A stretch of 64,000 nucleotides of DNA from positions 70,448 to 134,447 of the forward strand of contig JAQUOV010000001.1 of the NCBI GenBank assembly GCA_028716965.1, read 5' to 3'. How positions within the stretch are numbered: position 1 is the first letter of the stretch; each line of letters opens with the position of its first letter. Source of the DNA: Candidatus Omnitrophota bacterium (GTDB lineage Bacteria > Omnitrophota > Gorgyraeia > Gygaellales > Profunditerraquicolaceae). Below the pieces are notes generated by a model. The model worked only from the letters and a program-made list of their open reading frames with translations, was not told the origin of the DNA and searched no databases. This document shows, one piece after another, positions 1-64,000 of this stretch. The translations under genes were made by a program, and so were the position numbers.

Positions 1-527
1 AGCTTGGTCGCGCTGACCCTTAGCCCGCAGGCATCAGCCAAGCCGTAAATCTCTTTAGCGGTATAATAGTGTTTATGGTCGGTTACTTCTTCGGCTGTAA
101 CAACTTTTAGCTTAAAGGCAAGAAACTCCAGGACCGCCTTCGCCCGAGGGGTCGGCGTAGTGATAATTACACGGCCTTTCTTTTTTAAAACCCTGGAAAA
201 TTCAAAGAAAAGCGCCTGGACTTCTTTTACTTCAATGTGCTCCAGGACAGCAAGTAAAAAAACTTTATCAAAGAAACCCTCTTTTAAAGGCAATCTGCCC
301 TGGTACTTGTAACTTAGCAGGTGAATATTGCCTTCCTGGGAGTCCTTTACGTCATAATCCAGGCCATAACCAAGCCTGAACTTATTTTTCCCGCAAGTAA
401 GCAAATAATGCTGTACGCCGCAGCCTAAATCAAGCACAACGTCATCATCTTCAATATATTTTGCGGCAACCCATAAACGGTACTTTGAAATAAACTTATC
501 AAGCAAATTCCATTCTTTTGTATTCAT
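1..527 (-). CDS. Class I SAM-dependent methyltransferase, 5' part only (ORF runs off the window start)
   Basis: Own translation of the minus strand from the ATG at 527: MNTKEWNLLDKFISKYRLWVAAKYIEDDDVVLDLGCGVQHY... The VLDLGCG motif I (glycine-rich SAM loop) and a later acidic motif (LLAVLEH) are typical of Methyltransf_11/23 enzymes. There is no stop before position 1. Confidence 0.5.
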   Translation of the reverse strand, partial: MNTKEWNLLDKFISKYRLWVAAKYIEDDDVVLDLGCGVQHYLLTCGKNKFRLGYGLDYDVKDSQEGNIHLLSYKYQGRLPLKEGFFDKVFLLAVLEHIEVKEVQALFFEFSRVLKKKGRVIITTPTPRAKAVLEFLAFKLKVVTAEEVTDHKHYYTAKEIYGLADACGLRVSATK

Positions 528-530
528 AAT

Positions 531-1481
531 CTATTTAATTGGTTTATTTAAGAAAAACGCTCCGAGGAACCCGTCTTTACCAGTGCCCGCGTCAACAAAG
601 TCGTCATTTCCATACAGAGAAAGCCCGGAAGGGTTAATTATCTCATCAAAAAGTTTTTGCCTATATCCAAATCTTAAGCCTTTATCAGCAATCAGCACTT
701 TTCTATCAGGCCCATAATCAATAGTAAGGCCGACAATGCCTCCGGGCTTTAAGACGCGCGCTACCTCCCGCATCATCCTGCGCCGGACGCTTGAGGAAAG
801 ATGTTCTACCGTGCATATTGAAAAGACACGGTCAAAACTATTATCCGGAAACGGGATTGGCTTTGAAATATCCCTGTCAAAAACCTCAATATCCCATTTC
901 ATCTTTCTGGCTACATATTTTGTATTATAGATCATCCCGCAACAGCTCCAGTCATTATCAATGACCTTTACCGTGCATCCAAGGCTGGCTAAATAAAATA
1001 CAAACGCGGTTGAGGCCCCGCCAATGTCTAAGACTTTATCTCCTGCCTCAACCGCCGAATGGGCCGCCACCCAGGCATTCTCCCAGAGCTTGCGCTTCTC
1101 CGAATCCTGAGTATATGTGGCAGGAGTAAACATCCCTGCTGGCGAAGTATAGCGCAAGCCTCTTGCCTTAAGCAAAACCTTAACGGCTTCTATTTTCTGC
1201 GCGGCATCCTTTATCCCCGGCAAGGATAAATCTTCCTCAATCCAATAAGCGCTCTTATTAACAGTATCTTTTGGGTTAACTTTAGCCGCCCCGTTAAATG
1301 ACGCGAATTCCCCGTCACAAACAACATCTGCCGGGCCGCTTATTTTAGCTCTATGTTCATCTATGCGAACGCAGGTCTGGCGCTTGAGCTTACGGGCTGC
1401 GCAAAATATACGGTAATATAACGGCATATAAGCCGGGAATTGTTCAGCTCTATTTTTTATCATATTGGACACTGGCAGCAC
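531..1481 (-). CDS. Class I SAM-dependent methyltransferase
   Basis: VLDIGGASTAFVFYLASLGCTVKVIDND (motif I) and LKPGGIVGLTIDY (motif III-like). The 5' end overlaps the upstream polymerase-like gene, so the start may be an internal Met. Confidence 0.7.
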   Translation of the reverse strand: MLPVSNMIKNRAEQFPAYMPLYYRIFCAARKLKRQTCVRIDEHRAKISGPADVVCDGEFASFNGAAKVNPKDTVNKSAYWIEEDLSLPGIKDAAQKIEAVKVLLKARGLRYTSPAGMFTPATYTQDSEKRKLWENAWVAAHSAVEAGDKVLDIGGASTAFVFYLASLGCTVKVIDNDWSCCGMIYNTKYVARKMKWDIEVFDRDISKPIPFPDNSFDRVFSICTVEHLSSSVRRRMMREVARVLKPGGIVGLTIDYGPDRKVLIADKGLRFGYRQKLFDEIINPSGLSLYGNDDFVDAGTGKDGFLGAFFLNKPIK

Positions 1482-2742
1482 CGGAACCCAGCTTAATTAT
1501 AGCAACCGTTAAACCAAGCATAAACCAGAATAAAACTACAAGTTGCAGCGAATAAAAATGCGTATCAAAGAAAGCATGTGCCAGAAAAGCTAAAATACCT
1601 GATAAAAATCCCAGCGCCAGGTAATCTTTTTTCTGGTTAAGGTATCTTAAACCCATTCTGAAAAAACTATATAAAACAAAAAGAAAAGCAAGCAATCCGG
1701 GCAGGCCAGTTTCGGCTGCTTTCTGAAGATAAGAATTATGCGGATATACCCCCCCGCCTTCAAAACTCTTATACTTCTTGGCTACTATGGAATACGTATT
1801 TAGCCCACAGCCGAATAAAGGATAATCCCGTATTATCCTTACAGATTCTTTCCAAAGCATCACTCGTGCAGAAGTTGATGGGCCGCTTGACATAGACTTT
1901 AAACTTTCGTTAATCTGGCGGCTGAACGGAAAGTTAACCCAAATATAATATTTTACATTTATAACTACTGATCTCGGCAACAACAATCCAATGGCCAACA
2001 GAGATATAACCGTAATTATGCACGTTTTCTTAACTACTAAATTAGAATTCTTTAAAACATAATAAGCAATAAGCATAATCCCTGCCAGGAAACCAAACCA
2101 TCCTCCCCGGGAATAGGTTTTAATCAAATATAGGGACTGAATAGTAACCGCTGTTGATAATAAGATTTTCAACCTCAAATCCGGTATTACATTAGCAGCG
2201 ATTATCCCGATAAATATAGGAATAATTACAGTTAACCAGGCGGCAAAACCAGTTGAATTAGAAAATGAGGCACAAAAGGGATACAGCCCTAACTCATGCC
2301 CTCTTAAAAAATCCACCCCTTTAAAATACATCACTCCTGCGTCGATTATTATAAACACCGCAGAAGAAATAATCGCAATTAAAATAATTTTAAGGCGCTT
2401 TTTGCTGTTAATAACCTCAACCAGCATAAAATATATACCCAAGAATTTTAAATTTTTACCGAGAAGCCCGCGTAAAGACAAGCCAAAATTAGTACTGAAG
2501 ATGACAGATAACACATTAATCGCAATAAATGCTCCTAAAGCCATATTCAATTCAGTCTTGGGGAATATCCGCCATACTGAACCGGCCCTATATCCTAATA
2601 CTCTCTTTAAAAGAAAAATAAAAATTGCCGGCCAGACAAAACTTTCAATACCTGCTTTTGAAAAAGGTAAACAAAAAATTACAAAGCACAAGAAAGTAAT
2701 TATTGCGCAGTCACAATATAAGAAAATCTTATCTTTATTCAA
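1450..2742 (-). CDS. O-antigen ligase / Wzy-family polytopic membrane protein
   Basis: About ten predicted TM helices and a periplasmic-loop motif GGGVYPHNSYLQKAAETGLPGLLAFL, which resembles the Wzy_C / O-antigen ligase signature (H-N...ETG). Confidence 0.55.
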   Translation of the reverse strand: MNKDKIFLYCDCAIITFLCFVIFCLPFSKAGIESFVWPAIFIFLLKRVLGYRAGSVWRIFPKTELNMALGAFIAINVLSVIFSTNFGLSLRGLLGKNLKFLGIYFMLVEVINSKKRLKIILIAIISSAVFIIIDAGVMYFKGVDFLRGHELGLYPFCASFSNSTGFAAWLTVIIPIFIGIIAANVIPDLRLKILLSTAVTIQSLYLIKTYSRGGWFGFLAGIMLIAYYVLKNSNLVVKKTCIITVISLLAIGLLLPRSVVINVKYYIWVNFPFSRQINESLKSMSSGPSTSARVMLWKESVRIIRDYPLFGCGLNTYSIVAKKYKSFEGGGVYPHNSYLQKAAETGLPGLLAFLFVLYSFFRMGLRYLNQKKDYLALGFLSGILAFLAHAFFDTHFYSLQLVVLFWFMLGLTVAIIKLGSGAASVQYDKK

Positions 2743-4569
2743 CTATGCCCCTACTATCTCTTGCAATTTCTTCCTTACTCCAGGTTCATCCATTTCATTT
2801 ACAATCTTCTCTAACTCTTTTATTTTAAACCTCAATATATGCGAATCAAAATAATCTGACTGAGCAATATAAATCTTATCTATCTTGGTAGCTTTATCCT
2901 TTTCACTACTTAACAAGGTTTCCTCAAAAAGTTTCTCTCCCGGCCGCAGGCCAATAAATTTTATCTTTATGTCTTCTTCAGGCTTTAAGCCATAAAGACC
3001 AATCAACTCATTTGCCAAATCTAATATCTTGATCTGCTCACCCATATCCAAGATAAATATCTCTCCTGCCTTACCCATGCCACCGGCCTGCAGGACAAGT
3101 TGACTGGCTTCATGCACACTCATAAAATACCGCTTAACTTCCGGGTGCGTTAATGTTACAGGGCCGCCTTCTTCAATCTGTTTCTTAAATAAAGGAACAA
3201 CACTTCCGTCAGAACCTAAAACATTTCCAAATCTAACCGCCATAAACTTAGTTTTACTTATTTTGGCTTTAGACTGCAAAACCATCTCTGCGATCCTTTT
3301 AGTAATACCCATTACACTTGTCGGATTTACCGCCTTATCAGTAGAAATAAGAATAAACCTCTCGACTTTGTAGTGATCCGCGGCATAGATAAGGTTACGG
3401 CTTCCAATAATATTGTTCTTTACCGCTGCCACAGGATTTTCTTCCATAAGGGGAACATGCTTATGGGCTGCCGCGTGGAATATAACTTGCGGCTTATAAA
3501 GCGAAAACACGCTCTTCAACAGGCCGATATCTTTTATATCCCCGATTATGGTTTTAAACTTAATCTGGGGGTATTTTGTCAAGAATTCAATCCCCAAATA
3601 ATAAACATCATTCTCGTTATGATCAAATAACAATATCTCCTTGGGGTTAAAATTCACTATTTGTCTGCAAAGAGATGAGCCAATTGAGCCGCCCGCACCA
3701 GTAATCAAAACTACCTTCCCAGATAGATAACCCTTAATTTCATTTTCATTAATATTTACCGTTTCTCTACCAAGAAGGTCTTCTGGCTTAACGTCCCTGG
3801 GCTTAACCTCTAAATCGCCGTTGAGAATCCTTTGCAAACCAGGGACTATGCGAATTCTTACAGAAGATATTTGGCAATTTGAAATTATACTCCTGATTGC
3901 TTCGCCATTAGCAGAAGGGATAGCTATAATGACCTCATCAATCCCATATTTTTCAACAATTGAAGGTATATCACTACAGGCCCCTAAAATACTTATGCCT
4001 TGAATACGATAATTCTTTTTATTTCGATCATCATCAATAAAACCGATTATTTCTATATTTGCTTTAGGGTTAACCCTCACTTCTCTTAACACCATCACTC
4101 CGGCTTCCCCTGCACCTATAATAATAGCCCTTTTTAGCTTACTTCCTATAGCCGGACGGAATTTCTCCCGCAATAGCCGGGTAACAAAGCGGATCCCAGC
4201 CACCAAACAGAAACTTAAAACACATTCTAAGATGAAGATTGAACGCGGAAAACCTGCAAAAGTATGGAAAAAAGCAATCGTAGGGATAAAACAGAGCGTG
4301 GCTAAAACATGCGCCTTGGCTATTCTCCAGATATCATCTATACTGGCATATCTCCACAAACCAGAATAAAGGCCAAAGTATCCAAGAATAACCAATTTAA
4401 TACAGACAAAAATGGGGAGAGTTTTAAGAATCAGCTGCCAGACATCACTATCAATTCTAAAATCTAAGCGTAGATAAAAAGCAAGTATGTAGGCGCTCAC
4501 CACTAAAATTAAATGGATAGTTACAATAATTAAACGCCGACATTTAAAAATTAGCTCTTTCAGGCTCAT
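2743..4569 (-). CDS. Membrane-anchored UDP-sugar 4,6-dehydratase (PglF/CapD/WbpM family polysaccharide biosynthesis protein)
   Basis: Four N-terminal TM helices, then two Rossmann regions (IIIGAGEAG and VLITGAGGSIGSSLCRQI) and a catalytic region ISTDKAVNPTSVMGITKR, typical of CapD-like extended SDRs. Confidence 0.85.
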   Translation of the reverse strand: MSLKELIFKCRRLIIVTIHLILVVSAYILAFYLRLDFRIDSDVWQLILKTLPIFVCIKLVILGYFGLYSGLWRYASIDDIWRIAKAHVLATLCFIPTIAFFHTFAGFPRSIFILECVLSFCLVAGIRFVTRLLREKFRPAIGSKLKRAIIIGAGEAGVMVLREVRVNPKANIEIIGFIDDDRNKKNYRIQGISILGACSDIPSIVEKYGIDEVIIAIPSANGEAIRSIISNCQISSVRIRIVPGLQRILNGDLEVKPRDVKPEDLLGRETVNINENEIKGYLSGKVVLITGAGGSIGSSLCRQIVNFNPKEILLFDHNENDVYYLGIEFLTKYPQIKFKTIIGDIKDIGLLKSVFSLYKPQVIFHAAAHKHVPLMEENPVAAVKNNIIGSRNLIYAADHYKVERFILISTDKAVNPTSVMGITKRIAEMVLQSKAKISKTKFMAVRFGNVLGSDGSVVPLFKKQIEEGGPVTLTHPEVKRYFMSVHEASQLVLQAGGMGKAGEIFILDMGEQIKILDLANELIGLYGLKPEEDIKIKFIGLRPGEKLFEETLLSSEKDKATKIDKIYIAQSDYFDSHILRFKIKELEKIVNEMDEPGVRKKLQEIVGA

Positions 4570-4723
4570 GGTTTAATATTATATACCTAAATTTAAGTTT
4601 AGCAATTAGGAAAACACGGTAAGATTAAGCAAAATTATTTGATAAGATTTTATTTACGGACAAAATCATATTTATAAGGTATTTTTATACCATAACCTAT
4701 ATTACGCAGTTAATTATATTAAA

Positions 4724-6259
4724 TTAATTTCTTATTTCATTTCTATTTTTATCAATCCAAGCAGCAATATCATTATTGGTCTTTGTTTCATTCCTGAGAA
4801 TAGATAGAATTAAATCTCCTGTTAATACCGTATTAAAAGTTTTAGTGTATTTAACAAAATTATTTTGGCCAGCCATCTTGACCATAAATGGTATTCGATT
4901 GTCTTGCTTCATATTAAAAATTTTACTGTTGCGCAAATAATGGTCTGAAGTTACAATAATTGTGATATCATCATAAAGCTTGGATTTTTCAAGCATCCTT
5001 CGAATTTCCCCTAATGTCTTATCCGCCAATAGAAGGTTAGAAAAATATCCATTACTTTGGTCAACGAATAAGCTTATTTTTTGTTCTTTTTGGTCATAAA
5101 TAGAAGGCAAATGCGGTATGGGAAAATGCACCATGGCCAGATTGTAATCTGGATGGCCAATTATCTGCTTAACATTGTCCATTGTTTCCTCAAAAGCATC
5201 AATATGTTCTATAATTGCTGCAAAAGGCAACAAATGGATAAATTGTTCTTTCATGTTTTCTAAAAGACTGTCATAATTTCTAACAAGAAAGTATTCCCCG
5301 TGGACCTGAACACAAAAATCCAAATTATTCCCTAAGATATTACAATACGGATGATACCATCCGACAAAAGCGGAATTAAATCCTAAATTTCTAATCCGGG
5401 AAAATATGTTAGGCTGGGTTCCCCAAATAAAACGCTGATTTGTATCGGCATAGGTAATTTCCAATTTATTATTAGCCACAGGCAAAATTTTGCTCACAAG
5501 CTTCCCATCAATAAGAGCCGGAAAAACAACCATAGTTTCATCACCCGCAGGATAAGCATTCGTAGCATAAAAAGACTCTGACCGAAACCTGTCTAACTCA
5601 GGAAAGCTTAAACCGAACGGTCTTTGATCAAAAACAATCTTTTGATCGATTTCATCAAAAACTAACCATAATATACGTAAATGGTTTTGTTTTCCAACTG
5701 GTTCAACTTCTAAAATACAATCTTTTGGAGATACTGGTTTAGTTTTCTCGCATTTAACTATAGCTCCTATTGCCCCGCTAAAAGTAAAAAAAACAAAAGG
5801 AAATAAGAAAATTATACCCGCGGTTAACATTTTAAACAACAGACGGCTGAATTTCTTATAAAGCAATATCCCGAGAACAATAAGCAAAAACACAGCAACT
5901 AAACAAACCCAAATATTTAACTTCTTTAGAAAAAGTGAGACAGTAATTAACAAGGTTTGTAAAGAAAAACTCGTAGAAGTCTTCCTAATTACATTAAGAA
6001 TATTCAAAATTAAAACAAAAAAAGTAAATCTGGCGGTGCGTTGCACAAAGATATTATTACTTTTCCGAATGAGTCTTATAAAAATAAAAATCAGCGATGC
6101 CGCTATGAACACGTTGGTCATAAGCGCGAAATAACCGCTTGCGTTCGGCAAAACATGTATAGAATATTTTTGCGAATCAATAAGAAACAGGTAATTTATC
6201 CACAATTTTAAGAAACAAAGATTCGCAAAAGACATTGAGAACATTGCATCTTTAATCAT
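4724..6259 (-). CDS. Sulfatase / alkaline-phosphatase superfamily membrane protein (LtaS/EptA-like phospho-substituent transferase candidate)
   Basis: N-terminal polytopic TM region followed by a soluble domain with IIVTSDHY (the SDH motif of sulfatase/PEA-transferase folds). Confidence 0.5.
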   Translation of the reverse strand: MIKDAMFSMSFANLCFLKLWINYLFLIDSQKYSIHVLPNASGYFALMTNVFIAASLIFIFIRLIRKSNNIFVQRTARFTFFVLILNILNVIRKTSTSFSLQTLLITVSLFLKKLNIWVCLVAVFLLIVLGILLYKKFSRLLFKMLTAGIIFLFPFVFFTFSGAIGAIVKCEKTKPVSPKDCILEVEPVGKQNHLRILWLVFDEIDQKIVFDQRPFGLSFPELDRFRSESFYATNAYPAGDETMVVFPALIDGKLVSKILPVANNKLEITYADTNQRFIWGTQPNIFSRIRNLGFNSAFVGWYHPYCNILGNNLDFCVQVHGEYFLVRNYDSLLENMKEQFIHLLPFAAIIEHIDAFEETMDNVKQIIGHPDYNLAMVHFPIPHLPSIYDQKEQKISLFVDQSNGYFSNLLLADKTLGEIRRMLEKSKLYDDITIIVTSDHYLRNSKIFNMKQDNRIPFMVKMAGQNNFVKYTKTFNTVLTGDLILSILRNETKTNNDIAAWIDKNRNEIRN

Positions 6260-7688
6260 GCCTTATCCCTTTTAATGACAAAATATAAATATATCTTTCG
6301 GAACCTTCAATCCTCTCAAAACGTAGTATATTAAACTTTTCTAAAACGGCTTTCTCAAAACTCTGGCGAGTCAGATAAGCAAATAATTTCTCTCTTCCGC
6401 GCACTAATATTTTAAACATCTGGTCTTTTGGGTCAATATATTCAATAACAAGATGCCTGGTTGTCAACTCAGCTGCTAAATCCAGAATTTCATTCATGGG
6501 GATCCGCTCAGTTACCATCATGTGGTGCTTGACCGCCAGCATAAAAACAGCATCAAACTTACCCCTAGCCCTCTCTAAAAATGATTCACATTCTTTATTT
6601 AACCAACCGATACTCGGAGAAGGACGTGTCAAGTCTATATTTAATGGCAGTATATCTAATTTATATTCATACGCCTTCCGCCATAAACTACTTATAACCA
6701 CAGGGTCACTATCAATAGCTACGACCTTACTGCCGGCTTTGGCCGCAATTTCACTGAAATACCCCGTATTGCAACCTACATCCAATACCTGACGAGGCCT
6801 AAACTCATTTAAAAAATTAGAAACTATTCTATCCTTAACCTTCATTCCGTCTTCAGAATATGACATATTATTCTTAGCATAATCTGCCCATATGGATTGT
6901 CTGAGATTTACAGGCTTAAGGTTATTTATTTGCTTACGAATATTCTTAAAAAGCGCAAGAAGGATGAATGTTGCTATTTCATCTGCCTCTTCCAGCCTTT
7001 TTTTATAAATACCATAATCTTTTTTCTTTTGGATCTTTGATAATAAATTAGGTATTGCCACTATAGACAAAAAAGGCGGCAAGAATTGGCGCAAGCTACC
7101 GCAAAAATGTGATACATCTTCCGGTTCAATGCCGTCTCTACGGCTAAAGAAAATATCCGGCATCCGTAAACTAAAATATTTATTTACAAGTAGCGGTAAA
7201 GTAAAAGTACGTATAAACTGTCCATAAGGCAACCAAACGCTATCACGGGGATCGCGTTTTTCGAATGAAAGCATATCAATAAGAATGGGGTTGGGGCCTT
7301 CAAACATAATATTATATGGAGTAGCATCTTTAAGGGTATACCCTGCCGGTAGAATATCTACGGCAATATCCACCGTCAAGCAGGCTGCGGTATAAATCAT
7401 TTCAGGTGCCCACTCATAGGGATAAGACGGAAAATAGATCGCTTTGTGCTCTACTATTTCGAATTCTTCTTCTTTTAATGATATCCTATACCCTATCTCT
7501 TTTTTTTCTGGCTGTTTTAAAAACCTAGTCGCAATAACCTTCTCTTTATTTAAGAGTTTTTTACCTATGTCAGAACTTAAAAAAGATTCCAGGTCATTGC
7601 ACGAATCTTTACCTATAATTCTGAATATTTGCTTATCCAATCTAACAACAAAACCTACCGGATCCCGAAATGAAAGAACCTGCATCAA
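6252..7688 (-). CDS. Two-domain protein: unknown ~280-aa N-terminal domain fused to a class I SAM methyltransferase
   Basis: The C-terminal half carries VLDVGCNTGYFSEIAAKAGSKVVAIDSD (motif I) and DAVFMLAVKHH. The N-terminal half has no motif I recognise. Confidence 0.55.
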   Translation of the reverse strand: MMQVLSFRDPVGFVVRLDKQIFRIIGKDSCNDLESFLSSDIGKKLLNKEKVIATRFLKQPEKKEIGYRISLKEEEFEIVEHKAIYFPSYPYEWAPEMIYTAACLTVDIAVDILPAGYTLKDATPYNIMFEGPNPILIDMLSFEKRDPRDSVWLPYGQFIRTFTLPLLVNKYFSLRMPDIFFSRRDGIEPEDVSHFCGSLRQFLPPFLSIVAIPNLLSKIQKKKDYGIYKKRLEEADEIATFILLALFKNIRKQINNLKPVNLRQSIWADYAKNNMSYSEDGMKVKDRIVSNFLNEFRPRQVLDVGCNTGYFSEIAAKAGSKVVAIDSDPVVISSLWRKAYEYKLDILPLNIDLTRPSPSIGWLNKECESFLERARGKFDAVFMLAVKHHMMVTERIPMNEILDLAAELTTRHLVIEYIDPKDQMFKILVRGREKLFAYLTRQSFEKAVLEKFNILRFERIEGSERYIYILSLKGIRHD

Positions 7689-7691
7689 TAT

Positions 7692-7889
7692 CTACTCCTT
7701 ATTTTTCTTGCGCCAAAAAAACCTTAAGATCTTCTTTATTGAAAATAGGGCGCCAACAAAAAAAGAAAATACAAGTTGCCACAATAATAACCCGGAACCC
7801 GGATCAATATATGCATATGCTGATTTTACGGTCAAAAAGCTCAATATTAAAAAAACCAGAAAAATTTGACATAAATGTCTTATTTTCAT
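7692..7889 (-). CDS. Small (65 aa) signal-peptide/TM protein, hypothetical
   Basis: Hydrophobic N-terminus with a signal-like sequence, a YIDPGSGLLLWQ segment and a second hydrophobic stretch. It sits 3 nt from the next gene. It could equally be an unannotated leader or a spurious ORF. Confidence 0.3.
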   Translation of the reverse strand: MKIRHLCQIFLVFLILSFLTVKSAYAYIDPGSGLLLWQLVFSFFVGALFSIKKILRFFWRKKNKE

Positions 7890-8453
7890 CTAGTGCTTTA
7901 CTCCTTCTTTTCTTATAACCTTAGATATGGTCAATAAAATAATCTTAACATCTAAAATTAAGTTTTTATTTTTTAAATAATACTCATCAAATTCAACTTT
8001 AACCGGGATGGGCAATTCATCCCGTCCGTTAACCTGGGCCCATCCGGTAACCCCCGGGATAAGAGTATGTACATCTTTTTTAGTCCTTAATTTTATCAAA
8101 TCATCCTGATTGAATAAAGCCGGCCTTGGCCCCACGAATGTCATCTCTCCTGAAACTATGTTAAATAGTTGCGGCAATTCATCCAAACTGAAACTGCGCA
8201 AGAAAGAACCGACAGGTGTAAGGTATTGATTCACCTCTTTAAAAAGGTGTGTAGCAACTGGCGGAGTATCTGTACGCATCGTACGAAACTTATACATTTT
8301 AAATATCTTATTATTTTTCCCTACGCGGTCTGACCTGTACAATACCGGTCCGCGAGAGGAAAATTTAATAATTACCGCAAGTATGATTAACGGCAAGCTT
8401 AAACAAATCAATAATAAGACTGCGATAATTACATCAACAACCCGTTTTATCAT
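7890..8453 (-). CDS. Initiating phosphoglycosyl transferase, small monotopic PglC/WbaP-C-terminal type (bacterial sugar transferase family)
   Basis: 187 aa with a single N-terminal membrane helix and the hallmark KFRTM...DELPQLFNIVSGEMTFVGPRP motifs. Confidence 0.85.
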   Translation of the reverse strand: MIKRVVDVIIAVLLLICLSLPLIILAVIIKFSSRGPVLYRSDRVGKNNKIFKMYKFRTMRTDTPPVATHLFKEVNQYLTPVGSFLRSFSLDELPQLFNIVSGEMTFVGPRPALFNQDDLIKLRTKKDVHTLIPGVTGWAQVNGRDELPIPVKVEFDEYYLKNKNLILDVKIILLTISKVIRKEGVKH

Positions 8454-8554
8454 GTTTTACACAATTCTTAGAGTCGATAGAGACTCCATTATGGTAATAT
8501 ATCATGACTTTTATACAAAGGCTATTTTCTAGAAAAACAGGGGATACTTTAATT

Positions 8555-10219
8555 TTAGATGAAACTACGCAGTACGATTCCCAACCTTTGAATTTTCTTG
8601 AACACATGGTGATGATTCCTAACTAAAGAAAACCTCATGGTGTAAGCCCAAATTAATCTTATCGACATATACAAAACCGTAACAACCGATGAATACTCTC
8701 TGGGAAATGCTTGTTTTTGCGAAATCTTAAACCACGCGGAACAGTGTAAACAGAAGACTACCATATTAGGGGCGACAATAGCCATAAATTTTTTATGAAC
8801 CTGCTCGCTGCCGCAGAACGGACACCGTAATCGAAGCTCATAGAAATGCTTATTCCTAAAACGCTCATTAAGACGGCGCGTAGCAATGAGCGTCCCGGAA
8901 GTTATATACGTATTCATAAGATTCCACCAGCGTACTCTTAACACCAGATTATAGTACTGTCTGTCTGACATTTTTGTTAGATTTACCATTGGGAGATTCT
9001 TAACATGAGTCAACTTATTTTTAATAAGTCCCTTTTCTATCGCAAGGCGATAAATCGGTGCATCAGGAGCCGCATAAATAAGGCTCATGGTTATATGATA
9101 CACAGGATTATCCTTCCACCACGCTATGGATTCGTTGATTGTAGCAACGGTGTCAGCCGGATCGCCAAGAATAATATTGCCGACGCATTCTAGCTTTACC
9201 TGCCGGCATATTTCTAGGGCATTAATAATTTCGGCACGAGTGATGTGCTTCTCCATACTCTTCAGCACTTCATCGTTCATACTCTCTATACCAAAACCGG
9301 CAAGCATCAAACCGGAGGAGACTAATTCTTCCATTATTTTGCGACTTACATTTGTAACTCTGAACAAGGCGGTCCACTTAATATTATACGGCTTGATAAG
9401 CCTGGCTAACGCTAGCATACGGTCGTTATCAACAGATAGAAGCTCATCATTAAAACTGATCACATTTACCCTGAATGTTTTATATAAATAATCGATCTCA
9501 GCAAAAATATGAGCGAGCGACCGTTGACGGTATTTTTTGCCTAATGGATGATAGCAAAAAGTACAGGAAAATGGGCAGGATCGAGATCCTATAATCTCTG
9601 CGTAGCGAACCTCATCAAAAGCTTCCAGACTAATTATTTGCCGAGCATACTTAATATTTCCCATTGCGTCTCGAAAACCAAAATCTTTGTACTCAGGAAT
9701 CGGCAAGATATCCAGATCTTTTATTTCCTCACGCTTCTCTGTAAATATCAACCGGCCGTCGGCACTCCTAAAAGCCAGACCTTTCACAGCATTAGGCTGA
9801 TTCCGGGATTCAATTGCCTCTATCAATTCAATCAGTGTATATTCTCCTTCACCGATAACAGCATAATCCATCGGAAGATGTCTCAGGGCCAATTCAGGAT
9901 CGGCTGTTACAATCGGCCCCCCAGCCACTGTAATAACATCCTTATTGATACGTTTTGCGCTAAAAAGAATGTCATTAATTAACTCCCAGCTCCTGGTCAT
10001 CCCGCCTGTACATATCATATCCACGTGCCGTTTTGCAAGTTCCCGCTTCATCAATACATGGGTATTTTGCGATTCATGACAAAGATTTAAACACGAAACT
10101 GAGACACCGTGTCTTTTAAGAAAAGCGTAAACGGAAGCCAACCCTATCGGATAGCTATAAAATTGACCGGGGGCCGCAAAGCGGGGTATGACAAACATTA
10201 CATGTTTATTAGTAGTCAT
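8555..10219 (-). CDS. B12-binding radical SAM enzyme (class B) with C-terminal Cys-rich zinc-ribbon-like tail
   Basis: Rossmann-like N-terminal B12 domain (MFVIPRFAAPGQ...). Radical SAM cluster GSRSCPFSCTFCYH (CxxxCxxC). C-terminal CPFCGSE...CLHCSAW. The track start is probably upstream of the real one. Confidence 0.75.
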   Translation of the reverse strand: MTTNKHVMFVIPRFAAPGQFYSYPIGLASVYAFLKRHGVSVSCLNLCHESQNTHVLMKRELAKRHVDMICTGGMTRSWELINDILFSAKRINKDVITVAGGPIVTADPELALRHLPMDYAVIGEGEYTLIELIEAIESRNQPNAVKGLAFRSADGRLIFTEKREEIKDLDILPIPEYKDFGFRDAMGNIKYARQIISLEAFDEVRYAEIIGSRSCPFSCTFCYHPLGKKYRQRSLAHIFAEIDYLYKTFRVNVISFNDELLSVDNDRMLALARLIKPYNIKWTALFRVTNVSRKIMEELVSSGLMLAGFGIESMNDEVLKSMEKHITRAEIINALEICRQVKLECVGNIILGDPADTVATINESIAWWKDNPVYHITMSLIYAAPDAPIYRLAIEKGLIKNKLTHVKNLPMVNLTKMSDRQYYNLVLRVRWWNLMNTYITSGTLIATRRLNERFRNKHFYELRLRCPFCGSEQVHKKFMAIVAPNMVVFCLHCSAWFKISQKQAFPREYSSVVTVLYMSIRLIWAYTMRFSLVRNHHHVFKKIQRLGIVLRSFI

Positions 10220-10255
10220 ATTCTATGAAAAAATGCAAATGGAACTACGGATTAA

Positions 10256-11095
10256 TTATAGTTTAACCTTAGTTATTTCTACGTTAAATTTTTCTATACG
10301 AGAAGAAGATGCGGCAATCAACCCATCAGCGCTTACGCTCTCTCGTATTTTATGAGAAGCAATAATATGGTATTTATTCCTTGTTAAAATATCTAAGCAA
10401 GATTTATGTTTATTGTTTTTATGTGTTGAAATAAAAATATAGTCAATCTTAGCTGCCTTTAATGATTGCCTAGCACCTAATAACATATCGTATTCTGCCC
10501 CTTGGATATCTGAATGCAGAAGAGTCAAATTCTCCTTTATATCAAAACGCTTGATTAAATAATCAACAGAGTAGCGGGGGGTGATAAATTTTGCAGAGTC
10601 CCAATCAACAAATCTATCCTTTTCTTTATATGATCGCCCTATAAATCCGTTCAAGGCTATACAATTAAGATTATTAAGGTTAAAATTAGCTACGCCAATC
10701 TTCAACTTTTTCATGTTTGGTTCAACAATTACCGCCTTGCCACCGACCTGTTTTGTAAACCACATTGAATAGTACGACCAATTGGCTCCTAGTTCAATCA
10801 TAATATTATTTTCAGATTTTGGTATCCTTTGCAAAACTTCATAGAATACTTTCTCCTCTTGTGGTTCGTGATGCCCCTTTAATCTATCAATGATATAGGT
10901 CATCCAATCGCCTTCATAACATCCTCTAATAATTTTAAGACCATTAAACATATATTGTATTTGTTTATCTATTGTATCATCGTATTCGCTTTGACCTGCC
11001 TTACTGCATTTCAGAATGTAGTTACAATCGTCACAAGAGACGGTTAATGCTGCACGTTTCTTTTTGTCATTAGAAAAATTATTTATGTCCATCAA
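10256..11095 (-). CDS. FkbM-family methyltransferase (putative sugar O-methyltransferase)
   Basis: ELGANWSYYSMWF...AVIVEPNMKK resembles the FkbM-domain motif (D/EVGAN.G..S), and the size fits. Confidence 0.5.
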   Translation of the reverse strand: MMDINNFSNDKKKRAALTVSCDDCNYILKCSKAGQSEYDDTIDKQIQYMFNGLKIIRGCYEGDWMTYIIDRLKGHHEPQEEKVFYEVLQRIPKSENNIMIELGANWSYYSMWFTKQVGGKAVIVEPNMKKLKIGVANFNLNNLNCIALNGFIGRSYKEKDRFVDWDSAKFITPRYSVDYLIKRFDIKENLTLLHSDIQGAEYDMLLGARQSLKAAKIDYIFISTHKNNKHKSCLDILTRNKYHIIASHKIRESVSADGLIAASSSRIEKFNVEITKVKL

Positions 11096-11113
11096 TCTAT
11101 GCTCCTCATTGAA

Positions 11114-12232
11114 TTAATTATTCAATAAATCCATATCCCTGCTTTTTTGAATTATTTTTTTCTCTATAGCGGTAGCTAATAACTTGTGGCCATTTTCATT
11201 CCAATGTCCGTCTTTTAAAAAAAGCCCTCCCAAAGCAGATTTATATACTTGAAGTTGTTCTCTTCTTATATCTATCACATCAACACTTAAACTTACACAT
11301 AGCTTTTTAATAATATTAAGTGGTTTATCAATATTAATTTTGTTTAAATCCAGCTCGCTCTGAGTTAATAAATTCCTGCGATAAGGATCAAGGACATACG
11401 AAGGATACGCCAGACACACGATTGGCATTGACCCTTCATTAAAAATTGACAATAAAAATTTCTTCAAAATTGCCTCTGTCCGGTTAACACAATCTGTTAT
11501 CTCTGGAGGATATTTATCGCTATATAATTCCATTTCCTTTGTATAGAATTGCTGCTTTCTTGCATGCTGAGCCTTTAGCCTAAAAATGGCGTTGCGCAAA
11601 AAAGACAATAACCTTACTCTTGATAATGCGCTTCTTAAGAAACCTTTCTTGTATGGAACAAACTCCTCAGCTACAAGATCACCGTTTTCTGAAACAGAAA
11701 AATATGGCCTATGCCTCATTAAATCAATACTAGGCAGGCACTCTGAAAGGATTTTATCATTATCTATAAAGTCATTGACCGAAAATACGATAATCACAAA
11801 ATCAGGGCGATACTTCTTTACATACGCCCAATAAGTTAAATATTCATTGGTTGTTCCAAAACTAGATACGCCAAAATTCATAACTTCACTTTTTATAACT
11901 GAATTTAAACTCTTTTCTAAAACAGTAGTTAACATGTCACTTTGGTTAACTTGTAATGCTTCAACAAAAGAATCCCCTATTACTGCTATTCTCAAAACTC
12001 CCTTTTTATTTTCTAACTGGTGATCAATATCACGAAACCCTTCTTTATTAAATTTTACTTTTGCTTTAAACCCTGGTCCATAGAATACCCCAGAGAAATT
12101 CGGAGTATGCTTCCACCCTATCAGATTGTCGCTTTGCCAATAGTTAATATCAATCAGCAAGGCTTGAGATATGATTATTAAGAGAAAAAAAGGTACTGCT
12201 ACAATTATAAGTAAGCTTTTTGTTTTGCTCAT
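11114..12232 (-). CDS. SGNH/GDSL hydrolase-fold protein with N-terminal membrane anchor (AlgX/AlgJ-like glycan O-acyl modifying candidate)
   Basis: N-terminal TM helix, then RIAVIGDSFVEAL (GDS block I) and a later DGHWNENGH (block V-like DxxH). Confidence 0.5.
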   Translation of the reverse strand: MSKTKSLLIIVAVPFFLLIIISQALLIDINYWQSDNLIGWKHTPNFSGVFYGPGFKAKVKFNKEGFRDIDHQLENKKGVLRIAVIGDSFVEALQVNQSDMLTTVLEKSLNSVIKSEVMNFGVSSFGTTNEYLTYWAYVKKYRPDFVIIVFSVNDFIDNDKILSECLPSIDLMRHRPYFSVSENGDLVAEEFVPYKKGFLRSALSRVRLLSFLRNAIFRLKAQHARKQQFYTKEMELYSDKYPPEITDCVNRTEAILKKFLLSIFNEGSMPIVCLAYPSYVLDPYRRNLLTQSELDLNKINIDKPLNIIKKLCVSLSVDVIDIRREQLQVYKSALGGLFLKDGHWNENGHKLLATAIEKKIIQKSRDMDLLNN

Positions 12233-12268
12233 TTATTACCAGCGGCTCAAGAATTATAAACTGTTATC

Positions 12269-13081
12269 TTAGTTGCTACGATCGTGATCTTTCTCCAAAA
12301 ACCATAGATTTGCCCAGACAGCAAAACGAAATACCGAATAAAGCACGGCTAATATAAAACCTTCAACACCATCTAAAAATCCTGCACGCACTATATACAT
12401 TACCATAAAAGTCCTTAAAGGCTGGAAGATAAGTTTGTGTAATCTAAATTTCTTCTTTTTATCAAACATATTTTTAGCTTCAATTAAAGCATATATACCA
12501 ATTGTCTTATCAATATATCTTTTAATCGAAGGATATGGGTAATGTTCTATATAATAACTGAGTGGTAATTCTTCTCGGTTTTTTACCTTTTCTTTTAAAT
12601 TAATAAAATCGTGATGTATAAATTCATCACGCTGATCATAAGTTTCTAAATATACTTTTTTTCTAAAGAACCTCGGGAAATTATTACTAAAAAATCCTCC
12701 GTGCCTAATCATTTTTCCAAAGTAATTATAGAAAATCCCGACAAATACCACATCCACCCTGTCTTGCTTAGCAATTTCCTTTAACTTTATGGCTAACCTT
12801 TCAGTCATTACCTCATCAGCGTCAATTACTAATACCCATTCGCAAGAGGCGTTTGATATAGCAAAATATCTGGTGGGCGAAACATATCCGATTTTTTCAT
12901 AATAAACAACAACCGCCCCTAATTCTTTAGCTATTTCAACCGTCTTATCCTCACTATACCCATCGCAAACTATGATTTCGTCAGCTATACACTTGACACT
13001 TTCTATGCAGCGACGGATATTGCTTGCTTCGTTCAAAGTATTAATAACTACCGAAATCTTCTTCAGCTTATTTTGCGTCAT
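12269..13081 (-). CDS. Family 2 glycosyltransferase
   Basis: ISVVINTLNEASNIRRCIESV, DGYSEDKTVEIAKE and VIDADE (DXD) are a classic GT-A/GT2 N-terminal domain. Confidence 0.85.
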   Translation of the reverse strand: MTQNKLKKISVVINTLNEASNIRRCIESVKCIADEIIVCDGYSEDKTVEIAKELGAVVVYYEKIGYVSPTRYFAISNASCEWVLVIDADEVMTERLAIKLKEIAKQDRVDVVFVGIFYNYFGKMIRHGGFFSNNFPRFFRKKVYLETYDQRDEFIHHDFINLKEKVKNREELPLSYYIEHYPYPSIKRYIDKTIGIYALIEAKNMFDKKKKFRLHKLIFQPLRTFMVMYIVRAGFLDGVEGFILAVLYSVFRFAVWANLWFLEKDHDRSN

Positions 13082-13110
13082 TCATATGGAGTCGAATTAA
13101 ACGACTTATC

Positions 13111-13728
13111 CTATTTTTGGTCCAATATTGTTTTTATATAATCAATCAACGGTTCCGAATCTGTAATATGGACATGCTCATCGCTCTTCTCTGGAATTAG
13201 AAATCCGTCTTTATCGGAGTATTTTTCATAAACATCAATAAAAAGATATTTGCTCTCCCGCAAGCGATCATTAAGCCTCTTAACAAAACTAAGGCGCTCT
13301 TCATCTGAACCCAGAAAAGGAAAATCCAAGTTTTCCTTAACTTTTGCTTTACGCGGAGGAGGTAGAACATTAAAAAGCCAAATATTCGGGTGAATCTTTG
13401 CGTTATGATCTACGGCCGCCAAATAATCACTGGCTAGCTTATCAATTGTTTCCGGCCAAGGAGGATGCTTATAAATATGGCAACGACAATCTATCTCCCC
13501 AAAACAAAAAACTACAATCGCATCCTTAGGGATATCTTTAACTACTATTGGACTATCCTGACCAAAACTGTACATTGTCATTGGCCCAATAGTCTGCGTC
13601 TTTACAAAAGGAATCTTAATCCATGCGTATCTACAATGGCTATCTCCTACCGTATAAATAAGTGGTTTATCTTTTAACAAAAATCTATTCCAGATTATTT
13701 TCCAGGATAGCACTCTATACACTCCCAA
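13111..13728 (-). CDS. Hypothetical protein, possible SGNH-hydrolase-like
   Basis: YTVGDSHCRY (GDSH), FGEIDCRCH and C-terminal DEHVH are weakly SGNH-like. No other motif recognised. Confidence 0.35.
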   Translation of the reverse strand: MGVYRVLSWKIIWNRFLLKDKPLIYTVGDSHCRYAWIKIPFVKTQTIGPMTMYSFGQDSPIVVKDIPKDAIVVFCFGEIDCRCHIYKHPPWPETIDKLASDYLAAVDHNAKIHPNIWLFNVLPPPRKAKVKENLDFPFLGSDEERLSFVKRLNDRLRESKYLFIDVYEKYSDKDGFLIPEKSDEHVHITDSEPLIDYIKTILDQK

Positions 13729-13939
13729 AGTTTTAATCGCATATTGATAAACTTCTTAAACTCCAGAAATATTTTCTGTTGTTCTCTAGCTCCAAACCGA
13801 CACATTTCATGCTTTACTTCTTACGCACTTTCTCACTCACAAGCCATTACCCTATCCTTAAACTTCCTAGAGTCTTTCGGACCGCATTTTATTGCTCTTT
13901 TATATAAACCAATCTTAGATGCGTTAAGATTACCGCCAA

Positions 13940-15238
13940 TCAGGCCTTTATATAATTCCGGAAGATAGCATACGCTGCCCACAACCAAGCAAAAATGAAG
14001 AAGATTAATTTTATAGAATTATATTTAATTGCACCCTGATTTCCGAAAAAACATATTTCGCTAGCTACGTTATCCAATAACGAGACAACTACCAAACAGA
14101 TTACTGTTAATTCTAATGAGAATAAGGACCCAATATAAATTGCAATAAGCGTTACCGCCACACGAATAATGCCCAATATAGTATAAATATAACCAAAGCC
14201 TAATATTTTCGAGTAATCATAGTTAAGACCAACAATCATTCCGGTAGGCAAGGAAACGGAGAATATTTGTACTAGAGGTATCATTGGATTCCATTTGCTC
14301 CCCATAATCGCAGGAATAACTATGGGCGATAGAAAATATGTAGCAATACTTAAGATAAACGATATCAAACCAATAATATAAAAATACTGATAGTACCTTA
14401 AATTGTAATAATTATAATCATTTTTACGTTGAGCAATATCGGAAAAAACAACTTTTTGTACCTGCGGAGTAACAGTATTGGGTATTAAATAAGATAAAGT
14501 ATTACCTGTTTTATAAAAACCCAAATTGTAAATGCCTAAAATTTTTCCGACAATAAGCGAATCAACTTGGGTAACAAAGAAACCACATACGGAAAAAGCC
14601 AAGATATGTTTTCCTAAATTAAACAAGCGCGAGAATACGGCCAGGTTAAAATAAAGTTTTGGCTTCCATCCAGATCTCACTAAAAGAAAACAAACGGTCA
14701 TCGCCCTCCCAGAGAGATAGCCGATAATTAAAGCAAAAACTCCAAAGCCCTTTAGGGCTAATAAATAAGTAATTACTCCATATAATAAAACAGGCAATAT
14801 CTGACGATAAAACAAAACGTTATATTTGTTACTTTTCATATAGAAAGTTTCTAACGGGTACTCTAGGCAGTAAATAAAAATCATTAACCCATAAATAATC
14901 AACACAATTTTAAGCGCAGGAACTTCAAACCAAAAGGCAATATATTTTGCCAGAATAAAAATAATAGCATAGATAATAACTCCCAAAAACAGCTGGACCG
15001 TAAATTGCATAGAAATTAAATTATTATCATCCTGCTCAATGATAATTGCTTGAGAGATCCCCAAATCTTTAATGATCTCAATAAAACCAATTACCGCAGC
15101 GGCGATCGCAAATAATCCAAAATCATCGGGGTTTAAAATTCTCGCAATCAAAATCGTAAAAAGTGGGAAGATCGCCTGCGCGAGAAATTTGCCGCCGATA
15201 TTCCAACCGACATTCTTAACTATTTTCTTATTCAACAT
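13940..15238 (-). CDS. wzx: Wzx-type oligosaccharide flippase (MOP/polysaccharide biosynthesis protein family)
   Basis: 432 aa with about 12 TM helices. The N-terminus KNVGWNIGGKFLAQAIFPLFTILIARILNPDDFGLFAIA is typical of Wzx/PST family proteins. Confidence 0.7.
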   Translation of the reverse strand: MLNKKIVKNVGWNIGGKFLAQAIFPLFTILIARILNPDDFGLFAIAAAVIGFIEIIKDLGISQAIIIEQDDNNLISMQFTVQLFLGVIIYAIIFILAKYIAFWFEVPALKIVLIIYGLMIFIYCLEYPLETFYMKSNKYNVLFYRQILPVLLYGVITYLLALKGFGVFALIIGYLSGRAMTVCFLLVRSGWKPKLYFNLAVFSRLFNLGKHILAFSVCGFFVTQVDSLIVGKILGIYNLGFYKTGNTLSYLIPNTVTPQVQKVVFSDIAQRKNDYNYYNLRYYQYFYIIGLISFILSIATYFLSPIVIPAIMGSKWNPMIPLVQIFSVSLPTGMIVGLNYDYSKILGFGYIYTILGIIRVAVTLIAIYIGSLFSLELTVICLVVVSLLDNVASEICFFGNQGAIKYNSIKLIFFIFAWLWAAYAIFRNYIKA

Positions 15239-15258
15239 TTTATTTTAGCAATTTAGGT

Positions 15259-16080
15259 CTAGCTGAAATCAACTCTCTTGATATAAAAATAAGTCTTTTT
15301 AAACATAAGCGGTAAATTTAAAGACTTAATTCTTAAATATAGCCAAATTTTAGAAAAAAGCTGGCACAATTTATTAACATGTACATATCTCTTATGAACG
15401 ATACCATTTTCATCTTCAATTATTTTTCCTAAGGTTGCCGACATAGTCGCATTGTGACAACGGTATCTTGCCAAAGTTTTATTTATGCGTAAAAAACGAC
15501 AACACTTTCCAGCCTTAGCATAAAAATCAAAATCTCCCGCATACTTAAACAAGGTATTAAAATAACCTATTTTTTGATGAACACTGTTTCGCCAGAAAGT
15601 TGCCGGTTGTGCTAAGCTACTAGAATTAAAACAAACGTAAGCCTGCCATTTGTATTTAGGGTAACGGTAATTATAGAGAAGCTCACCGTTAGATCCTATG
15701 AAATCACAATTTCCATAAACCAATTCCGTATCCGGATGCTTTCGGAAATAGTCAACCACTGTCTCCACTGTTTCAGGATAATAAAGATCATCCGAATTAA
15801 GGTATGCCAAAATTGAACCGGAAGCAGCACGAATACCCTTATTAATTGCCGCATACATTGAGCAGTCCGGCTCACTTAACCAGTATTTTATCCTGGTTGC
15901 GTACTTTTTTATCGTATCAAGTGAACCGTCCGTTGAGCCGCCATCAATGATAATATATTCAATGTTGCCATAAGTCTGGCCGAGGACTGACTGGATAGCC
16001 TGCCCAAGGTATGCATTACCGTTTAAAACCGGAGTAATAATGCTAACTAAAGGATTAGCCGAATTTGATTTTTCTTGCAT
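15259..16080 (-). CDS. Family 2 glycosyltransferase
   Basis: VSIITPVLNGNAYLGQAIQSVLGQTY, IEYIIIDGGSTDGS and NSDD (DXD-like). Confidence 0.85.
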   Translation of the reverse strand: MQEKSNSANPLVSIITPVLNGNAYLGQAIQSVLGQTYGNIEYIIIDGGSTDGSLDTIKKYATRIKYWLSEPDCSMYAAINKGIRAASGSILAYLNSDDLYYPETVETVVDYFRKHPDTELVYGNCDFIGSNGELLYNYRYPKYKWQAYVCFNSSSLAQPATFWRNSVHQKIGYFNTLFKYAGDFDFYAKAGKCCRFLRINKTLARYRCHNATMSATLGKIIEDENGIVHKRYVHVNKLCQLFSKIWLYLRIKSLNLPLMFKKTYFYIKRVDFS

Positions 16081-16082
16081 TT

Positions 16083-17027
16083 TTACAATAGCTGAGTTTT
16101 TTCTCTATACCATCTGATAACTTCTTTTAAACCGTCTTTGAACTTGGTGTTTGCTTTAAAACCGAATTCCTTAAGTGCCTTTTTAGTATCCACGCACCTG
16201 CGCGGCTGGCCTTCAGGCTTACTGCTATCCCAGATAACCTTCCCTTTAAAACCGGTCAGCTTAACAATCAAATCAACAAGATCTTTAATTGATATCTCAA
16301 TCCCTGTGCCCAAATTCACCGGATCGCTTTTATTATATTGCTGCGTTGCCAAAACTATGCCCCTAACAGCATCCTGGATATAAATAAACTCCCGCGTTGA
16401 GTTACCTCTACCCCATACCGTAATCTTTTTAGCACCCTTACATCGAGCGTCAATACATTTTTTAATCAGAGCGGGAATTACATGAGATGTAATAGGATCA
16501 AAATTATCTCCCGGACCATAAAGGTTTGCTAAAATAAGATTAATAGAATTAAAACCATATTGTTGACGATATGACTGTGATTGAACTAAAAGCATTTTCT
16601 TGGCTAAGCCGTAAGGGGCATTAGTTTCATCGGGATAACCATTCCAAATATCTTCTTCTTTAAAAGGAACAGGCACAAATTTTGGATAGCTGCAGATTGT
16701 GCCGATAGTTACAAATTTCTCGATGCCTTTTTGCCTGCCTATTTCCATTAGCTGCGCTCCCATCAGGAGATTGTCGTAGAAAAATTTCCCGGGGTTATCC
16801 CTGTTTGCGCCGATGCCGCCGACTTTAGCTGCCAGGTGGATAACAATATCCGGTTTTGCATCGTCATAAACCTTCTTTACAAACTCCATTTGCACCAGGT
16901 CATAATCCTTGCTGCGCGGGACAAATATTTCTCTACAACCGATTTTTCTAAGGTACTGCACAAGAAACGTCCCCAGAAAACCATTGCCTCCGGGTATCAG
17001 GATAGATTTGTTCTTTAAATTAATCAT
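16083..17027 (-). CDS. fcl: GDP-L-fucose synthase (GDP-4-keto-6-deoxy-D-mannose 3,5-epimerase/4-reductase)
   Basis: [11 protein letters not shown] Rossmann motif. [55 protein letters not shown] closely mirrors the Fcl catalytic block (YxxxK, NLYGP.DNF...SHV.PAL). Confidence 0.85.
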
Positions 17028-17838
17028 CGCTGGCCAGTATACCTTTCATTGCTTTATTATTGATGTTTTTTCTCTCTTTATCAAAAAACCATCCCCATTT
17101 ATTAAAATATTTAATCCCTGAGCAGACAAGGTGTTTAAAAACTACCGGATCTTTATTGGAGCTTCTTTCATACTTGTGGTAAATCCAGGCTTGCGGATAA
17201 TATACTGTCCTATATAATTCATGTATCCTTCTGGTTAAATCAAGGTCCTCAAAATGGATAAAAAACCTTTCATCAAATAAACCTACCTGCCGGAATATAT
17301 TGCTTCTGATAAACATGAAGCAGCCTGATAAGTATGGCACATCCGTTACCCCGGAAAAACCTGCGCAGTTAAGCCTCTTGCGGCTTAACAACCTGTTTAA
17401 TGGCCGGATATTGGCTTTCCTGAAAAACATATCGCAGGGATTTGGCAAGAGCTTACAGAGATCCTGCAAAGAGCCGTCCGGGTATAAAACTTTCGGCATG
17501 GCAAGTCCGACAGCCGGGTTTTGTTCCATAAAATCAAAAAGCCGCTCAAGCGTCCCCCCTTCAAAATAAACATCCGGGTTCAAGATTAAAGAATACCTGC
17601 TTTTTCCGGATGCCTTGCGTATGGCGATATTGTGCCCGGCGCCAAAACCCAGATTATTATTATTAAAGATATATTCTACATTTTTAGAAACGCAAACATC
17701 CCTCAAATCATCCGCAGGAGAGTTGTCTATTATGTAAAGATATGTATTTAACCGGCTATTAAGAAAACTGACAATTGCTTTTTTTATATCATCTTTGCTA
17801 TTTTTAAATGTTACTATTGAACCTACGATATCATACAT
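17020..17838 (-). CDS. Family 2-like glycosyltransferase
   Basis: N-terminal GT-A-like beta-alpha-beta with [11 protein letters not shown] and later acidic motifs. Less canonical than the other GT2s. Confidence 0.55.
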
Positions 17839-17876
17839 CGCTAAACTCCTCGCATATCTTTATCTTAAGCTTATAT

Positions 17877-18980
17877 CTAGTTTGCCGATAATAATATATC
17901 AAACAGCCCTTTCCAATCCCGCGAAAAAGGCTCGGCAATTATTTCAGGATTTATATTTTCAAAAACAGCTACCCCATCCATCACTATTTTCATCACATCA
18001 GCCAATTGCTCATGGTTATCGGTATTAAAAAACTTGGCCTTGCCATAAGCGCCTAAAGTCTCGTGGGCATAAGGCAGGTCCGCAAGCAGTAACGGTTTAT
18101 CGTATTTTTTAAACTCGGTAATCGGTAATCCCCAGGTTTCTAACTTTGAGGGGAAAATCAGGCAATCTGCGGTATCATAAAGATTAATGATATCCTCCCT
18201 TCTCTGCAGGCCCAGGAAAATAATATTCTTCATATTCCCGAAAGAATTATAAATGCCCCTGGAATACCAGTTTTCTTTTCCGGAAATTGTAAATATGACC
18301 TTAAAATTAGTGACTCCCCGTTTCAACAGCGCCTGCGCAGCCTTGCAGATAACTTCAAAGTTTTTAAAAACCCTGGGAAAGGCCGGATAAAGGAAGGTAA
18401 AATCTCCTTCGCGCCTTATAATGCCCCCCTGTCTCTTTGAGAAATTTCCATCATGGACTTTCGGGTGGGCAACGATTACGTTCTTAAGCCCGAACAGCTT
18501 CCTGAATTCCCGCCTTAACCAATCTTGTTGCACAATCACGAAATCAGCCTTGCGGATATTTATCATATAGAGGTATTTATAAAACAGGTTAAACAAGGCA
18601 AATCTCGGATCCTTTATAGCCTGTCCGAACGATAAATCATAAAAAGGCGAGGCGTTGTGGCAATAAACCGCCAAACGTTGCGCTTTAACATTCGAAGTAA
18701 TGTCGTGAAGGGACAACCAAAGAAAAGGATTGAGCCGTTTCGACAACTTGTTAAAAAAAATGTATTCATAGTATAAACGGTTAAGCCATGATTTCTTTGA
18801 TTGCGGGAATTCCAAATATTCCATATTCCCACAGCTAAACAGCCCTTTTCTGTTTACGAGCGCAATTATCTCGTATTTATCCGATAAGTCTTCCGATAAA
18901 TACTCCAGGCATTCCTGCAATACGGTTAAAGGCCCTGCCTCAAGCAGGTTAATAGCGGAAACAATGATTTTTCTTCTCAT
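17877..18980 (-). CDS. GT-B fold glycosyltransferase (GT4/GT1-like)
   Basis: C-terminal CLIFPSKLETWGLPITEFKKYDKPLL matches the GT4 E-x7-E motif region. Confidence 0.6.
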   Translation of the reverse strand: MRRKIIVSAINLLEAGPLTVLQECLEYLSEDLSDKYEIIALVNRKGLFSCGNMEYLEFPQSKKSWLNRLYYEYIFFNKLSKRLNPFLWLSLHDITSNVKAQRLAVYCHNASPFYDLSFGQAIKDPRFALFNLFYKYLYMINIRKADFVIVQQDWLRREFRKLFGLKNVIVAHPKVHDGNFSKRQGGIIRREGDFTFLYPAFPRVFKNFEVICKAAQALLKRGVTNFKVIFTISGKENWYSRGIYNSFGNMKNIIFLGLQRREDIINLYDTADCLIFPSKLETWGLPITEFKKYDKPLLLADLPYAHETLGAYGKAKFFNTDNHEQLADVMKIVMDGVAVFENINPEIIAEPFSRDWKGLFDILLSAN

Positions 18981-20287
18981 GATTTCTTGGCAACCAAAAT
19001 ACCCGGCCCGGTTTTATTATGGATTTTATATGCAAAATAATAAACCCATACAAAGAAAAACAAACCATTGTAAAAATAATGGGCCTGCCGCAACAAGTAT
19101 AGGATAAATAGTATGAATATCCCGTTGCTTATTATTTGCAGCTTATGGTTATTATCCATTTTAAGCCGGAATCTAAATATAAAAAAGAAAACTATAATGA
19201 TGCCGAATATACCTGTTTCGGAAACCAACCGGAGGAAAAGCGAGCCAGAATCGCCTTTGCAAACCTCAATAGTTTGCCCAACAGGTAATGTAGGATACAA
19301 AAATCCCCTTGAAACACCTAAGTTAAAGAATTTATCATATGAAACGGGATGGCTCCCTAAACCCATGCCAAATAAAAAGTTATTTATAAAACTATTGAAA
19401 GCAATAAAAGCATTACTAACAACCGCATAAACGCTCATGTGCGTAGCATGACTTACGGATGGATGACTGAAAAATGCTATGGTACCATTAATCCTCATGC
19501 GTATATCCGGTATTAAATTATAAACAGCAAAACTTAAAACCGGAATGGTTACCGCTAAAATTAATAAATATCGTTTTTTCTTAGGGCGCGGGAACAGTAG
19601 CAGACTTATTAAAATTGCCGCATAGGCAATGATTGAAAATGTTAAAATATAACTAATTATTATCACGAAATTTGCCCACCTTGCCTTTAGGAAAAGGTTG
19701 CTTTTCTTAATGATAGCCAAGAACGAGGCAAAGAATGCCGGGGCCATGGAAATAGCAAAATGTGCCGGCTCCATAAAAATTGAATTGATTCTCAGCAACT
19801 TTGACAATGCCCCTCCCGCATGTCCACACTCCCACTTTACCAACATCGGTATCCACTTAAAATCATAACCCGCTTTAAATCCTACTAAAAAACTAAATTG
19901 CTGGAATATCCCGATAGCCGCCACTATAAACGCAATCTGCAAATAAATTTTAAACAAATTATCAATTTCGTAATTATTGATTTTAACTAGGATATAATAA
20001 GCAATCCCGGTAATTAAAATACCTGAAATCTGTTTTGCTAAAAGAAAAATAGTATTGTTGCCAAGATATACGTTAAAAAGTGATGATATGGTTAAAATAA
20101 TCAGGATAAAAATAAAGCTTAGGTTTATGCACAGGCTACGATAAAATCTAAGATACGCAACCAGAAAAAATATTATAAAAAGATAGCCGAGATTGAACTC
20201 AAACGGATAGCGAAACAAAGTAAATGCTCCACCGAAAACATTAAAAACAAGTAAATAATTAAAAACTGTGATCATGCGCGAAGGCAT
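18977..20287 (-). CDS. Polytopic membrane protein, putative oligosaccharide repeat-unit polymerase (Wzy-like)
   Basis: 436 aa with at least ten hydrophobic helices and a larger loop near the C-terminal third. No catalytic motif can be assigned. Its position between glycosyltransferases is typical for Wzy. Confidence 0.4.
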   Translation of the reverse strand: MPSRMITVFNYLLVFNVFGGAFTLFRYPFEFNLGYLFIIFFLVAYLRFYRSLCINLSFIFILIILTISSLFNVYLGNNTIFLLAKQISGILITGIAYYILVKINNYEIDNLFKIYLQIAFIVAAIGIFQQFSFLVGFKAGYDFKWIPMLVKWECGHAGGALSKLLRINSIFMEPAHFAISMAPAFFASFLAIIKKSNLFLKARWANFVIIISYILTFSIIAYAAILISLLLFPRPKKKRYLLILAVTIPVLSFAVYNLIPDIRMRINGTIAFFSHPSVSHATHMSVYAVVSNAFIAFNSFINNFLFGMGLGSHPVSYDKFFNLGVSRGFLYPTLPVGQTIEVCKGDSGSLFLRLVSETGIFGIIIVFFFIFRFRLKMDNNHKLQIISNGIFILFILYLLRQAHYFYNGLFFFVWVYYFAYKIHNKTGPGILVAKKS

Positions 20288-20289
20288 CT

Positions 20290-21330
20290 CTATATACTCC
20301 GTGTAAGAAATAGTTTCTTAATCTTATGTACCCGGGGGCTTTTAACTATCTTGCGCTTTAGATTTACCGCTATAGCCACAAGCTTTTTTTGCCTACCCAG
20401 GGAATAGCAGGATTGCGCCATTCTTCGGCTATAACCAAATTTAAGCAATTTAGCGCTAAAATCCCTCCATAATTCCGGGCTGCCAATAAATGATGCCGCA
20501 TGGATTATCGTGTACCACGGATGCTCGCGTGTCATAACTTTCAAAAAAGCCTTTCTTACCTTGAGGTCATCCGATAAATACTTATTTGCCAGCCGCAAAT
20601 AGCCGTTAAAATCCAAAAGGAACCTGTCGACCAGCCCTCCGTCATCCTGAAAGCTTACGTTATCATTACGCCACAAAACAAGCGGGCTTTTAATATACTT
20701 CAGCCTGCATTTATGCCTAACAAAAGATAAAATCACCGAAGCAGAAGCATAAGCCGTCCCTTCAAAATCATGGCTATACCCTGCTTTATTCCATTCCCGC
20801 CGGCTTAGGATAACCGAACTCCAGAAACTAAAAAGCGCTCCGATTGAACTGGCCCTTTCGCAATACTCAATAAGCTCATCCTTCTTGTGAAGGTTAAAAA
20901 CCCTGTCATTAACTTTAGCAGAAAGCCAAAACCGGTCTCTGATTGGCTTCATATCCAGATTGCAGGCTGTTACGTTGCAAAGGTATATTTCATACCCGGA
21001 ATCAATCTCTTTTAACATTCGCTCAATTGAGCCAGGCTTTAAAGCATCATCGTCCGAAAACAACCAGCAGTATTCTCCGCGCGCTGCGGCAATAGCTTTT
21101 GCCATATCTCTGTCCACTCCGCCGTTTTCCTCCTGGCGACAGTAAATTAAATTCCTGAATTTCTTCCGATAACCAAGCACCACCTCCTGCGTGTTATCGC
21201 AAGAGGCACCGTCAACAACTACAATCTCTATACTATTATCAGCCTGAGAAATAATACTCTCAATGGCCGTACCGATAAAATTGGCGCGGTTACGCGTAGG
21301 TATACATATAGATATTCTTATATTATCCAA
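20290..21330 (-). CDS. Family 2 glycosyltransferase
   Basis: ISICIPTRNRANFIGTAIESIISQ, IEIVVVDGASCDNT and FSDDD. Confidence 0.85.
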   Translation of the reverse strand: MDNIRISICIPTRNRANFIGTAIESIISQADNSIEIVVVDGASCDNTQEVVLGYRKKFRNLIYCRQEENGGVDRDMAKAIAAARGEYCWLFSDDDALKPGSIERMLKEIDSGYEIYLCNVTACNLDMKPIRDRFWLSAKVNDRVFNLHKKDELIEYCERASSIGALFSFWSSVILSRREWNKAGYSHDFEGTAYASASVILSFVRHKCRLKYIKSPLVLWRNDNVSFQDDGGLVDRFLLDFNGYLRLANKYLSDDLKVRKAFLKVMTREHPWYTIIHAASFIGSPELWRDFSAKLLKFGYSRRMAQSCYSLGRQKKLVAIAVNLKRKIVKSPRVHKIKKLFLTRSI

Positions 21331-22306
21331 CTCTCTCCCTTTCTAAATCAGCTTCAACCATAAGTTTAACCAGTTTTTTAAACTTAATCTTTGGGCTAAA
21401 CCCGAATGTTTTTCTGGCTTTTGTTATATCCCCAACCAATGAAGATGTCTTGCTCGGGCGGATTAATTTAGGATCAATAACCAGGTATTTATCCGGCTTA
21501 AGATTTAAAACGGAAAAAGCCTCCTCCACCCATTCCTTGACGGAATGCGACTGTCCCGTAGCGATAACAAAATCATCCGCTTTATCTAATTGCATAATCT
21601 GCCATGCCGCCTCCATAAACTCTTTGGAATAACCCCAATCAATACGCGCGCTTAAATCCCCTAAAACTAATTTCTTTTGCTTGCCTAGATATATACGTGC
21701 CACAGCTTGAGTAATTTTACGCGTTACATATTCGGGAGTCCTGCGGGGGGATTCATGGTTATATAGTATGGCACCTGATGCAAATAAACCAAAGGCCTGG
21801 CGATAATACCGCGTAAGATAATAAGCAAAGACTTTGGCGCAGGCATACGGGCTTTGGGGGTTAAAAAAGGTAGATTCATTTTGTTTGGCAGTAGGCGTTA
21901 AGCCAAACATATTGGACGTACAAGGTTGAAAATAACGTATCTTATGGTTAACCTGCCGGATAATCTCTAAAATACGGCCTACTGCTGCGCCGGTGATATC
22001 CGCAGAGTAACCCACCATATCATAGCTCCAACTTACATGGTCCTGGTCAGCTTCATTATAAATCTCCTGGGGCCTTACGGAATTGATAATCCTAAAAATG
22101 GAGGTCGCATCAGCAAGGTCGCCGCGGTGCAAGAAAAAATTATGATTAAAAATCTCTCTATTTTGAATCAGATGTTCAATATTGCGCGTGTTACCGGTTG
22201 CAGAGCGGCGGAGCATTCCGTGCACCTGATACCCCTTTTCAAGCAAGACCTCTGCCAAATAACTGCCGTCTTGTCCGGTTACTCCTAAAATCAATGCTTT
22301 TTTCAT
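21323..22306 (-). CDS. gmd: GDP-mannose 4,6-dehydratase
   Basis: MKKALILGVTGQDGSYLAEVLLEKGYQVHGMLRRSA...NTRNIEHL is near-identical in pattern to Gmd N-termini. The YxxxK region is present. Confidence 0.9.
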   Translation of the reverse strand: MKKALILGVTGQDGSYLAEVLLEKGYQVHGMLRRSATGNTRNIEHLIQNREIFNHNFFLHRGDLADATSIFRIINSVRPQEIYNEADQDHVSWSYDMVGYSADITGAAVGRILEIIRQVNHKIRYFQPCTSNMFGLTPTAKQNESTFFNPQSPYACAKVFAYYLTRYYRQAFGLFASGAILYNHESPRRTPEYVTRKITQAVARIYLGKQKKLVLGDLSARIDWGYSKEFMEAAWQIMQLDKADDFVIATGQSHSVKEWVEEAFSVLNLKPDKYLVIDPKLIRPSKTSSLVGDITKARKTFGFSPKIKFKKLVKLMVEADLERERVG

Positions 22307-22321
22307 AATTTATCCTCTTTC

Positions 22322-22750
22322 TTATTTAACAAAACCCCTGATCTTAAAATCCCCGGGGAGTTTCTTTGAGAACTTAAACTTTGAACTTTGATTATCCAGT
22401 TTTACCGGATCCAGCCCGTCTATAACAGCAGTAAACACAACGCTGACAGTATGATATTTAAAATTCAAGCCAAAAGGGTTGGCCCCGTTAATCAGTTCAT
22501 AATAACCGATAGGCCGGATATCCTTAATTCTTTGTCCGGTTTCTTCTTTTACTTTACGCGCTACTGCCTGCTCTAATGACTCGCCCTTAAGCAACCGGCC
22601 TCCGATCACCCACCAATGGCCTTTTTTAGGCTGATTAGCGCGTTTGACTAAAAGGTACTCACCCTTATTATTTTGTACGGCTATATCAACACAAAGAATA
22701 GGCAGATTTTCCAGGATTTTTCTATATTGCTCTCTTGGTATTAAACTCAT
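22322..22750 (-). CDS. gmm: GDP-mannose mannosyl hydrolase (Nudix; Gmm/NudD/WcaH-like)
   Basis: Nudix box GGRLLKGESLEQAVARKVKEETG. The upstream block LPILCVDIAVQNNKGEYLLVKRANQPKKGHWWVIGGR parallels E. coli WcaH. Start trimmed to the ATG at 22750, which forms an ATGA overlap with the upstream stop; the track's longer 161-aa form overlaps the upstream gene by 61 nt. Confidence 0.8.
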   Translation of the reverse strand: MSLIPREQYRKILENLPILCVDIAVQNNKGEYLLVKRANQPKKGHWWVIGGRLLKGESLEQAVARKVKEETGQRIKDIRPIGYYELINGANPFGLNFKYHTVSVVFTAVIDGLDPVKLDNQSSKFKFSKKLPGDFKIRGFVK

Positions 22751-23955
22751 GGAACTACCCTGAATTCCGGCAAGGGCACTATAAACTTGCCGCCTGCCTT
22801 GCGCCATTCTTTTTCCCGCTGATAGAACTCATCAAAAAAAGCCCACGGCAATACCAGAAAATAATCGGGCTTGGCCTTACGCGCATCCTCTTCGGAAACA
22901 ATAGGAATCCATGAGCCGATGGTATATTTACCCCATTTTTCCGGGCTTCTTTCGGCGGCAGCGCTAATCAGCGTATTATCCAGGCCATAATATTGCAAAA
23001 TCACGTTGCCTTTGGTAGAGGCTCCGTAAACATAAACCTTTTTCCCCTTGGCCACCTCTGCTTTGATAAAATCTACGCAACGCCTGCGGTTATCCTCAAT
23101 CCGCCTGGCAAACTGCAATAAATCGCTACGGGTGAATTTTTCTTTAAATTTTATTCCCGTGCCTTTATAATGCCGGGCAAAGATACGGTAACTGCCTCCG
23201 TTAACATCATTTTCTTCAATACGGAACATCTCAAGGCCGTTAGTTTCAAACAAATATTTTAATGAATCAAGCGAATAATATTCCAAGTGCTCATGGCAGA
23301 TATTGCCCAGATCATTCTTTTCTAGCATAGGAGCCAGGCACATCAGTTGAGCCACAAATACCCCGTCTTCAGTTAAGGCCATCCGGGCATCTTTAATAAA
23401 TTGATTCGGGTCCTCTAAATCATAAAACATCCCGATAGCGGTGATAACTTTGGCTTTACCGAATCCCCACTTCTTCGCCAACTCCATATAGCGGCTGTAA
23501 TTCCAGAAATCATGCATTACATAGGAAGTGTTTTCTTCAAGCATCGGGATAAGGTTATCCGCCGGCTCGCAACCTACTTTGCGGATGCCTTTGGCGGTAT
23601 AAGCAGCAAGCATCGTCCCGTCATTGGCTCCGATATCCAATACCACATCGCCCGGCTTTAACCGGACAATAGATTCTACCTGCGCGGTTATATCCCTTAA
23701 CGCCAGGCGCATTGTATCAGTTACTCCTGACCTGTACCAGTAATGACGGGAATATAACAGCTCCTGGGGAGCGCTATGACGCAACTGCAATAAATTGCAT
23801 TTTGCGCAGATCACCAGGTCAAGAGGAGCCTTCAAACCTTTCCCGACCATCTCTTTAGGCACAAAATCATTGACGTACTGCTCGCCTAAAGAAAACACAT
23901 CTTCAAGTTTTTGCGATCCGCACAACCGGCAGCTTGTTCGGGTAATTGTCTCCAT
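22747..23955 (-). CDS. NDP-sugar C-methyltransferase-like SAM-dependent methyltransferase (TylCIII/NovU-type architecture)
   Basis: N-terminal Cys pairs (CRLCGS...CAKC), a putative zinc-binding domain, then motif I VVLDIGANDGTMLAAY, then a C-terminal extension. This three-part layout is characteristic of sugar 3-C-methyltransferases. Confidence 0.55.
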   Translation of the reverse strand: METITRTSCRLCGSQKLEDVFSLGEQYVNDFVPKEMVGKGLKAPLDLVICAKCNLLQLRHSAPQELLYSRHYWYRSGVTDTMRLALRDITAQVESIVRLKPGDVVLDIGANDGTMLAAYTAKGIRKVGCEPADNLIPMLEENTSYVMHDFWNYSRYMELAKKWGFGKAKVITAIGMFYDLEDPNQFIKDARMALTEDGVFVAQLMCLAPMLEKNDLGNICHEHLEYYSLDSLKYLFETNGLEMFRIEENDVNGGSYRIFARHYKGTGIKFKEKFTRSDLLQFARRIEDNRRRCVDFIKAEVAKGKKVYVYGASTKGNVILQYYGLDNTLISAAAERSPEKWGKYTIGSWIPIVSEEDARKAKPDYFLVLPWAFFDEFYQREKEWRKAGGKFIVPLPEFRVVP

Positions 23956-23956
23956 A

Positions 23957-25075
23957 CTAATTCACCTTTTGTTTTAAGATTAATTCTAAAGCGCTAATAA
24001 CCTGATCAATCTCTTTTTCAGTCAGGGCAAGGCCGGAAGGCAAATACAGCCCCTGGCGGCTGATACGCTCAGTAACCGGATACCTTTCTTTCTTAAACAA
24101 ACCAAGTTTGTGTAAGGCCGGCTGTTGATGCAAACCGATAAAAAACGGCCGCGTAGCAATCCCCTTTTTAGCCAGGCCGTCCATAACATCCTTTGCCTTT
24201 AAACCAAAACCCTTGCCCAGCTCAATACAATACATCCAATAAACCATTTTTGCCCAGGATTTCTCTGTCTGGGTTTTTATGCCATTAAACTTGAGCAGGC
24301 TCTTACGGTAGTATTCCCCTAACCTGCGCTTAATTTGAATAAATTCATCAATACGCTCCATCTGGGCTATTCCCACGGCTGCCTGTAAATTAGTCAGGCG
24401 GAAATTATAGCCTAACTCCGTATGGTAAAATCTTTTCTCCGGCCGGAAACAGAGATTGCGGTAAGACTCTGCGCGCTTGGCCATCTTTGAATCAGAGGTA
24501 AGCACCATTCCGCCCTCGCCAGTCGTAATTATCTTATTAGCATAGAATGACCATGCGCTGATATGCCCTAACGCTCCGCATTTACGGCCTTTATACTCTG
24601 CGCCATGGGCTTCCGCAGCATCTTCAACCACAACAAGATTGCGTTTTTTGGCTATATCTAAAAGCGGATCCATATCTACCGGATGGCCGTAAATATGCAC
24701 CGGCATAATTGCCTTGGTTTTGGGCGTCAGACGGCTTTCAATCTGGCTTACATCCATATTCCAAGTCTCAGCTTCTGCATCTACTAATACCGGTATTGCG
24801 CCAAGCCGGATAGCTGCCAAAGCGCAGGAGATGATCGTAAAAGCCGGCATAATTACCTCATCCCCCTTACCTATGCCTGCGGCAAACAAGGCTGTTTCCA
24901 GGGCTGCGGTGCCGTTACAAACCGTAACCCCATGCTTTGTCCCTATATAATCGCTGAATTTACGCTCAAACTCGGCGACAAACGGCCCATCGGAAGAGAT
25001 CCAGCCGCTCTCGATGCACTGAGCGAGTAATTCTTTTTCGCGTCTGCCGATTATCGGCTGATTAACCGGTATCAT
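23957..25075 (-). CDS. PLP-dependent sugar aminotransferase (DegT/DnrJ/EryC1/StrS family; perosamine-synthase-like)
   Basis: PVNQPIIGRREKELLAQCIESGWISSDGPFVAEFERKFSDYIG and the later ISAWSFYANKIITTGEGG (Lys region) are typical of DegT-family enzymes. Confidence 0.85.
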   Translation of the reverse strand: MIPVNQPIIGRREKELLAQCIESGWISSDGPFVAEFERKFSDYIGTKHGVTVCNGTAALETALFAAGIGKGDEVIMPAFTIISCALAAIRLGAIPVLVDAEAETWNMDVSQIESRLTPKTKAIMPVHIYGHPVDMDPLLDIAKKRNLVVVEDAAEAHGAEYKGRKCGALGHISAWSFYANKIITTGEGGMVLTSDSKMAKRAESYRNLCFRPEKRFYHTELGYNFRLTNLQAAVGIAQMERIDEFIQIKRRLGEYYRKSLLKFNGIKTQTEKSWAKMVYWMYCIELGKGFGLKAKDVMDGLAKKGIATRPFFIGLHQQPALHKLGLFKKERYPVTERISRQGLYLPSGLALTEKEIDQVISALELILKQKVN

Positions 25076-25488
25076 TTAACCCTCACCTTAGGCGTGAAAT
25101 TCACCTTATCCACTCCCTGAAGATATGGCCCGTTTTTGATTTCAAAAATAACAGCTTTCGTAATAAATTTAAAAGCATGGCCTGCGCCGGCAATAAAAAT
25201 TATATCCCCGGCATTTAGCTTGCGGCTTCTTAAGAAGACCCTTTTTAGGGAGTAGAAGTCAATGCGCACCTGCCCGCTTTTAATAACTAAAACTTCTTGA
25301 GCGTGCGTAGTAACGCGCTTAATCGGCTTATGCATATGCGGCATAATCTGATAACCTTTAGGCCGGGACATTGCCCCAAGCTGCAAAGGGTAATCATTGA
25401 GTGAGAAGAAATTTAACGCTTCCGGTTTATAACCCTTGCGGATAATCAAGGCGATAATATTGCCGTTGTGCGTAATTTTCTCAATCAT
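25072..25488 (-). CDS. Cupin-fold NDP-4-keto-6-deoxyhexose 3,4-ketoisomerase-like protein (FdtA/QdtA/WxcM-like)
   Basis: 138 aa. MPHMHKPIKRVTTHAQEVLVIKSGQVRIDFY has the His pair of cupin sugar isomerases. It is translationally coupled (4-nt overlap) to the aminotransferase. Confidence 0.5.
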   Translation of the reverse strand: MIEKITHNGNIIALIIRKGYKPEALNFFSLNDYPLQLGAMSRPKGYQIMPHMHKPIKRVTTHAQEVLVIKSGQVRIDFYSLKRVFLRSRKLNAGDIIFIAGAGHAFKFITKAVIFEIKNGPYLQGVDKVNFTPKVRVK

Positions 25489-26369
25489 AGCTCCTCCTTT
25501 ACGAACCTGCTTATCCCGCTAAACATCCCTTTTAATACATAAGCATAGTGGCATCTTTTGTCCTTCTGTTCATACTTGCCTTTTAGAATCAATTTCTGCA
25601 ATAACCTTATAAAGGCCTTGCTGGCTAATTTCAAGGCGATAAAAAAATACACAAGGAAATGCCATTTATCATTAATGCTATTTTTTGTCAGGCATGCTGC
25701 TATAGCGCATGAATAATTATATACATATTTCGGAGGCGCAATTGGTATAGGGTGGTAAAAAATCAAATCCGGCAGATACAACACCTGCTCATTAGCCGCC
25801 TTAAGCCTGAAGAATATGTCGGTTTCTTCGGAGCCAAAGAATTTGGAACCCGAACCAAAGCGTTCATCATAATTGCCTATCTTTTTAACCGCCTTCCTGC
25901 TTAATACGTGCGCGCTGCCCATAAAATACTGAAAATCCAACCGGCCCAATCTCTTAACGTTATTATCGCTAAAAAGGATGCTAAAGGGGATATTCTGAAC
26001 CGGATCAATCAGCCTGCCGCAAAATGCGTTAACCTCGCCGTAGAAAGAGCCCCTATTAGATAAGACGCGCAGAAAATCTTCTTTAACTTTAGCATCATCA
26101 TCAATAAATACAAGATATTCTCCAGAAGACTCCCTGATCCCGATATTTCTGGCCCCGGATAACCCCACATCCTCATATGTATGAAATTTAACTAAATGAG
26201 GATAACGGCTTTCCACGGATTTATTCATTATCCCATTGGCCTTAAAGACGACCAGGATTTCAACATCAATATCATGATTGCTATAATCATACGCCTTGCC
26301 GATAGAGGCGAGGCAATCCTTTAAATCATCATACCTGTCTACTGAAGATATAATAAATGAAAATTTCAA
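25485..26369 (-). CDS. Family 2 glycosyltransferase
   Basis: FSFIISSVDRYDDLKDCLASI and VFIDDDAKV (DXD). Confidence 0.6.
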   Translation of the reverse strand: MKFSFIISSVDRYDDLKDCLASIGKAYDYSNHDIDVEILVVFKANGIMNKSVESRYPHLVKFHTYEDVGLSGARNIGIRESSGEYLVFIDDDAKVKEDFLRVLSNRGSFYGEVNAFCGRLIDPVQNIPFSILFSDNNVKRLGRLDFQYFMGSAHVLSRKAVKKIGNYDERFGSGSKFFGSEETDIFFRLKAANEQVLYLPDLIFYHPIPIAPPKYVYNYSCAIAACLTKNSINDKWHFLVYFFIALKLASKAFIRLLQKLILKGKYEQKDKRCHYAYVLKGMFSGISRFVKEEL

Positions 26370-27287
26370 CTATGCCCCCCTGTACCAGTCAAGCGTTTCC
26401 CTGATTGCTGCTTTTAATTGGACGTCCGTAAAATCTATTTTCTTAAACCGCGAGATTTTCTTATTTTCGCCGACGCTCCACGGTATGTCGTTGGCTTTAA
26501 ATTTAGCAGGGTCAACTTCAAAGCTGATTTTCTTGCGCGCCAATTTCAACAATTGCTGCAGAACATCCCCGATCTTTACCGGACGGGATGAACAAATATT
26601 ATAAACCTCTGCGTGTTCTCCGTAAATAGCAAGCTCCTTTAAGCATTCAGCAACTGCTTTAACGGGTAATAAATCCCTGTAGCTTTCCAGATTTCCCGTT
26701 TTAATCACAGATGAGCTCACCAGGCCCTTCTCAATATCAACTACCTGCCTTGCAAAGCCACCCAGGAAAAGGCTGCTGTGCATGCCGCTTCCGATCATAT
26801 TAAACAACCTGGCGATGACAACTTGCGGCGACTTATTACTTTTAGCAAACCTCATTGCCATAAAACTCTGGCAAGCCTTGCTTATCCCGTAATCTGATAG
26901 AGGATTAAGCGCAAAATCTTCGGATATTTTCTTACCCTTTCTGGTTGCCCCGTATTCGGCAGCGCTTCCTATCAGGATAAGCTTGCAATTCAGCCCGGCC
27001 GCAGCCTCTAAAAATGCAACGGGCGCAAAACAATTTGCCGTAAAAAGCTCAACCGGAGACGGCGAATTAAAGATTCCTGCGAGGTTAAAAATAACATCCG
27101 GCCTTTCAGTTTCACACAAAGAGACCAATTTAGATGTATCCTTCAAATCTATCTGATATTCATTTTTTGCCTTTTTGTCTTCTAAGGCCAAATCTGCTTT
27201 CAGCAAGATATCGCCCTGGGAGGAGCTTAAAACTCTAGATAACGCCTTACCCAAAAATCCTTCGCTGCCTATAATCAAATATTTCAT
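26370..27287 (-). CDS. NAD(P)-dependent epimerase/dehydratase (extended SDR)
   Basis: MKYLIIGSEGFLGKALSRVL Rossmann motif and a YGISK (YxxxK) catalytic motif. Confidence 0.7.
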   Translation of the reverse strand: MKYLIIGSEGFLGKALSRVLSSSQGDILLKADLALEDKKAKNEYQIDLKDTSKLVSLCETERPDVIFNLAGIFNSPSPVELFTANCFAPVAFLEAAAGLNCKLILIGSAAEYGATRKGKKISEDFALNPLSDYGISKACQSFMAMRFAKSNKSPQVVIARLFNMIGSGMHSSLFLGGFARQVVDIEKGLVSSSVIKTGNLESYRDLLPVKAVAECLKELAIYGEHAEVYNICSSRPVKIGDVLQQLLKLARKKISFEVDPAKFKANDIPWSVGENKKISRFKKIDFTDVQLKAAIRETLDWYRGA

Positions 27288-27355
27288 CGCGCCTTTCCTC
27301 TTTCAAAAAAATTCTCAAGTTAAGAAATCTTTTCTTGAATTATCAATTCTCACTC

Positions 27356-27805
27356 TTATTTATGCACAAGTTCCCAGTTATAAGGAATCTTTTCTGAAAA
27401 AGGATCTAATCTTATAATCTCATCCGGATCATGAGGAATAGTTGCGCAATTAGCTACCATAGCCAGCTTAGTGCCTATGCCCTTAAAACCATTCCAAACT
27501 TCAGCAGGAATTTTTACTAAACAATAATTATCTTCGCCGATAAATAATTCCATAATTTCCCCTTTAGTAGGAGAATCTTTTCTATCATCGAATAGAACCA
27601 ATTTTATCATCCCGGTTATGACAGCATAATTGAGTACCATTATTTTATGCAAATGCCAGCCTTTGATTACTCCGGGATAGACTGCCGAAAAATATATCTC
27701 TCCGAATTTCTCAAAATGTTTCACATCACTTCGCAGCATATGCATTATTTTACCTCTCTCATCAGCTATCTGTTTTAAAGGTACGACCTCTACGCCTTTA
27801 ATCAT
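27356..27805 (-). CDS. Cupin-fold NDP-sugar epimerase/isomerase (RmlC/FdtA-like)
   Basis: 149 aa. GWHLHK...NGFKG and the overall size and profile match dTDP-4-dehydrorhamnose 3,5-epimerase-like / WxcM-like cupins. Confidence 0.5.
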   Translation of the reverse strand: MIKGVEVVPLKQIADERGKIMHMLRSDVKHFEKFGEIYFSAVYPGVIKGWHLHKIMVLNYAVITGMIKLVLFDDRKDSPTKGEIMELFIGEDNYCLVKIPAEVWNGFKGIGTKLAMVANCATIPHDPDEIIRLDPFSEKIPYNWELVHK

Positions 27806-27817
27806 TTTAATATCTCC

Positions 27818-28633
27818 TTATTTTATTAATCTGGTTGCGGCTTGCTTTAAAATCTGTCTGGAGCCCATGTTAATAAATTTCAAATAAAAAGAAAAATATG
27901 TGGCAATAAGTATGCCCTTGGGGACAAAAGGCGCAAATTCATCTATCACAGCCTTGGTGCACCTAAATATTTTAAAAAGTCCACCGGAGAGATTATTCCC
28001 GTGCAGCACATAAATTGCTAACGGCTCATCAATAAAACCTATTTTATGTTTTCTGGCAATAGATAGCCATAATATATAATCTTCAACGGTAATAAACCTT
28101 TTATCTTCGGGGAAAAAATATTGTTCGGAGTTTTTTTGATTCACCATCATAACTGTAAGGCATGCGATAAAATTGAGCTCAAGGTAGAGCCGGTTAAAGA
28201 CATTGCCCGCATTCGCTTTCTGAGGGGTTATTCCGGAGATCTTCCCATTTGTCTTTATAAAACATTTTGAATAAACAAGAAAATAATCATTATTATTCTC
28301 TAGGAAATCTACCCCCAGCTTAAGTTTATCCGGTAACCACAGGTCATCACTGTCTAAAAAAGCAAGGTATTTACCTAAGGCATTTCTTATGCCTATATTC
28401 CTTGGTCTTGCGGGGCCACCAGAATTATAATCAGACTCAATAAGTCGGATTCGACTATCTTGTTGGATAATCTCCTTTAGCACATCCCGGCTTCTGTCTG
28501 TTGAACGATTATCAACAACTAACATTTCCCAATTCTGGTATGTCTGCGCCTGAACAGAACGAATAGTCTCCCGTACAGTATTCTCGGCATTAAACATGGG
28601 AATAATTACTGAAACTAACGGATTATTTGCCAT
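27818..28633 (-). CDS. Family 2 glycosyltransferase
   Basis: VSVIIPMFNAENTVRETIRSVQAQTY, WEMLVVDNRSTDRS and LDSDD. Start trimmed to the ATG at 28633 (MANNPLVSVIIP); the longer track ORF would overlap the upstream SDR gene by 134 nt. Confidence 0.85.
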   Translation of the reverse strand: MANNPLVSVIIPMFNAENTVRETIRSVQAQTYQNWEMLVVDNRSTDRSRDVLKEIIQQDSRIRLIESDYNSGGPARPRNIGIRNALGKYLAFLDSDDLWLPDKLKLGVDFLENNNDYFLVYSKCFIKTNGKISGITPQKANAGNVFNRLYLELNFIACLTVMMVNQKNSEQYFFPEDKRFITVEDYILWLSIARKHKIGFIDEPLAIYVLHGNNLSGGLFKIFRCTKAVIDEFAPFVPKGILIATYFSFYLKFINMGSRQILKQAATRLIK

Positions 28634-29597
28634 TTTTAAAGTATTTTTTGCAGAATCGCAAAGTAGCATCAATTTCTTCGTTAAAATTGGATAGCAGGGA
28701 AAAACCGGTTGCCTTAAGCTTGTCTGACCGATAATCAAGCTTCTGCATAACTTCATTCTTCTGTGCTTGTTGCCGCTTAATAGGAGGAATAAAACCTAAA
28801 ATCTCTTTACACCTCCCAGCAATAATCTCTGCTAATTCAAAAACAGAGGTTGATTTTGCTTCCCCCACATTAAATATCCCATTACTGCATTTGTCCATAG
28901 GAATAAACAATGTATATTCTATGGCTCTAATTATATCTGTCAAAGTAATAAAATTTCTACTTTGTAGGCCTGACGAATTTAGAATAAGCTTTTGCGTAGT
29001 CACTGCTTGCCTGCACAAATCGTTTACAATGAGTTTCCACCGGTTAATAAAAGGATCCGCCGGAACACCAAATCCATTTGCAGGCCTTAAGATAATTCCA
29101 GGTAGTTTTCTTTCAAAGCCCGCGGCAACAACAAAATCTTCGGCAGCCCGGTGCGTAACTGCATAGGCGTGGCGCGGGCAAGGAACAGTTTCTTCCGTAA
29201 TTGTCCCAGAAAGCGGCGCTCCGTAAACATGTATAGTTGATAAATAGATAATCCGTTTTACCCCGGCATTCTGGGCGGCTTCAATGAGATTAAGAGTGCC
29301 AAGGGTGTTTATCAAGAAAGCCTTTTGCGGATCAGCAAAACTATCAACCTCATTTAAAGAAGCAAGATGAATTACAAAATCAACCCCCTTGCAGGCTGAA
29401 TTTAAAGTTTTCTTAGATGAAACATCTATTTTTACCACATCAAGGCTATTATCTCTGACCCAGCGCGGATAGCTCCTATCATCAGTGCTATGCGCTCCTA
29501 ATCTTAAGGAATAATCCGGATTCTTAGAAAATGCAAGCGCGGCCCTTCCGCCTAAATAGCCTAATCCACCGGTAATTAAAATTATTTTTTTTGCCAT
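28623..29597 (-). CDS. NAD-dependent epimerase/dehydratase (extended SDR)
   Basis: KIILITGGLGYLGGRAAL Rossmann motif and a YAVTHRAAE (YxxxR/K) region. Confidence 0.75.
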   Translation of the reverse strand: MAKKIILITGGLGYLGGRAALAFSKNPDYSLRLGAHSTDDRSYPRWVRDNSLDVVKIDVSSKKTLNSACKGVDFVIHLASLNEVDSFADPQKAFLINTLGTLNLIEAAQNAGVKRIIYLSTIHVYGAPLSGTITEETVPCPRHAYAVTHRAAEDFVVAAGFERKLPGIILRPANGFGVPADPFINRWKLIVNDLCRQAVTTQKLILNSSGLQSRNFITLTDIIRAIEYTLFIPMDKCSNGIFNVGEAKSTSVFELAEIIAGRCKEILGFIPPIKRQQAQKNEVMQKLDYRSDKLKATGFSLLSNFNEEIDATLRFCKKYFKNGK

Positions 29598-29603
29598 CTA
29601 CCT

Positions 29604-31130
29604 TTAGATAAAAACCCTTTCGGTATATCTTTCTAATAAATCAGATTTCAACCTATCGTTTAGGACATAATGAAAAGGAGACTTGGTTATTCTTGGTATG
29701 CTCGATATATCCCCTACCAGTTCCCGTATCTTGGGATCAGAATTGTAAATCTCATATGCTTCAGGATCAAGGCCCCCGTAAGTATTAAATGTGATATTAA
29801 AAAACAGCTGGAGCCGATTGAGAAGCTCAATCTTCTTTTCATCAATCCACGGCCGGAATTTAAGGTCAAGGTCTCCATACATGTCAGTTTTACTCCATTC
29901 TTCAAATCGGTCCGGAAATACCAGGCCATACTTTGAAATCATTATATCCGTAAGCGGCGCTCCGGGATAAGGCATATATTGATAAATAGCCATTCTAGAG
30001 GCCGGATTTATATTTTTAAAATCTTTGCATAAATTAACTGTTGCGCGAATATCTTCATCAGTCTCAAAAGGAAATCCCAAAATAAATGTATGCACCGTGG
30101 CTATTCCCATATCATAAAGGCGCTTATTCAATAATTTCATCTTTTCATAACTGGCTCTTTTATTTAATATAGCCTGAATTTTAGGGGAGCCAGTTTCCGG
30201 AGAATAAGCAACATAATCACAGAATCCGGGCAACTCTTTTATTACCCTGTCATGATAAGTATTAAAGTTGCTGCGGATTGCCGATATTTTGTAGCCTTTA
30301 CTCTTAAAAATACGTATAATCTCTACCGCCCTATCCACATCAAGTATGAAATTTTCATCAGACATCTCAAAAACGTCAAAACCGAAATTACGATTCAAAT
30401 AATCAGCTTCCTCCACAACCCGCTCAACATTAAAAGGCCTCCATGGCTTGGCTACACCAATATCGATTCCCCCTTTATAACAGTAAGTACAATTAAACGG
30501 ACAACCGCGTGAAGTAGTAAGTGTAGCAAGAATGGGATATTGCGCAGGATTTAAGTGTTCTGCAAAATGATGCCAAGCCGGCATAGGCAAGACGTTTAGC
30601 GAATCAAGCTGTGCATGCGCGGGCGTCTTTACAATCTTGTCGTTATTTTTAAAATACAGACCGTGGACACTATCCAGCGGCTTATTCCCGGCAATCGCTT
30701 TAGCTAATTCTACCACCGTATAGTCAGCCTCCCCGTAAACAATAATATCCACAAGCGGATGCAGTATCGTTTTTTCCGGGAAAATTGTAGGATGCACTCC
30801 GCCCCATACCAAAGGTACATCCTTATCGTATTTGGAGCGCAACCTATTAGCGATATCAAGGCCGTCCATAATCTGTGACCCGGTCATCGTCGAAATGCCT
30901 ATAAAAAGTATTTCGTCCAGGTCAGATATTTTTTTAAGCAATTCGTCGGTCGTATTTAACCTATGGTCGAGCAGGAGCACAGGAAAACCCGCAGATTCAA
31001 GCGTGGCAGCTAAGACCATAATTGAAAGTGCCGGATAAAGCCTTTTTACTTGATGAGTATCACGCCTGCGTTCTTTAGCATAACCCTGCGTCGGCCGCGG
31101 GTATATCAGTACGATATGTTTATTTTTCAT
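29604..31130 (-). CDS. B12-binding radical SAM enzyme (class B)
   Basis: N-terminal cobalamin-binding-like domain (HIVLIYPRP...) and a radical SAM cluster TSRGCPFNCTYCYKG. Confidence 0.8.
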   Translation of the reverse strand: MKNKHIVLIYPRPTQGYAKERRRDTHQVKRLYPALSIMVLAATLESAGFPVLLLDHRLNTTDELLKKISDLDEILFIGISTMTGSQIMDGLDIANRLRSKYDKDVPLVWGGVHPTIFPEKTILHPLVDIIVYGEADYTVVELAKAIAGNKPLDSVHGLYFKNNDKIVKTPAHAQLDSLNVLPMPAWHHFAEHLNPAQYPILATLTTSRGCPFNCTYCYKGGIDIGVAKPWRPFNVERVVEEADYLNRNFGFDVFEMSDENFILDVDRAVEIIRIFKSKGYKISAIRSNFNTYHDRVIKELPGFCDYVAYSPETGSPKIQAILNKRASYEKMKLLNKRLYDMGIATVHTFILGFPFETDEDIRATVNLCKDFKNINPASRMAIYQYMPYPGAPLTDIMISKYGLVFPDRFEEWSKTDMYGDLDLKFRPWIDEKKIELLNRLQLFFNITFNTYGGLDPEAYEIYNSDPKIRELVGDISSIPRITKSPFHYVLNDRLKSDLLERYTERVFI

Positions 31131-31927
31131 GCCTTACGCTTCCATGGTAAGAATTCTTTTTCGATATCTGCGCCTTCTTTACGCAAAGACTTAATATATC
31201 CTTCATTCCTGCCGATACCCTGGTTTATAGCCGCTATTTCCGGATGGGCTTTTAAAAAATCAAGGATATCCTGCATATAAAAAACTTTATCCACGCTTTT
31301 GTATAAACCCTTATATATCTCACTGACAAATAAAAAATCTTTTTCTTCATCAACGGTCCAGCGCATATGCGAAAGATCCTCATCGCAAGCGACATTTAAC
31401 TGCCGGAATATCCGGTTATTCTTCCAGATATACGAGGTTACATATTCCCGCTCCGTTTGTTTCTTGGCCTCTTTCCAAGCCTTCTCCAGCGCCGCAAATG
31501 AAAAAATCTCCGCATCTAAACCGTCGGGATATGTGGGAGGAATACAAATAGTGCCATAATCAACGTTCCCTTTATTTTTAAGATAACAATTAATCAATTT
31601 ATCGATTACCTTAGGATCTATTAATGGGCAGTCAGCGGTAATTCTGATAATCGGATCCGCGCAAAATTTACTTGCGGCCTGATAATATCTGTCCAGCACA
31701 TCATCTTCACTGCCGGCAAAGAACTCAACACCGCACTCTTGGGCAACACCAAGAATCGGCCGGTCTATTTCTTTTATGCTGGTTGCCACAATAATTTTTT
31801 CAATTAAATGCGATTTTTTTAACCGGTTTATTAAATGCCATAACATCGGCTTACCCAGGATTTCCCGCAAAACCTTCCCGGGAAGCCGGGTTGAAGACAT
31901 TCTTGCCTGAACGATTGCTGCAATCAT
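31127..31927 (-). CDS. Cytidylyltransferase, SpsF/NeuA-like (CMP-nonulosonate/ulosonate synthetase family)
   Basis: MIAAIVQARMSSTRLPGKVLREILGKPMLWHLINR is the canonical N-terminal nucleotide-binding motif of the CTP-transferase family 3 (SpsF/KdsB/NeuA). Confidence 0.75.
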   Translation of the reverse strand: MIAAIVQARMSSTRLPGKVLREILGKPMLWHLINRLKKSHLIEKIIVATSIKEIDRPILGVAQECGVEFFAGSEDDVLDRYYQAASKFCADPIIRITADCPLIDPKVIDKLINCYLKNKGNVDYGTICIPPTYPDGLDAEIFSFAALEKAWKEAKKQTEREYVTSYIWKNNRIFRQLNVACDEDLSHMRWTVDEEKDFLFVSEIYKGLYKSVDKVFYMQDILDFLKAHPEIAAINQGIGRNEGYIKSLRKEGADIEKEFLPWKRKA

Positions 31928-31940
31928 TTTTACCCCTCTA

Positions 31941-32954
31941 TCAAATTACCATATCCAGCCTAATAATTTCATCAGGGATAATATCTCTTTTTGCCTTTCT
32001 ACCAATAATAAAATCTGTATATCCCGGATTAAGTCCAATACCCGGCCTTTTAAAACTAAGCATATCTTTAGTAATACAGCTGTTCTTAGGGATTCTTTTG
32101 CCGGCGACAATACTGCGCCGGGCGAATTTTAACGTATTTTGTTCAGTTGCTAGGGGCTCCTTAACAGTTGAGCCGAGGATTATTTCGATATGGCGCAGAT
32201 GATCTATCATGGTTTTTAATTCATCAGGCTCCAAAGAAACCGAATAATCAGGGCCCAATTTCGCACGGTCCAATGTAAAATGTTTTTCAATAACTTTAGC
32301 CCCCAACACACCAGCTATCAGCGGCGCAAGATAACCTTCTGTGTGGTCGCAAAATCCGATAATTTCATCAAAGGCAGACTGCAATGTGGCGATTACACGC
32401 AGATTGATCTCTTTTAATGGGGTAGGATAATTTGTATTGGTATGGTAAAGCACGATCTTATCGTTTCCTTCATCTCTTACTGCGTTCCTTGCTATTTCAA
32501 TTTCACCTAAAAACGCTGCCCCGGTAGAGATAAATAACGGCAGTCCGGTTTTTGCGCAATATTTAATAAACGGAGTATTAGTTATATCGCCTGAAACTAT
32601 CTTTATAAAATCAATACCAAAATCAACCATCTCATCAACGCTTTCTTCATCAATAACGCATATTCCGCAGAGAAGTTTCTTGCTTTTAGCAAAAGAAATC
32701 AACTCTTTAATTTCTTCTTTTTTTAAGACCCATTTTTTCCATTCCAGTTTTTTCGGCCCGGGCTGCTTAATATTAAGCTCACTATCAATGATATGCTGAA
32801 ACGAAATTGCATCGGCTCCTGTATGTGCAGCAGTTTCAACCATCTGTTTTGCTATTTCAAAATTTCCCGAGTGATTGACCCCTGCTTCGGCAATAATAAA
32901 AATGCTCCCTTGCTTACCGATAAACTTATTGCCAATCCTGATTTCTTTAGCCAT
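31941..32954 (-). CDS. NeuB-family nonulosonic acid synthase (sialic/legionaminic/pseudaminic-acid-synthase-like) with C-terminal SAF domain
   Basis: FIIAEAGVNHSGNFEIAKQMVETAAHTGADAISFQ (NeuB TIM-barrel N-terminus) and a C-terminal SAF-like segment. Confidence 0.85.
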   Translation of the reverse strand: MAKEIRIGNKFIGKQGSIFIIAEAGVNHSGNFEIAKQMVETAAHTGADAISFQHIIDSELNIKQPGPKKLEWKKWVLKKEEIKELISFAKSKKLLCGICVIDEESVDEMVDFGIDFIKIVSGDITNTPFIKYCAKTGLPLFISTGAAFLGEIEIARNAVRDEGNDKIVLYHTNTNYPTPLKEINLRVIATLQSAFDEIIGFCDHTEGYLAPLIAGVLGAKVIEKHFTLDRAKLGPDYSVSLEPDELKTMIDHLRHIEIILGSTVKEPLATEQNTLKFARRSIVAGKRIPKNSCITKDMLSFKRPGIGLNPGYTDFIIGRKAKRDIIPDEIIRLDMVI

Positions 32955-32972
32955 GTTTACCTCTTACGAAGT

Positions 32973-33584
32973 TTAAAACTTATTAAAATGCACTACTTTG
33001 ACAAGATCTCTTTTAGGCACATGTAGTATTCCTTTGGCATCCTTCCAGTACTTACAATCATTCCTTAATCTCTCTACTTTGGGGCTTTCAGCGGGATAGC
33101 CCAAGGCTAAGATTGAATCAATTATGAATCTCTTTGGTATATTCAAAATCATACCTAAAGCCACCCTATTAATTGAACCTATCCAGCAGGAACCCATGCC
33201 TTCTTCCGAAGCCGCCAAAATCATATTCTCCATTGCCGCTCCGACATCCCACTGGTAATTTTGTTTACTAATCTTAGTATTAACTAAAACCAGAATGTAG
33301 GCTACCGGTTGCTCCTCCTCTTTAGGCGTGCCATTTGGCGAAATATAACCTGCCCAAGCCAAAGCATTAAAAACACCCTTAAGCGTTTTTTTGTCATTAA
33401 TAACCATAAATTCCAAAGGCTGCAAGTTCGCACCTGAAGGAGCCAAACGCGCGGTATTTACCAATTTTTTCAGAATTCTTAATGGCACCCCATCCTGTTT
33501 AAATCTCCTTATGGAACGCCTGCTCAAAATGAGCTTATAAACTTGATTTTTCAACTTCGGCATAACGTTAATATGTGATTTCAT
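32973..33584 (-). CDS. Nitroreductase-family flavoprotein
   Basis: LILSRRSIRRFKQDGVPLRILKKLVNTARLAPSGANLQPLEF is the classic nitroreductase N-terminal FMN-binding motif (RRSxRxF...APSxxNxQP). Confidence 0.7.
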   Translation of the reverse strand: MKSHINVMPKLKNQVYKLILSRRSIRRFKQDGVPLRILKKLVNTARLAPSGANLQPLEFMVINDKKTLKGVFNALAWAGYISPNGTPKEEEQPVAYILVLVNTKISKQNYQWDVGAAMENMILAASEEGMGSCWIGSINRVALGMILNIPKRFIIDSILALGYPAESPKVERLRNDCKYWKDAKGILHVPKRDLVKVVHFNKF

Positions 33585-34501
33585 AATTTACGGTACCAGT
33601 TCAATGGATTCAGCCAATATTCATCGTTAACTCTTAAAGTTAAAAGTTTCCTCAAAGCAATGTCAGAGAGTTTACATTTTTTCTCTTCCTTAATCGCAAA
33701 CATAAGCTCATCCATTGTGCGTATCCCGACTAACACGGTGCTAACGCCTTTAATTGACAAACAAAATCTCAAAGCTAACCCAGTCAAATCCTCCCAACTA
33801 TCAATATTCATCGTGCTTTTTATCTTCTTAGCAGCGTTTTTCAAGAAGCTCCAATCATTATCCAAATAAGTTATTTTCTTTGTCAGCATTCCCCTAAAAT
33901 AAGCCGAACGACTTATAACCCCTGTATCATTTTTAACGGCAGCTGGCAATACTTTATCCAATATCCTCTGATCCATAATATTAAACGCAATCTGCAAACA
34001 ATCAAAAAAGCCTTTTTCCAATACGGCTAAACCATCAGCGGGCTCATAAACCGAAGCTCCGAAAAACCTGATTAATCCCTGCTTGCGCAGGTTTTTTAAG
34101 TTTTCCAATATTTCAGGTTGCCTAATTATACCGCCTGTTGCATTATGAATCTGTACAATATCAATGCATTCTCTTTTTAATCTTCTTAAGCTTTTGCCGA
34201 TAGACGCCTTAATTGATAAGGCGTCGCTTCTTTTATCAATATTTATTTTGGTTGCGATATAACAAGGTTCTAGCCCAATAGTATCCCCAAGTAATTTTTC
34301 GCTTTCTCCATAACCGGGCGCAGTATCAAAGAAATTAATTCCATTATCTAAAGCTTTATGGAGCATCTTCTTAACGGCCTGTTTCCCCGGCTTTCCATAT
34401 TCGCCGGGAGCCTTGATACCGTAATCAATACCCAGCTCTGTTGAACCAAAACCGACAACCGATACCTTTAACCCAGTTTTACCTAATATTCTATATCTCA
34501 T
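33581..34501 (-). CDS. Aldo/keto reductase
   Basis: MRYRILGKTGLKVSVVGFGSTELG, then INFFDTAPGYGESEKLLG (catalytic D/Y region). Confidence 0.8.
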   Translation of the reverse strand: MRYRILGKTGLKVSVVGFGSTELGIDYGIKAPGEYGKPGKQAVKKMLHKALDNGINFFDTAPGYGESEKLLGDTIGLEPCYIATKINIDKRSDALSIKASIGKSLRRLKRECIDIVQIHNATGGIIRQPEILENLKNLRKQGLIRFFGASVYEPADGLAVLEKGFFDCLQIAFNIMDQRILDKVLPAAVKNDTGVISRSAYFRGMLTKKITYLDNDWSFLKNAAKKIKSTMNIDSWEDLTGLALRFCLSIKGVSTVLVGIRTMDELMFAIKEEKKCKLSDIALRKLLTLRVNDEYWLNPLNWYRKL

Positions 34502-34593
34502 ACACTTACCACTAAAATCATTGATATTTTATTGCCGTAATACACAATTGTAACAAGGTTTATAACCTTAAGCAATCATATGCGATAAAACAA

Positions 34594-36426
34594 TCAATTG
34601 CCTAAAAAAGGCTCAAGCGTTTCTTCAGAAACCGGTGTAAAATATAAGTCACGTATACGCAGTGATTCGGCTTTAAAACGCGAGCGTTCGGACAAAGACA
34701 GCGAATAGTAATATGTTAACGCCAAAGCAAGCTCTGAAGATGAATAACATACACGGGCAATCCCATCGGGTATAGCAACTAGCGGATTGTGGCTAAAACA
34801 ATTCTGCCTGGCCACAAAAATCACAGGCCTATTGCAAGCTAAGGCCTCAACAAGCGAGCTGGAATGTGTCCCAACCACAACCAATGCCCGGGAAAACTCC
34901 TCTTTAAGGGTCTTATCGCATAACTGCCCGGGCCATTCACCAATTTTTAAACTAAGGGAGCCCATATCCAAAAAAGGATGGCTCTTGATCCGAATCGCTA
35001 TATCCTGCACAAGTAACTTTTTCGCTTCTCGAACAAGGCTTAAGAGTTCAAGCGCCTCATCGTGGATATACGGGAGTAATACCAAAATATTCTTTTTAAT
35101 AACATCTTGATCAATATCAGGAAGATTATCAAACACATGGGCACTGCGTAGAGCAGCGCAAGGCAAGCATCTAAACCCATCGCTAAATGCCTTTGCCATT
35201 TCGCATTGTAATTTGCTGACACACAAAACTGTGTCCGGTACAACCCTGAATCTGACTTCTGTTTTAGTGGGAAAATGATTTAAGAAATTCAGCGAATGCA
35301 TAAACATCTGAACACCAATAAGTTTGGCTTTAGGGAATGCTTCCCGCGCTCCAAAAATAAAAGCCCGGTCAATTACCTGATTTTCGTACCAATCTAGAAT
35401 AATCTCCGGCGAAGGTTGATTTTGCTTAAACCTCATAAAAAAACGATAAATAAGCACTGCATACATAGGACCGGAAAAAAGCGCAAATCTTCGTTCCTCT
35501 TTTATTAATGGAGTAATATCTATCCCTAAAAAAGGCATAGTTTTAATACCCCTGCCAAAGAATCTTAACGGATAAAGAATAATACTGGCATAATCCCTAA
35601 AGCGCAAATAATCCTCAGGCAAGACAAACTGATAGTTGCTTTTACGCATCTGCTTATAAAGCGAATAAAAATTCATCTGGGCAATATCCAAAACAGGGTG
35701 AATCATAATACTATAACTTTTGGACTCTAAAAACTGGTACAAACCCGGATAATAAGGATCATAAAATGAATTACTATCTTGGAATGAATTGGCATGGATG
35801 AATGTATCGATAAGTATGCGTGGATGCCCTAAAATGGTTTTTTTCTGCTGTCCGTGCGCCCTAGTGAATGAAGCTGCCATAAGGCGGGATAGTAATTGAC
35901 AGATAAAAAAACAATAATTATGTAAGCTACTTAAGCTTCTTTTTATTGTCTTACCTATAAAGAAATGCCTGTAAAGAATTACTTTAACTCTTTCTTGCCT
36001 TAACCAAGCTGCCAAAACATTCGCCAATCCTTCAGAATCAACAAAAATTATAGTAGGCAACTCTAAAGAATTTTGACTAAAAATTCCCCTAATTATCTCA
36101 ACATAACAACAATTTTGAAAGAGATCGCTTTCGTATACATTTCTGCAAGAAACAGATTCAAACCACCATTCTTTATTGGTGCCCCGTAAATCGTTTAATT
36201 CATCCAGCCAATCAATGAACGGTTTACGAATTCGTTCAGCAACAATATTATGCAGTTTACCGACTATTATTTGCCTAAAATGGCTCGGCAGTTTATTTTC
36301 AAGGGGATTAACGGCTGAAAAATCTTTACCAAGATAAAGCCAGTTTATTGATTGACCGCGGTTCTTAAATCTTTTTACCGCGTAAGCATAATAACTAACT
36401 GGCAAGATTAATACTGAAGCGCTCAT
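34594..36426 (-). CDS. Large (610 aa) uncharacterized protein, possible GT-B-like transferase
   Basis: No canonical motif. The C-terminal VVVGTHSSSLVEALACNRPVIFV loosely resembles the donor-binding region of GT-B / glycerophosphotransferase folds. Confidence 0.3.
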   Translation of the reverse strand: MSASVLILPVSYYAYAVKRFKNRGQSINWLYLGKDFSAVNPLENKLPSHFRQIIVGKLHNIVAERIRKPFIDWLDELNDLRGTNKEWWFESVSCRNVYESDLFQNCCYVEIIRGIFSQNSLELPTIIFVDSEGLANVLAAWLRQERVKVILYRHFFIGKTIKRSLSSLHNYCFFICQLLSRLMAASFTRAHGQQKKTILGHPRILIDTFIHANSFQDSNSFYDPYYPGLYQFLESKSYSIMIHPVLDIAQMNFYSLYKQMRKSNYQFVLPEDYLRFRDYASIILYPLRFFGRGIKTMPFLGIDITPLIKEERRFALFSGPMYAVLIYRFFMRFKQNQPSPEIILDWYENQVIDRAFIFGAREAFPKAKLIGVQMFMHSLNFLNHFPTKTEVRFRVVPDTVLCVSKLQCEMAKAFSDGFRCLPCAALRSAHVFDNLPDIDQDVIKKNILVLLPYIHDEALELLSLVREAKKLLVQDIAIRIKSHPFLDMGSLSLKIGEWPGQLCDKTLKEEFSRALVVVGTHSSSLVEALACNRPVIFVARQNCFSHNPLVAIPDGIARVCYSSSELALALTYYYSLSLSERSRFKAESLRIRDLYFTPVSEETLEPFLGN

Positions 36427-37469
36427 AAAAACATGTTCTTTCTATTTAACCCATCTACAAAAAAACTTTTGATCAAATGGCGATTTTTAATTTTCAGCCT
36501 CTTCCTGTTCCGCAGAGGCCACGGTGTAAGATCCTTATAGAAACTATGGCATTTCTTGCATAATACAGGAGGAGACAACCGCTTCATCGAGCTGCGGATA
36601 GCCTCTGCGCGCTCCGATGCCCATATCTGACTAATACTTCCGTCTGACATTATATTACCGATCTTAAGCTCAAGATTCATATCTATACAACAGAGTGTTG
36701 CATCGCCAGTAGCGCTCACTGCCAGCATCTCAAAAGGTATTGAGCAAGGTTTCGGGATTTTAAGAATATAGTCCTTTGCCGCATGCAATACATTCTCTGC
36801 TGGAACCTGGCCTGCCCAGTCAATGCTGTCCACCGTCACCAGGCTGGTATTCTTAAATTTCTCAACAAATTGAAAACTTTCATAAAATTTATCAGTTGAA
36901 TCCTGATTTACCATGTTCTTTATAATGCCCACATGAACCGCTACATCAAATTTCTTCAGCCTATCCCTCTCCTCTAAAAGGAACCTAATATTATCCTTTA
37001 CTGTGGTAAATGACCCGCCGGTGCGTATTTTGGCGTAACTGTCATTAGAAAAACCATCAGGCCAGATACCTATAGAGTCAAAACCGGGAAGTAACAATTT
37101 AGCCACCACCTCCTTTTTTTCCAAAGAGACAGTAGTTGATATCCCGAAGTGAGTATTGGGAAGCTTTTGCCGAGCCCATGAAACAAAAACATCAAAATCA
37201 TTTCTCATGGTTATCTCGCCGAACATATGAAATCCTAAAAGCTTCAAATCCGGATAATCACGAGTTATGTCAACAATCACTTTCTCAAAGACTTCTTTCG
37301 GCATGTTCCCTCTTTTATTATTGGAATAAGTGCGGGGACAAAGCGGGCAACGTAAATTACATGCCCCTGTAATTTCAACAAAAACCTTTTGAGGGGGTGT
37401 AGTCTTCGGATTAAATGAATAATACTGTTGTAAACGTTTTAGTTTTGCAATCATCTGACTACTCGACAA
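36423..37469 (-). CDS. Radical SAM enzyme with C-terminal SPASM/twitch-like Cys-rich domain
   Basis: VEITGACNLRCPLCPR (CxxxCxxC) and a C-terminal CCIDMN...GNIMSDGSISQIWAS...CKKCHSF. Confidence 0.75.
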   Translation of the reverse strand: MSSSQMIAKLKRLQQYYSFNPKTTPPQKVFVEITGACNLRCPLCPRTYSNNKRGNMPKEVFEKVIVDITRDYPDLKLLGFHMFGEITMRNDFDVFVSWARQKLPNTHFGISTTVSLEKKEVVAKLLLPGFDSIGIWPDGFSNDSYAKIRTGGSFTTVKDNIRFLLEERDRLKKFDVAVHVGIIKNMVNQDSTDKFYESFQFVEKFKNTSLVTVDSIDWAGQVPAENVLHAAKDYILKIPKPCSIPFEMLAVSATGDATLCCIDMNLELKIGNIMSDGSISQIWASERAEAIRSSMKRLSPPVLCKKCHSFYKDLTPWPLRNRKRLKIKNRHLIKSFFVDGLNRKNMFL

Positions 37470-38967
37470 GATTCAATAAACCACTTTCTAAAAATTCATT
37501 TTTTAATTCATCGTAAATCTTTTGCCCTTCCGGAGTTTCAGCTTCAGCTTTTCGAATCTCCGTCCACCGGGATTCCGGGAATTTCACATACATATTAAAT
37601 GTCTTCACCAGGCCATTAACTTCTGATTGTGGAAATTGAGGCATATTCAAAAGTGAACCGCCAATAACAACTGACTGTACAATATCTTCGTAACTGATAA
37701 AACCTAAGCGCTCACATTCATCCCGTAACGGCGTACCATGAAACGGCGTAAATGGATAAGCATTACGATCCCATGATCTCACGAGCCGGTTAAACCTAAT
37801 AGTATCAAATGCAAGATCCCTGGTTTCATGAGGAAATCCTATAAGATTATTTACGCTGAAAGGAATGCCGGATTCTTCAATTAGCCTGAATTTTTCCAGC
37901 ATCGCCTGGTTGCTTATTCTACGATTGAGCACATTCTGCCTGAATTTCTCATTACCATGCTCAATACCAAATGACATCCGTGCGCAGTTGATCTTTTTTA
38001 AAGCGGCTAATCTGTCTTTGGTTATTGTTTCTACGCGTGTCTGGCACCAAAATGGTAACTTAATTTGTTGATACATTGAACAAAATTCCTCAAACTCTTC
38101 ATTAGTCCAACACAAAAATGTATCTGCCCAAAAATACAAATACTCAGCCTTCATTGTATCTTTGTAAAATAATAATTCTTTAAGGATATTTTCGTTTGTT
38201 TTTTTGCGTAAAAAAGAGCGCCCCTGTTCTTTCCGGTAAAGGATCATCTGCGCAGGAGAATTACAATACGCGCACGTATTGGGACAACCGCGGAATGTTT
38301 CAACGGGAAACATCCTATAAACCTTGCCCCCCATGGGCCGGTAAAAACGCGCTTCTTCAAAAATCGACATATCAATCAATGGATTTTTATTTATATCTAC
38401 CATCCTGAGCGGATTTTTCTTGATGGTTCCGTCTCCTTGCTTGACCCATAAATTCGTAACATCATCGTATTTCAAGCCGTTTTCCAGCCGATAACACAAC
38501 TCGACTAACGCATCCTCACCTTCACCGCGACAAATAATATCTACTTCCGGATAGCTTAATACTAAATCGGGGGCAAAAGTCGGAAAAACTCCCCCCGCAA
38601 TCGCGGGTATTTCCAGATCGCTCACCTTTGATAAAAGCTTAATCCCAAGCTTAAACATATCTTCCGTGCAGGAAAGCCCGATCAAATCCGGTTTAAAATC
38701 CAAAACGCTTGAGCGAAAATCATCAAAACAGTTTGTTGTTTTGCATGAAATCTGGCGCGGCATTTCAAACGGACGGGCCATTAATCGGTCAGATTTTGAC
38801 TTATCCGAATCCGCTTCCTTACCGTCAACCGACTTGTAGTAAGTTGTATCAAATAGCTGAACCTCATATCCTGCCCGTTTCAAAACAGCAGATAATAACC
38901 CAATAGCCGAGGGAAGCATATTCATTCCTCTTGCATTCGGATAAACAAGCATAACTTTAAACGCCAT
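37459..38967 (-). CDS. B12-binding radical SAM enzyme (class B)
   Basis: MAFKVMLVYPNARGMN...GYEVQLFD (B12 domain) and FRGCPNTCAYCNSP (CxxxCxxC). Confidence 0.8.
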   Translation of the reverse strand: MAFKVMLVYPNARGMNMLPSAIGLLSAVLKRAGYEVQLFDTTYYKSVDGKEADSDKSKSDRLMARPFEMPRQISCKTTNCFDDFRSSVLDFKPDLIGLSCTEDMFKLGIKLLSKVSDLEIPAIAGGVFPTFAPDLVLSYPEVDIICRGEGEDALVELCYRLENGLKYDDVTNLWVKQGDGTIKKNPLRMVDINKNPLIDMSIFEEARFYRPMGGKVYRMFPVETFRGCPNTCAYCNSPAQMILYRKEQGRSFLRKKTNENILKELLFYKDTMKAEYLYFWADTFLCWTNEEFEEFCSMYQQIKLPFWCQTRVETITKDRLAALKKINCARMSFGIEHGNEKFRQNVLNRRISNQAMLEKFRLIEESGIPFSVNNLIGFPHETRDLAFDTIRFNRLVRSWDRNAYPFTPFHGTPLRDECERLGFISYEDIVQSVVIGGSLLNMPQFPQSEVNGLVKTFNMYVKFPESRWTEIRKAEAETPEGQKIYDELKNEFLESGLLNLVE

Positions 38968-38982
38968 TATAATCCTTTCATT

Positions 38983-39624
38983 TCATAAGGTGTCCAAAAT
39001 TGCAGGGAGCTCAGAAAAATCATTCATTTTTAAACAATCGCTTGCTTTAAAAATATTCTCGTTATTCTTGATACGCGCGATAAACTTTACCCCGTTATCT
39101 TTTGCCGCTAAATAATCACTCATTGCATCTCCGATATATAAAGCACCCTGCGCGCTGATCTTATTATCCATAAGGATTTTCTTTACCGCATCAAACTTTG
39201 CCAGCGGGGCGCCATACACAGATATAAATATCTTATCTAAACCTCTCCTGCGCACGATATCACTTATCTCATCTTGAGGAGTTGCAGAAACAATAAATAA
39301 TTTGCTCTGTTTTGATCTGTTAATGAGAAATTCCTGAACCCCCTTCACGTAAGGAGCCTTAACTACGGCATCTAATACTAAAGAAGCGAATCTTGTGCAG
39401 AGAGAGTTGAATTCTTTATCATCAAGCTGCCGGTGCAGGATATTACGGTATATGTAGCGGAATTTGTCAAACCGGGATACCCCCATGTTGTCCTTATGAT
39501 ATGATACAACCTTTTCAACAACTCTCTCTCCTTCTATCTCAAAAAGTTTAGCGAAAGCCTCTGTTTTTATATCAGTGGACTCAACGATTACCCCGTCAAA
39601 ATCAAAGATTATTCCCTTAATCAT
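38983..39624 (-). CDS. HAD-superfamily hydrolase (phosphatase/beta-phosphoglucomutase-like)
   Basis: MIKGIIFDFDGVIV (DxDG motif I), then SATPQD (motif II) and GDAMSD (motif IV). Confidence 0.8.
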   Translation of the reverse strand: MIKGIIFDFDGVIVESTDIKTEAFAKLFEIEGERVVEKVVSYHKDNMGVSRFDKFRYIYRNILHRQLDDKEFNSLCTRFASLVLDAVVKAPYVKGVQEFLINRSKQSKLFIVSATPQDEISDIVRRRGLDKIFISVYGAPLAKFDAVKKILMDNKISAQGALYIGDAMSDYLAAKDNGVKFIARIKNNENIFKASDCLKMNDFSELPAILDTL

Positions 39625-40282
39625 TGAATTCTCCGATTACCATACAAGGCGCGCTATCAATGCCAGAAACTACTATCGGCGATATTATCACTCTGCGCAA
39701 AACGGGTAATTTAAGATTAATGCGCATATCTTCAACTAAAAGCAGAGCTCTATCTTGACCCTTGGAGTCTAAAAAAGCCCGATGCGCCTCCCTGCCAAGC
39801 TCTCTATTCTTAATTGAAGATATAGATAACCAATCTATACCTATGGCCCTTAGATTACGGCAGTTTTTCTTCAAATAAACCGCTACTTCCGGATGTATAC
39901 CCGGGTTTTGTTCTACATATTTCTTATGCCTTCTTAAGGCCGACCATCCTGACCTGAATATCAAGATATCGCACAAAGGATTTATTGCTTTCATCCATTT
40001 GCCGATCCTCAGTATCTCCGCGGGCCCCAAAGGGGTATTAATGACCTGCGGAGCTGTAAAAACCCATTCCGAGCACGGATAATCCTCTATACATTTTCCG
40101 TTATCAAAGAAATGGCGTGGGGCATCTATATGCGTACCCCAATGGCTTTCCATGGAAAACTTATAAACATTCGCGTTATCCCCGGATGATATGGCGCGTT
40201 TTGCCTTAATCCCCAGATCAGCCTTACCGCCATATACCGGCATACCCTGTGAAACGGGATAAGACAAATACCTGTATTTCAT
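39617..40282 (-). CDS. Cyclase-family metal-dependent hydrolase (kynurenine-formamidase-like fold)
   Basis: HWGTHIDAPRHFFDNG matches the HxGTHxDxPxH signature of PF04199 cyclase family proteins. Confidence 0.65.
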   Translation of the reverse strand: MKYRYLSYPVSQGMPVYGGKADLGIKAKRAISSGDNANVYKFSMESHWGTHIDAPRHFFDNGKCIEDYPCSEWVFTAPQVINTPLGPAEILRIGKWMKAINPLCDILIFRSGWSALRRHKKYVEQNPGIHPEVAVYLKKNCRNLRAIGIDWLSISSIKNRELGREAHRAFLDSKGQDRALLLVEDMRINLKLPVLRRVIISPIVVSGIDSAPCMVIGEFND

Positions 40283-41205
40283 CGTTTTTTCTTATCCTTG
40301 ATTACCATCCCATCGCAAGTAGGCAGTGGGCTGATCTGTTTATACGCATCATATACTGACTCCAGAATACCCTGGCTAAGATCCAAATAAGTTTTGCTAA
40401 TGAGCCGCCTACCGATCTTCGGGGCAAAAGAATACGGCGTAATCTCATAATGCGTATTCTCTTTTGAAGGAAGAAATTCCACTTTCACATTATTGCCTAA
40501 CATTTCCCTGATCATGAAAAATAAATCTTTAACCTTCATTTGCTGGTTTCCGGTTAAAATAACATGCTGGTTGACGAATTCATCAGACAGTATTTCTACG
40601 CTTCCCTTTGCGGCATCACAGACATGGATATACTCTCTAATCTCTTCCCCGTCACCATGCCGGGATATCCTATTCTGAGTCAAAGCCTGCCTTATAATAT
40701 TATAGATGAAGTTTCTATCATCTGCCCTGGGGCCATATAGCGAACCGTAACGCAAAATGGTGTATGGCAGATTGAATACTTCGTGATAATTTTCTATCAA
40801 GAGTTCACAGGCTTGTTTTGTGCTCCTGTAAAATGCTCCAGCTTTGCTATACACATAAAGGGAACTGGCAAAGACAAAACGCTTTGCCCCTGCTTTTCTG
40901 GCTGCCTCTAACAGGATAGAATTGCCAAGGATATTGCATTTTACGCTCTCAAGCGGCCTTTTGCTTGCCTCATCAATATCGGCAATGCCCGCAAAATTGT
41001 AAACTATATCGCAATTCTTGACGGCTGCCTCCACCTTCTTCTGGTCCAATATGTCGCCTGTTATCATAGACTGCGCTTTTCGTAAATGCGCTGAAGGCTT
41101 GATATCGTAAATTACTACCTTATACCCTGCATCATCTAATGCGTCCGCTACATGGCTGCCAAGAAATCCCGAACCTCCGAAAACTATCGCTTTCATTTTA
41201 ATCAT
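40279..41205 (-). CDS. NAD-dependent epimerase/dehydratase (SDR)
   Basis: MKAIVFGGSGFLGSHVADAL and a YRSTK (YxxxK) motif. Confidence 0.8.
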   Translation of the reverse strand: MIKMKAIVFGGSGFLGSHVADALDDAGYKVVIYDIKPSAHLRKAQSMITGDILDQKKVEAAVKNCDIVYNFAGIADIDEASKRPLESVKCNILGNSILLEAARKAGAKRFVFASSLYVYSKAGAFYRSTKQACELLIENYHEVFNLPYTILRYGSLYGPRADDRNFIYNIIRQALTQNRISRHGDGEEIREYIHVCDAAKGSVEILSDEFVNQHVILTGNQQMKVKDLFFMIREMLGNNVKVEFLPSKENTHYEITPYSFAPKIGRRLISKTYLDLSQGILESVYDAYKQISPLPTCDGMVIKDKKKR

Positions 41206-42113
41206 GCCCCCTCTTTTAAACCCTTAATTAAGTTTCTTACCGCTTCCAACTCCATATTTATCCTGGCCTCTTTGGCGTAAGAGCCTATATGCGGCGTAAG
41301 AATCACATTATCCAATTCCTTAAGCATCCCGCTGTAAGGCTCCTGCTCAAATACATCTATCGCTGCACCCGAAATATCGTTGTTCTTAAGCGCCTTAATC
41401 AAAGCGGCCTCTTCCACGGTTTCTCCGCGCGAAACATTTACGATCCAAGCTCCTTTTTTTAATGCCTTAAACTCTTTCTCTCCTAAAATCTTATCCGTAG
41501 AAGAGGCGTGAATCGTAAGAATATCCGCCCAGCGCAACAATTCTGTTTTCGGCATATTCTTAAATCCCGGATTCGAACTTTTTATGTTTGGGTCCGTATA
41601 GGAAATCTCACAACCAAACGGTTTTAATAACTCGGCTACTTTCTTCCCAATCTTTCCAAAACCGATTATGCCGATTTTCTTATTTGAAAGAAGGTTTCCC
41701 ATCAATTTTTGCCATTCCCCGCGCCGCATAGCCGCATCCATCTTATTTATTTTTCTTAACAGGTTCAACATTAGACCGACGGTTAGCTCTGCCACGGCAA
41801 GCGTTGGGGCATCAGGTGTATTTACTACCTTTATATTGTAATGTTTAGCCGCCTCAAGATCCACATTATCTAATCCTGCCCCACACCTGGAGATTACCTT
41901 TAGCCTTGGCAGAGTTGAAATTATATTTCGATCGATCAATTCTGTCCCGGCGATTAAGCCTGCGGCATCTTTTGCTAATTTAACTAATTCTTCAGGTTTT
42001 ATCTTACGGCCATAGGGGTTAGCCATTATTCTATAACCGCTCTTCTCTAGTAATTCGAGAGGAGACTTATCGTATTCTGCAAATGAAGTTGTCGAAATGG
42101 CTATAATTTTCAC
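41202..42113 (-). CDS. D-isomer-specific 2-hydroxyacid dehydrogenase (phosphoglycerate-dehydrogenase-like)
   Basis: GIIGFGKIGKKVAELLKPFGCEISYTD (NAD GxGxxG), then a catalytic R/E/H arrangement (SRG...E...TPHIG). Confidence 0.85.
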   Translation of the reverse strand: MKIIAISTTSFAEYDKSPLELLEKSGYRIMANPYGRKIKPEELVKLAKDAAGLIAGTELIDRNIISTLPRLKVISRCGAGLDNVDLEAAKHYNIKVVNTPDAPTLAVAELTVGLMLNLLRKINKMDAAMRRGEWQKLMGNLLSNKKIGIIGFGKIGKKVAELLKPFGCEISYTDPNIKSSNPGFKNMPKTELLRWADILTIHASSTDKILGEKEFKALKKGAWIVNVSRGETVEEAALIKALKNNDISGAAIDVFEQEPYSGMLKELDNVILTPHIGSYAKEARINMELEAVRNLIKGLKEGA

Positions 42114-42122
42114 CTTACCCTC

Positions 42123-42944
42123 CTACCAATCTTTATATTTAGAAGACCAGCTGCTATCCCTGCTAAGCACCAGGCCATAAAATCCCTCATAATCGCTCTT
42201 TCTCCAGTAAGGGCGCGTAACCCTTAATAAGCCTCTCTGCGGATATTGCAGATAGATATTTTCGGTTTTAATGCGCCAACCGGAGTGCAAAATAAGTAAT
42301 TTCCAATCGTTTGGGCTCAATTCAAAGATGTGCGTATTCTCGGCATAAACGTCACTTTGTGCACAGTGCCGAATATGATGTAATCCTACCCTGCTATTCG
42401 CAAGATAAGGTACGGTCACTATTAAATACTCTGCTTTTGTGCCTAATGACAAACTCCGCAAAAAATTGCACGGATCCATTAGATGCTCTAATGTCTCAAA
42501 ACATAAGAAAATATCTGCTTTAATGTCGTAGTTTTCCAAGTTTTCAGCTTTTGCGCAAACAGCGTCCAAACCCTTAGCCTTGATCCTGGCAACCGCTTTT
42601 TCATCAAGATTCACGCTCATTGATCTTACCTTAACCTTTTGCGAATAAAGGCCTTTTATGTATTGTATGTGAGTGCCGGCAGAATCACCAATATCAACAA
42701 TTACGGCTGAATCCTGAAAATTACGCATCGCCTTATCAAGCAGAGACATTTGGAAAGCATGCATTGCCCTCACTTTTGCCTTAAGATAACCTTCCTTAAC
42801 TTCAAACAAGCTGTATTGCTGGCTTATATCAGGGACTATTCTTTCTAACTTGTCCACCAACACTTCAAGCCCCTGCTCTCTAACAGCGCACCTGATCGAT
42901 CTTGTCAGTATTGTTTGCACGGGGATTATACTGCTTATATTCAT
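42123..42944 (-). CDS. Class I SAM-dependent methyltransferase
   Basis: VVDIGDSAGTHIQYIKG (motif I-like) and LCFETLEHL (motif II/III). Confidence 0.55.
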   Translation of the reverse strand: MNISSIIPVQTILTRSIRCAVREQGLEVLVDKLERIVPDISQQYSLFEVKEGYLKAKVRAMHAFQMSLLDKAMRNFQDSAVIVDIGDSAGTHIQYIKGLYSQKVKVRSMSVNLDEKAVARIKAKGLDAVCAKAENLENYDIKADIFLCFETLEHLMDPCNFLRSLSLGTKAEYLIVTVPYLANSRVGLHHIRHCAQSDVYAENTHIFELSPNDWKLLILHSGWRIKTENIYLQYPQRGLLRVTRPYWRKSDYEGFYGLVLSRDSSWSSKYKDW

Positions 42945-42949
42945 TTTAT

Positions 42950-43723
42950 TTATCCCTGCCTGTACCTTTCAAATAATTTATCCGATGCCATCATCGCGCT
43001 CACCGTTTCCAGGTCAGCCAGGGTATCCACAGACTTGGTCTCATAATTTGTTAAGACCATCTTCACCTTTTGCCCATTCTCAAGTATTCGCATCATGTCA
43101 ACAGATTCAAATATCTCTAAAGGGGTCGGCTTCATCTTTGTATATTCCAAAAGAAATTCTTTCTTAAATGGTATTATACAAACCTGTTTGAGCATTGTAA
43201 CATTAGGAGAACCCTTTTTTCTTGAAGGTATGGGTTCTCTGGAAAAATATAACGCGTTATTAAGTTTATCCACTACTACCTTCACTTCGTTAGGATCCTC
43301 AAACTCTTTGACAGTCTTTATCCGGGCCATCAAATTCGTTATTTTAACTGCACTATCTTCCAAGAGAGGCTTCAGAGCCTCATCGATCATTTCCGGATAA
43401 GTGAGCGGCTCATCCCCCTGGATCATTACAACGATATCCACTTTCTTACCGGTCTCATTTTCTATTTTCAAAACTGCTTCGGCAGCGCGGTCCGATGCCC
43501 GCTCATGGGTGGCAGCAGTCATAACCGCCTTTGCGCCTAATGCATCCAAGTATTGTTTTATTTCTTGATCGCAGGTAGCAACATAAACCTCATTCATCAG
43601 TTTCGACATCTTGCTTCTCAGATAAACATGGCCAATCATGGGAATACCACATATTTTAGCCAGTGGTTTGCCGGGAAACCTTGAAGAAGCCATACGGCCA
43701 GGAATAATCCCGATGATATTCAT
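42950..43723 (-). CDS. KdsB/NeuA-like CMP-sugar cytidylyltransferase (CMP-ulosonate/nonulosonate synthetase)
   Basis: MNIIGIIPGRMASSRFPGKPLAKICGIPMIGHV parallels the KdsB N-terminus (IPARYASTRLPGKPL). Start trimmed to the ATG at 43723, one nt after the upstream stop; the track's 299-aa form carries a non-conserved leader. Confidence 0.75.
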   Translation of the reverse strand: MNIIGIIPGRMASSRFPGKPLAKICGIPMIGHVYLRSKMSKLMNEVYVATCDQEIKQYLDALGAKAVMTAATHERASDRAAEAVLKIENETGKKVDIVVMIQGDEPLTYPEMIDEALKPLLEDSAVKITNLMARIKTVKEFEDPNEVKVVVDKLNNALYFSREPIPSRKKGSPNVTMLKQVCIIPFKKEFLLEYTKMKPTPLEIFESVDMMRILENGQKVKMVLTNYETKSVDTLADLETVSAMMASDKLFERYRQG

Positions 43724-43724
43724 T

Positions 43725-44720
43725 TTACAATCCTTTGCTTTTGCGCGCCACAACCAGCATATGGCTTGATAACCGGTTTTCAGATAAAAATTTTTGAAAA
43801 TTACGTAATACCTGATCATCCTGACCCAAAAGATAATCGATAAATTCATTCGTTTTCATATCCAAACCAGATTTTCTTTCTTTAAGAATGATATCTACGT
43901 CCAATTCTCCGGGGGTCTCTACAGACACCGGTTCAAAACCAGCTCTCTCAAGAAGACGCGCGAGAGAAACAGGATTAAAATAGTTAAGATGTTCCGGCGG
44001 CGTAATATTCTTCGTCTGCTCCTTTAGTATTTTAAAGTCAAATCCTTCTCCATTAGGCGTAGCTATAGATATAAATCCTTTTGTCTCTAATGCTCTGTTG
44101 CATGAGATTAAAAATTCAATAGGCTCAAATAGATGTTCTATTAAATCATTTATGGATATTAGAGCTACTGAAGCCGGATCAATATTATCAACAGTACCAA
44201 GACGGGCATCAAGGCTTGCTCTTTTGCACGCCCCCACGCAATCGTTAGATAAATCCAAAGCAATAATATTGCGAAAAAAACCCTCCTTCTTCAAGCATGC
44301 GGCGAACGCTCCGGATCCAGCTCCAATATCAACGGCCGTTCCTGTCGAATTAATGCCTAATCTTTTCATTATATCAATTATCCTCTTCGCCCTTGGCGTA
44401 TATTGAATTTTTTTTCTTTCGATATCGGCTTCCAATAAAAGCTTAGTCCACATAGCAAGAGAAGGATAATTGTTGTAATAGAATTTTAACAGTGTATCGT
44501 CCGGCCTTGGAGAACAATAAAGAGTTTGGCAATCACTGCAATACTTATGGTTAAAGCCGTATTTATTAAAAGATTTGCGTCCGTCCGCGCCACAGGCCGG
44601 ACATTTTACCTCAACAAATTGCCCAGAATATCTGGCAAAAAAATCCTTCGCATCTGCCTCACGCTGAGAGAGAATATCTTCATAAAGCTTTTTCGGCCTC
44701 ATTAAATCTATCTTCTTCAT
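43725..44720 (-). CDS. SAM-dependent methyltransferase with N-terminal Cys4 zinc-ribbon
   Basis: CPACG...CSDC, then AVDIGAGSGAFAACLKKEG (motif I) and LDLS. Start trimmed to the ATG at 44720, which forms an ATGA overlap with the aldolase stop. Confidence 0.55.
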   Translation of the reverse strand: MKKIDLMRPKKLYEDILSQREADAKDFFARYSGQFVEVKCPACGADGRKSFNKYGFNHKYCSDCQTLYCSPRPDDTLLKFYYNNYPSLAMWTKLLLEADIERKKIQYTPRAKRIIDIMKRLGINSTGTAVDIGAGSGAFAACLKKEGFFRNIIALDLSNDCVGACKRASLDARLGTVDNIDPASVALISINDLIEHLFEPIEFLISCNRALETKGFISIATPNGEGFDFKILKEQTKNITPPEHLNYFNPVSLARLLERAGFEPVSVETPGELDVDIILKERKSGLDMKTNEFIDYLLGQDDQVLRNFQKFLSENRLSSHMLVVARKSKGL

Positions 44721-45478
44721 CGGTATCGTTTCGTCATAGGAACACAAGATACTGCTTTCTGCAAAAATATTGTATCCATCCCATAAGCTATGAATTTAAA
44801 TCCCTGGGCGATCCTGCGCTTCAGATCGCGCTCGTCAGGATTAACTATATGTATGCCCAGCAGTTTATCTGAATCCTTCACCGCCTTGATTATTTTGTCA
44901 AGAACGGCATTAAATCTCTTATCGTTAAATTTACCGGGTATCCCCATTGAACCCGAAAGGTCATAAGGCCCGATGATACAGGCATCAATCCCTTTTAAAT
45001 TTAAGATCGAATCCAGGTTATCCAAAGCGTTAATATGCTCTATCTGGACTACCAGAATACTTGACCTATTTGCTTTACGGATATAACTCTCAAATTTCTT
45101 GCCGTATTGATGAGCCCTGCCTAAACCAAAGCTCCTTTTCCCAGTAGGAGGATAATTGACGGCATCGAGAGCCTTACGCGCGTCTTCTTCACAATTAATC
45201 ATCGGCACGATAACCCCTCCTGCGCCCGCATCCATGACGCGGCGTATTGTGCTGGGATCGTTTTCATTCAAACGAACAAGCGGAACTCCCCCTGAAAGAT
45301 TAATCACCTGAATCAACTTATAAACGTAATTTAAATCTATTAACCCGTGCTCCATATCAATAGCAAGCCAATCAAAGCCGGCTTTCGCCATAATCTCAGC
45401 ACTAAAAACATCCGGAAGCTGGATCCAGCTTCCTATTGATAACCTTTTTTTGCTTATCGAACTTTTTAGGTCTGTCAT
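44717..45478 (-). CDS. HpcH/HpaI-family class II (metal-dependent) pyruvate aldolase
   Basis: SIGSWIQLPDVFSAEIMAKAGFDWLAIDMEHGLID is the canonical N-terminal beta-strand/E-H region of HpcH/HpaI / citrate-lyase-beta-like aldolases. The size (253 aa) fits. Confidence 0.8.
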   Translation of the reverse strand: MTDLKSSISKKRLSIGSWIQLPDVFSAEIMAKAGFDWLAIDMEHGLIDLNYVYKLIQVINLSGGVPLVRLNENDPSTIRRVMDAGAGGVIVPMINCEEDARKALDAVNYPPTGKRSFGLGRAHQYGKKFESYIRKANRSSILVVQIEHINALDNLDSILNLKGIDACIIGPYDLSGSMGIPGKFNDKRFNAVLDKIIKAVKDSDKLLGIHIVNPDERDLKRRIAQGFKFIAYGMDTIFLQKAVSCVPMTKRYR

Positions 45479-45508
45479 TCATTCCCCCTTTAAGCTATCA
45501 TATTTATA

Positions 45509-47326
45509 CTATTCCACGCCTTCTTGCGATAATACTTTCTTACTCGCTATGTTTTGAAAAACAGGCGAGCGAAGGAATAACTCATTATAATTACCTTGAT
45601 CTGCTATTTTGCCGTGCTCCAGGACATAAATAAGATCCGCATGCTCAAGCGTGGCCAGACGATGAGTAACCAGTATAATAGTCATGCGGTCCTTTAAATT
45701 CTTAAGGGCTGCGTACAACTGTGCTTCGGTGTGGCCGTCTAATGCGGAACTCGCCTCATCAAGTATGAGTATTTCCGGATTCCTGTATAAAGCGCGAGCT
45801 ATGCCTATCCTCTGTCTCTGTCCCCCGGAAATCCTGACTCCTCTTTCACCTACTTTAGTATCCAAGCCTTCAGGCAGGGTTTTAATGAAAACTTCCAGCT
45901 GTGCGACTCTAATCGCATATTCAACCCTTGCACGGTCTATCTCCTGCTCAAGAACACCAAAAGCGACATTAGAAATAATACTGCCATCTAACAAAAAGAT
46001 ATGTTGAGGAACATACCCTATTTTACCCTGGTATTGGACCATGTTATCCTGGCTAATGGGCATATCGCAATAATCCAGGCGGCCTTTAAGCGGAGTAAGT
46101 AATCCTGTGAGCAGGTCAATAACTGTGCTCTTACCTGATCCAGTTTCACCGACAATAGCGCAAATACGATGAAGCGGAAAAAATATAGTTAAGCCTTCAA
46201 AAATTGGATGGGCTGCTGTTTGATAGCAAAACGTCACTTCTCTAAGAGAAATATTTTTAACTTGTGAGGAAACATTGATAGTCAAAACACCCTGATGACG
46301 ATCGTAATCATTTTCTTCCTTCAACACATCGTAAACGATATTCAAGCTATTCCCGCCAAAATGAAAAGATGCTACACTTTCGTATATTTTAGAAAAGGAA
46401 GCTGAAAGACGCATCATCGCTACCGCAAATACTGACATCATCGGAATAAACTCAATAAAGGGCTTATGCGAATATATAACAAAAAATACACCTAAAAGCG
46501 CCAGAATGACAAAAACTGTTTCAAGTATCTGCTTAGGTAAACTCGACACAGTAATAAATTTTACCAGGGCACTTGTATAACTTTTTGTAGATGTAAAATA
46601 TCCAGAAGCAAAATAATCATGGACATTGTATATTTTGATCTCTTTAACAGCCCCCAGAGATTCAAGAGCATTTTTATACAGCATCACGCTAAAAGTCTCG
46701 CGCTGCGCAGCATATGCCTTTATGCGTTTCCTAAAAAAAACGTTGACCAATAACGAAAGCAACCCGAAAATAACAAAGATGGCTATCGTCAATACAGGAT
46801 ATGTGTAGATAAGAAACAAGCATACGCCAGCGAGAATAATAACCTCGGAGGCGATGGATATAGCAGGACTTAATAAATAGTTAACGCAATTGTTCGCCTC
46901 TGATGAAGTATTTTTAAATAATTCGGATGAATTGTAAACCAAATGGTAGGAGTATGGTTTTTCTAAATAAGACGAAAGAACTTTTGACGTCAGACGACTA
47001 TAGATATTACCTAAAACCTTTTGTTTCTGATAAAGCATAAAAACTGAATACGCAGATCTTGCCAATAGAATCACGCAGGTCACTGCAATTAAAATAGCCA
47101 CAAATAAAAAAGTATCAGGAGAGCCACAAACATGATAAAGCCAGTTTAATACCGGGGTTGAACTGATCTTCTGAGGGAATATAAATAAAGTCATAAGAGG
47201 AAGTACTATCGCAATGCTGAATGTCTCTAAGAGCGACAATAGCATAGCGCCCACTCCCAACAAAACTAGCCGCCTCTTTTCAGATGCAGTAAGAATATTT
47301 CTTAACTTACTTAACAGTTCTTTCAT
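45509..47326 (-). CDS. ABC exporter, fused permease-ATPase (MsbA/ABCB-type)
   Basis: Six N-terminal TM helices, then Walker A GETGSGKST, signature LSGGQRQRIGIARAL, Walker B ILILDEASSALD and an H-loop VTHRL. Confidence 0.9.
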   Translation of the reverse strand: MKELLSKLRNILTASEKRRLVLLGVGAMLLSLLETFSIAIVLPLMTLFIFPQKISSTPVLNWLYHVCGSPDTFLFVAILIAVTCVILLARSAYSVFMLYQKQKVLGNIYSRLTSKVLSSYLEKPYSYHLVYNSSELFKNTSSEANNCVNYLLSPAISIASEVIILAGVCLFLIYTYPVLTIAIFVIFGLLSLLVNVFFRKRIKAYAAQRETFSVMLYKNALESLGAVKEIKIYNVHDYFASGYFTSTKSYTSALVKFITVSSLPKQILETVFVILALLGVFFVIYSHKPFIEFIPMMSVFAVAMMRLSASFSKIYESVASFHFGGNSLNIVYDVLKEENDYDRHQGVLTINVSSQVKNISLREVTFCYQTAAHPIFEGLTIFFPLHRICAIVGETGSGKSTVIDLLTGLLTPLKGRLDYCDMPISQDNMVQYQGKIGYVPQHIFLLDGSIISNVAFGVLEQEIDRARVEYAIRVAQLEVFIKTLPEGLDTKVGERGVRISGGQRQRIGIARALYRNPEILILDEASSALDGHTEAQLYAALKNLKDRMTIILVTHRLATLEHADLIYVLEHGKIADQGNYNELFLRSPVFQNIASKKVLSQEGVE

Positions 47327-47342
47327 TGTTAAAGGATACCTC

Positions 47343-49097
47343 TTAAAGTTTTCTTACAAACTGAGCCCATTCATTACGCCATTTCGTTGACGAACGGGCA
47401 AACTGAAAACAAAAATCATTCTTTGCACGTTGTAAATCAGGATTATTCCACCACACTAAAACATCTGGCCAAATATCATTTATCTTTTTAGCTGCCGTTT
47501 CTGGTCTATCATACAATATTCCGACAGACCGTAATTTATCAAAATACGGGGAGGCAGCTTCACAGACTCTGAAATGCGCAGGATCCCAATAAATAATTGT
47601 AGGAGTATTCATGGCCAGCGCCTCAAGAAAACTGGTAGTCTGATGATCAATCACGGCAAGCCTTGTCCGAGAAAAAAAGTTGCTTAATGACCCTGTGGTG
47701 AGAAACTGATTTTCAGGCAAAATTTGCTTAATAAACTCTAGTTCTTTGGTGCCATAATCATTGAAATAAGGCCTATATTTTACTTTTTTGAGTATATCTT
47801 TTCTAAGATGCTTCAAAAATATCATTTTACTTTTCATGTAATCAATTATCTGTCCCGGTTCCAGGTAATTATTCAACCTATACAGATAGGTGCCTGTTTC
47901 TGTTCCTACAAAAATAATACTATCTTCTTTTTCTGCATGCTTTTTCAACTTGCTAAGCATTGGAGAGGGTAATGCAAGATAATTCGCATTATATATATGC
48001 TTATGCCCCCATCCCCATGTTATAAACTCTCCGGAAGTTTCATATTCAAGCTTACCAACTGGAAACGATATAGATTGACCGTAAACACCGCCGTGTTGAG
48101 TAGAAATCCAACGGCCGCCGCTCTCCAGAATAAAAGCTATATCAGAACACTCTTTTTCTGATAAATACACATCCATACCCACCCATATTTTAATATTCGG
48201 GTCGATCTTTGTGTTATATTTGTAAACGCTCAGCAGCATATCCGGTATATGCTTTAACAATATCTCTTGTACAATCTTTTCAAATTTATTTTTCGCTCCG
48301 AAATCCAAGCGGACACGATTAAGATCTTCCCTTGCAATCTTAATCATCTTAGCAGGAATATCTACCTTTTTTTTTAATAAAAATACGGGGTCACGAACAA
48401 ACTGTAAATACATCTTATCTGTTAAAGACAAGCCGTATATCTTACCTAAGAAAACAGAAGAAGTAAAAAAACTATTTAGATAATTTTTAACGTTTTCTTT
48501 AGTTGATAATAAAATTTCTCTGATGCCGCTTTTAAAACTTTTTTCTTGACTAATGGCTCTCACATTTTGAAATATACTTACCTTAGTACAGTCTAAGAAA
48601 TCAAATCGCGCGTGATTTATAATATCTGTCATCAATAGAAGATTATGATAATGGCCTTCTGTAATCCTTGAGATAAAACCCCAGAAATCTCTAACCGTGG
48701 GATCATATTGATCAAGAATCTTAACCTCGAATCTTTCCTTAAAATTCTCTCCAATATATTCCAGCCTTCTATAGCGATCGTAAACAATACCCAACCAATG
48801 ATGCAGCCATAATATCATATAAGCATTCCAAAATTTTTCGCTATACGCCAAACGATGCAAGCTATTCATAATGCTGGCCATCTTTGGAATAATCCGATTA
48901 TATAATTCATCTATATATAACGTTGAATCAAGCATATCCTGTGACTTTTCCCATGGCGATGGCGCCAACTGAAATTTATCTTGTTCAAAAAAATCATATT
49001 TATCGTTATAACAAAAACAGTGCGCGCCAAGAAAAAGCGCCTGCTTCTCATTAGTTGGCCAAGTTTCTTTATGTCCAGTTAATACTAGTTCTCGCAT
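47343..49097 (-). CDS. Large (584 aa) uncharacterized soluble protein, candidate novel transferase
   Basis: No recognised motif. It lies between the ABC exporter and pseI. There is a faint GT-B-like C-terminal region (TIIYWDP...). Confidence 0.3.
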   Translation of the reverse strand: MRELVLTGHKETWPTNEKQALFLGAHCFCYNDKYDFFEQDKFQLAPSPWEKSQDMLDSTLYIDELYNRIIPKMASIMNSLHRLAYSEKFWNAYMILWLHHWLGIVYDRYRRLEYIGENFKERFEVKILDQYDPTVRDFWGFISRITEGHYHNLLLMTDIINHARFDFLDCTKVSIFQNVRAISQEKSFKSGIREILLSTKENVKNYLNSFFTSSVFLGKIYGLSLTDKMYLQFVRDPVFLLKKKVDIPAKMIKIAREDLNRVRLDFGAKNKFEKIVQEILLKHIPDMLLSVYKYNTKIDPNIKIWVGMDVYLSEKECSDIAFILESGGRWISTQHGGVYGQSISFPVGKLEYETSGEFITWGWGHKHIYNANYLALPSPMLSKLKKHAEKEDSIIFVGTETGTYLYRLNNYLEPGQIIDYMKSKMIFLKHLRKDILKKVKYRPYFNDYGTKELEFIKQILPENQFLTTGSLSNFFSRTRLAVIDHQTTSFLEALAMNTPTIIYWDPAHFRVCEAASPYFDKLRSVGILYDRPETAAKKINDIWPDVLVWWNNPDLQRAKNDFCFQFARSSTKWRNEWAQFVRKL

Positions 49098-50144
49098 TTA
49101 TCGCACTAAACCCCATGTTAAAGGAGTACCTCTTGTAATATCTTTGCGCGCGACTTTTCTTAGTATTCTTTTATAATATTTAGGTTCGATTCCGCAGGAC
49201 GGTCTTATCGAACGGATATTTTCTTCAGTCAACTGCTCACCTCTGCTTATGTCCTTAACTGCAAAAAGCGACCTTCTAAAATCCAAGCTTGTTTTTTCCT
49301 TAGCTGTTGGCCCGTAAAAAACATCACCTACCGCTCTTTCTGCCATCCTCACACTATTAACAAGTTCTTTTAATTCGATCGGCTCAATAGAAAAAGAACT
49401 ATCCGGAGTTTTTATCTTTCGTGATAATGTAAAATGCTTTTCAACCACTATAGCCCCAAGGCAGACTGCGGCAATCGATACTGCTGTTCCAAGCGTATGA
49501 TCCGAAAGCCCCACCCGACATCCAAAACGTTTTTTCATGTCCAATATGGTGCTAAGGTTCATCTCCCTTGGATCCGCGGGATAACTGCTCACACATTTAA
49601 GAAGAGTAATATCTTTTGATCCCGACTTCTTTGCTATATTAACGGCTTCCCTTATCTCCTGAATAGTAGCCATTCCTGTGGATAATATTATGGGTTTCTT
49701 AGTTTTGGCCGCATATTCGATCAATGACAAATCAATAAGTTCAAAAGACGCAATTTTATGGAAGGGAACTTTTAGATCTTCAAGGAAATCAATAGCTGTT
49801 TTATCAAAAGCTGTCGCAAAGAATGCCAGTCCTAAATTATCCGCTATGGTTTTTAGTTTTTTGAACCATCCCCAAGGTGTATACGCCTTTTTATACAATT
49901 CGTACAGGGTCTGACCTTTCCACTTACCGCTCTTTATCTTAAAATAATCATTGTTGCTATTAAAGGTGATGGTATCAGGAGTATAGACCTGAAATTTAAC
50001 TGCATCGGCGCCTGCTTCCTTTGCCGCCTTGATCATCTTGATAGCGTTATCGATCTTTTGATAATGGTTTGCCGATATTTCCGCTATTATGAAGGCTGAT
50101 TGTTTAAAACCAATCTTCTTTTCATATCTTCCCAAATTAGCCAT
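49098..50144 (-). CDS. pseI: Pseudaminic acid synthase-like NeuB-family enzyme
   Basis: FIIAEISANHYQKIDNAIKMIKAAKEAGADAVKFQ, plus the pseB/C/G/H context. The 5' end overlaps the WbqC-like gene by 58 nt, so the real start may be a non-ATG codon further in. Confidence 0.8.
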   Translation of the reverse strand: MANLGRYEKKIGFKQSAFIIAEISANHYQKIDNAIKMIKAAKEAGADAVKFQVYTPDTITFNSNNDYFKIKSGKWKGQTLYELYKKAYTPWGWFKKLKTIADNLGLAFFATAFDKTAIDFLEDLKVPFHKIASFELIDLSLIEYAAKTKKPIILSTGMATIQEIREAVNIAKKSGSKDITLLKCVSSYPADPREMNLSTILDMKKRFGCRVGLSDHTLGTAVSIAAVCLGAIVVEKHFTLSRKIKTPDSSFSIEPIELKELVNSVRMAERAVGDVFYGPTAKEKTSLDFRRSLFAVKDISRGEQLTEENIRSIRPSCGIEPKYYKRILRKVARKDITRGTPLTWGLVR

Positions 50145-50848
50145 TTAGAAGTACCTCCTTTAATAAGCTCTAATGTTTCTTTCGGCCCTACATTCATAAG
50201 CGCATCCGCAATTGAGAGGTAAGGAATAAAGCTATGAAGCGAACCAATCTGCTTATATTCTTTCGGTGTAAAACTCTGAAATATCACTTCAATATCTGCA
50301 ACAGGGAAAACTCCATCTTCCAGCATATATTCGAAAGCCCCCTTAGCAGAGAAGTACCGCTTTGCGCCACACCAATGTAAAAGCTCTAAAACTCGCTTTG
50401 AACGTTTTGATGATACGGGAAAATCCGAGCTAAGTCGGAATTCACGCTTCAAATCTAATAGACCACAAACCATCTTGATAAAAGATATGTTCATTTCCGC
50501 TAAAGAACTAAAATCTCCAAAAATCCATTCCTTTAGAGGTTTCAACATATCCTTAAAGAATGGTGCTTTTGAATAGTTTAGCTCTATCGCCTTCCACATC
50601 TTCACCCGCCATTTTGTAGCCTCGTTAATCCTTACTTCATTTAGCGGGGCCATAAATGAGGAAGTCTTTTGAACAGGCACAGTATACCATCCTATTTTTT
50701 CTTTATTCACAAAAAGACGGTTACGCTGCTGATAACTCTGCACAGAAAATTGGAAATCATCGAGAAGTATAAAAATTTCCGATCTATATATCAACTCAAA
50801 ATATCCCTGCCAAGGCGCGAAAGTAGGCTGCATCATAGCTACATCCAT
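50087..50848 (-). CDS. WbqC-family protein (conserved nonulosonate-cluster protein of unknown function)
   Basis: MMQPTFAPWQGYFELI...ILLDDFQF... is the characteristic WbqC-like N-terminus. Confidence 0.55.
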   Translation of the reverse strand: MDVAMMQPTFAPWQGYFELIYRSEIFILLDDFQFSVQSYQQRNRLFVNKEKIGWYTVPVQKTSSFMAPLNEVRINEATKWRVKMWKAIELNYSKAPFFKDMLKPLKEWIFGDFSSLAEMNISFIKMVCGLLDLKREFRLSSDFPVSSKRSKRVLELLHWCGAKRYFSAKGAFEYMLEDGVFPVADIEVIFQSFTPKEYKQIGSLHSFIPYLSIADALMNVGPKETLELIKGGTSKWLIWEDMKRRLVLNNQPS

Positions 50849-51339
50849 TCATCCCTCCGCAATCTTAAAAAGATGATCCTGCATCCGCGACTGGACCACT
50901 CATAATCAAGATTTAATTCTGCTTCCTTGAAACCGTTCTTTTTATAAAGGTTAATGGCCGCCAAATTAAAGTCAGCAACATGTAAATAAATCTCTTTTAA
51001 GCCTAATTTTTCAAAACAGTTCTCAAGCATCCCCTTCAGTGCTTTATCACCTATACCCATTCTTCTAGCAGGATGATCCCCGATATATATCCATACCTCC
51101 GCGCTTCTTTTAGACAAATCAATGTTCTTAATACCACAGTTCCCTACATGTAAATCATCTGAGATAATCGCATATACTTTTTGCGTAGGATCGCTCAATA
51201 CCTTTTTAAAATATTGAATATGCTGGCTGTAAGATACCTCACCGCGCATGAGGAATGCTCGACGCAACTCAACATCTTGAATCCATGTAAATGTTTTATC
51301 GATGTGTTCCTTGTTAAAATCTATTAAAACGGTTTCCAT
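50839..51339 (-). CDS. pseH: GNAT N-acetyltransferase, PseH-like (UDP-4-amino-4,6-dideoxy-N-acetyl-beta-L-altrosamine N-acetyltransferase)
   Basis: 166 aa. TFTWIQDVELRRAFLM...HIQYF and a later GNAT core (IGD...RRMGIG), in pse context. Confidence 0.65.
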   Translation of the reverse strand: METVLIDFNKEHIDKTFTWIQDVELRRAFLMRGEVSYSQHIQYFKKVLSDPTQKVYAIISDDLHVGNCGIKNIDLSKRSAEVWIYIGDHPARRMGIGDKALKGMLENCFEKLGLKEIYLHVADFNLAAINLYKKNGFKEAELNLDYEWSSRGCRIIFLRLRRDEWM

Positions 51340-51342
51340 ATC

Positions 51343-52410
51343 TTAAATATCATAGTCCGTGCAACTTCGGCAAAAATCTATTTCCCCTATTTTTCCGATT
51401 TTGTTAAGCTTAAGGATATTCTTGCGTTCTTTGCCATTCCAAATCTCGTAGAGCGTACGCTCTTTGATATTACCCAGTTTTATTTCTGCATTATAAGCAG
51501 CATCACAAAGAGTAACATCTCCATTCGAAAAAATAAAACAGTCGTTGCGAGTGACGCGTAAACACGAAGTAAGGGGTTTCCGAATCCTTTGTTTTAACCC
51601 GAAAGAATTGTTAGGAAGAGTTACATACTCTAGCATATTGACGCTCACAATTTCGGCCTTTTTATAATGCATTCTAATGAAATCATCAACTTCATGACAG
51701 GTAGTCTCCTGTTCTATCATTTGACAATGCAGATATGGTCTTTTCGGCAACCCCGCAGATCCCTTTATCTCATAGAATTTATTCAGGTTATTCTGAACTG
51801 CATTAAAATCCCCCTGTGGAACAACGGTTTTATAAGCTTTCTCCGTAACCGCATGAACAGAAAAATTTATGTAGTGTAGATTTGATCCAAATACCAAGCG
51901 TATCTTCTCTTCCGTAAAATATTGTCCGTTAGTACTCATCCATATAATACCTAAGTTGTTCTTGGTACTTATATGCTTAAGGTTATCCGAAAATTCCGGA
52001 TGCAATAATGATTCTCCCAAATGATAAAGCCATATACCCTCTATACCATGACTATCTATCTCGTCTATCACTTTTCTGTAAAGCTTCCCGTCCATATCCA
52101 TCCGCGGGCGCTTCAAGCCATGCTGGGGACACATTCTACAAAGATAATTACAACGGCTAGTCATTTCAAATAATATTCTGCGTGGAAAACTTTCGCGATT
52201 CAAATAACTACTTGTGGGAGGCTGTCGCCGTATAGGAACCACGGCAAACTCTTTTCTTGCTAGCTCCTCAGCATATTTTAAATTATTCGGATCTGTAACT
52301 AACGAAAGATGCTGTGTCATCAGGACAGGGGCAATCTTTTTAAGATCAAGAAATTTTGGAATTACTGGATTATTTACTTTTACATATCTTGCAAGATCTA
52401 CAAATTCCAT
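51343..52410 (-). CDS. Radical SAM enzyme with SPASM/twitch-like C-terminal domain
   Basis: EMTSRCNYLCRMCPQ (CxxxCxxC) and a C-terminal CDAAYNAEIKLGNIKERTLYEIWNG...CRSC. A paralog of the 36423..37469 protein. Confidence 0.75.
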   Translation of the reverse strand: MEFVDLARYVKVNNPVIPKFLDLKKIAPVLMTQHLSLVTDPNNLKYAEELARKEFAVVPIRRQPPTSSYLNRESFPRRILFEMTSRCNYLCRMCPQHGLKRPRMDMDGKLYRKVIDEIDSHGIEGIWLYHLGESLLHPEFSDNLKHISTKNNLGIIWMSTNGQYFTEEKIRLVFGSNLHYINFSVHAVTEKAYKTVVPQGDFNAVQNNLNKFYEIKGSAGLPKRPYLHCQMIEQETTCHEVDDFIRMHYKKAEIVSVNMLEYVTLPNNSFGLKQRIRKPLTSCLRVTRNDCFIFSNGDVTLCDAAYNAEIKLGNIKERTLYEIWNGKERKNILKLNKIGKIGEIDFCRSCTDYDI

Positions 52411-52425
52411 ATGACTAACCTCACG

Positions 52426-53316
52426 TTATTTGTTAATTGGGCTCGCATATATCGTAACCTGCCTGCCCAGATCCAACTCAGCTAATGCCTTATATAGCTT
52501 TAAAAGTTTATCTTCCTTCCCATATTTGCGCATCAACCGTTCAAATCTTACCCGGCGCAGATGGCATATTTTACCTAAATCCGGATTGCCTACGTATACA
52601 TCCCCCATCAGCATAAATATCTCAAGCGGAAAAGAAGATTCACTATGGATAACTTTATAACCGCATTTGGATAAAAGCCTCTTTAAAGACGTCGCGGAAA
52701 AATAGTTAATGTGATTCGGTGGACATACCCACCATCTCTTCAGGCCATATTCTTTATCGGCAAGCTCCTGAAAATCGTTAAATTCATTAGGCACATCTAC
52801 TACAAGTAATCCTTTAGGCTTGATCAATTTTCTCTTAATATTTAAGAGCGTACTAGCAGGATGACGCAGGTGTTCCAAAACGTTAATCATCGTAATTATA
52901 TGAAACCGCTCTTTTCCTACACAAGAGAAATCTTCAATGCCACATTGAAAAACATTCAACCCTTTACTCTTTATATATTCCGCTCCCTCCTTAGATGGCT
53001 CCAGGCCGCTCACCCTAATACCTTTATTATGAAAGTAAAGCAGTGCTTGACCAAAACCACATCCAACATCAAAGAGTGTTAATCCTTTATGCGTTTTAAA
53101 ATATTCGCTACAATACTTGGATATTGATGCCCAGCGACTGTTGAAAAAACCCTGCTCTTCTTTTTGCACTTTTAACGATGAATCATTAAATTGTTTATAC
53201 GTAGTAGAGTAAAAATCTTCCAGATAGAATCTCTCTACCTCTTCTTGTGTTGGAATGGGGTCTATACGTAAATAGCCATATTTTGGATCAGCTATAATCT
53301 TGTATCGTTTCTTCAT
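52426..53316 (-). CDS. Class I SAM-dependent methyltransferase
   Basis: TLFDVGCGFGQALLYFHNKGIRVSGLEPS (motif I), LLVVDVPN and FDVITMINVLEHL. Confidence 0.8.
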   Translation of the reverse strand: MKKRYKIIADPKYGYLRIDPIPTQEEVERFYLEDFYSTTYKQFNDSSLKVQKEEQGFFNSRWASISKYCSEYFKTHKGLTLFDVGCGFGQALLYFHNKGIRVSGLEPSKEGAEYIKSKGLNVFQCGIEDFSCVGKERFHIITMINVLEHLRHPASTLLNIKRKLIKPKGLLVVDVPNEFNDFQELADKEYGLKRWWVCPPNHINYFSATSLKRLLSKCGYKVIHSESSFPLEIFMLMGDVYVGNPDLGKICHLRRVRFERLMRKYGKEDKLLKLYKALAELDLGRQVTIYASPINK

Positions 53317-53336
53317 AATTTTATCCCTTTAAGACC

Positions 53337-54353
53337 TTAAGAAAACATGGCATTAGCGCATCTTTGGACGCCAAGGCCATCAACCAATTTAAAACTTGCT
53401 TCTGAATACCGTTTTAATATCTCAGAGTTTGATAAAAAATAGTCTATTCTATCCCTTATGTCTGTTGCAGTGACATCTTGAGCATCGCCAAGATAGTCAA
53501 GTATTTCATTTCTTGCCAAGTACTCTATAATCCTGGCTTGATTCTCTGTTACTGTCATTACCATAGATGGCAACCCTAAGCAACAACGTTCCCAGGTCGC
53601 TATTCCGGCCGAACCTATAAACAAATCAGATTCAAGCATCAACTCGGCAATGTTCTCTACGTTATGATAACAAAAAACAGTAGCCTTATCTTTTATAAGA
53701 TGCTGCAATTCAGTCTTGTTGGGATTATCAACCCCTATAACTAGATTTACAGCGATCTCTTGTCTTTTAAGCAAAAAAACGCCTTCAAGGATATTTTTTG
53801 TTATATTTTTCATATCGCTTCCACCAAAAAAAATCAATATTTTCTTAATCAAACCGCTCCTGACTCTTGTCTTTTGTCTTGCGATGGCAAATTCCTTTCG
53901 CAAAAGTGCAAATCTCGGCCCTAGAAGCATCTGGCAATTTCCAGACACTAAAGACTTATAATGATCTTCTAAGCCTTTATATAAATTCTGATCAAGCAGA
54001 AAATCACAAATATGCTCACGACTCCCCATATCATCGATAACCATGACTTTATCTACGAAAGGCCTTATCGCTTTCTCCCATTCAATATTCAATCCATAGT
54101 TATCAATAACCAAGTAAGATGGTCCACTATTATTCGTACATATTTTTTTGATTGCTTGCGGTGAATCATCCTCAATATAAAAAATGTCACACCCGTTCTT
54201 GTTTATTAAACTTTCAAATCCTTTATTCAACCTACGGCATATAAAGGATACATGCAATCCGCGTTCAACTAAGATATTTGCCAACGCCAGACACCTTATA
54301 AGATGGCCAGAGCCTATTTCCGGCGCAGCATCAACTCTGAATAATGCTTGCAT
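53337..54353 (-). CDS. pseG: UDP-2,4-diacetamido-2,4,6-trideoxy-beta-L-altropyranose hydrolase (PseG-like, GT-B/MurG-like fold)
   Basis: MQALFRVDAAPEIGSGHLIRCLALANIL is the signature PseG N-terminus (FRxDA..IGxGHxMRCL.LA). Confidence 0.8.
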   Translation of the reverse strand: MQALFRVDAAPEIGSGHLIRCLALANILVERGLHVSFICRRLNKGFESLINKNGCDIFYIEDDSPQAIKKICTNNSGPSYLVIDNYGLNIEWEKAIRPFVDKVMVIDDMGSREHICDFLLDQNLYKGLEDHYKSLVSGNCQMLLGPRFALLRKEFAIARQKTRVRSGLIKKILIFFGGSDMKNITKNILEGVFLLKRQEIAVNLVIGVDNPNKTELQHLIKDKATVFCYHNVENIAELMLESDLFIGSAGIATWERCCLGLPSMVMTVTENQARIIEYLARNEILDYLGDAQDVTATDIRDRIDYFLSNSEILKRYSEASFKLVDGLGVQRCANAMFS

Positions 54354-54369
54354 AATATAAATTTCTCCC

Positions 54370-55680
54370 CTAGGTTAATCTCTTGAATCCGGAATGGCAG
54401 ACGGGTCCTTTCAAATAAAGTTCCGGTCTATTCTTTTTAAGCGCTTTTGATATAGAAGCAAAAACGCTCTCTACAGCTTCTAAATAAACTTCAATGTGCT
54501 TCTCTTTATGCGCATAAGAAGCATAGTAAGCGTTTGTCGCTAAGAATCCCTTCTGAAGCATGTACTGCGTAAAAAGCGTCTTCAAAACTAGAGGTTCCTT
54601 ATAATTAAAAGAGAAATGAGAAAGTGGGTATATTCCATCTACTTTTATATCTACAGAATGTCTCTCCGCTGATATTTTCCATCCATTCTGAATCTTCATA
54701 CCCATAAGGTTAAGATGTTCAGGAATATTGTTAAGTTTCATCTTTTTTATAGCGGCCAACGCTGCCGCCGGTCCAATACGGTCAGTCCAATAGGTGCTGC
54801 TGATAAAGCTATCTTGGGCGTTCTGCATAATCTTTTTTCTACCTATTATCGCTGCCATTGGAAAACCATTGCTGATAGCCTTAGCAAATACCGCTATATC
54901 CGGTTCTATATTAAACAATTTATGCGCGCCGCCAACACATAGGCGCCATCCGGAAGAAACTTCATCCATAATAAGCACGGCTTTTGCTTTACGACTTTCA
55001 TTTCTTACAACTTCCAGAAAACCGCTTGACGGATATTTGTTTCTTATCGGCTCAATAATCACAGCTGCAATTTTACCCTTATATTTATTTATCAGGCTCA
55101 AGAATGTTTGCGTATCATTATAATTAAAGGGTATGGCTGTACCCTTTAATGCACGGGGCACTCCCTTAGGTTCTAATCCCGATAATAGATGCCCATCCAA
55201 AGATTTGTCATCTGCAAGGTTAGATGCCAAATACCAATCACTCCACCCATGATAGCCGCAAAAAAGTATTAAGTCCTTTCCTGTCGCAGCGCGCGCGATT
55301 CTAACGGCAATTGCCATTGCCTCTCCACCGCATCTGGCATACCTAACCATATCAGCCCAAGGATGAAGCTTAATAAGTAATTCCGCCAACTCTACTTCTT
55401 CGGGCACATTAAGCGTTGTCATGTTGCCACAGCTTACTGCTCTTTTTACCGCTTTATCAATATCGGGATCAGTATATCCTATAATACAGGCGCCAATTCC
55501 CATATAACTCATATCTATATATCGTTTCCCATCAAGATCCCAAATTTCACATCCTTTAGCTTTACTGTAATAAGCCGGCCAGTTTTCCGGTAAGAACATC
55601 TCCGGCCGCTTTGAAAAAAGTTGCGTGCCTCCAGGTATCAACTTTTTAGCTTTTTTATATAGTTCCTGTGATTTACCCAT
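54370..55680 (-). CDS. Class-III PLP aminotransferase (glutamate-1-semialdehyde aminomutase-like)
   Basis: LIPGGTQLFSKRPE, then a PLP Lys region (FAKAISNGFP). Start trimmed to the ATG at 55680 (MGKSQELY); the track start at 55704 is a TTG. Confidence 0.75.
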   Translation of the reverse strand: MGKSQELYKKAKKLIPGGTQLFSKRPEMFLPENWPAYYSKAKGCEIWDLDGKRYIDMSYMGIGACIIGYTDPDIDKAVKRAVSCGNMTTLNVPEEVELAELLIKLHPWADMVRYARCGGEAMAIAVRIARAATGKDLILFCGYHGWSDWYLASNLADDKSLDGHLLSGLEPKGVPRALKGTAIPFNYNDTQTFLSLINKYKGKIAAVIIEPIRNKYPSSGFLEVVRNESRKAKAVLIMDEVSSGWRLCVGGAHKLFNIEPDIAVFAKAISNGFPMAAIIGRKKIMQNAQDSFISSTYWTDRIGPAAALAAIKKMKLNNIPEHLNLMGMKIQNGWKISAERHSVDIKVDGIYPLSHFSFNYKEPLVLKTLFTQYMLQKGFLATNAYYASYAHKEKHIEVYLEAVESVFASISKALKKNRPELYLKGPVCHSGFKRLT

Positions 55681-56836
55681 TTTTATGACGATTGCATACC
55701 TCAAAAACAGTGTTAATGATATATTGAATTTCCCTGCTGGTCAACGCAGGATATATCGGAAGACTGATTTCTCTATGATAAAAATCTTCAGCTGCTGGAC
55801 AGATTCCTTTTTTAAAGCCGAGTTTTTTATAGTAAGGGTGCAAATAAACAGGAATATAATGTACCTGAACCCCTATTTTTTTATCCCTAAGGAGCTTAAA
55901 TATACCGTCTCTTTTTAATTCTAAATCTTTTTTCAGCCTGATGGGATAAAGATGGTAGGCGCAAAACACATCTTTATTTTCTTTAGGAACATCGAAGAAA
56001 TGATTGCCATTAAAAGCTTTATTATATGTAACGGCAATTTTACGCCTTTTTTCTATAAAAAAATCCAGCTTCTTCAACTGAGATATTCCAAGCGCGGACT
56101 GGATATCAGTCAAACGATAATTAAATCCAAGCTCCTGCATCTCATAATACCAACCACAATATCTCATTTTTCTATCTAACGATTTAGAATCCTTGGTAAT
56201 CCCATGATTGCGCAGCATTAAAAGACGTTGATATAGTCTTTTATTGTTCGTCAATACCGCCCCGCCTTCCCCTGTAGTAATTGCTTTTACAGGATGAAAA
56301 CTAAGAATAGCCATATCTGAATATTTACAAGAGCCTATTTTTGAACCTTTATACCTAGCTCCCAAGGCATGCGCCGCATCTTCAATAATCAATAAATCAT
56401 TCTTTCTTGCAATAATAGCTATCTCCTGCATATCGCATGGATATCCGGCGAAGTGAACTGGTACTAAAACTTTTGATTTCCTGGTTATTTTTTTAACTAT
56501 ATCGATTGGGTCTATATTACCGGTTTCCGGTTGTATATCCGCAAAAATAGGCTTTGCTCCGCAATAAAGAATGCAATTCGCAGAAGCTGCGAACGTTATA
56601 GGTGAAGTTATGGCCTCATCCCCGCGCCTTAATCCGGCAGATAAAGCTGCAATATGTAACGCGGCCGTACCGCTTGATACAGCCACCGCAAATTTAACGC
56701 CTGCATAATCACAAAGAGCGCTTTCAAATTCCGCGATCTTTGGCCCCTGCGTAATCCATTCAGAATTAAGGGCTCCTACTACTTCCCTAACATCATCCTG
56801 GTTAATACATTGATGTCCGTAAGGAATAGTTTTCAT
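55673..56836 (-). CDS. pseC: UDP-4-amino-4,6-dideoxy-N-acetyl-beta-L-altrosamine transaminase-like (PseC; DegT family)
   Basis: IPYGHQCINQDDVREVVGALNSEWITQGPKIAEFESALCDYAGVKFAVAVSSGTAALHIA is the typical PseC N-terminus. Start trimmed to the ATG at 56836 (MKTIPYG), immediately after the pseB stop. Confidence 0.85.
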   Translation of the reverse strand: MKTIPYGHQCINQDDVREVVGALNSEWITQGPKIAEFESALCDYAGVKFAVAVSSGTAALHIAALSAGLRRGDEAITSPITFAASANCILYCGAKPIFADIQPETGNIDPIDIVKKITRKSKVLVPVHFAGYPCDMQEIAIIARKNDLLIIEDAAHALGARYKGSKIGSCKYSDMAILSFHPVKAITTGEGGAVLTNNKRLYQRLLMLRNHGITKDSKSLDRKMRYCGWYYEMQELGFNYRLTDIQSALGISQLKKLDFFIEKRRKIAVTYNKAFNGNHFFDVPKENKDVFCAYHLYPIRLKKDLELKRDGIFKLLRDKKIGVQVHYIPVYLHPYYKKLGFKKGICPAAEDFYHREISLPIYPALTSREIQYIINTVFEVCNRHKNG

Positions 56837-57855
56837 ATTGATTTTAACGCCTTTCGTAGCTCTGTTTGCGTCAACCATTTTTTATTAGTATCACTAGCAT
56901 AGCTGAATCCTACAGGCACTTTTGTATATTTTTCATATTTTTCGTTAATTGCCCTTCCCCCTGAGAATTGCGGCATAATAACATAGAGACCATTAAATAT
57001 CTTTGCATTCCGCGCCTCATCACATGAAATTAGAAGCTCATGCAGCTTTTCTCCCGGTCGAATACCTATTTTCTTAAATTTGCATTCAGGCAGGATCGCT
57101 CGGGCAAGATCTACTATCTTCATAGACGGTATTTTTGGAACAAATATTTCGCCGCCTTCGGCCTCTTTAAGAGCCGTAATCACAAAATTAACACTCTGTT
57201 CCAAAGTCATCCAAAAACGCGTCATTGCATCATCGGTAATGGGAAACTCGGTTATACCGCGCCGTTTAAGATCAAGAAAAAGCTCAATAACGCTTCCTCT
57301 TGAAGCCATAACATTACCATAACGAACGACGGAGAACTTAACACGATTTCCGCCATAAGCGTTCGCGTTGATAAATATCTTTTCAGCTACCAGCTTAGTG
57401 GCACCATAAAGATTAATAGGATTTACCGCTTTATCCGTCGACAGTACTATAACTTTTTTTACGCCTCGGTCAAGAGCCGCATCAACAATATTATCGGCCC
57501 CTTGTATATTAGTCTTTACCGCTTCAAGAGGGTTATATTCAAGCGCTGGCACCTGTTTTAAGGCAGCGGCATGAATAACATAATCTACCCCCTCAAAAGC
57601 CCTACAAAGACGCCCCTTATCCCTGACATCTCCTAAGAAAAAACGAATCGGGTACTTGTCATCCGGAAATACTTTTGCCATTTCGCTTTGCTTGAATTCG
57701 TCCCTGCTGAAAATTATAAGCTTCTTTAATTTGAATTTTTTAAATACCATTTCGGTAAACTTCTTACCGAAAGAACCTGTTCCACCGGTCACCAGAATTA
57801 CTTTATCTTTCAAGTTCACAATCCCCTCCTCGCTCATCTTCCCATAGGCCATCAT
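56833..57855 (-). CDS. pseB: UDP-N-acetylglucosamine 4,6-dehydratase (inverting) / 5-epimerase (PseB/FlaA1-like)
   Basis: KVILVTGGTGSFGKKF...IIFSRDEFKQSEM...STDKAVNPINLYGATK is the short CapD/PseB-type SDR. Confidence 0.85.
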   Translation of the reverse strand: MMAYGKMSEEGIVNLKDKVILVTGGTGSFGKKFTEMVFKKFKLKKLIIFSRDEFKQSEMAKVFPDDKYPIRFFLGDVRDKGRLCRAFEGVDYVIHAAALKQVPALEYNPLEAVKTNIQGADNIVDAALDRGVKKVIVLSTDKAVNPINLYGATKLVAEKIFINANAYGGNRVKFSVVRYGNVMASRGSVIELFLDLKRRGITEFPITDDAMTRFWMTLEQSVNFVITALKEAEGGEIFVPKIPSMKIVDLARAILPECKFKKIGIRPGEKLHELLISCDEARNAKIFNGLYVIMPQFSGGRAINEKYEKYTKVPVGFSYASDTNKKWLTQTELRKALKSI

Positions 57856-59752
57856 TTATAAAGAAAGCACTCTCTATGTTATTTACTTTCTTATACCGCT
57901 CCGCTGCTAAATCCAGCGATTTAATAGGATCCCTGCTTACGACCACATCTTCCATAAAAATTCGGATAAATTCGCTTATTCTACTCTGACCTTTAAAATC
58001 ACCGAAATAGTTAAAAACATCTTTCCATTTAGAAAAATCTCCTATCCTGGTATCTCCTGTGCTCACTCGATTAAGAGCTGATACTATTTCCTCGAGATTC
58101 TTAAAAAATATCTTTTGCTCCGGATCTCTGTATATCGGATAATGTAGAAATCCGGATAAGTCCCAATGTATAGCCCTATGACCATAAATACCACTTATTA
58201 TTCCCGCCGAGTTCAAACCATAACAAACTGATATATTTGCATACGCCGCAGCTGTAATAGGCGAAACTTTGTTATTAAGAAAAACAAGTCTTCTCTGATT
58301 GATAAGCAACATTGCTTTTGAAACGATATCTTTACCGAAAGGCAAAGATTCAAGGTCATTTATTCTACCCCAGATTTTACTCTTTATTATCCCACCCCAT
58401 TCTGAGTTTTCCTCAAGCATCTCCAATACCTTAAGGTAGAATCTGGCCAAAGTCTCCTCTGATTGATGTATATTATACGCCACAGTAGAATCAAAAATTG
58501 CCATGATAAATCTTAGATCATCTTTCATACAGATCGCGCTGACATCTTCAACCGAGGGTCCCAACCATATACCCACCGGCAAAACATGACGGGCAATATT
58601 GCCCCTCTTTTGCATCCGTTCATACATCACTTTACCCCAAACAAAATATACATGCTGAGGATGGGACATCAAAGCTTCCTTGTAAAATGGAAAATTGGAC
58701 CAATGATACCCCAGCATAATCCCACCTACTTCTTCAAGTGCTATCATCTGTGGCTCTTTCACCCAAGACCCTTCCTGATGTTCAATCAGCACTTTCACCT
58801 TAAAGCGGCTGAAGACCGCTTTGTAGAGAAGATAAAACATTCTGAATTCGAACCGGAAAACTCTAAACCAAAACGGAGAACTCGAATAAGCGGAAAGAAA
58901 AGTACAAAACATATCCCAAAGTTGCCAAACACCTATATTGGCAAGCCGCACAAGAGAACCTGAACGCAAATCTACCCATTTTAAGCCCATATCCTCTATA
59001 GCCCTGATCTCATCCTCTAAAGAAACACCATCATTCCGATCAAGATAACAAACGATATCAAATTTCTTTCTATCTATGACATCGTGATTAAATGGAAAAC
59101 TACACCTACCATAATGAAGATACTCTAACCAGACGGATGGCTTGGGCTCATGAATATTAGTTCTTCCTCTTTTCTGAAATAACCTTTTCACCACAATTGA
59201 AAAAAGCCTGCAACACGGTATTAAAAAATAATTAACATACCCAAAAGATAACCCAGATTCCCTTATGCTATAACCTTTATCTCTATAATACTTCTTAATC
59301 ACTGAAGTTAAAGGATGCTTAGCCAGATAAATCACATTTATTCCACCATCTTGCTTAAACTTATCGCTACCCTCAACCATAGTTATAAATGTAACATAAG
59401 GCGCTAAATAAAAACTTATATATACTTTTACCGCGCTTTTAAAGCGCTCTGGTTCTTTCGGAATATACCTCTGGCAAAATTTACTCAGACAGATATCAAG
59501 ATCATTCTCCTTCCTATAGTTAAGGGCATAGCCTATCACATCTTTTTTATCCAAAGTCAATTTTGCCATATAAAAATTTTTGCAACAACCATAACTTTGC
59601 AATTTGCCAATTAAGAATGCTGCAATACCAGAAATCTTTTTTTCATCATACCTAACAGGAATTCGAGAAAAAAAAGTTTCGATAAATAGCCATATAAAAT
59701 CAAACATACCAAGCTTTTCAACCCAAATTGACAGTATCCTTTTATATCGCAT
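57803..59752 (-). CDS. Large (649 aa) uncharacterized protein, candidate novel transferase
   Basis: No recognised motif and mostly soluble. It sits between a B12 radical SAM gene and pseB, and its 3' end overlaps the pseB start by about 50 nt. Confidence 0.3.
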   Translation of the reverse strand: MRYKRILSIWVEKLGMFDFIWLFIETFFSRIPVRYDEKKISGIAAFLIGKLQSYGCCKNFYMAKLTLDKKDVIGYALNYRKENDLDICLSKFCQRYIPKEPERFKSAVKVYISFYLAPYVTFITMVEGSDKFKQDGGINVIYLAKHPLTSVIKKYYRDKGYSIRESGLSFGYVNYFLIPCCRLFSIVVKRLFQKRGRTNIHEPKPSVWLEYLHYGRCSFPFNHDVIDRKKFDIVCYLDRNDGVSLEDEIRAIEDMGLKWVDLRSGSLVRLANIGVWQLWDMFCTFLSAYSSSPFWFRVFRFEFRMFYLLYKAVFSRFKVKVLIEHQEGSWVKEPQMIALEEVGGIMLGYHWSNFPFYKEALMSHPQHVYFVWGKVMYERMQKRGNIARHVLPVGIWLGPSVEDVSAICMKDDLRFIMAIFDSTVAYNIHQSEETLARFYLKVLEMLEENSEWGGIIKSKIWGRINDLESLPFGKDIVSKAMLLINQRRLVFLNNKVSPITAAAYANISVCYGLNSAGIISGIYGHRAIHWDLSGFLHYPIYRDPEQKIFFKNLEEIVSALNRVSTGDTRIGDFSKWKDVFNYFGDFKGQSRISEFIRIFMEDVVVSRDPIKSLDLAAERYKKVNNIESAFFINDGLWEDERGGDCELER

Positions 59753-59764
59753 CCTTTATACCTC

Positions 59765-61177
59765 TCAGGTTTGCCTAAAACCTCTAAAATCTTTGTTTTT
59801 ACTTAAGTAGAGCTTCTCTGCCTCACTGATCATAGTATCTGCCTTTTTACTAAAATAATTACTTATAAGCTTTGTGTTAGCCGATAATAAAGCCTTGTGA
59901 ATTTCTTTATCGCTCATTTCGGTAAAATTAACCGCTAAAAGATCGGAATTTATATGCTTATTTTCATAAAAATCTTCGCAATCTTTTAATAGACCCTTCT
60001 CTATAGCATGATAGTAAAGTGGCGAACCAGGATATGGAGTAACCGGGCGTATCGTGCGCATTTGCGCACCATCATCGTATTTTAATAAAAATTCTACACC
60101 CTTTTGTAGAGTTTCATCACTATCACCAATATTGCCAAAAATAATATTGAATCCAGGACTAATCCCACTAGCTAGCGTTGCATTAATACCTTCGATAATT
60201 TGTTTTACTGTTAGAATCTTTTTCATGTTCTTCAATACTTGATCATCCATAGCCTCAATTCCATAATTTATAAAAACACAACCTGCCTGCTTCATTAATT
60301 TAAGGAGGTCAATTTTCGCATAATTAAGACGTCCGTTACAGTCCCATTTGATATTAAGTTTCGCTTTAATAAAATCCTTACAAAGCATTTCAGTTCTTTC
60401 CATTGAAGACATCAATAATTCATCGGAAAAAGCGATATACGTTATCCCATATTTCTCCTTCAATAACCGGACCTCATCAATTATGCTCTCATTTGAACGT
60501 GGCCTAAACCCTTCATCAAGACGATAACAAAAACTACAGGTAAAGTTACATCCCCTACCAGAAAGCACAGGCATTACAAAATCAGTATTGGTCACATGAG
60601 GCATCCGTAAAAGTCTATAATACTCTACCGGAAAAAGATGGAAAGCTGGAAAAGGTATTTGATCAATATCTTTGATCAGCTCACGTTTTTTATTTATGAC
60701 AACATCATCTCCTTCACGAAAAGCGATTCCATTAATATTTGAAAGAGATTTTTTATTGATAATTGCATCCAACAATTCCACAATCGTTACTTCCCCTTCA
60801 CCCATAACAACAGCATCTGCAGAGGTACGTCTTAGAAAAAACTCTGGTTCTGGAGACGGGCCATGCCCTCCAATAATGTAAAATGGCCGACGGCGCGAGT
60901 TGTTTATTGCTCGGGAAATACGTAAAAGTTTATTATATTGGTAATAACCAGCAATCACGCTAACACCGATAATATCAAATACATTCTTATTTAGGTATTG
61001 AGTAAGATGGTTATCGTGATAATGTTCTTTATCTTGATTGTATATTTCAACATAATATCCCGCCTTTTCCATTACCGATGCTATATACGCCAAACCTTGC
61101 GGAAACCAATGAATATATGAATCGTTATCGTAAGCTACCAGTAAAATTTTGGCATTCTTATTTTTTCTAGTATGCAT
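59765..61177 (-). CDS. B12-binding radical SAM enzyme (class B)
   Basis: KILLVAYDNDSYIHWFPQGLAYIASVM (B12-like domain) and LSGRGCNFTCSFCYR (CxxxCxxC). Confidence 0.8.
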   Translation of the reverse strand: MHTRKNKNAKILLVAYDNDSYIHWFPQGLAYIASVMEKAGYYVEIYNQDKEHYHDNHLTQYLNKNVFDIIGVSVIAGYYQYNKLLRISRAINNSRRRPFYIIGGHGPSPEPEFFLRRTSADAVVMGEGEVTIVELLDAIINKKSLSNINGIAFREGDDVVINKKRELIKDIDQIPFPAFHLFPVEYYRLLRMPHVTNTDFVMPVLSGRGCNFTCSFCYRLDEGFRPRSNESIIDEVRLLKEKYGITYIAFSDELLMSSMERTEMLCKDFIKAKLNIKWDCNGRLNYAKIDLLKLMKQAGCVFINYGIEAMDDQVLKNMKKILTVKQIIEGINATLASGISPGFNIIFGNIGDSDETLQKGVEFLLKYDDGAQMRTIRPVTPYPGSPLYYHAIEKGLLKDCEDFYENKHINSDLLAVNFTEMSDKEIHKALLSANTKLISNYFSKKADTMISEAEKLYLSKNKDFRGFRQT

Positions 61178-62412
61178 TAATCATCTACTCCGTCATTATT
61201 CACTGTATGCCGCAATCTCCACTTACCATTCACTTTAGTCCATAAATGAGGAGACCGAAACTTATCACATAATTCCATGAAATGCTCAGGCGTAATCCCA
61301 ATATAATCTAAAACTTCCTTGGAATACCTACTTGGAACTTCCCCATCGAATCGCTTAACCAAAGACTTTCCCTCTTCTCTGTTCAGATGTTTATTTCTGA
61401 TTTCTTGAGAAGCATCATATGAAGCTCGGCCGATACCAAATTTAATAAAAGTGGTATAATAATGGAAGTCATCACATTTATCATCGATACTATTGTATTT
61501 ACTATAGGTTCCTTCGGTTCGAAACGGCCTAGCCTGAAAATTAGTATGTTCAACGGCGTAATAATACGCTTCTTGGGGCGTCCATTTAACATAATACCCC
61601 ATATAATGCACTTCAATATTACCTTGTTCTAATTCTGTATAATTAGGAGGTAAATATACCATCAAGTCATTTAGACACAAACCATATTTCTCAATCAATT
61701 CTTTTATCGAAACACCACTCAGTAAGATACCCGACATATTTTGCATGGCATAATAAGATTTATCTCTTAGTGACGTCTTGGTTTCCGCGATAGGATTCCC
61801 ATACTCAGCTTCAGATTCACCGTAAAAAACAAGCGGCACTTTATATTTTAATGCTATTTTTGGTGGGAGATTTTTTTGCCCCAGAGCAAACGTATGAAAA
61901 GGATGTAGAAGATTCTCAAAAGACAACTTAGTGAGCAGTTTATGAATTTTGGCATTTGGTTTAAAAGTTATATTGTCAAAACCACCTACATCAATCCAGT
62001 TGCAGAAATTCTTATATCCGTATTCAGTATACAAAAGCGGCGACCAGGTAACGGTTAACGGGTGCATACCATATTTATATTTCAATAAATGAGAGGCGTA
62101 AACGCTATCCTTTCCGCCGCTACCTGGAACAATACAGTCATATCGACCGTCATTTTTTCTGTGCCTATCCAAAAGTCTTAACAACTCTTTTTCTCTTTTT
62201 CCCCAATCAATCTGTTCCTTCTGTTCTGCGAATCTACAGGCATCACAAATTCCTTCTTTATCGATTTGCAGACCTGTATGTTTATGTCTCACAGAATGCT
62301 TAAATTCCACGTTAGATTTTGGTCTTTGATTAGACATTACACACCGCTTGCAAAAAATAATATTTTCAGGCAAACCGGTTATGGAAACTAACCTTTCTTT
62401 TTTCTCCACCAC
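61177..62412 (-). CDS. N-acetyl-sugar amidotransferase, PP-loop ATPase (PseA/WbuX/LfnA-like; makes acetamidino sugars)
   Basis: CIVPGSGGKDSVYASHLL (SGGxDS PP-loop) and N-terminal Cys motifs (FCKRCVMSN...CDACR). Confidence 0.8.
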   Translation of the reverse strand: MVEKKERLVSITGLPENIIFCKRCVMSNQRPKSNVEFKHSVRHKHTGLQIDKEGICDACRFAEQKEQIDWGKREKELLRLLDRHRKNDGRYDCIVPGSGGKDSVYASHLLKYKYGMHPLTVTWSPLLYTEYGYKNFCNWIDVGGFDNITFKPNAKIHKLLTKLSFENLLHPFHTFALGQKNLPPKIALKYKVPLVFYGESEAEYGNPIAETKTSLRDKSYYAMQNMSGILLSGVSIKELIEKYGLCLNDLMVYLPPNYTELEQGNIEVHYMGYYVKWTPQEAYYYAVEHTNFQARPFRTEGTYSKYNSIDDKCDDFHYYTTFIKFGIGRASYDASQEIRNKHLNREEGKSLVKRFDGEVPSRYSKEVLDYIGITPEHFMELCDKFRSPHLWTKVNGKWRLRHTVNNDGVDD

Positions 62413-62421
62413 TTTACCTCC

Positions 62422-63084
62422 TTAATAACTCTTAACGATTTGTGCCCACTTACCATAAATCTCTAAACCCATCTTCGCACTCTTTTCCGGATGAAATTGA
62501 CAAGCAAATACATTTCTCCAAGAAAGACTAGAACAATATTTTATACCAGCATAATTCGATACAGATAATATTACCTTTTCATCCACAGGCTTACAATAAT
62601 AGGAATGCACAAAATACATAAATTCCCCGTTCTTCTGTCCTTCTAATGGCGTTCTATCCCAGGAAATTTCGTTACCACCATACCTACTCCTTTTAATCAT
62701 ATTCCAGCCAACTTGAGGTATTTTATATGAGTTACCCTTATTGTTAACCGTAGGGAATTTTGTAACGATCCCCGAAAAAATGCTGAGTCCTTTTGACTTA
62801 CTGAATTCTTCGCTTTCGCTAAACAAAAGTTGCATACCCAAACAAATCCCCATAAAAGGCTTACCTAATTTTATATAATCTACAATTAAATCAACTAAGC
62901 CTCTCTCTTGTAAAGTTTTCATCGCTTCGGCAAATGCCCCAACACCAGGCAATATTACTCCGGAGGATCTAAAGATATCACTCTTTAAACAAGTAATTTT
63001 AGCTGGCAAACCTACATTCTCACACGCCTGTTGTATACTAAATAAATTTCCCATATCATAATCAATGATTGCCACCTTATGCAT
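62422..63084 (-). CDS. hisH: Glutamine amidotransferase subunit, HisH paralog (WbuY-like ammonia donor for amidotransferase)
   Basis: MHKVAIIDYDMGNLFSIQQACENVG, then a GICLGMQLL catalytic Cys region and H/E near the C-terminus. Start trimmed to the ATG at 63084. Confidence 0.85.
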   Translation of the reverse strand: MHKVAIIDYDMGNLFSIQQACENVGLPAKITCLKSDIFRSSGVILPGVGAFAEAMKTLQERGLVDLIVDYIKLGKPFMGICLGMQLLFSESEEFSKSKGLSIFSGIVTKFPTVNNKGNSYKIPQVGWNMIKRSRYGGNEISWDRTPLEGQKNGEFMYFVHSYYCKPVDEKVILSVSNYAGIKYCSSLSWRNVFACQFHPEKSAKMGLEIYGKWAQIVKSY

Positions 63085-63958
63085 GAACTGCCTCCGCATT
63101 CACACGATGCCGACAGTCAACCTGGAAGCGATGTAGATATTCTTTGATCTCCGGAAGATTCGCCGTTTGTATTTTTGAGAAACTTTTACCGCTTTTTAAG
63201 TATTCAATATTACCTTCAATCTTAAATAGTTCCTTATCCACAATTTGCTTTTTTATAAAGTCATAGTGCAGAACTGAAGCCAAACAAACTGCGTCTGCAC
63301 ATCCCTCTAAAATAACATTTGTTATATCGGATAAATTTCCTGCACCACCGCTTGCGATAACGGGTATAGAGACTGCGCATGAGACCATCTTTGTCAAAGT
63401 AAGATCATATCCTGAACCCGTGCCTTCCCGATCAATTGAAACTAATAAGATTTCACCGGCACCAAGTGCTTCAACCCGCTGAGCCCATTCTAACACTTCT
63501 ACCCCCGAATATTCCCTGCCATTATCAGTATATGCTAAATAACGTCCATCCGATTGTTTTATCGCCTCAATGGCAACCACAATTGTTGATGAACCAAATC
63601 TTCGCGCCGCTTCGCTAATAATCTTCGGATCTTTTAAAGCCGCAGTATTTAATGAAACCTTATCCGCTCCGGCACGCAAAACGTTTCTTATGTCATCGAT
63701 TGTACGCAAACCGCCACCTACTGTTAAAGGAATAAAAATTTCTTTAGCTGTTTTTGCAATTATATCATGAAGGCTATTTCTATTGTATAAGCTGGCAACT
63801 ACATCTATATATATAAGTTCATCAGCACCGTTTTCATAATAATATTTTGCGAAATTCTCGGGTTTACCTAAAACCCTCAGGCCTTCCAGATGAATGCCTT
63901 TTACTAAATTCGGCCCTTTTATATCTAAACGGGGAATAATTCTAATGTTTTTTGACAT
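63077..63958 (-). CDS. hisF: Cyclase subunit, HisF paralog (WbuZ-like, ammonia channel partner)
   Basis: IRIIPRLDIKGPNLVKGIHLEGLRVLGKP and (beta/alpha)8 repeats with GADKVSLNTAA and GAGEILL. Confidence 0.85.
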   Translation of the reverse strand: MSKNIRIIPRLDIKGPNLVKGIHLEGLRVLGKPENFAKYYYENGADELIYIDVVASLYNRNSLHDIIAKTAKEIFIPLTVGGGLRTIDDIRNVLRAGADKVSLNTAALKDPKIISEAARRFGSSTIVVAIEAIKQSDGRYLAYTDNGREYSGVEVLEWAQRVEALGAGEILLVSIDREGTGSGYDLTLTKMVSCAVSIPVIASGGAGNLSDITNVILEGCADAVCLASVLHYDFIKKQIVDKELFKIEGNIEYLKSGKSFSKIQTANLPEIKEYLHRFQVDCRHRVNAEAVHA

Positions 63959-64000
63959 AGTCGCTTATTTCTTGCTTTGATTCGCTTTTATGAATGCGGC

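Follow-up and report, generated by a model that had tools for sequence, protein, structure and literature searches.

A 64-kb Omnitrophota window lies within a mosaic, single-strand surface-glycan gene cluster probably read as a few long polycistrons

Results and discussion

An uninterrupted one-strand gene array

The window, by which we mean the whole 64-kb stretch analysed from an uncultured Candidatus Omnitrophota MAG, contains 62 genes, all on the minus strand, which cover 98.6% of it and share one functional theme, and we think it reasonably probable that it is part of a mosaic, leading-strand surface-glycan supercluster that is transcribed in a few long polycistronic units. The dense one-strand layout is real and striking: the ORF listing for the whole window gives 60 complete ORFs of 100 aa or more on the minus strand, which tile positions 531–63958 far above chance for ORFs, and the window start cuts one further minus-strand gene (a methyltransferase, 3–527). 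The same size threshold leaves 14 ORFs on the plus strand, each of 101–150 aa and nested within a minus-strand ORF, and the nine scanned against Pfam gave no match at E ≤ 0.1. In the NCBI annotation the same 58 genes from MDD5560573.1 (2743–4569) to MDD5560630.1 (63077–63958) carry 58 consecutive protein accessions, with the accession difference equal to the minus-strand gene count in all eight sub-intervals checked; since the accessions run consecutively, the deposited annotation has no additional plus-strand CDS across 2743–63958. A sequence-only reading of this DNA had proposed about 60 co-directional genes and named substantial plus-strand coding in an annotation as what would overturn this; 62 were counted, and the NCBI accessions leave no plus-strand CDS in that span.

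The array continues on the same strand for at least two genes (PseF-like and PtmE-like) past the 5′ end of the window, as seen in a Logan assembly (L001, run SRR22315506) that matches the window at 100% identity over 6,880 bp, giving a minimum extent of 65.8 kb with 64 genes or more. GC skew lies between -0.05 and -0.28 along the entire window, and the array lies on the G-rich, presumably leading strand; this constant asymmetry partly explains the uniform orientation.

Gene content and predicted glycan assembly

Matches to PseB, PseC, PseG, PseI, WbuX, LIC12162 and the KdsB-like subfamily exceeded curated cut-offs, whilst those to PseH, PseF-like, Gmd, Fcl, LegC-like and the second NeuB fell below them. 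Substrates, products and acceptor are predicted from family membership. The first stretch includes PglC, PglF and ligase-type genes:

3–527, minus: class I SAM methyltransferase, 3′ end cut by window start (Methyltransf_23, E 1.7e-11)
531–1481, minus: class I SAM methyltransferase (Methyltransf_11, E 3.7e-14)
1450–2742, minus: Wzy_C-domain membrane protein of O-antigen ligase (WaaL) or O-oligosaccharyltransferase (PglL/TfpM) type (PF04932, E 7e-22; about 8 TM segments; weak TfpM match, 36 bits)
2743–4569, minus: membrane-anchored PglF/CapD-type UDP-sugar 4,6-dehydratase (Polysacc_synt_2, E 1.7e-119, plus CoA_binding_3)
4724–6259, minus: membrane sulfatase/phosphodiesterase-fold protein (Sulfatase, E 1.8e-10; Phosphodiest, E 1e-6; 3 N-terminal TM segments), putative phospho-substituent transferase such as PEtN/phosphoglycerol type
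6252–7688, minus: 478-aa protein with C-terminal SAM methyltransferase domain (Methyltransf_25/23/11)
7692–7889, minus: 65-aa small membrane protein, absent from NCBI annotation (family of 586 cluster representatives at E ≤ 1e-3)
7890–8453, minus: small monotopic phosphoglycosyl transferase (PglC/WbaP-C type), initiating enzyme (Bac_transf, E 4.4e-59)
8555–10219, minus: B12-binding radical SAM enzyme no. 1 (B12-binding, E 3e-17; Radical_SAM, E 8e-18)
10256–11095, minus: FkbM-family methyltransferase (PF05050, E 4.8e-10)
11114–12232, minus: membrane-anchored GDSL/SGNH hydrolase (Lipase_GDSL_2, E 4.8e-8), may handle O-acyl groups
12269–13081, minus: GT2 glycosyltransferase (PF00535, E 1.3e-19)
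13111–13728, minus: 205-aa protein with GDS motif, SGNH-like by eye only; no Pfam or NCBIfam match

The Wzy_C domain does not discriminate between LPS and protein as acceptor. The Wzx/Wzy/glycosyltransferase block and GDP-mannose branch follow:

13940–15238, minus: Wzx-type oligosaccharide flippase (Polysacc_synt_3, E 3.7e-63; about 12 TM segments; NCBI name 'oligosaccharide flippase family protein')
15259–16080, minus: GT2 glycosyltransferase (E 5e-26)
16083–17027, minus: GDP-L-fucose synthase-like epimerase/reductase (Epimerase, E 3.6e-51; GDPFucSynFcl 276 bits, cut-off 500)
17020–17838, minus: GT2 glycosyltransferase (E 2e-15)
17877–18980, minus: GT-B (Glycos_transf_1) glycosyltransferase (E 2e-14)
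18977–20287, minus: 436-aa polytopic membrane protein, about 9 TM segments, no family match in Pfam/NCBIfam; putative Wzy-type polymerase from TM count and position among glycosyltransferases
20290–21330, minus: GT2 glycosyltransferase (E 2.4e-28)
21323–22306, minus: GDP-mannose 4,6-dehydratase (PF16363, E 4.5e-102; gmd 379 bits, below curated cut-off; NCBI name agrees)
22322–22807, minus: NUDIX hydrolase, GDP-mannose mannosyl hydrolase-like (probable start 22750, giving ATGA overlap)
22747–23955, minus: NDP-hexose C-methyltransferase type (Methyltransf_14, E 5.7e-38, plus Methyltransf_13)
23957–25075, minus: DegT/LegC-family sugar aminotransferase (E 3.7e-119; LegC family 336 bits, below curated cut-off)
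25072–25488, minus: WbuC-like cupin, weak (TIGR04366, 29.7 bits, below cut-off)
25485–26369, minus: GT2 glycosyltransferase (E 1.6e-10)
26370–27287, minus: SDR sugar epimerase/reductase (Epimerase, E 5.8e-28; L008 homologue 75% identical)
27356–27805, minus: RmlC/FdtA-type cupin sugar isomerase/epimerase (dTDP_sugar_isom, E 7e-9)
27818–28756, minus: GT2 glycosyltransferase (E 2.6e-36); start probably over-called (domain begins at residue 49; L009 homologue 271 aa)
28623–29597, minus: SDR sugar epimerase/dehydratase (E 4.9e-33)

The remainder includes ulosonic-acid, transporter and pseudaminic-acid cassettes:

29604–31130, minus: B12-binding radical SAM enzyme no. 2
31127–31927, minus: CMP-sugar cytidylyltransferase (CTP_transf_3, E 1.9e-33)
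31941–32954, minus: second NeuB-family nonulosonic-acid synthase (NeuB, E 7e-63; NeuB_NnaB 300 bits, below cut-off)
32973–33584, minus: nitroreductase-family flavoprotein (E 2.7e-26)
33581–34501, minus: aldo/keto reductase (E 1.3e-33)
34594–36426, minus: 610-aa orphan GT-B-fold protein, no Pfam/NCBIfam match (AF2 pLDDT 88; Foldseek GT-B matches at E about 1e-9; JGI homologue named TIGR04326 'surface carbohydrate biosynthesis protein'), putative ulosonic-acid transferase
36423–37469, minus: radical SAM/SPASM enzyme
37459–38967, minus: B12-binding radical SAM enzyme no. 3
38983–39624, minus: HAD phosphatase, first of a conserved four-gene cassette (38983–42113; 65–83% identity and synteny in L008 and L009)
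39617–40282, minus: cyclase-family protein, same cassette
40279–41205, minus: SDR, same cassette
41202–42113, minus: PGDH-like 2-hydroxyacid dehydrogenase, same cassette
42123–42944, minus: SAM methyltransferase (L009 homologue 81% identical)
42950–43849, minus: KdsB-like CMP-ulosonic-acid cytidylyltransferase, probable start 43723 (PRK13368 subfamily, 306 bits, cut-off 255; L002 homologue 66% identical, adjoining aldolase)
43725–44747, minus: SAM methyltransferase, probable start 44720 (ATGA overlap)
44717–45478, minus: HpcH/HpaI-family class II pyruvate aldolase (E 4.7e-32; HpaI/GarL-like, below cut-offs)
45509–47326, minus: fused TMD-NBD ABC half-transporter (ABC_membrane plus ABC_tran; full-length PglK/WlaB match, E 8e-72)
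47343–49097, minus: LIC12162-family transferase (TIGR04331, 378 bits, cut-off 225), a family of O-antigen-locus proteins first defined in Leptospira
49098–50144, minus: pseudaminic acid synthase PseI (TIGR03586, 468 bits, cut-off 340)
50087–50848, minus: WbqC-family protein (PF08889, E 2e-59)
50839–51339, minus: GNAT acetyltransferase, PseH-like (PseH, 67 bits, cut-off 93)
51343–52410, minus: radical SAM/SPASM enzyme
52426–53316, minus: SAM methyltransferase (Methyltransf_23, E 6e-23)
53337–54353, minus: PseG, UDP-sugar hydrolase (TIGR03590, 274 bits, cut-off 154)
54370–55704, minus: class III aminotransferase, glutamate-1-semialdehyde aminomutase-like
55673–56878, minus: PseC aminotransferase (TIGR03588, 507 bits, cut-off 424)
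56833–57855, minus: PseB, inverting UDP-GlcNAc 4,6-dehydratase (TIGR03589, 477 bits, cut-off 408)
57803–59752, minus: orphan protein of 649 aa with a GT-B fold, in the new Pfam family PF27878 'PFTS_polysacc' (NCBI PHT50_00630 is identical; AF2 pLDDT 90; Foldseek GT-B matches, polysialyltransferase 5wcn among them)
59765–61177, minus: B12-binding radical SAM enzyme no. 4, whose pairing with the 649-aa protein is conserved (homologues in L002, L003, L012 and L013 60–69% identical and adjoining the 649-aa homologue)
61177–62412, minus: WbuX N-acetyl-sugar amidotransferase (TIGR03573, 357 bits, cut-off 203)
62422–63099, minus: HisH-like glutamine amidotransferase, WbuY role (GATase, E 2e-16)
63077–63958, minus: WbuZ/HisF-like cyclase subunit (WbuZ, 276 bits, just below cut-off 300)

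The pseudaminic-acid pathway is complete and accompanied by acetamidino genes, and further sugar sets comprise the second NeuB/CMP-transferase, the KdsB-like/aldolase pair and the GDP-mannose branch, alongside seven classical glycosyltransferases, about three orphan GT-B proteins, eight methyltransferases and seven radical-SAM enzymes (five B12-type, two SPASM). The parts expected from the sequence-only reading are all present, namely Wzx (E 4e-63), a ligase-type protein with a Wzy_C domain (E 7e-22), a Wzy-like protein with 9 TM segments, an ABC exporter of fused type and a small Bac_transf phosphoglycosyl transferase (E 4e-59), and its claim of at least four activated-sugar pathways compares with at least five routes found. 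From its full-length PglK/WlaB match, the ABC exporter is classed as a PglK-like lipid-linked-oligosaccharide flippase and not as a Wzm/Wzt O-antigen exporter.

Cytoplasmic activated sugars would include CMP-Pse with an acetamidino group, a second CMP-nonulosonate, a CMP-Kdo-like acid, GDP-6-deoxyhexose derivatives and a UDP-2-acetamido-4-keto-6-deoxy sugar, with assembly on undecaprenyl phosphate by the PglC-type transferase first and then by the seven classical and about three orphan GT-B transferases. The glycan would be heavily tailored by SAM methyltransferases, B12- and SPASM radical-SAM enzymes, acyl/ester enzymes and the phospho-transferase-like protein, flipped via Wzx and/or the PglK-like flippase, and polymerised via the Wzy-like protein, with the Wzy_C enzyme handing it on to either lipid A-core or proteins. 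The presence of two flippases suggests more than one lipid-linked product, two in number.

Junctions and transcription units

Junction statistics were computed with refined start codons for 62 genes and 61 junctions. Genes overlap at 24 junctions (by 4 nt at ten and 8 nt at five) and lie 0–20 nt apart at 26, giving 50 of 61 that overlap or are within 20 nt and a median of 2 nt; the other gaps measure 21–40 nt (six), 41–100 nt (two) and more than 100 nt (three). Some large apparent overlaps, such as the 134 nt at 28623–28756, are probably over-extended start calls. On the minus strand, all nine junctions quoted in the sequence-only reading were confirmed to the nucleotide (ATGA at 22747–50, 44717–20, 25072–75, 41202–05, 40279–82, 31127–30, 33581–84 and 36423–26, and TAATG at 61175–79). 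That reading gave 4570–4723 and 13729–13939 as the longest gaps, which is true once the 65-aa gene is counted. The stretch 7689–7889 (about 200 nt), omitted there, is occupied by this real gene (7692–7889). Five non-coding gaps stand out:

4570–4723, no strand: 154 nt, GC 21%
8454–8554, no strand: 101 nt, GC 30%
13729–13939, no strand: the longest, 211–226 nt by start codon (13714/13729–13939), GC 36%, no hairpin then T-run within it
27288–27355, no strand: 68 nt
34502–34593, no strand: 92 nt, GC 28%, where synteny with relatives also breaks

These AT-rich gaps (68–226 nt) sit at cassette borders, and synteny breakpoints in relatives match those at 34.5 kb and 27.3 kb. Within 4570–4723, TTGCTA-16-TATAAT ends 8 nt upstream of the ATG at 4569 and is a possible internal, near-leaderless promoter; the PglF-like gene that starts there lacks a Shine-Dalgarno sequence. 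In the promoter and terminator prediction suggested beforehand, whole-window consensus scans gave counts at shuffle level, with a consensus that may not be that of Omnitrophota, and promoter-like matches in real gaps numbered 5 against 2.1±1.5 expected (P = 0.07). The coding strand has about 1.7 promoter-like matches per kb, and no intrinsic-terminator-like hairpin lay within any real gap. Because promoters and terminators are not statistically detectable, the gaps are weak evidence for separate transcription units. Expression would be operon-style in a few long polycistronic units rather than one, most likely broken at the gaps near 34.5, 27.3, 13.8, 8.5 and 4.6 kb, with translation coupled at the 24 overlapping junctions.

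Mosaicism and comparison with relatives

GC varies from 33 to 46% across the window and GC3 from 0.29 to 0.50 between genes, and there are no close paralogues within it (highest identity 34.5%). The supercluster may have been put together from small cassettes, each of 2–5 genes, that move horizontally: the Pse pathway; the WbuXYZ amidination genes with a B12-radical-SAM enzyme and the 649-aa GT-B protein; aldolase with the KdsB-like transferase; the dehydrogenase/SDR/cyclase/HAD set with the 610-aa GT-B protein; the second NeuB/CMP-transferase set; the GDP-mannose branch; the Wzx/Wzy/GT block; and the PglC/PglF/ligase block. In the synteny check, also suggested beforehand, 2–5-gene cassettes were the units conserved across genomes, recurring in relatives in changed order but always dense and co-directional. 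Thus one ORF separates the 649-aa homologue from the aldolase/KdsB pair in L002 (an Omnitrophota MAG) against 11 genes in the window, in L008 the LIC12162 and ABC genes directly precede the dehydrogenase cassette, and in L010 the gene set after WbuZYX and the 649-aa homologue is unlike that of the window. Called genes in L008, L009, L010, L012 and L013 all run in one direction, the median gap per locus ranging from -4 to 3 nt, cassette borders abut equally tightly, and the same architecture is found in relatives' contigs of 49–242 kb; density is a lineage trait. The locus had been described as denser and longer than typical O-antigen or capsule loci, which holds against typical loci, but density is lineage-wide and the Leptospira rfb locus, longer than 100 kb in some strains (PMC13111663), provides a precedent. 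This giant O-antigen locus is the closest precedent, and the window likewise looks like a cassette patchwork.

One giant super-operon, as the sequence-only reading had it, is not favoured given the five gaps at cassette borders, the GC3 range, the re-ordering of cassettes in relatives and the two flippases. The entire array and its upstream genes would then form one unit with a single promoter and an antitermination factor, e.g. a NusG paralogue, in keeping with the tight junctions, the real gaps lacking terminator-like hairpins, the shuffle-level terminator counts, the non-significant promoter-like matches in gaps and the precedent of 70–80 kb operons with specialised NusG paralogues (PMC6391919). 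The AT-rich gaps at cassette or synteny borders, the TTGCTA-16-TATAAT directly upstream of a gene without a Shine-Dalgarno sequence and the independent movement of cassettes among relatives argue against it, and no antiterminator gene or leader was seen in the window, the 5′ end of the array lying outside. We know of no documented bacterial operon of more than 60 genes, and regard a single unit as distinctly unlikely. Unlikely, too, is that orientation reflects leading-strand gene bias only, the array being at least ten short operons, each with its own promoter, that serve several unrelated glycoconjugates and simply adjoin: the 24 overlaps and 26 gaps of at most 20 nt leave no space for canonical promoters between most genes, so those of many units would fall within upstream coding sequence. 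Constant, strong strand asymmetry, the small size of the conserved units and the density of promoter-like matches on the coding strand, which offers ample raw material for internal starts, suit such a layout, whereas one functional theme in 62 of 62 genes and equally tight cassette borders in relatives do not.

Compared with a few polycistrons in a genuine mosaic, it is highly improbable that the genes are contiguous only through misassembly, glycan cassettes of different strains or species having been joined into a chimeric MAG, although GC3 differs strongly between blocks and conserved sugar genes can seed metagenome mis-joins. The 6,880 bp at 100% identity come from an independent assembly, the window contains no near-identical repeated genes to seed mis-joins (closest paralogues at most 34.5% identical), neither GC skew nor gene packing shows a discontinuity, relatives share the architecture on long contigs, and the Logan collection has exact copies of seven of nine proteins sampled across the window.

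Gene layout and annotation

We read the window as a putative mosaic glycan supercluster lying on the leading strand. In the ORF listing of the window, positions 531-63958 are tiled by 60 complete minus-strand ORFs of ≥100 aa, in addition to a methyltransferase gene on the same strand that is truncated at the window start. Plus-strand ORFs of ≥100 aa number 14, each of 101-150 aa and all nested within minus-strand genes, and a Pfam scan of nine of these 14 gave no match at E ≤ 0.1. With refined starts and a 65-aa gene counted, 62 of 62 genes lie on the minus strand; the 61 junctions between them have a median of 2 nt, 56 of them are ≤40 nt, and about 98.6% of the window sequence is coding.

Junctions between neighbouring genes (n = 61)
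Overlaps: 24 (ten of 4 nt, five of 8 nt)
Gaps of 0-20 nt: 26
Gaps of 21-40 nt: 6
Gaps of 41-100 nt: 2
Gaps of >100 nt: 3

The deposited annotation agrees with this gene set. The 649-aa protein encoded at 57803-59752 matches NCBI PHT50_00630 [Candidatus Omnitrophica bacterium], from a contig of 276,780 bp, at 100% identity, and nine more window proteins have exact counterparts in NCBI on that contig (MDD5560573.1 to MDD5560630.1). The difference in accession number equalled the minus-strand gene count in eight of eight sub-intervals, so the NCBI annotation contains the same 58 genes over 2.7-64 kb and no plus-strand CDS. The sequence-only reading had placed every credible CDS on the minus strand, which is borne out both by the 62 genes and by the deposited annotation over 2.7-64 kb, and the nine junctions it quoted are all exact on that strand (eight ATGA and one TAATG). 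It had also named substantial plus-strand coding in an annotation as a refutation, and of such coding there was none among the 58 genes compared. Scans of the window for tRNA and Rfam families returned zero matches.

An 8.7-kb Logan contig (L001), 100% identical to window positions 57121-64000, reaches 1.8 kb beyond the window and there carries, again on the minus strand, genes for a PseF-like cytidylyltransferase and a PtmE-like CBS-nucleotidyltransferase. The array thus comprises 64 or more genes, covers no less than 65.8 kb and has its 5′ end outside the window. At the equivalent position a 64%-identical relative (L010) has a preceding legionaminic-acid-like set (DegT, PtmE-like, NeuB, NeuC and cytidylyltransferase), which by analogy suggests that the gene run continues upstream here too. 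Scans of genome and metagenome contigs beyond L001 recovered only relatives at ≤76% identity.

The window combines low GC with strong Shine-Dalgarno sites and a purine-rich coding strand. For the genes at 27818-28756, 42950-43849, 56833-57855 and 22322-22807 (all minus strand) the longest ORF probably begins upstream of the true start: either the conserved domain sets in only after 40-50 residues or a Shine-Dalgarno site precedes an internal start. The big apparent overlaps, which reach 134 nt, are likely to be start-calling artefacts.

Pathway and enzyme content

Gene content was determined by Pfam and NCBIfam profile scans of the window proteins. These scans confirmed the Wzx part, ABC exporter, initiating phosphoglycosyl transferase and at least four activated-sugar pathways of the sequence-only reading, with a Wzy-like candidate for the polymerase, a description that was if anything understated, since at least five activated-sugar routes are present.

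Gene blocks of the array, 5′ to 3′ on the minus strand
Block 1: WbuZ/WbuY/WbuX amidotransferase genes; B12-radical-SAM enzyme; 649-aa protein
Block 2: PseB, PseC, class III aminotransferase, PseG, methyltransferase, SPASM radical-SAM, PseH-like GNAT, WbqC, PseI
Block 3: LIC12162-family transferase; fused ABC half-transporter
Block 4: HpcH aldolase, methyltransferase, KdsB-like cytidylyltransferase, methyltransferase
Block 5: 2-hydroxyacid dehydrogenase, SDR, cyclase-family protein, HAD phosphatase
Block 6: B12-radical-SAM enzyme, SPASM radical-SAM enzyme, 610-aa protein
Block 7: aldo/keto reductase, nitroreductase, second NeuB, cytidylyltransferase, B12-radical-SAM enzyme
Block 8: SDRs, cupins, GT2s; LegC-family aminotransferase, C-methyltransferase, NUDIX hydrolase, Gmd
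Block 9: GT2, 9-TM Wzy-like protein, GT1, GT2, Fcl-like enzyme, GT2, Wzx
Block 10: SGNH-like protein, GT2, GDSL hydrolase, FkbM methyltransferase, B12-radical-SAM enzyme
Block 11: PglC-type phosphoglycosyl transferase, 65-aa protein, methyltransferase, sulfatase-fold membrane protein
Block 12: PglF-type dehydratase, Wzy_C ligase/OTase, two methyltransferases

Matches above curated cut-offs were obtained for PseB, PseC, PseG, PseI, WbuX, LIC12162 and the KdsB-like subfamily. The PseH-like GNAT scored 67 bits, under its cut-off of 93, and the PseF-like gene just upstream of the window on L001 scored 158 bits, under its cut-off of 206; other CTP_transf_3 genes are present.

Scores of Pse equivalogs (bits)
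PseB: 477 (cut-off 408)
PseC: 507 (cut-off 424)
PseG: 274 (cut-off 154)
PseI: 468 (cut-off 340)

The components for glycan initiation, translocation and transfer are as follows.

1450-2742, minus: Wzy_C domain enzyme, a ligase or O-oligosaccharyltransferase (PF04932, E 7e-22; WaaL and PglL/TfpM types are indistinguishable)
7890-8453, minus: initiating phosphoglycosyl transferase (Bac_transf, E 4.4e-59)
13940-15238, minus: Wzx flippase (Polysacc_synt_3, E 3.7e-63)
18977-20287, minus: 436-aa candidate Wzy polymerase, with about nine TM segments and no family match
45509-47326, minus: fused ABC_membrane + ABC_tran half-transporter, the sole ABC protein in the window

The best full-length solved relative of the ABC protein is the C. 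jejuni lipid-linked-oligosaccharide flippase PglK, with which it aligns end to end (E 8e-72), and the locus thus has two flippase types, PglK-like and Wzx. ABC-dependent O-antigen export of the Wzm/Wzt type was ruled out because the transporter is PglK-like and the window has no ABC-2 permease with a separate NBD. The products would be one or two undecaprenyl-linked glycans, two being more likely given the two flippases; they would presumably carry many modified ulosonic acids and methyl groups and be delivered to lipid A-core or to proteins by the Wzy_C enzyme. Pfam scans of the window proteins gave no family match for a Wzz/PCP chain-length regulator, the gene for which could lie elsewhere in the genome, and the group 1 and group 2 capsule export families (Wza/Wzc, KpsMT and KpsC/S) were without a match among the same proteins.

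Orphan GT-B proteins and radical SAM enzymes

Three orphan proteins of about 600 aa, two sets of radical SAM genes and two small cassettes recur in the argument below.

34594-36426, minus: 610-aa protein, TIGR04326-like
47343-49097, minus: LIC12162-family protein
57803-59752, minus: 649-aa protein, new Pfam family PF27878 ‘PFTS_polysacc’
8555-10219, 29604-31130, 37459-38967 and 59765-61177, minus: genes with B12-binding and Radical_SAM Pfam matches
36423-37469 and 51343-52410, minus: SPASM radical SAM genes
38983-42113, minus: four-gene cassette of PGDH-like 2-hydroxyacid dehydrogenase, SDR, cyclase-family protein and HAD phosphatase
42950-45478, minus: HpcH/HpaI-type pyruvate aldolase and KdsB-like cytidylyltransferase

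The 610-aa and 649-aa proteins had zero matches in the Pfam copy searched or in NCBIfam, and their predicted structures have a GT-B glycosyltransferase-like fold (pLDDT 88 and 90, respectively); the 610-aa protein also shows weak local similarity to the LIC12162 protein. As each of the three adjoins CMP-sugar genes, each is a candidate ulosonic-acid transferase of an uncharacterised family, and we infer that they may transfer CMP-activated ulosonic acids.

B12-type radical SAM enzymes number 4-5 and radical SAM enzymes in total 6-7 in the window, an unusual abundance for a glycan locus, and a related locus (L012, 1-21914) has five B12-radical-SAM genes within 22 kb. Our literature search found no paper tying radical SAM enzymes of these types to O-antigen, capsule or nonulosonic-acid loci.

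The aldolase and KdsB-like genes recur together in another Omnitrophota MAG (L002, 19512-21037; 48% and 66% identity). Judged from sequence, a CMP-activated 3-deoxy-ulosonic acid may be made here by way of an aldolase, which would replace a KdsA/NeuB-type synthase. No block is better conserved than the four-gene cassette, which has 65-83% identity in two related loci (L008 5142-8271; L009 4888-8024) and always lies near the 610-aa GT-B gene; a hydroxy-acid side chain is its possible product.

Probable mosaic structure and relatives

Among related loci the conserved units are small cassettes and not the whole array. In L002 the order is PtmE-like, cytidylyltransferase, WbuX/Y/Z, B12-radical-SAM (67% identity), 649-aa homologue (48%), one ORF, HpcH aldolase (48%) and KdsB-like (66%), so that a single ORF stands between the 649-aa homologue and the aldolase, which in the window are separated by 11 genes (the Pse block, LIC12162 and ABC). 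L008 and L009 keep the four-gene cassette and the 610-aa gene (65-67%) in surroundings that are all different, and in L008 LIC12162 and ABC genes lie immediately upstream of the dehydrogenase/SDR/cyclase/HAD cassette. The most persistent pair, B12-radical-SAM and 649-aa GT-B, occurs in L002, L003, L012 and L013. The comparison of synteny proposed by the sequence-only reading thus found blocks that travel together, but only as small cassettes: the order of the whole array is not kept, cassettes being re-ordered in L002 and L008. Synteny breakpoints coincide with gaps at 34.5 kb and 27.3 kb.

In L008, L009, L010, L012 and L013 all called genes run in the same direction, and the medians of their gaps are -4 to 3 nt. 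The density, one-strand layout and wealth of radical-SAM enzymes thus characterise these Omnitrophota glycan regions as a lineage and are no peculiarity of the window. Tandem duplication was ruled out as the origin of the array because no in-window paralogues are more than 34.5% identical.

GC varies between 33 and 46% across the window and GC3 per gene between 0.29 and 0.50, a patchy composition that is consistent with separate acquisition of blocks. The GDP-sugar/aminotransferase block (20290-26369) has a GC of 42-47% and GC3 of up to 0.50; the Wzx/PGT/ligase end (1-15000) has a GC of 33-37% and GC3 of about 0.30-0.35.

Transcription of the array

The array would be expressed operon-style, probably as a few long polycistrons. 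The sequence-only reading had instead proposed one giant super-operon, of which the glycan content and tight one-strand layout stand, but we consider a single transcription unit less likely than a few units. The tightness of the junctions favours a single unit, as does the lack of a hairpin followed by a T-run in any real gap, the sole minus-strand hairpin near an apparent gap (7806-7788) lying inside the 65-aa gene. Against it, five AT-rich gaps without coding remain (13714/13729-13939, 4570-4723, 8454-8554, 34502-34593 and 27288-27355; 68-226 nt), the second of which has the highest AT content of any stretch in the window (GC 21%) and contains TTGCTA-16-TATAAT, ending 8 nt ahead of the ATG of the PglF-like gene. 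That ATG has no Shine-Dalgarno site, and the PglF-like transcript would be leaderless or near-leaderless if the predicted promoter is real.

Promoter and terminator prediction was a check suggested by the same reading. In this sequence, scans for consensus sites lack statistical power: over the whole window, promoter counts of 83, 60 and 54 were near those of shuffles (68.6±8.3, 52.5±7.6 and 60.6±8.0) and terminator counts were at the background of shuffles. The five gaps held five promoter-like sites against 2.1±1.5 in composition-preserving shuffles (P = 0.07).

An extreme form of the single-unit reading would make the array, with its 64 or more genes on at least 66 kb, one antitermination-dependent unit encoding a hyper-methylated multi-ulosonic-acid glycan tailored by B12-radical-SAM chemistry, which we regard as improbable. 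We know of no bacterial operon larger by gene count, should the at least 64 genes form one unit, and to our knowledge no characterised O-antigen or capsule pathway is known to use B12-radical-SAM tailoring. The window yielded no NusG paralogue, ops or leader element, the array start lying outside it. GGCGGTA at 13931-13937 (minus strand), just behind wzx where the longest non-coding gap begins, resembles the proteobacterial ops/JUMPStart core; simple arithmetic gives about eight such heptamers expected by chance in 128 kb of strand, so it is probably a coincidence. Antitermination-dependent operons with dedicated NusG paralogues are documented at lengths of 70-80 kb (PMC6391919). Clusters under RfaH/LoaP/UpxY control resemble the window as long, one-strand, horizontally acquired biosynthetic arrays, but those 70-80 kb examples consist of few giant genes.

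Comparison with known systems

Of the known systems, the Leptospira rfb locus comes closest, and the architecture of the window is of a kind already known. Almost every leptospiral rfb gene is on a single strand; the literature found gives size and content, with no explicit strand statement. The rfb locus ranges from ~4 kb to >100 kb (PMC13111663), has the hallmarks of horizontal transfer (PMC9736851) and encodes many glycosyltransferases together with SAM methyltransferases, PLP aminotransferases, cupins and a transporter of the ABC_membrane type, whilst its 3′ end holds the genes for Wzy-dependent processing (PMC10958091). Leptospira makes nonulosonic acids (PMC3438082). The description of the window as denser and longer than typical O-antigen or capsule loci holds against typical loci but is not without precedent. 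The two share very large size as surface-glycan loci, enzyme classes and a LIC12162-family member (TIGR04331, 378 bits against a cut-off of 225), the family having been defined from the rfb locus. In contrast to rfb, the window belongs to another phylum, Omnitrophota, and is thus an analogue and not the same locus; it lacks dTDP-rhamnose genes and has at least three CMP-ulosonic-acid routes, three orphan GT-B proteins, 4-5 B12-radical-SAM and two SPASM radical-SAM enzymes, whilst neither ‘radical SAM’ nor ‘B12’ occurs in the text of the rfb survey (PMC10958091). Both a Leptospira origin, suggested by the LIC12162 family, and a Firmicute S-layer or flagellin-glycosylation island, suggested by the GC, Shine-Dalgarno sites and purine-rich coding strand, were ruled out because the proteins are 100% identical to those of a Candidatus Omnitrophota MAG.

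With the Campylobacter pgl and Pse/Leg loci the window shares a PglF-like dehydratase, a PglC-like small phosphoglycosyl transferase, a PglK-like ABC flippase, the PseB, PseC, PseG and PseI steps with a PseH-like GNAT, a PtmE-like CBS-nucleotidyltransferase upstream and amidotransferase genes for acetamidino groups. Unlike them, it has no gene for the PglB (STT3) oligosaccharyltransferase, and Maf/FlmG-type flagellin glycosyltransferase and flagellin genes had no family match in the window or L001; it does have Wzx, a Wzy-like protein and a Wzy_C enzyme, and is several-fold larger. The Tannerella forsythia O-glycosylation/nonulosonic-acid locus, in which a surface glycan is capped by modified Pse or Leg and the genes lie beside GTs, methyltransferases and a flippase (PMC5378307), resembles the window in shared pathway families; it is much smaller, from another phylum and with no radical-SAM set described.

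The locus is notable mainly for its organism and unusual enzyme set, not for the architecture itself. Omnitrophota are uncultured and mostly ultra-small, with genomes of 0.86-3.2 Mb (PMC10066038), of which an array of at least 66 kb would fill ~2-8%, and a genomic study of the whole phylum is silent on LPS, O-antigen, glycosylation and sugars of the sialic-acid type. The locus suggests a cell surface that is heavily decorated, with several sugars resembling sialic acid, numerous methyl groups and perhaps radical-SAM tailoring, which would be relevant to attachment to hosts or prey or to evasion of them. It is also a natural test bed for the transcription of very long co-directional arrays, and for the roles of three orphan GT-B families (LIC12162, TIGR04326-like and PF27878) and of glycan-associated B12-radical-SAM enzymes.

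A small membrane protein gene

The apparent 200-nt gap at 7689-7889 is occupied by the gene for a 65-aa small membrane protein (7692-7889, minus strand; MKIRHLCQIFLVFLILSFLTVKSAYAYIDPGSGLLLWQ...), which is flanked by the phosphoglycosyl transferase and methyltransferase genes and is absent from the NCBI annotation. Among 1.84 billion library proteins its family has, at E ≤ 1e-3, 586 cluster representatives, mostly of 55-100 aa.

Follow-up and report, generated by a model that had tools for sequence, protein, structure and literature searches.

The gene at 8555..10219 on the minus strand of the window (the whole 64-kb stretch of DNA that was analysed) encodes a predicted B12-binding radical SAM protein with a C-terminal ribbon of four invariant cysteines. 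Judged from the sequences compared, this ribbon is the defining feature of a large clade and no oddity of a single gene. The genomic contexts of the gene and of its relatives supported a place in glycan biosynthesis, and not in a cofactor or antibiotic operon. The enzyme is most likely a cobalamin-dependent class B radical SAM C-methyltransferase that tailors a surface-glycan sugar or sugar substituent, a reading held with moderate confidence. Class B radical SAM enzymes as such are already known; for the present architecture, with its dedication to envelope-glycan clusters, there is no characterised member, no dedicated Pfam or NCBIfam model and no mention in the literature searched.

The open reading frame encoded 554 aa from its first ATG, with the stop codon at 8555-8557. 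An NCBI entry (MDD5560577.1, 'radical SAM protein', 547 aa, from a Candidatus Omnitrophota MAG) was the identical protein from M8 on. M8 (coordinate 10198) is probably the true start, with a product of 547 aa, because homologues begin at the M8 position and the NCBI entry does likewise. The Pfam B12-binding model PF02310 matched aa 20-132 (63.0 bits; cut-off 32.1), and PF04055 matched the radical SAM core at aa 210-358 (65.5 bits; cut-off 29.5; 9146..9592, minus strand). The protein is predicted by these matches to belong to the radical SAM superfamily, and to class B by the N-terminal Rossmann-type domain that precedes the core. The assignment in the preliminary description of this DNA, a B12-binding (class B) radical SAM enzyme, was therefore upheld by the HMM check, with both matches above cut-off.

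Conservation was measured in an alignment of 82 full-length homologues (35-87% identity to the query; mean column identity 47%), in which 31 columns were invariant. The putative cobalamin-binding domain (aa 20-132; 9824..10162, minus strand), delimited by PF02310 and by invariant columns, was the most conserved part of the family, with 13 of the 31 invariant columns; the GG and GEGE motifs are among these. Invariant residues of this domain included G72, M74, G100-G101 ('VAGG') and G123-E124-G125-E126 ('GEGE'). The [4Fe-4S] motif CX3CX2C of the core corresponded to C215, C219 and C222 ('CPFSCTFC'; 9554-9577), all three invariant, and the core also bore a conserved G310-x-E312 motif ('GIES'). 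From the 82-sequence alignment, AlphaFold2 gave a very confident model (mean pLDDT 95.1; pTM 0.92) in which a Rossmann-type N-domain is followed by the radical SAM barrel, then by a beta-rich ribbon (aa 443-500) and finally by three helices; the core superposed on many radical SAM structures. A further candidate metal site at C43, C47 and H48 ('CLNLCH') was dropped, C43 and C47 being less than 90% conserved in a larger alignment.

The C-terminal beta-rich Cys4 ribbon (aa 443-500; 8720..8893, minus strand) was delimited by its invariant Cys, by the AlphaFold2 model and by a weak Lar match. Its motif, CPFCGSEQVHKKFMAIVAPNMVVFCLHC (aa 466-493; 8741-8824), had one knuckle at C466-P-F-C469 (8813-8824) and another at C490-L-H-C493 (8741-8752), with 20 residues between them. 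Seven of the 31 invariant columns were Cys, namely the three cluster ligands plus C466, C469, C490 and C493. The conservation of the tail motif is, from the alignment, far above chance, since these four Cys were invariant at the mean column identity given above and the remaining five Cys of the protein, which are not cluster ligands, were not. In the model both CxxC knuckles lay at the ends of beta-hairpins (pLDDT 95-98 in aa 443-500), with strands at 457-465, 472-477, 485-489 and 496-500. The CPFC...CLHC ribbon of the preliminary description was thus recovered as a predicted Cys4 module with the layout of a zinc ribbon or rubredoxin-like site (two CxxC on hairpins); judging from the sequence, its metal could be Zn or Fe.

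Profile matches to the ribbon were weak (Pfam Lar_restr_allev, 18.9 bits, under its 28.6 cut-off) or sub-threshold (NCBIfam TIGR03655 zinc ribbon, 23.3; cut-off 39.6). A model of the tail only (aa 436-554, AlphaFold2 on a single sequence) reached a pLDDT of 57, too low for a fold comparison. A tail-only phmmer search of 1.8 billion representatives, a search of low sensitivity, gave six matches, which were full-length relatives or proteins of 124-277 aa resembling gene fragments; the ribbon module was not seen there in other architectures.

Just past the conserved K498 of the ribbon began a basic amphipathic helical tail (aa 501-554; 8558..8719, minus strand), opening with the near-invariant A504 and F505. 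Helices were modelled by AlphaFold2 at 511-527, 531-535 and 537-553. The 61 residues after C493 contained 10 K/R and one D/E, and the mean net charge of the tail across the subfamily was +9.7. The tail is predicted to form no transmembrane helix, because the highest 19-residue hydropathy windows averaged 0.93 (only 3 of the 82 sequences reached 1.6). It may serve for peripheral docking, either on anionic membrane or on a substrate that bears a pyrophosphate or a nucleotide. As the tail is cationic and amphipathic, a lipid-linked intermediate is a possible substrate; this suggestion comes from the protein and not from gene order.

The extent of the ribbon was assessed in loci taken from species-representative genomes (80 loci) and from metagenome look-ups (12 loci), whose non-redundant B12-radical SAM open reading frames were scored against the query. 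A ribbon was called where C-x2-C-x(10-40)-C-x2-C occurred, and a close relative was one with at least 250 bits to the query. The ribbon was present in 96 of 101 close relatives, from bacteria and archaea, at 243-263 residues past the CX3CX2C motif, and in none of the 37 more distant B12-radical SAM open reading frames (< 250 bits). The distant proteins without it include the three other B12-radical SAM proteins of the window (29604-31130, 37459-38967 and 59765-61177; 20-27% identity to the query). The preliminary description had treated the tail as an extra that is not expected in the family; these counts reversed that view. Only the characterised class B enzymes and the models of Pfam and NCBIfam are without the ribbon.

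The clade extended over Omnitrophota, Patescibacteria, Planctomycetota, Nitrospinota, Desulfobacterota, Firmicutes, Methanoperedens/Methanosarcinales and DPANN archaea, and was widespread in anaerobes and uncultivated lineages, often with several copies in one glycan cluster. It comprised two groups. Members of the group of the query had a short tail (median 55 aa) with a median net charge of +9, and members of the second group had a neutral extension of ~130 aa without a Pfam match.

The 64-kb window was a single same-strand glycan supercluster. It contained GT2 and GT1 glycosyltransferases, a Wzx flippase, a Wzy_C protein, an ABC exporter, PglF/PseB-type dehydratases, DegT aminotransferases, a GDP-mannose dehydratase, a TylC3-type sugar C-methyltransferase, two NeuB synthases (each with a cytidylyltransferase) and several class I methyltransferases, together with four B12-radical SAM genes and two SPASM radical SAM genes. 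The GDP-mannose dehydratase gene lay at 21323-22306 and a PglF-like dehydratase gene at 2743-4569; with the DegT products, they led to a prediction of GDP- and UDP-sugars for the cluster. As the preliminary description had it, the gene was placed between a PglC-like transferase and an FkbM methyltransferase. Downstream, after a gap of 101 nt, lay a PglC-like polyprenyl-phosphate phosphoglycosyl transferase (7890..8453, minus strand; 187 aa; Pfam Bac_transf, 199.5 bits; also identified by NCBIfam), and upstream, after 36 nt, an FkbM-family SAM methyltransferase (10256..11095, minus strand; Pfam Methyltransf_21), all on one strand. No terminator-like site was seen in the 101-nt gap, in promoter and terminator scans that performed at chance level, and the radical SAM and transferase genes are probably co-transcribed. 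An Rfam scan of the window returned no cobalamin riboswitch and no other family.

Close homologues (38-87% identity) supplied 11 distinct neighbourhoods, every one of them a glycan cluster and often with two to four B12-radical SAM paralogues. GT10/GT11 fucosyltransferase-family genes were frequent in them, and some relatives were found in ABC-transporter (Wzm/Wzt) clusters. A wider Pfam scan, with two genes on each side at 79 loci, covered 270 neighbouring proteins, among which the leading families were Radical_SAM (44), GT2 (27), B12-binding (17), Epimerase (12), FkbM (10) and SPASM (10); Wzx flippase (at least 8) and DegT (5) followed. No unrelated pathway emerged from the 11 close contexts or the 79 wider loci, and the membership of the enzyme in glycan clusters that the preliminary description had assumed was borne out.

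An FkbM or class I SAM methyltransferase lay within two genes of the enzyme in 6 of the 11 close contexts. Co-occurrence with FkbM was taken from the Pfam counts; an HMM iterated from FkbM neighbours was discarded, having drifted to an unrelated multi-copy family of ~400 aa and to radical SAM genes. The recurrence of a nearby SAM methyltransferase is a suggestive functional hint, and suggestive only, because clusters of this type commonly carry methyltransferases. Gene order around the enzyme was not conserved, and neither was adjacency to the transferase, so that no partner, substrate or first-sugar role can be read from synteny.

The family profile matched the solved structures of MgmA (6.5e-25), AprD4 (2.9e-18), CysS (1.2e-15) and TsrM (8.3e-14), and also those of OxsB and TokK. 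The MgmA structure (9CCB) is that of the methyl-coenzyme M reductase glutamine C-methyltransferase, also named QCMT (PMC11796369). Matches to TsrM, CysS, OxsB, TokK and MgmA included the N-terminal domain, over longer stretches in TsrM, CysS and OxsB and over the VVGG..GEGE stretch in MgmA. The match to AprD4, which ranked second by structure and by profile, comprised the core only (positions 200-400). AprD4 dehydrates a sugar diol without cobalamin in spite of its B12-like fold, so a fold of this type alone is no proof of cobalamin use. Real cobalamin use by the enzyme is nevertheless favoured by the profile matches through the B12 domain and by the conservation of that domain.

TsrM, CysS and TokK (6WTE, 9N1B and 7KDX; 16-19% identity) have C-terminal domains that are helical or otherwise unrelated, without the Cys4 ribbon, and their substrates are natural-product intermediates. 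AprD4 (PDB 6FD2), the radical SAM 1,2-diol dehydratase of apramycin biosynthesis, is also without the ribbon, and its N-domain was unmatched by the family profile. A radical SAM enzyme that acts on a membrane-bound substrate, tetraether synthase (Tes/GDGT-MAS; PDB 7TOL), has an added mononuclear metal site with Cys ligands in its rubredoxin-like domain and serves as a precedent (PMC13459092).

All 22 NCBIfam equivalog matches were under their curated cut-offs. The best were the ladderane-lipid B12 radical SAM (131.9; cut-off 360), HpnJ (131.8; cut-off 577.6) and PhpK (131.3; cut-off 600), and these three matches stopped near aa 391-405, ahead of the ribbon. The cut-offs of Sden_1168, BchE, Mmp10-type MJ_0865, BzaD, HpnR and the TsrM-type model were also missed. 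The best equivalogs differ from one another (ladderane, the proposed ring contraction of HpnJ, the P-methylase PhpK) and all were far below cut-off, so the chemistry is not fixed by homology. HpnJ is a B12-domain radical SAM enzyme proposed to act on a lipid-linked amino sugar (PMC13459092). The query is no member of this hopanoid cyclitol-ether radical SAM family (TIGR03471; E 3.2e-38, match ending at aa 405), and no hopanoid genes were found in the window.

The nearest functional precedents for the proposed role are GenK and GenD1, likened to the enzyme by function and not by sequence. They perform class B C-methylation of sugar carbons (gentamicin C-6' and C-4'') on an assembled glycoside, and the GenK/GenD1/GenN/GenL methylation network to which they belong, and which includes ordinary SAM methyltransferases, acts on assembled aminoglycoside sugars (PMC12689558). 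The methyltransferases found within two genes of the enzyme in close contexts parallel this network. GenK and GenD1 come from actinomycete secondary-metabolite clusters, whereas the clusters described here are cell-envelope glycan clusters. We know of no ribbon in GenK or GenD1.

We infer cobalamin use, methyl transfer, the nature of the substrate and the roles of ribbon and tail; the mechanism is proposed by analogy with MgmA, CysS, TokK and GenK/GenD1. Following the class B methyltransferase chemistry reviewed in PMC12931638 (cob(I)alamin methylation, 5'-deoxyadenosyl radical, methylcobalamin donation), a first SAM would methylate cob(I)alamin, and cleavage of a second SAM at the [4Fe-4S] cluster would yield a 5'-deoxyadenosyl radical. 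This radical would take a hydrogen from an unactivated carbon of the sugar or sugar substituent, and the resulting substrate radical would accept the methyl from methylcobalamin. The Zn- or Fe-binding ribbon would sit where the substrate-binding C-terminal 'cap' lies in solved class B enzymes, and most likely shapes the substrate pocket, given that C-terminal domains bind substrate in those enzymes (PMC9204698). The basic amphipathic tail may provide the docking to membrane or substrate suggested above. The enzyme would then be one of several decorators encoded in the supercluster, with the FkbM and class I methyltransferases, the three other B12-radical SAM proteins and the two SPASM radical SAM proteins. 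Patescibacteria, which are among the hosts of the clade, are usually without cobalamin synthesis, and this would count against cobalamin use.

An alternative is a non-methylating radical SAM reaction on a sugar. It could be an AprD4-like 1,2-diol dehydration, with the deoxygenation completed by a neighbouring SDR reductase, an HpnJ- or OxsB-like ring contraction, or an epimerisation, with the B12-type domain serving as a structural element or electron sink. The rank of AprD4 among the matches, and equivalogs that leave the chemistry unfixed, count against the methyl-transfer reading. The AprD4 match, however, omitted the N-terminal domain through which the genuine cobalamin binders matched, and a merely structural role sits poorly with a B12 domain that is the most conserved part of the family. 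An SDR partner would be uninformative, since SDR genes are ubiquitous in glycan clusters, and ring contraction of the HpnJ kind is opposed by the wide gap between the HpnJ score and its cut-off. We regard non-methylating chemistry as rather unlikely, and methyl transfer as the preferred reading.

The preliminary description had taken the placement of the gene to suggest modification of an undecaprenyl-linked sugar or of the first sugar of the repeat unit, and a version of this, in which the enzyme and the adjacent PglC-like transferase work together and the first sugar is modified while linked to undecaprenyl pyrophosphate, was weighed against the wider data. Adjacency and probable co-transcription in the window (a 101-nt gap without a terminator) agree with it, a cationic amphipathic tail would suit work at the membrane interface, and GenK and GenD1 act on assembled glycosides and not on nucleotide sugars (PMC12689558). 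The association was not general, however. A Bac_transf homologue lay within 10 kb (phmmer E < 1e-5) at only one of ~88 other non-redundant loci (L016), and a phosphoglycosyl transferase appeared in none of the 10 annotated close contexts in precomputed Pfam lists. Orthologues at 73-87% identity adjoined differing genes (GT2, GT11, epimerase or methyltransferase), and the Wzm/Wzt clusters of some relatives likewise speak against it. Placement beside the transferase therefore lost its force as an argument, and a first-sugar role is quite improbable. That the enzyme serves a RiPP, lipid or cofactor pathway and is merely embedded in the cluster is more improbable still, to the point of being a very weak contender. 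Radical SAM was the commonest neighbour Pfam, SPASM accompanied ten of these 44 proteins, and the top NCBIfam matches were lipid and phosphonate enzymes; yet the additional radical SAM genes were themselves within glycan clusters, as in the window, no precursor-peptide, lipid or cofactor genes recurred at the 79 loci, and GT2, Wzx, epimerase, DegT and FkbM genes recurred across phyla. Tailoring of a glycan sugar by C-methylation remained the preferred reading.

To our knowledge, nearly all class B radical SAM enzymes characterised so far belong to pathways for antibiotics, cofactors, lipids or protein modification. No class B radical SAM enzyme in an O-antigen, capsule, S-layer type or flagellin-glycosylation context was found in the literature searched. 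A bolder form of the preferred reading, which we consider a long shot, is that the clade would be the first class B family for primary cell-envelope glycans. Its sugar modifications would be new to surface polysaccharides: it might install C-methyl branches at unactivated positions or, with the adjacent FkbM or class I methyltransferase, convert O-methyl to O-ethyl or O-isopropyl groups in the manner of CysS/CndI. In place of a structural zinc, the Cys4 site would hold a rubredoxin-like iron and pass electrons on to the cluster. If surface sugars are indeed C-methylated or otherwise rearranged by these enzymes, their hosts would have a wider range of sugars than current glycan databases suggest. 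Cobalamin availability would then help to determine the cell surface. Such enzymes can be sought by a simple sequence signature, the invariant Cys4 ribbon.

Fused forms were seen in two loci, the second of them (L088) with a protein without the ribbon. The first was an 838-aa protein of the ribbon clade fused to a class I methyltransferase in a Methanosarcinales MAG (L010). Its 11 closest relatives (80-89% identity) were all unfused and 560-562 aa long, and for this reason the fusion was given little weight as a functional clue; it is a single case and possibly reflects a lost stop codon.

Besides the gene of the 554-aa B12-binding radical SAM protein with a C-terminal Cys4 ribbon (8555-10219), the same cluster contained three further genes for B12-binding radical SAM proteins, all on the minus strand (29604-31130, 508 aa; 37459-38967, 502 aa; and 59765-61177, 470 aa). 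Their products were 20-27% identical to the 554-aa protein, and the Cys4 ribbon was absent from all three. Two SPASM-domain radical SAM genes were also located within the glycan cluster (36423-37469, 348 aa; 51343-52410, 355 aa; both minus strand), with no peptide-precursor context seen around them. In other loci, SPASM radical SAM genes also occurred beside genes of the ribbon clade, i.e., relatives with the invariant Cys4 ribbon (10 of 270 neighbours).

The window appeared to encode two separate nonulosonic-acid pathways, with two NeuB synthases (31941-32954 and 49098-50144) and one cytidylyltransferase (CMP-transferase) with each (31127-31927 and 42950-43849). A cytidylyltransferase/NeuB pair directly adjoined the B12-binding radical SAM gene at 29604-31130. 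The nonulosonic-acid gene set also took in the stretches 55673-57855 and 62422-63958. Accompanying the NeuB and CMP-transferase genes were a PseB-like dehydratase, a DegT aminotransferase, WbqC, GNAT and a HisH/HisF-like amidotransferase pair, together with unusual companions (nitroreductase, aldo-keto reductase, HpcH aldolase, 2-hydroxyacid dehydrogenase and a cyclase).

The G+C content of the 554-aa protein's gene was 41.4%, as against 38.8% for the window overall, and was 33-34% in most genes around it (4724-15238; sulfatase-family, FkbM, GDSL, GT2 and Wzx), a pattern typical of a conserved enzyme amid low-GC, fast-evolving serotype-specific genes. At the thresholds used, the Pfam scan returned no match for six sizeable ORFs within the cluster, all on the minus strand (13111-13728, 205 aa; 18977-20287, 436 aa; 34594-36426, 610 aa; 47343-49097, 584 aa; 57803-59752, 649 aa; and 61177-62412, 411 aa). 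An overlap of 134 nt was seen between a GT2 ORF (27818-28756) and the epimerase ORF upstream of it (28623-29597; both minus strand); probably the GT2 gene truly starts at a more downstream position, or else a frameshift is present.

Roughly two thirds of ribbon-clade members (focal genes, loci L013-L081 from other genomes and metagenomes) had, in place of the basic tail, a neutral extension of approximately 120-190 aa after the ribbon (e.g., L024:9983-11785 and L071:9917-11752). This extension matched no Pfam family, and its sequence pattern was Rossmann-like. Much longer members were found in L036 (1182 aa) and L064 (769 aa). In a Methanosarcinales MAG (CAYHXI010000088.1), a single ORF of 838 aa (L010:36-2552, plus strand) encoded a ribbon-clade B12-binding radical SAM protein continuous with a SAM methyltransferase of class I (Methyltransf_31, aa 674-793). 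The relatives closest to this ORF (80-89% identity) were unfused, with 560-562 aa, and the ORF reflects a rare fusion or else the loss of a stop codon.

In loci of Desulfobacterota and Firmicutes, arrays of tandem paralogues of approximately 370-430 aa each (L025:13656-21219; L033, L045, L046, L077 and L019) adjoined those ribbon-clade genes that have the long tail; these paralogues were matched when the iterated HMM seeded with FkbM neighbours drifted. Ribbon-clade genes also shared glycan clusters with TPP-dependent enzymes, acetolactate-synthase-like and E1/transketolase-like (L087:158-1930 and L004:4132-6112), reminiscent of YerE-type branched-chain sugar synthesis.

Follow-up and report, generated by a model that had tools for sequence, protein, structure and literature searches.

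A conserved cassette linking a C-methyltransferase to an atypical Gmd-family protein probably makes methyl-branched and amino sugars on a GDP carrier

Gene content of the region

The gene cluster studied here places a Gmd-family gene beside genes for a C-methyltransferase, an aminotransferase and two cupins, which raises the question of which sugars it makes and on which nucleotide carrier they are built. We suggest that the cassette probably uses a GDP carrier to build a sugar with a methyl branch and an amino sugar. Throughout, the window refers to the whole 64-kb stretch of DNA that was analysed, which comes from an uncultured member of the Omnitrophota. Eight tightly spaced ORFs were found on the minus strand at the limits given in the initial annotation, whose gene list had missed the GT2 gene at 25485..26369; the PglF-like and PseB types that it reported are also present. 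The features are as follows.

2743-4569: PglF-like
16083..17027, minus strand: Fcl-like GDP-4-keto-6-deoxymannose epimerase/reductase (314 aa)
17020-17838, minus strand: GT2, part of the extended conserved module 17020..20287
17877-18980, minus strand: GT1, part of the same extended module
18977-20287, minus strand: membrane protein with at least 9 TM segments, part of the same extended module
20290..21330, minus strand: GT2 glycosyltransferase directly downstream of GmdN (346 aa; 8-nt overlap with GmdN)
21323..22306, minus strand: Gmd-family SDR, here called GmdN (327 aa; PF16363, E 4.5e-102)
22322..22750, minus strand: Nudix hydrolase, distantly Gmm-like (142 aa)
22747..23955, minus strand: NDP-hexose C-methyltransferase of the TylC3/TcaB9 type (402 aa; PF08421, PF13489 and PF08484)
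23957..25075, minus strand: DegT PLP aminotransferase (372 aa)
25072..25488, minus strand: orphan cupin (138 aa)
25485..26369, minus strand: GT2 glycosyltransferase directly upstream of the orphan cupin (294 aa)
26370..27287, minus strand: SDR305, an Rmd-like SDR (305 aa)
27356..27805, minus strand: RmlC-like cupin (149 aa; PF00908, 36 bits)
28623-29597 and 40279-41205: two further SDRs
56833-57855: PseB

A conserved neighbourhood composed of two modules

We collected 66 genome loci and counted gene pairing in the 50 that extend at least 2.5 kb downstream. A Gmd-family gene lies within 4 kb of the methyltransferase in 47 of these 50 loci, which span more than 12 phyla, and the two proteins co-vary in how closely they match their window counterparts (Spearman 0.85). 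The cassette is common to many bacterial and archaeal phyla, and nearly all of its carriers are metagenome-assembled genomes. A natural fusion of the methyltransferase to a GmdN-like protein (732 aa) occurs on two independent metagenome contigs, followed on both by a Nudix gene and then by a canonical Gmd (QASSSEMFG). In Nitrospinota, a minimal set occurs that consists of the methyltransferase, Nudix, GmdN and GT2 genes; the surrounding 10 kb contain no further sugar genes, and the four genes adjoin a Maf-like gene and genes for the flagellar hook. The position of the GT2 gene downstream of GmdN is kept in 11-12 loci and that of the GT2 gene upstream of the orphan cupin in ~10, while the extended module (membrane protein, GT1 and GT2) is syntenic in 5-7 of the closest loci.

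The orphan cupin accompanies the aminotransferase as an obligate partner and lies directly upstream of it in 29 of 33 loci. This pair also occurs without the C-methyltransferase, both in cultured Pseudomonas toyotomiensis, at a locus with ManC and Gmd, and in Herbaspirillum lusitanum, at a locus with a Gmd-family SDR. Since the cupin-aminotransferase pairing is nearly constant, is found without the methyltransferase and lies at a distance from the methyltransferase genes that differs from locus to locus, we distinguish two modules: Module A, comprising GT2 (25485-26369), the orphan cupin and the aminotransferase, and Module B, comprising the C-methyltransferase, Nudix, GmdN and GT2 (20290-21330), a horizontally transferred unit. 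Of the ~26 long loci with the aminotransferase, 16 have no canonical Gmd within 10 kb, and the association between canonical Gmd and the aminotransferase module is not significant (Fisher p 0.22).

The nucleotide carrier

The initial annotation had proposed a GDP rather than a dTDP scaffold and had reported that RmlA and RmlB are missing, and the present data agree on both points. A Pfam scan of every minus-strand ORF of at least 110 aa and tblastn with reference proteins found no RmlA, RmlB, ManC or ManB in the window, and a search of the 66 loci found no true RmlB and a weak RmlA-like match in one locus only. The aminotransferase, in which the Pfam domain confirms the DegT assignment, shares ~47% identity with Caulobacter GDP-perosamine synthase in an end-to-end alignment (3bn1, E 3e-98) and contains the PLP-lysine motif SFYANKIITTGEGG. 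The best solved relative of SDR305 is Rmd, a GDP-6-deoxy-D-lyxo-4-hexulose reductase (2pk3, 3e-39). The Nudix protein, nearest to Gmm, and the NHESPRR motif and other Gmd-family invariants kept by GmdN point the same way. Taken with the methyltransferase-Gmd linkage, these observations make GDP-sugar chemistry all but certain, and a GDP rather than a dTDP carrier is therefore well supported.

The methyltransferase itself has a Zn ribbon (C9/C12/C50/C53), a SAM motif and the catalytic pair E222-H223, and a profile search found the C-terminal domain (PF08484) expected of the C-methyltransferase first annotated. Zn ribbon, class I SAM fold and PF08484 are shared with TylC3/EryBIII, TcaB9, KijD1 and MtmC, and full-length alignment with the dTDP-hexose C-3 methyltransferases (25-28% identity) places the Cys4 site, the Tyr76 equivalent and the catalytic Glu-His in common. 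In contrast, its clade has invariant Asp179 and Cys220 in place of His181 and Tyr222 in TcaB9 and MtmC, and is tied in the genome to a Gmd-family SDR, in one case by fusion, rather than to RmlA/RmlB. Nucleotide specificity is not readable from the methyltransferase sequence. It might be argued that the methyltransferase, aminotransferase and cupins use dTDP- or CDP-sugars made by rmlAB or ddhAB encoded elsewhere, leaving the Gmd-like gene to serve a fucose/rhamnose branch only. All solved relatives of the methyltransferase indeed use dTDP-sugars, a homologue with 40% identity adjoins rfbCBDA on an Azospirillum plasmid, and the family is also paired with CDP-glucose genes in S. meliloti (PMC4053727). 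However, the Gmd-family linkage and physical fusion, the lack of a true RmlB across the 66 loci, the GDP-specific nearest relatives of the aminotransferase and SDR305, and the clade's own active-site signature make this explanation highly improbable.

GmdN lacks the dehydratase glutamate

According to the initial annotation, the Gmd-family protein is a GDP-mannose dehydratase that feeds all the other enzymes. Its membership of the Gmd family stands: the closest PDB matches are true Gmds (1n7g at 1.3e-92), to which it is 40-50% identical. The equivalog assignment does not, as its NCBIfam score of 378.7 falls under the TIGR01472 cut-off of 415. The signature of Gmds is [ST]SE..Yx3K, in which one Glu alone is catalytic (PMC8987622), and GmdN has Asn132 at this position (T-S-N for T-S-E) and NEADQDHV where Gmd has NLAAQSHV. 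GmdN retains GxxGxxG, T130/S131, Y154xxxK158 and NHESPRR, as well as other Gmd-family invariants. The catalytic-Glu position is Asn or His in 51/51 methyltransferase-linked copies and Glu in 20/20 sequences of the group formed by second copies and reference Gmds; among library representatives, ~15 have N, H, T or A and 100 have E. Some 17 more invariant switches divide the two groups; among them, GmdN has gained three acidic residues (E85, D87 and D89) near the NLAAQSHV loop. Canonical Gmd paralogues with Glu are present in 19 of the methyltransferase-linked loci, often in the same gene array, and these loci include CPR genomes and the fusion locus. Because GmdN lacks the catalytic Glu, occurs beside canonical Gmd and is fused to the methyltransferase, we conclude from these residues and gene arrangements that it is probably the C4 redox partner of the methyltransferase rather than a classical dehydratase. 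The view that it feeds the whole cluster is thus not supported in its original form, and, with the dehydratase-defining residue missing, the pathway probably runs otherwise than first assumed.

Loss of the Glu, together with the obligate pairing and the fusion, would also suit a catalytically dead GmdN whose sole role is to bind the GDP-sugar for the methyltransferase, as its scaffold or chaperone subunit. We find this hard to credit, as the NADP-binding motif and the redox triad (Thr/Ser, Tyr, Lys) are invariant in more than 50 GmdN members of 60-80% identity, which argues for retained redox catalysis.

A more serious alternative, though one we consider doubtful, is that GmdN works as a GDP-mannose 4,6-dehydratase, through a relocated acid/base or as a bifunctional dehydratase/reductase. 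GDP-4-keto-6-deoxymannose would then be C-methylated, possibly epimerised by a cupin and transaminated at C-4 to give GDP-4-amino-4,6-dideoxy-3-C-methylhexose, and the same keto-sugar pool would supply the Fcl-like and Rmd-like enzymes. These two enzymes and the perosamine-synthase-like aminotransferase all need GDP-4-keto-6-deoxymannose, and GmdN is the only Gmd-family gene that tblastn with reference proteins found in the window, so parsimony favours a dehydratase. The 16 long aminotransferase loci without a nearby canonical Gmd, and the non-significant association given above, likewise speak against our reading. Such a cassette would be self-sufficient from GDP-mannose. The identity of GmdN to true Gmds and its intact triad and NHESPRR fit this scheme; E85, D87 and D89 could be the relocated acid/base that restores dehydration, and bifunctional Gmds are cited in PMC3539893. 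Nevertheless, no GmdN member has the one additional catalytic residue of Gmd, the canonical enzyme is retained alongside in the 19 loci described above, and loci without the aminotransferase have no reductase to finish the sugar.

Proposed pathway

We propose, with moderate confidence, that the two conserved modules and the window-specific additions tailor GDP-activated rather than dTDP-activated sugars, with GmdN as the C4 redox enzyme. The substrates, products, regiochemistry and step order that follow are those we infer from gene content and residue conservation. The C-methyltransferase would need a 4-keto sugar and would methylate an adjacent carbon, most likely C-3 by family precedent, with C-5 also possible. 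GmdN, which keeps the Thr/Tyr/Lys redox triad on its GDP-sugar/NADP scaffold but not the dehydratase Glu, could act in either of two ways. It may oxidise GDP-mannose to a 4-keto sugar without 6-deoxygenation and, once this has been methylated, reduce it again (oxidise, methylate, reduce). Alternatively, it may reduce a methylated GDP-4-keto-6-deoxy sugar whose synthesis involves a canonical Gmd from another locus. Module B would yield a C-methyl-branched hexose linked to GDP, and the neighbouring GT2 may move this sugar onto a surface glycan. Module A would turn a GDP-4-keto sugar into a GDP-amino-deoxyhexose, with the orphan cupin as a putative epimerase or keto-isomerase ahead of transamination, and might accept the methylated keto sugar for amination as well.

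The C-4 redox logic proposed for GmdN resembles, by reaction scheme, that of the Campylobacter jejuni GDP-heptose system, in which Cj1427, Cj1430 and Cj1428 carry out C-4 oxidation of a GDP-manno sugar without dehydration, cupin epimerisation and re-reduction, so that Cj1427 is a precedent for a non-dehydrating C4-dehydrogenase (PMC10680097). The middle step there is epimerisation at adjacent carbons rather than the C-methylation proposed here, and GmdN is set apart from that system as a Gmd paralogue. A GDP route to virenose (6-deoxy-3-C-methylgulose) was proposed, in silico only, for Coxiella burnetii (PMC3539893; PMC13252051). As described, this scheme likewise combines a 4-keto sugar derived from GDP-mannose with a TylC3-like C-methyltransferase and an SDR, but it uses a canonical Gmd and has no aminotransferase.

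The GDP-perosamine pathway (Gmd and Per/RfbE; Caulobacter, Vibrio cholerae O1 and E. coli O157) shares with the present cassette a nearby Gmd-family gene and an aminotransferase like Caulobacter Per. It differs in that here a cupin adjoins the aminotransferase and the Gmd-like gene is without the catalytic Glu; perosamine loci are not known to have a cupin partner. Similar logic is seen in two dTDP- rather than GDP-linked pathways, both of which start from dTDP-glucose with RmlA/RmlB-type entry enzymes: noviose synthesis combines a cupin epimerase, a TylC3-family C-methyltransferase and a C-4 reductase, and sibirosamine synthesis proceeds by C-3 methylation and then C-4 transamination.

Cupins, window-specific enzymes and Nudix

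Two cupins had initially been described as FdtA/RmlC-like, and this holds for the one at 27356-27805, which is RmlC-like, with KGWHLH and DDRKDSPTKG motifs (3ejk family) and a weak match to the epimerases of the C. jejuni GDP-heptose system (8dcl, E 0.0025). The orphan cupin, in contrast, matched no Pfam family, and no sequence link to FdtA/QdtA was found; its invariant residues are H51-x-H53, R58, E65, D77-F78-Y79, H104, K118 and D127-K128. SDR305 and the RmlC-like cupin lie outside the conserved cassette and are particular to the present window, and the small cupin is tied to the aminotransferase; thus the cupins and the SDR do not form one pathway. The Rmd-like reductase, the RmlC-like epimerase and the Fcl-like enzyme may represent window-specific branches from GDP-4-keto-6-deoxymannose. 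The last of these was correctly placed in the initial annotation, keeping the T-x-C, YxxxK and SHVIP motifs, and scores 276 bits against NF047922 (cut-off 500).

The gene first called Gmm does encode a Nudix protein whose closest relative is Gmm, but only distantly so, with a weak score of 64 bits where the cut-off is 146. Translation begins at the ATG at 22750, in an ATGA overlap with the stop codon of the methyltransferase gene, and the resulting length matches NCBI MDD5560590.1.

Gene content of the cassette and its surroundings

The region 21323-27805 comprises eight open reading frames (ORFs), all on the minus strand, whose ends overlap or almost touch. Based on Pfam and NCBIfam, by which the ORFs of the window were assigned to families, they are, in order of transcription:

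27356-27805, minus strand, RmlC-like cupin
26370-27287, minus strand, SDR (SDR305)
25485-26369, minus strand, GT2, absent from the initial annotation
25072-25488, minus strand, orphan cupin of 138 amino acids
23957-25075, minus strand, DegT aminotransferase
22747-23955, minus strand, C-methyltransferase
ATG start at 22750, minus strand, Nudix protein of 142 amino acids
21323-22306, minus strand, Gmd-family SDR (GmdN)

The Nudix start codon at 22750 sits in an ATGA overlap with the methyltransferase stop, and the 142-amino-acid product is the one called by NCBI. We compared all minus-strand ORFs of at least 110 amino acids with Pfam and searched the window by tblastn with RmlA, RmlB, RmlC, RmlD, ManC, ManB and canonical Gmd. 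Neither the Pfam scan nor tblastn found an RmlA/ManC-type nucleotidyltransferase or an RmlB in the 64-kb window. The first two of the following ORFs are the only other 4,6-dehydratases; the last two are additional SDRs:

2743-4569, PglF-like 4,6-dehydratase
56833-57855, PseB, above its equivalog cut-off
28623-29597, SDR without family assignment
40279-41205, SDR without family assignment

The gene inventory drawn up in the initial annotation is therefore right. Overall, the window is a large glycan island: besides Wzx and a Wzy_C protein it encodes a PglC-like initiating transferase, PseB/PseC/PseI for pseudaminic acid, another NeuB accompanied by a CMP-transferase, and several radical SAM enzymes dependent on B12. 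The G+C content of the methyltransferase and aminotransferase genes (22747-25075) is 0.46-0.47, compared with a window mean of 0.39, and neighbouring genes are lower, for example 0.35-0.36 at 18977-20287 and 27356-27805. The raised G+C fits either horizontal acquisition or strong codon constraint.

A C-methyltransferase with an altered active site

The C-methyltransferase has an N-terminal Cys4 zinc ribbon (PF08421, 49.4 bits, cut-off 31.3), in which C9, C12, C50 and C53 align with the cysteines of TcaB9/MtmC. The C-terminal domain on which its initial identification depends is present (PF08484, 130.7 bits, cut-off 23.5). The zinc-binding cysteines, the SAM motif, the equivalent of Tyr76 and the Glu-His pair are all shared with the dTDP C-methyltransferases TcaB9, KijD1 and MtmC; E222, H223 and Y72 align with Glu224, His225 and Tyr76 of TcaB9 and are invariant. 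From mutagenesis work on TcaB9, we take Glu224/His225 to be the catalytic dyad and assume a role for Tyr76. In contrast, the window enzyme has D179 and C220 where TcaB9/MtmC have the active-site residues His181 and Tyr222, and the Asp/Cys pair is invariant in 58/58 homologues of at least 57% identity. The H181 position could be read directly because the mutant chain 4e2w differs from wild-type TcaB9 there.

Distribution of the cassette across phyla

A scan of species-representative genomes yielded 66 loci, against which the window proteins were run by tblastn. These loci come from WOR-1, Omnitrophota, Planctomycetota, Chloroflexota, Ratteibacteria, Desulfobacterota, Nitrospinota, Lentisphaerota, Gemmatimonadota, Acidobacteriota, Alpha- and Gammaproteobacteria, several CPR lineages and one Methanomicrobiales archaeon, and almost all carriers are metagenome-assembled genomes (MAGs). 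Protein identity within the cassette is 57-90% across Omnitrophota, Planctomycetota, Chloroflexota, Desulfobacterota, Nitrospinota, CPR bacteria and methanogenic archaea, and the window methyltransferase shares 78-90% identity with more than 120 clusters drawn from several phyla. Where at least 2.5 kb of downstream sequence is available, a Gmd-family gene lies within 4 kb of the methyltransferase in 47 of 50 loci, and the identities of the two proteins to the window copies co-vary (Spearman 0.85). Among the 42 loci with upstream sequence, the aminotransferase is present in 31 and the small orphan cupin in 32, the cupin being directly upstream of the aminotransferase in 29/33 loci. SDR305 and the RmlC-like cupin each recur in just one other locus and are therefore local additions. 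In the closest relatives, the order GT2-cupin-aminotransferase-methyltransferase-Nudix-GmdN-GT2-membrane protein-GT1-GT2 is syntenic with window positions 17020-26369; glycosyltransferases, O- or N-type methyltransferases, Wzy and Wzm/Wzt are accessory to the cassette.

By tblastn, the 66 loci contain no true RmlB (every match is at most 28% identical), no ManC, no ManB and a single weak RmlA-like match. The initial annotation held that an rmlAB pair elsewhere in the genome, together with dTDP-specific residues in the cupins and methyltransferase, would speak against a GDP scaffold; the synteny over many loci answers this point better than a search of one genome.

Carriage by phages or plasmids was considered as the cause of the cross-phylum spread and rejected: identity to the methyltransferase does not exceed 41% in the best plasmid and phage matches, or 44% on viral contigs, where the matches have no Gmd neighbour. 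A plasmid of Azospirillum thermophilum (L067:7986-13837) encodes a C-methyltransferase of 40% identity, followed by a 309-amino-acid SDR and rfbC, rfbB, rfbD and rfbA. The SDR is annotated as GDP-mannose 4,6-dehydratase, and trusting this annotation alone would give a misleading precedent. Because it is only 28% identical to GmdN and stands beside rfbCBDA, we do not regard this plasmid as a clean case of methyltransferase-Gmd linkage in a cultured organism.

Evidence for a GDP scaffold

The aminotransferase has the DegT fold (PF01041, E = 3.7e-119) and aligns over its full length with its closest solved relative, the Caulobacter GDP-perosamine synthase 3bn1 (E = 3e-98, ~47% identity). The lysine expected to bind PLP is kept, the NK of SFYANKIITTGEGG aligning with the NK of Per, in place of the His of ColD; the enzyme is therefore a transaminase and not a ColD-type dehydratase. 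Amination at C-4 of GDP-4-keto-6-deoxymannose is a prediction, because mycosamine-type C-3 aminotransferases are said to resemble GDP-perosamine synthases. Among solved structures, SDR305 best matches the GDP-6-deoxy-D-lyxo-4-hexulose reductase Rmd (2pk3, 3.1e-39; 6x3b, 1e-19), with all curated models below cut-off, and the ORF at 16083-17027 keeps the GDP-fucose synthase motifs Ser/Thr-x-Cys, YxxxK and His. The Nudix protein, initially named Gmm, falls far short of that family (NF011963, Gmm/NudD; 64.3 bits, cut-off 146), though Gmm is its closest relative: its best PDB match is E. coli Gmm (1rya, 1.6e-14), over the N-terminal two thirds only. The GDP scaffold proposed initially is supported by the likeness of the aminotransferase to GDP-perosamine synthase, of SDR305 to Rmd and of the Nudix protein to Gmm, and by the lack of RmlB in the window and the 66 loci. 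The gene context points to a GDP-linked rather than a dTDP-linked substrate for the methyltransferase.

To our knowledge, C-methyl-branched sugars are known almost only from the dTDP pathways of antibiotic producers. The logic there is the same (a keto sugar, C-methylation, then reduction or transamination), and the enzymes come from known superfamilies. As a published scheme for a GDP-linked C-methyl sugar we found only an in-silico pathway for virenose in Coxiella (PMC3539893), and the pathway to this virulence sugar is still called uncharacterised (PMC13252051). Among the papers searched, we found no characterised GDP-dependent C-methyltransferase and no 4-amino-3-C-methyl GDP-sugar.

An orphan cupin paired with the aminotransferase

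Two RmlC/FdtA-like cupins had been proposed. The one at 27356-27805 holds as RmlC-like (PF00908, 36 bits, cut-off 27), with KGWHLH aligned to the RGLH of RmlC homologues and only 20.6 bits against TIGR01221 (cut-off 155.75). For the one at 25072-25488, searches by sequence, Pfam and Foldseek returned nothing that would discriminate between FdtA/QdtA and RmlC, and the FdtA-like label is dropped, as PDB and Pfam searches gave no FdtA/QdtA sequence or profile match. No PDB sequence matches at E<0.09, and none of the 22 family members checked has a Pfam family; the sole weak match is to WbuC-cupin (29.7 bits, cut-off 42), for which the WbuC literature gives no function. Its AlphaFold (AF2) model (pLDDT 84) drew only generic cupin matches in Foldseek (TM ~0.6 for RmlC/WbcA and 0.53 for QdtA/WlaRB), and H51-x-H53 is invariant in the family. 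Both cupins match WbcA (5buv) weakly. A profile search gave the orphan family at least 8000 members, which some sources call 'mannose-6-phosphate isomerase-like'.

In two cultured bacteria, Pseudomonas toyotomiensis (L070:7011-10319) and Herbaspirillum lusitanum (L071:8001-10311), the cupin and an aminotransferase 52% identical to the window enzyme are followed by a 254-amino-acid class I methyltransferase in O-antigen loci. The C-methyltransferase is absent from both cupin-aminotransferase loci. The P. toyotomiensis locus also encodes ManC, a canonical Gmd, an Fcl-like gene and a Nudix protein, and that of H. lusitanum has a 379-amino-acid Gmd-family SDR at its edge. The occurrence of the pair in cultured bacteria without the C-methyltransferase marks it, thus, as an autonomous unit of GDP-mannose-derived pathways. 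We know of no true perosamine locus with such a cupin, whereas in the window it stands directly upstream of the aminotransferase, which argues that it probably changes the keto sugar ahead of transamination. One possibility is that it acts as a GDP-4-keto-6-deoxymannose 3,4-ketoisomerase; no GDP-specific enzyme of this kind is known (PMC8944477).

A Gmd paralogue without the catalytic glutamate

GmdN has the Gmd fold (PF16363, E = 4.5e-102), and its best PDB matches are Gmds. The NADP motif, Ser131, Tyr154, Lys158 and NHESPRR are common to the GmdN group and canonical Gmds. The Gmd signature is [ST]SE..Yx3K, and its single Glu is the sole extra catalytic residue needed for dehydration (PMC8987622, a review, Table 1). 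GmdN departs from this signature, reading QPC-T130-S131-N132-MFG, with Asn132 at the Glu position, and scores 378.7 bits against an equivalog cut-off of 415 (TIGR01472). What is left of the GDP-mannose dehydratase assigned initially is the fold, the NADP motif, the Tyr-Lys pair and NHESPRR.

The substitution is shared by the whole group. In an alignment of all Gmd-family ORFs from the loci, the 51 methyltransferase-linked copies carry Asn (49) or His (2) at this position, and the 19 second Gmd copies of the same loci, like the Gmd of P. toyotomiensis, all read QAS[ST]SE. Sixteen further positions are invariant within the methyltransferase-linked and the canonical group yet differ between them; the switches that separate the groups include L85E, A87D and S89D (NLAAQSHV to NEADQDHV), R42N, N217D and R222I. 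Among 1.84 billion cluster representatives searched, the nearest clusters carry N, H or T at the Glu position and most others E (~15 non-E against 100 E in a motif scan). For this subfamily, the name "GDP-mannose 4,6-dehydratase" given in public annotation is probably incorrect, and GmdN may be an old scaffold put to a new activity.

Two further arrangements bear on its role. One cluster representative (P0268) is a natural fusion of 732 amino acids, in which the methyltransferase domain spans residues 9-394 (57% identity with the window copy) and the GmdN-like domain, where Thr takes the place of the Glu, residues 408-717 (60% identity). The fusion lies on two groundwater metagenome contigs from different samples (L081:8001-10199 and L082:4946-7144). 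On L081, the longer of the two, the genes after it are Nudix, two small ones (one CTP_transf_like, one unknown), canonical Gmd (QASSSEMFG, NLGAQSHV), DegT aminotransferase and GT2; L082 stops inside the gene at the Gmd position. In Nitrospinota (L035:53-13418, a Nitrospinia MAG, and likewise L033), the set is reduced to methyltransferase-Nudix-GmdN-GT2. It directly adjoins fliK, flgD, flgE, a Maf-like PF01973 gene and three TPR protein genes, with no other sugar genes within 10 kb, which suggests flagellar protein glycosylation with a branched sugar.

We propose that the methyltransferase, Nudix, GmdN and GT2 (20290-21330) genes form a module in which the C-methyltransferase would be paired with a Gmd-derived C-4 oxidoreductase. 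GmdN might be a 4-ketoreductase that completes a 6-deoxy sugar after its methylation, the sugar being made with a canonical Gmd from another part of the genome, or a C-4 oxidase/reductase that acts without dehydration on both sides of the methylation step, for which the GDP-heptose C4-dehydrogenase Cj1427 is a precedent (PMC10680097). Judged from sequence, these two roles together have an even chance or slightly better of being correct. They would explain why the Glu is lost, why canonical Gmd co-occurs with GmdN, why the fusion exists and, mainly in the case of the second role, why a minimal four-gene set is found. GmdN could instead still be a dehydratase with a relocated acid/base. This would best account for the Fcl-like, Rmd-like and Per-like enzymes in a window without another Gmd, and we consider it possible, at rather less than even odds.

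The GT2 (25485-26369), orphan cupin and aminotransferase would form a second module, for amino-deoxyhexose synthesis, which may also aminate the methylated keto sugar to a 4-amino-3-C-methyl sugar, as suggested initially. Association of this module with canonical Gmd is a trend that is not significant. The RmlC-like cupin and SDR305 could yield a further GDP-6-deoxyhexose isomer, like WbcA/WbcB-type pairs.

A more daring combination, which we put forward as a rather unlikely one, is that the methyltransferase and GmdN form a redox-neutral oxidise-methylate-reduce machine, taking GDP-mannose to a GDP-3-C-methyl-hexose without 6-deoxygenation, and that the orphan cupin isomerises or epimerises GDP-4-keto-6-deoxymannose before transamination. 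If so, the machine would supply the route still lacking for sugars like 3-C-methyl-D-mannose, reported from the Helicobacter pylori O-antigen, and the cupin the long-sought isomerase/epimerase of GDP-4-keto-6-deoxymannose preceding transamination.

On sequence comparison, what is new is the methyltransferase clade with its altered active site, the Gmd paralogue without the dehydratase residue that public annotation still names GDP-mannose 4,6-dehydratase, the GDP context of the C-methyl cassette, and the breadth and conservation of the cassette. Given this high cross-phylum conservation, many uncultured organisms probably decorate their surfaces with an undescribed branched sugar, in Nitrospinota probably on flagella. 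The methyltransferase clade, the Gmd paralogue and the orphan cupin family (at least 8000 members) are three assayable targets.

Other features of the glycan island

B12-binding radical SAM enzymes are encoded at 8555-10219, 29604-31130, 37459-38967 and 59765-61177, and radical SAM/SPASM enzymes at 36423-37469 and 51343-52410; B12-binding members are also frequent in related loci (14 loci). The radical SAM enzymes of the island possibly carry out further C- or O-methylations of sugars. A second NeuB-type synthase, under the NeuB and PseI cut-offs, is found with a divergent CMP-transferase, a nitroreductase, an aldo/keto reductase and a HAD phosphatase at 31127-34501 and 38983-39624, apart from the clear PseB/PseC/PseI set at 49098-57855 and with no evident source of a hexose precursor. 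The idea that the Nudix protein releases free sugar for this synthase and CMP-transferase (31127-32954, 4 kb upstream) was rejected: NeuB accompanies the cassette in only 2 of ~60 loci, and the sole locus with NeuB, CMP-transferase and aldo/keto reductase together (L012) has no Nudix gene.

For seven large ORFs of the island, Pfam gave nothing at E<1e-5:

34594-36426
47343-49097
57803-59752
61177-62412
53337-54353
42123-42944
13111-13728

At 41202-45478, a KdsB-type cytidylyltransferase (above its subfamily cut-off) adjoins a 2-hydroxyacid dehydrogenase, a class I methyltransferase and an HpcH/HpaI aldolase, a group that could provide a route to an unusual ulosonic acid. Finally, the upstream end of the island (62422-63958) carries a HisH-like glutamine amidotransferase and a HisF-like cyclase, a pair that resembles those tied to acetamidino modification of amino sugars.
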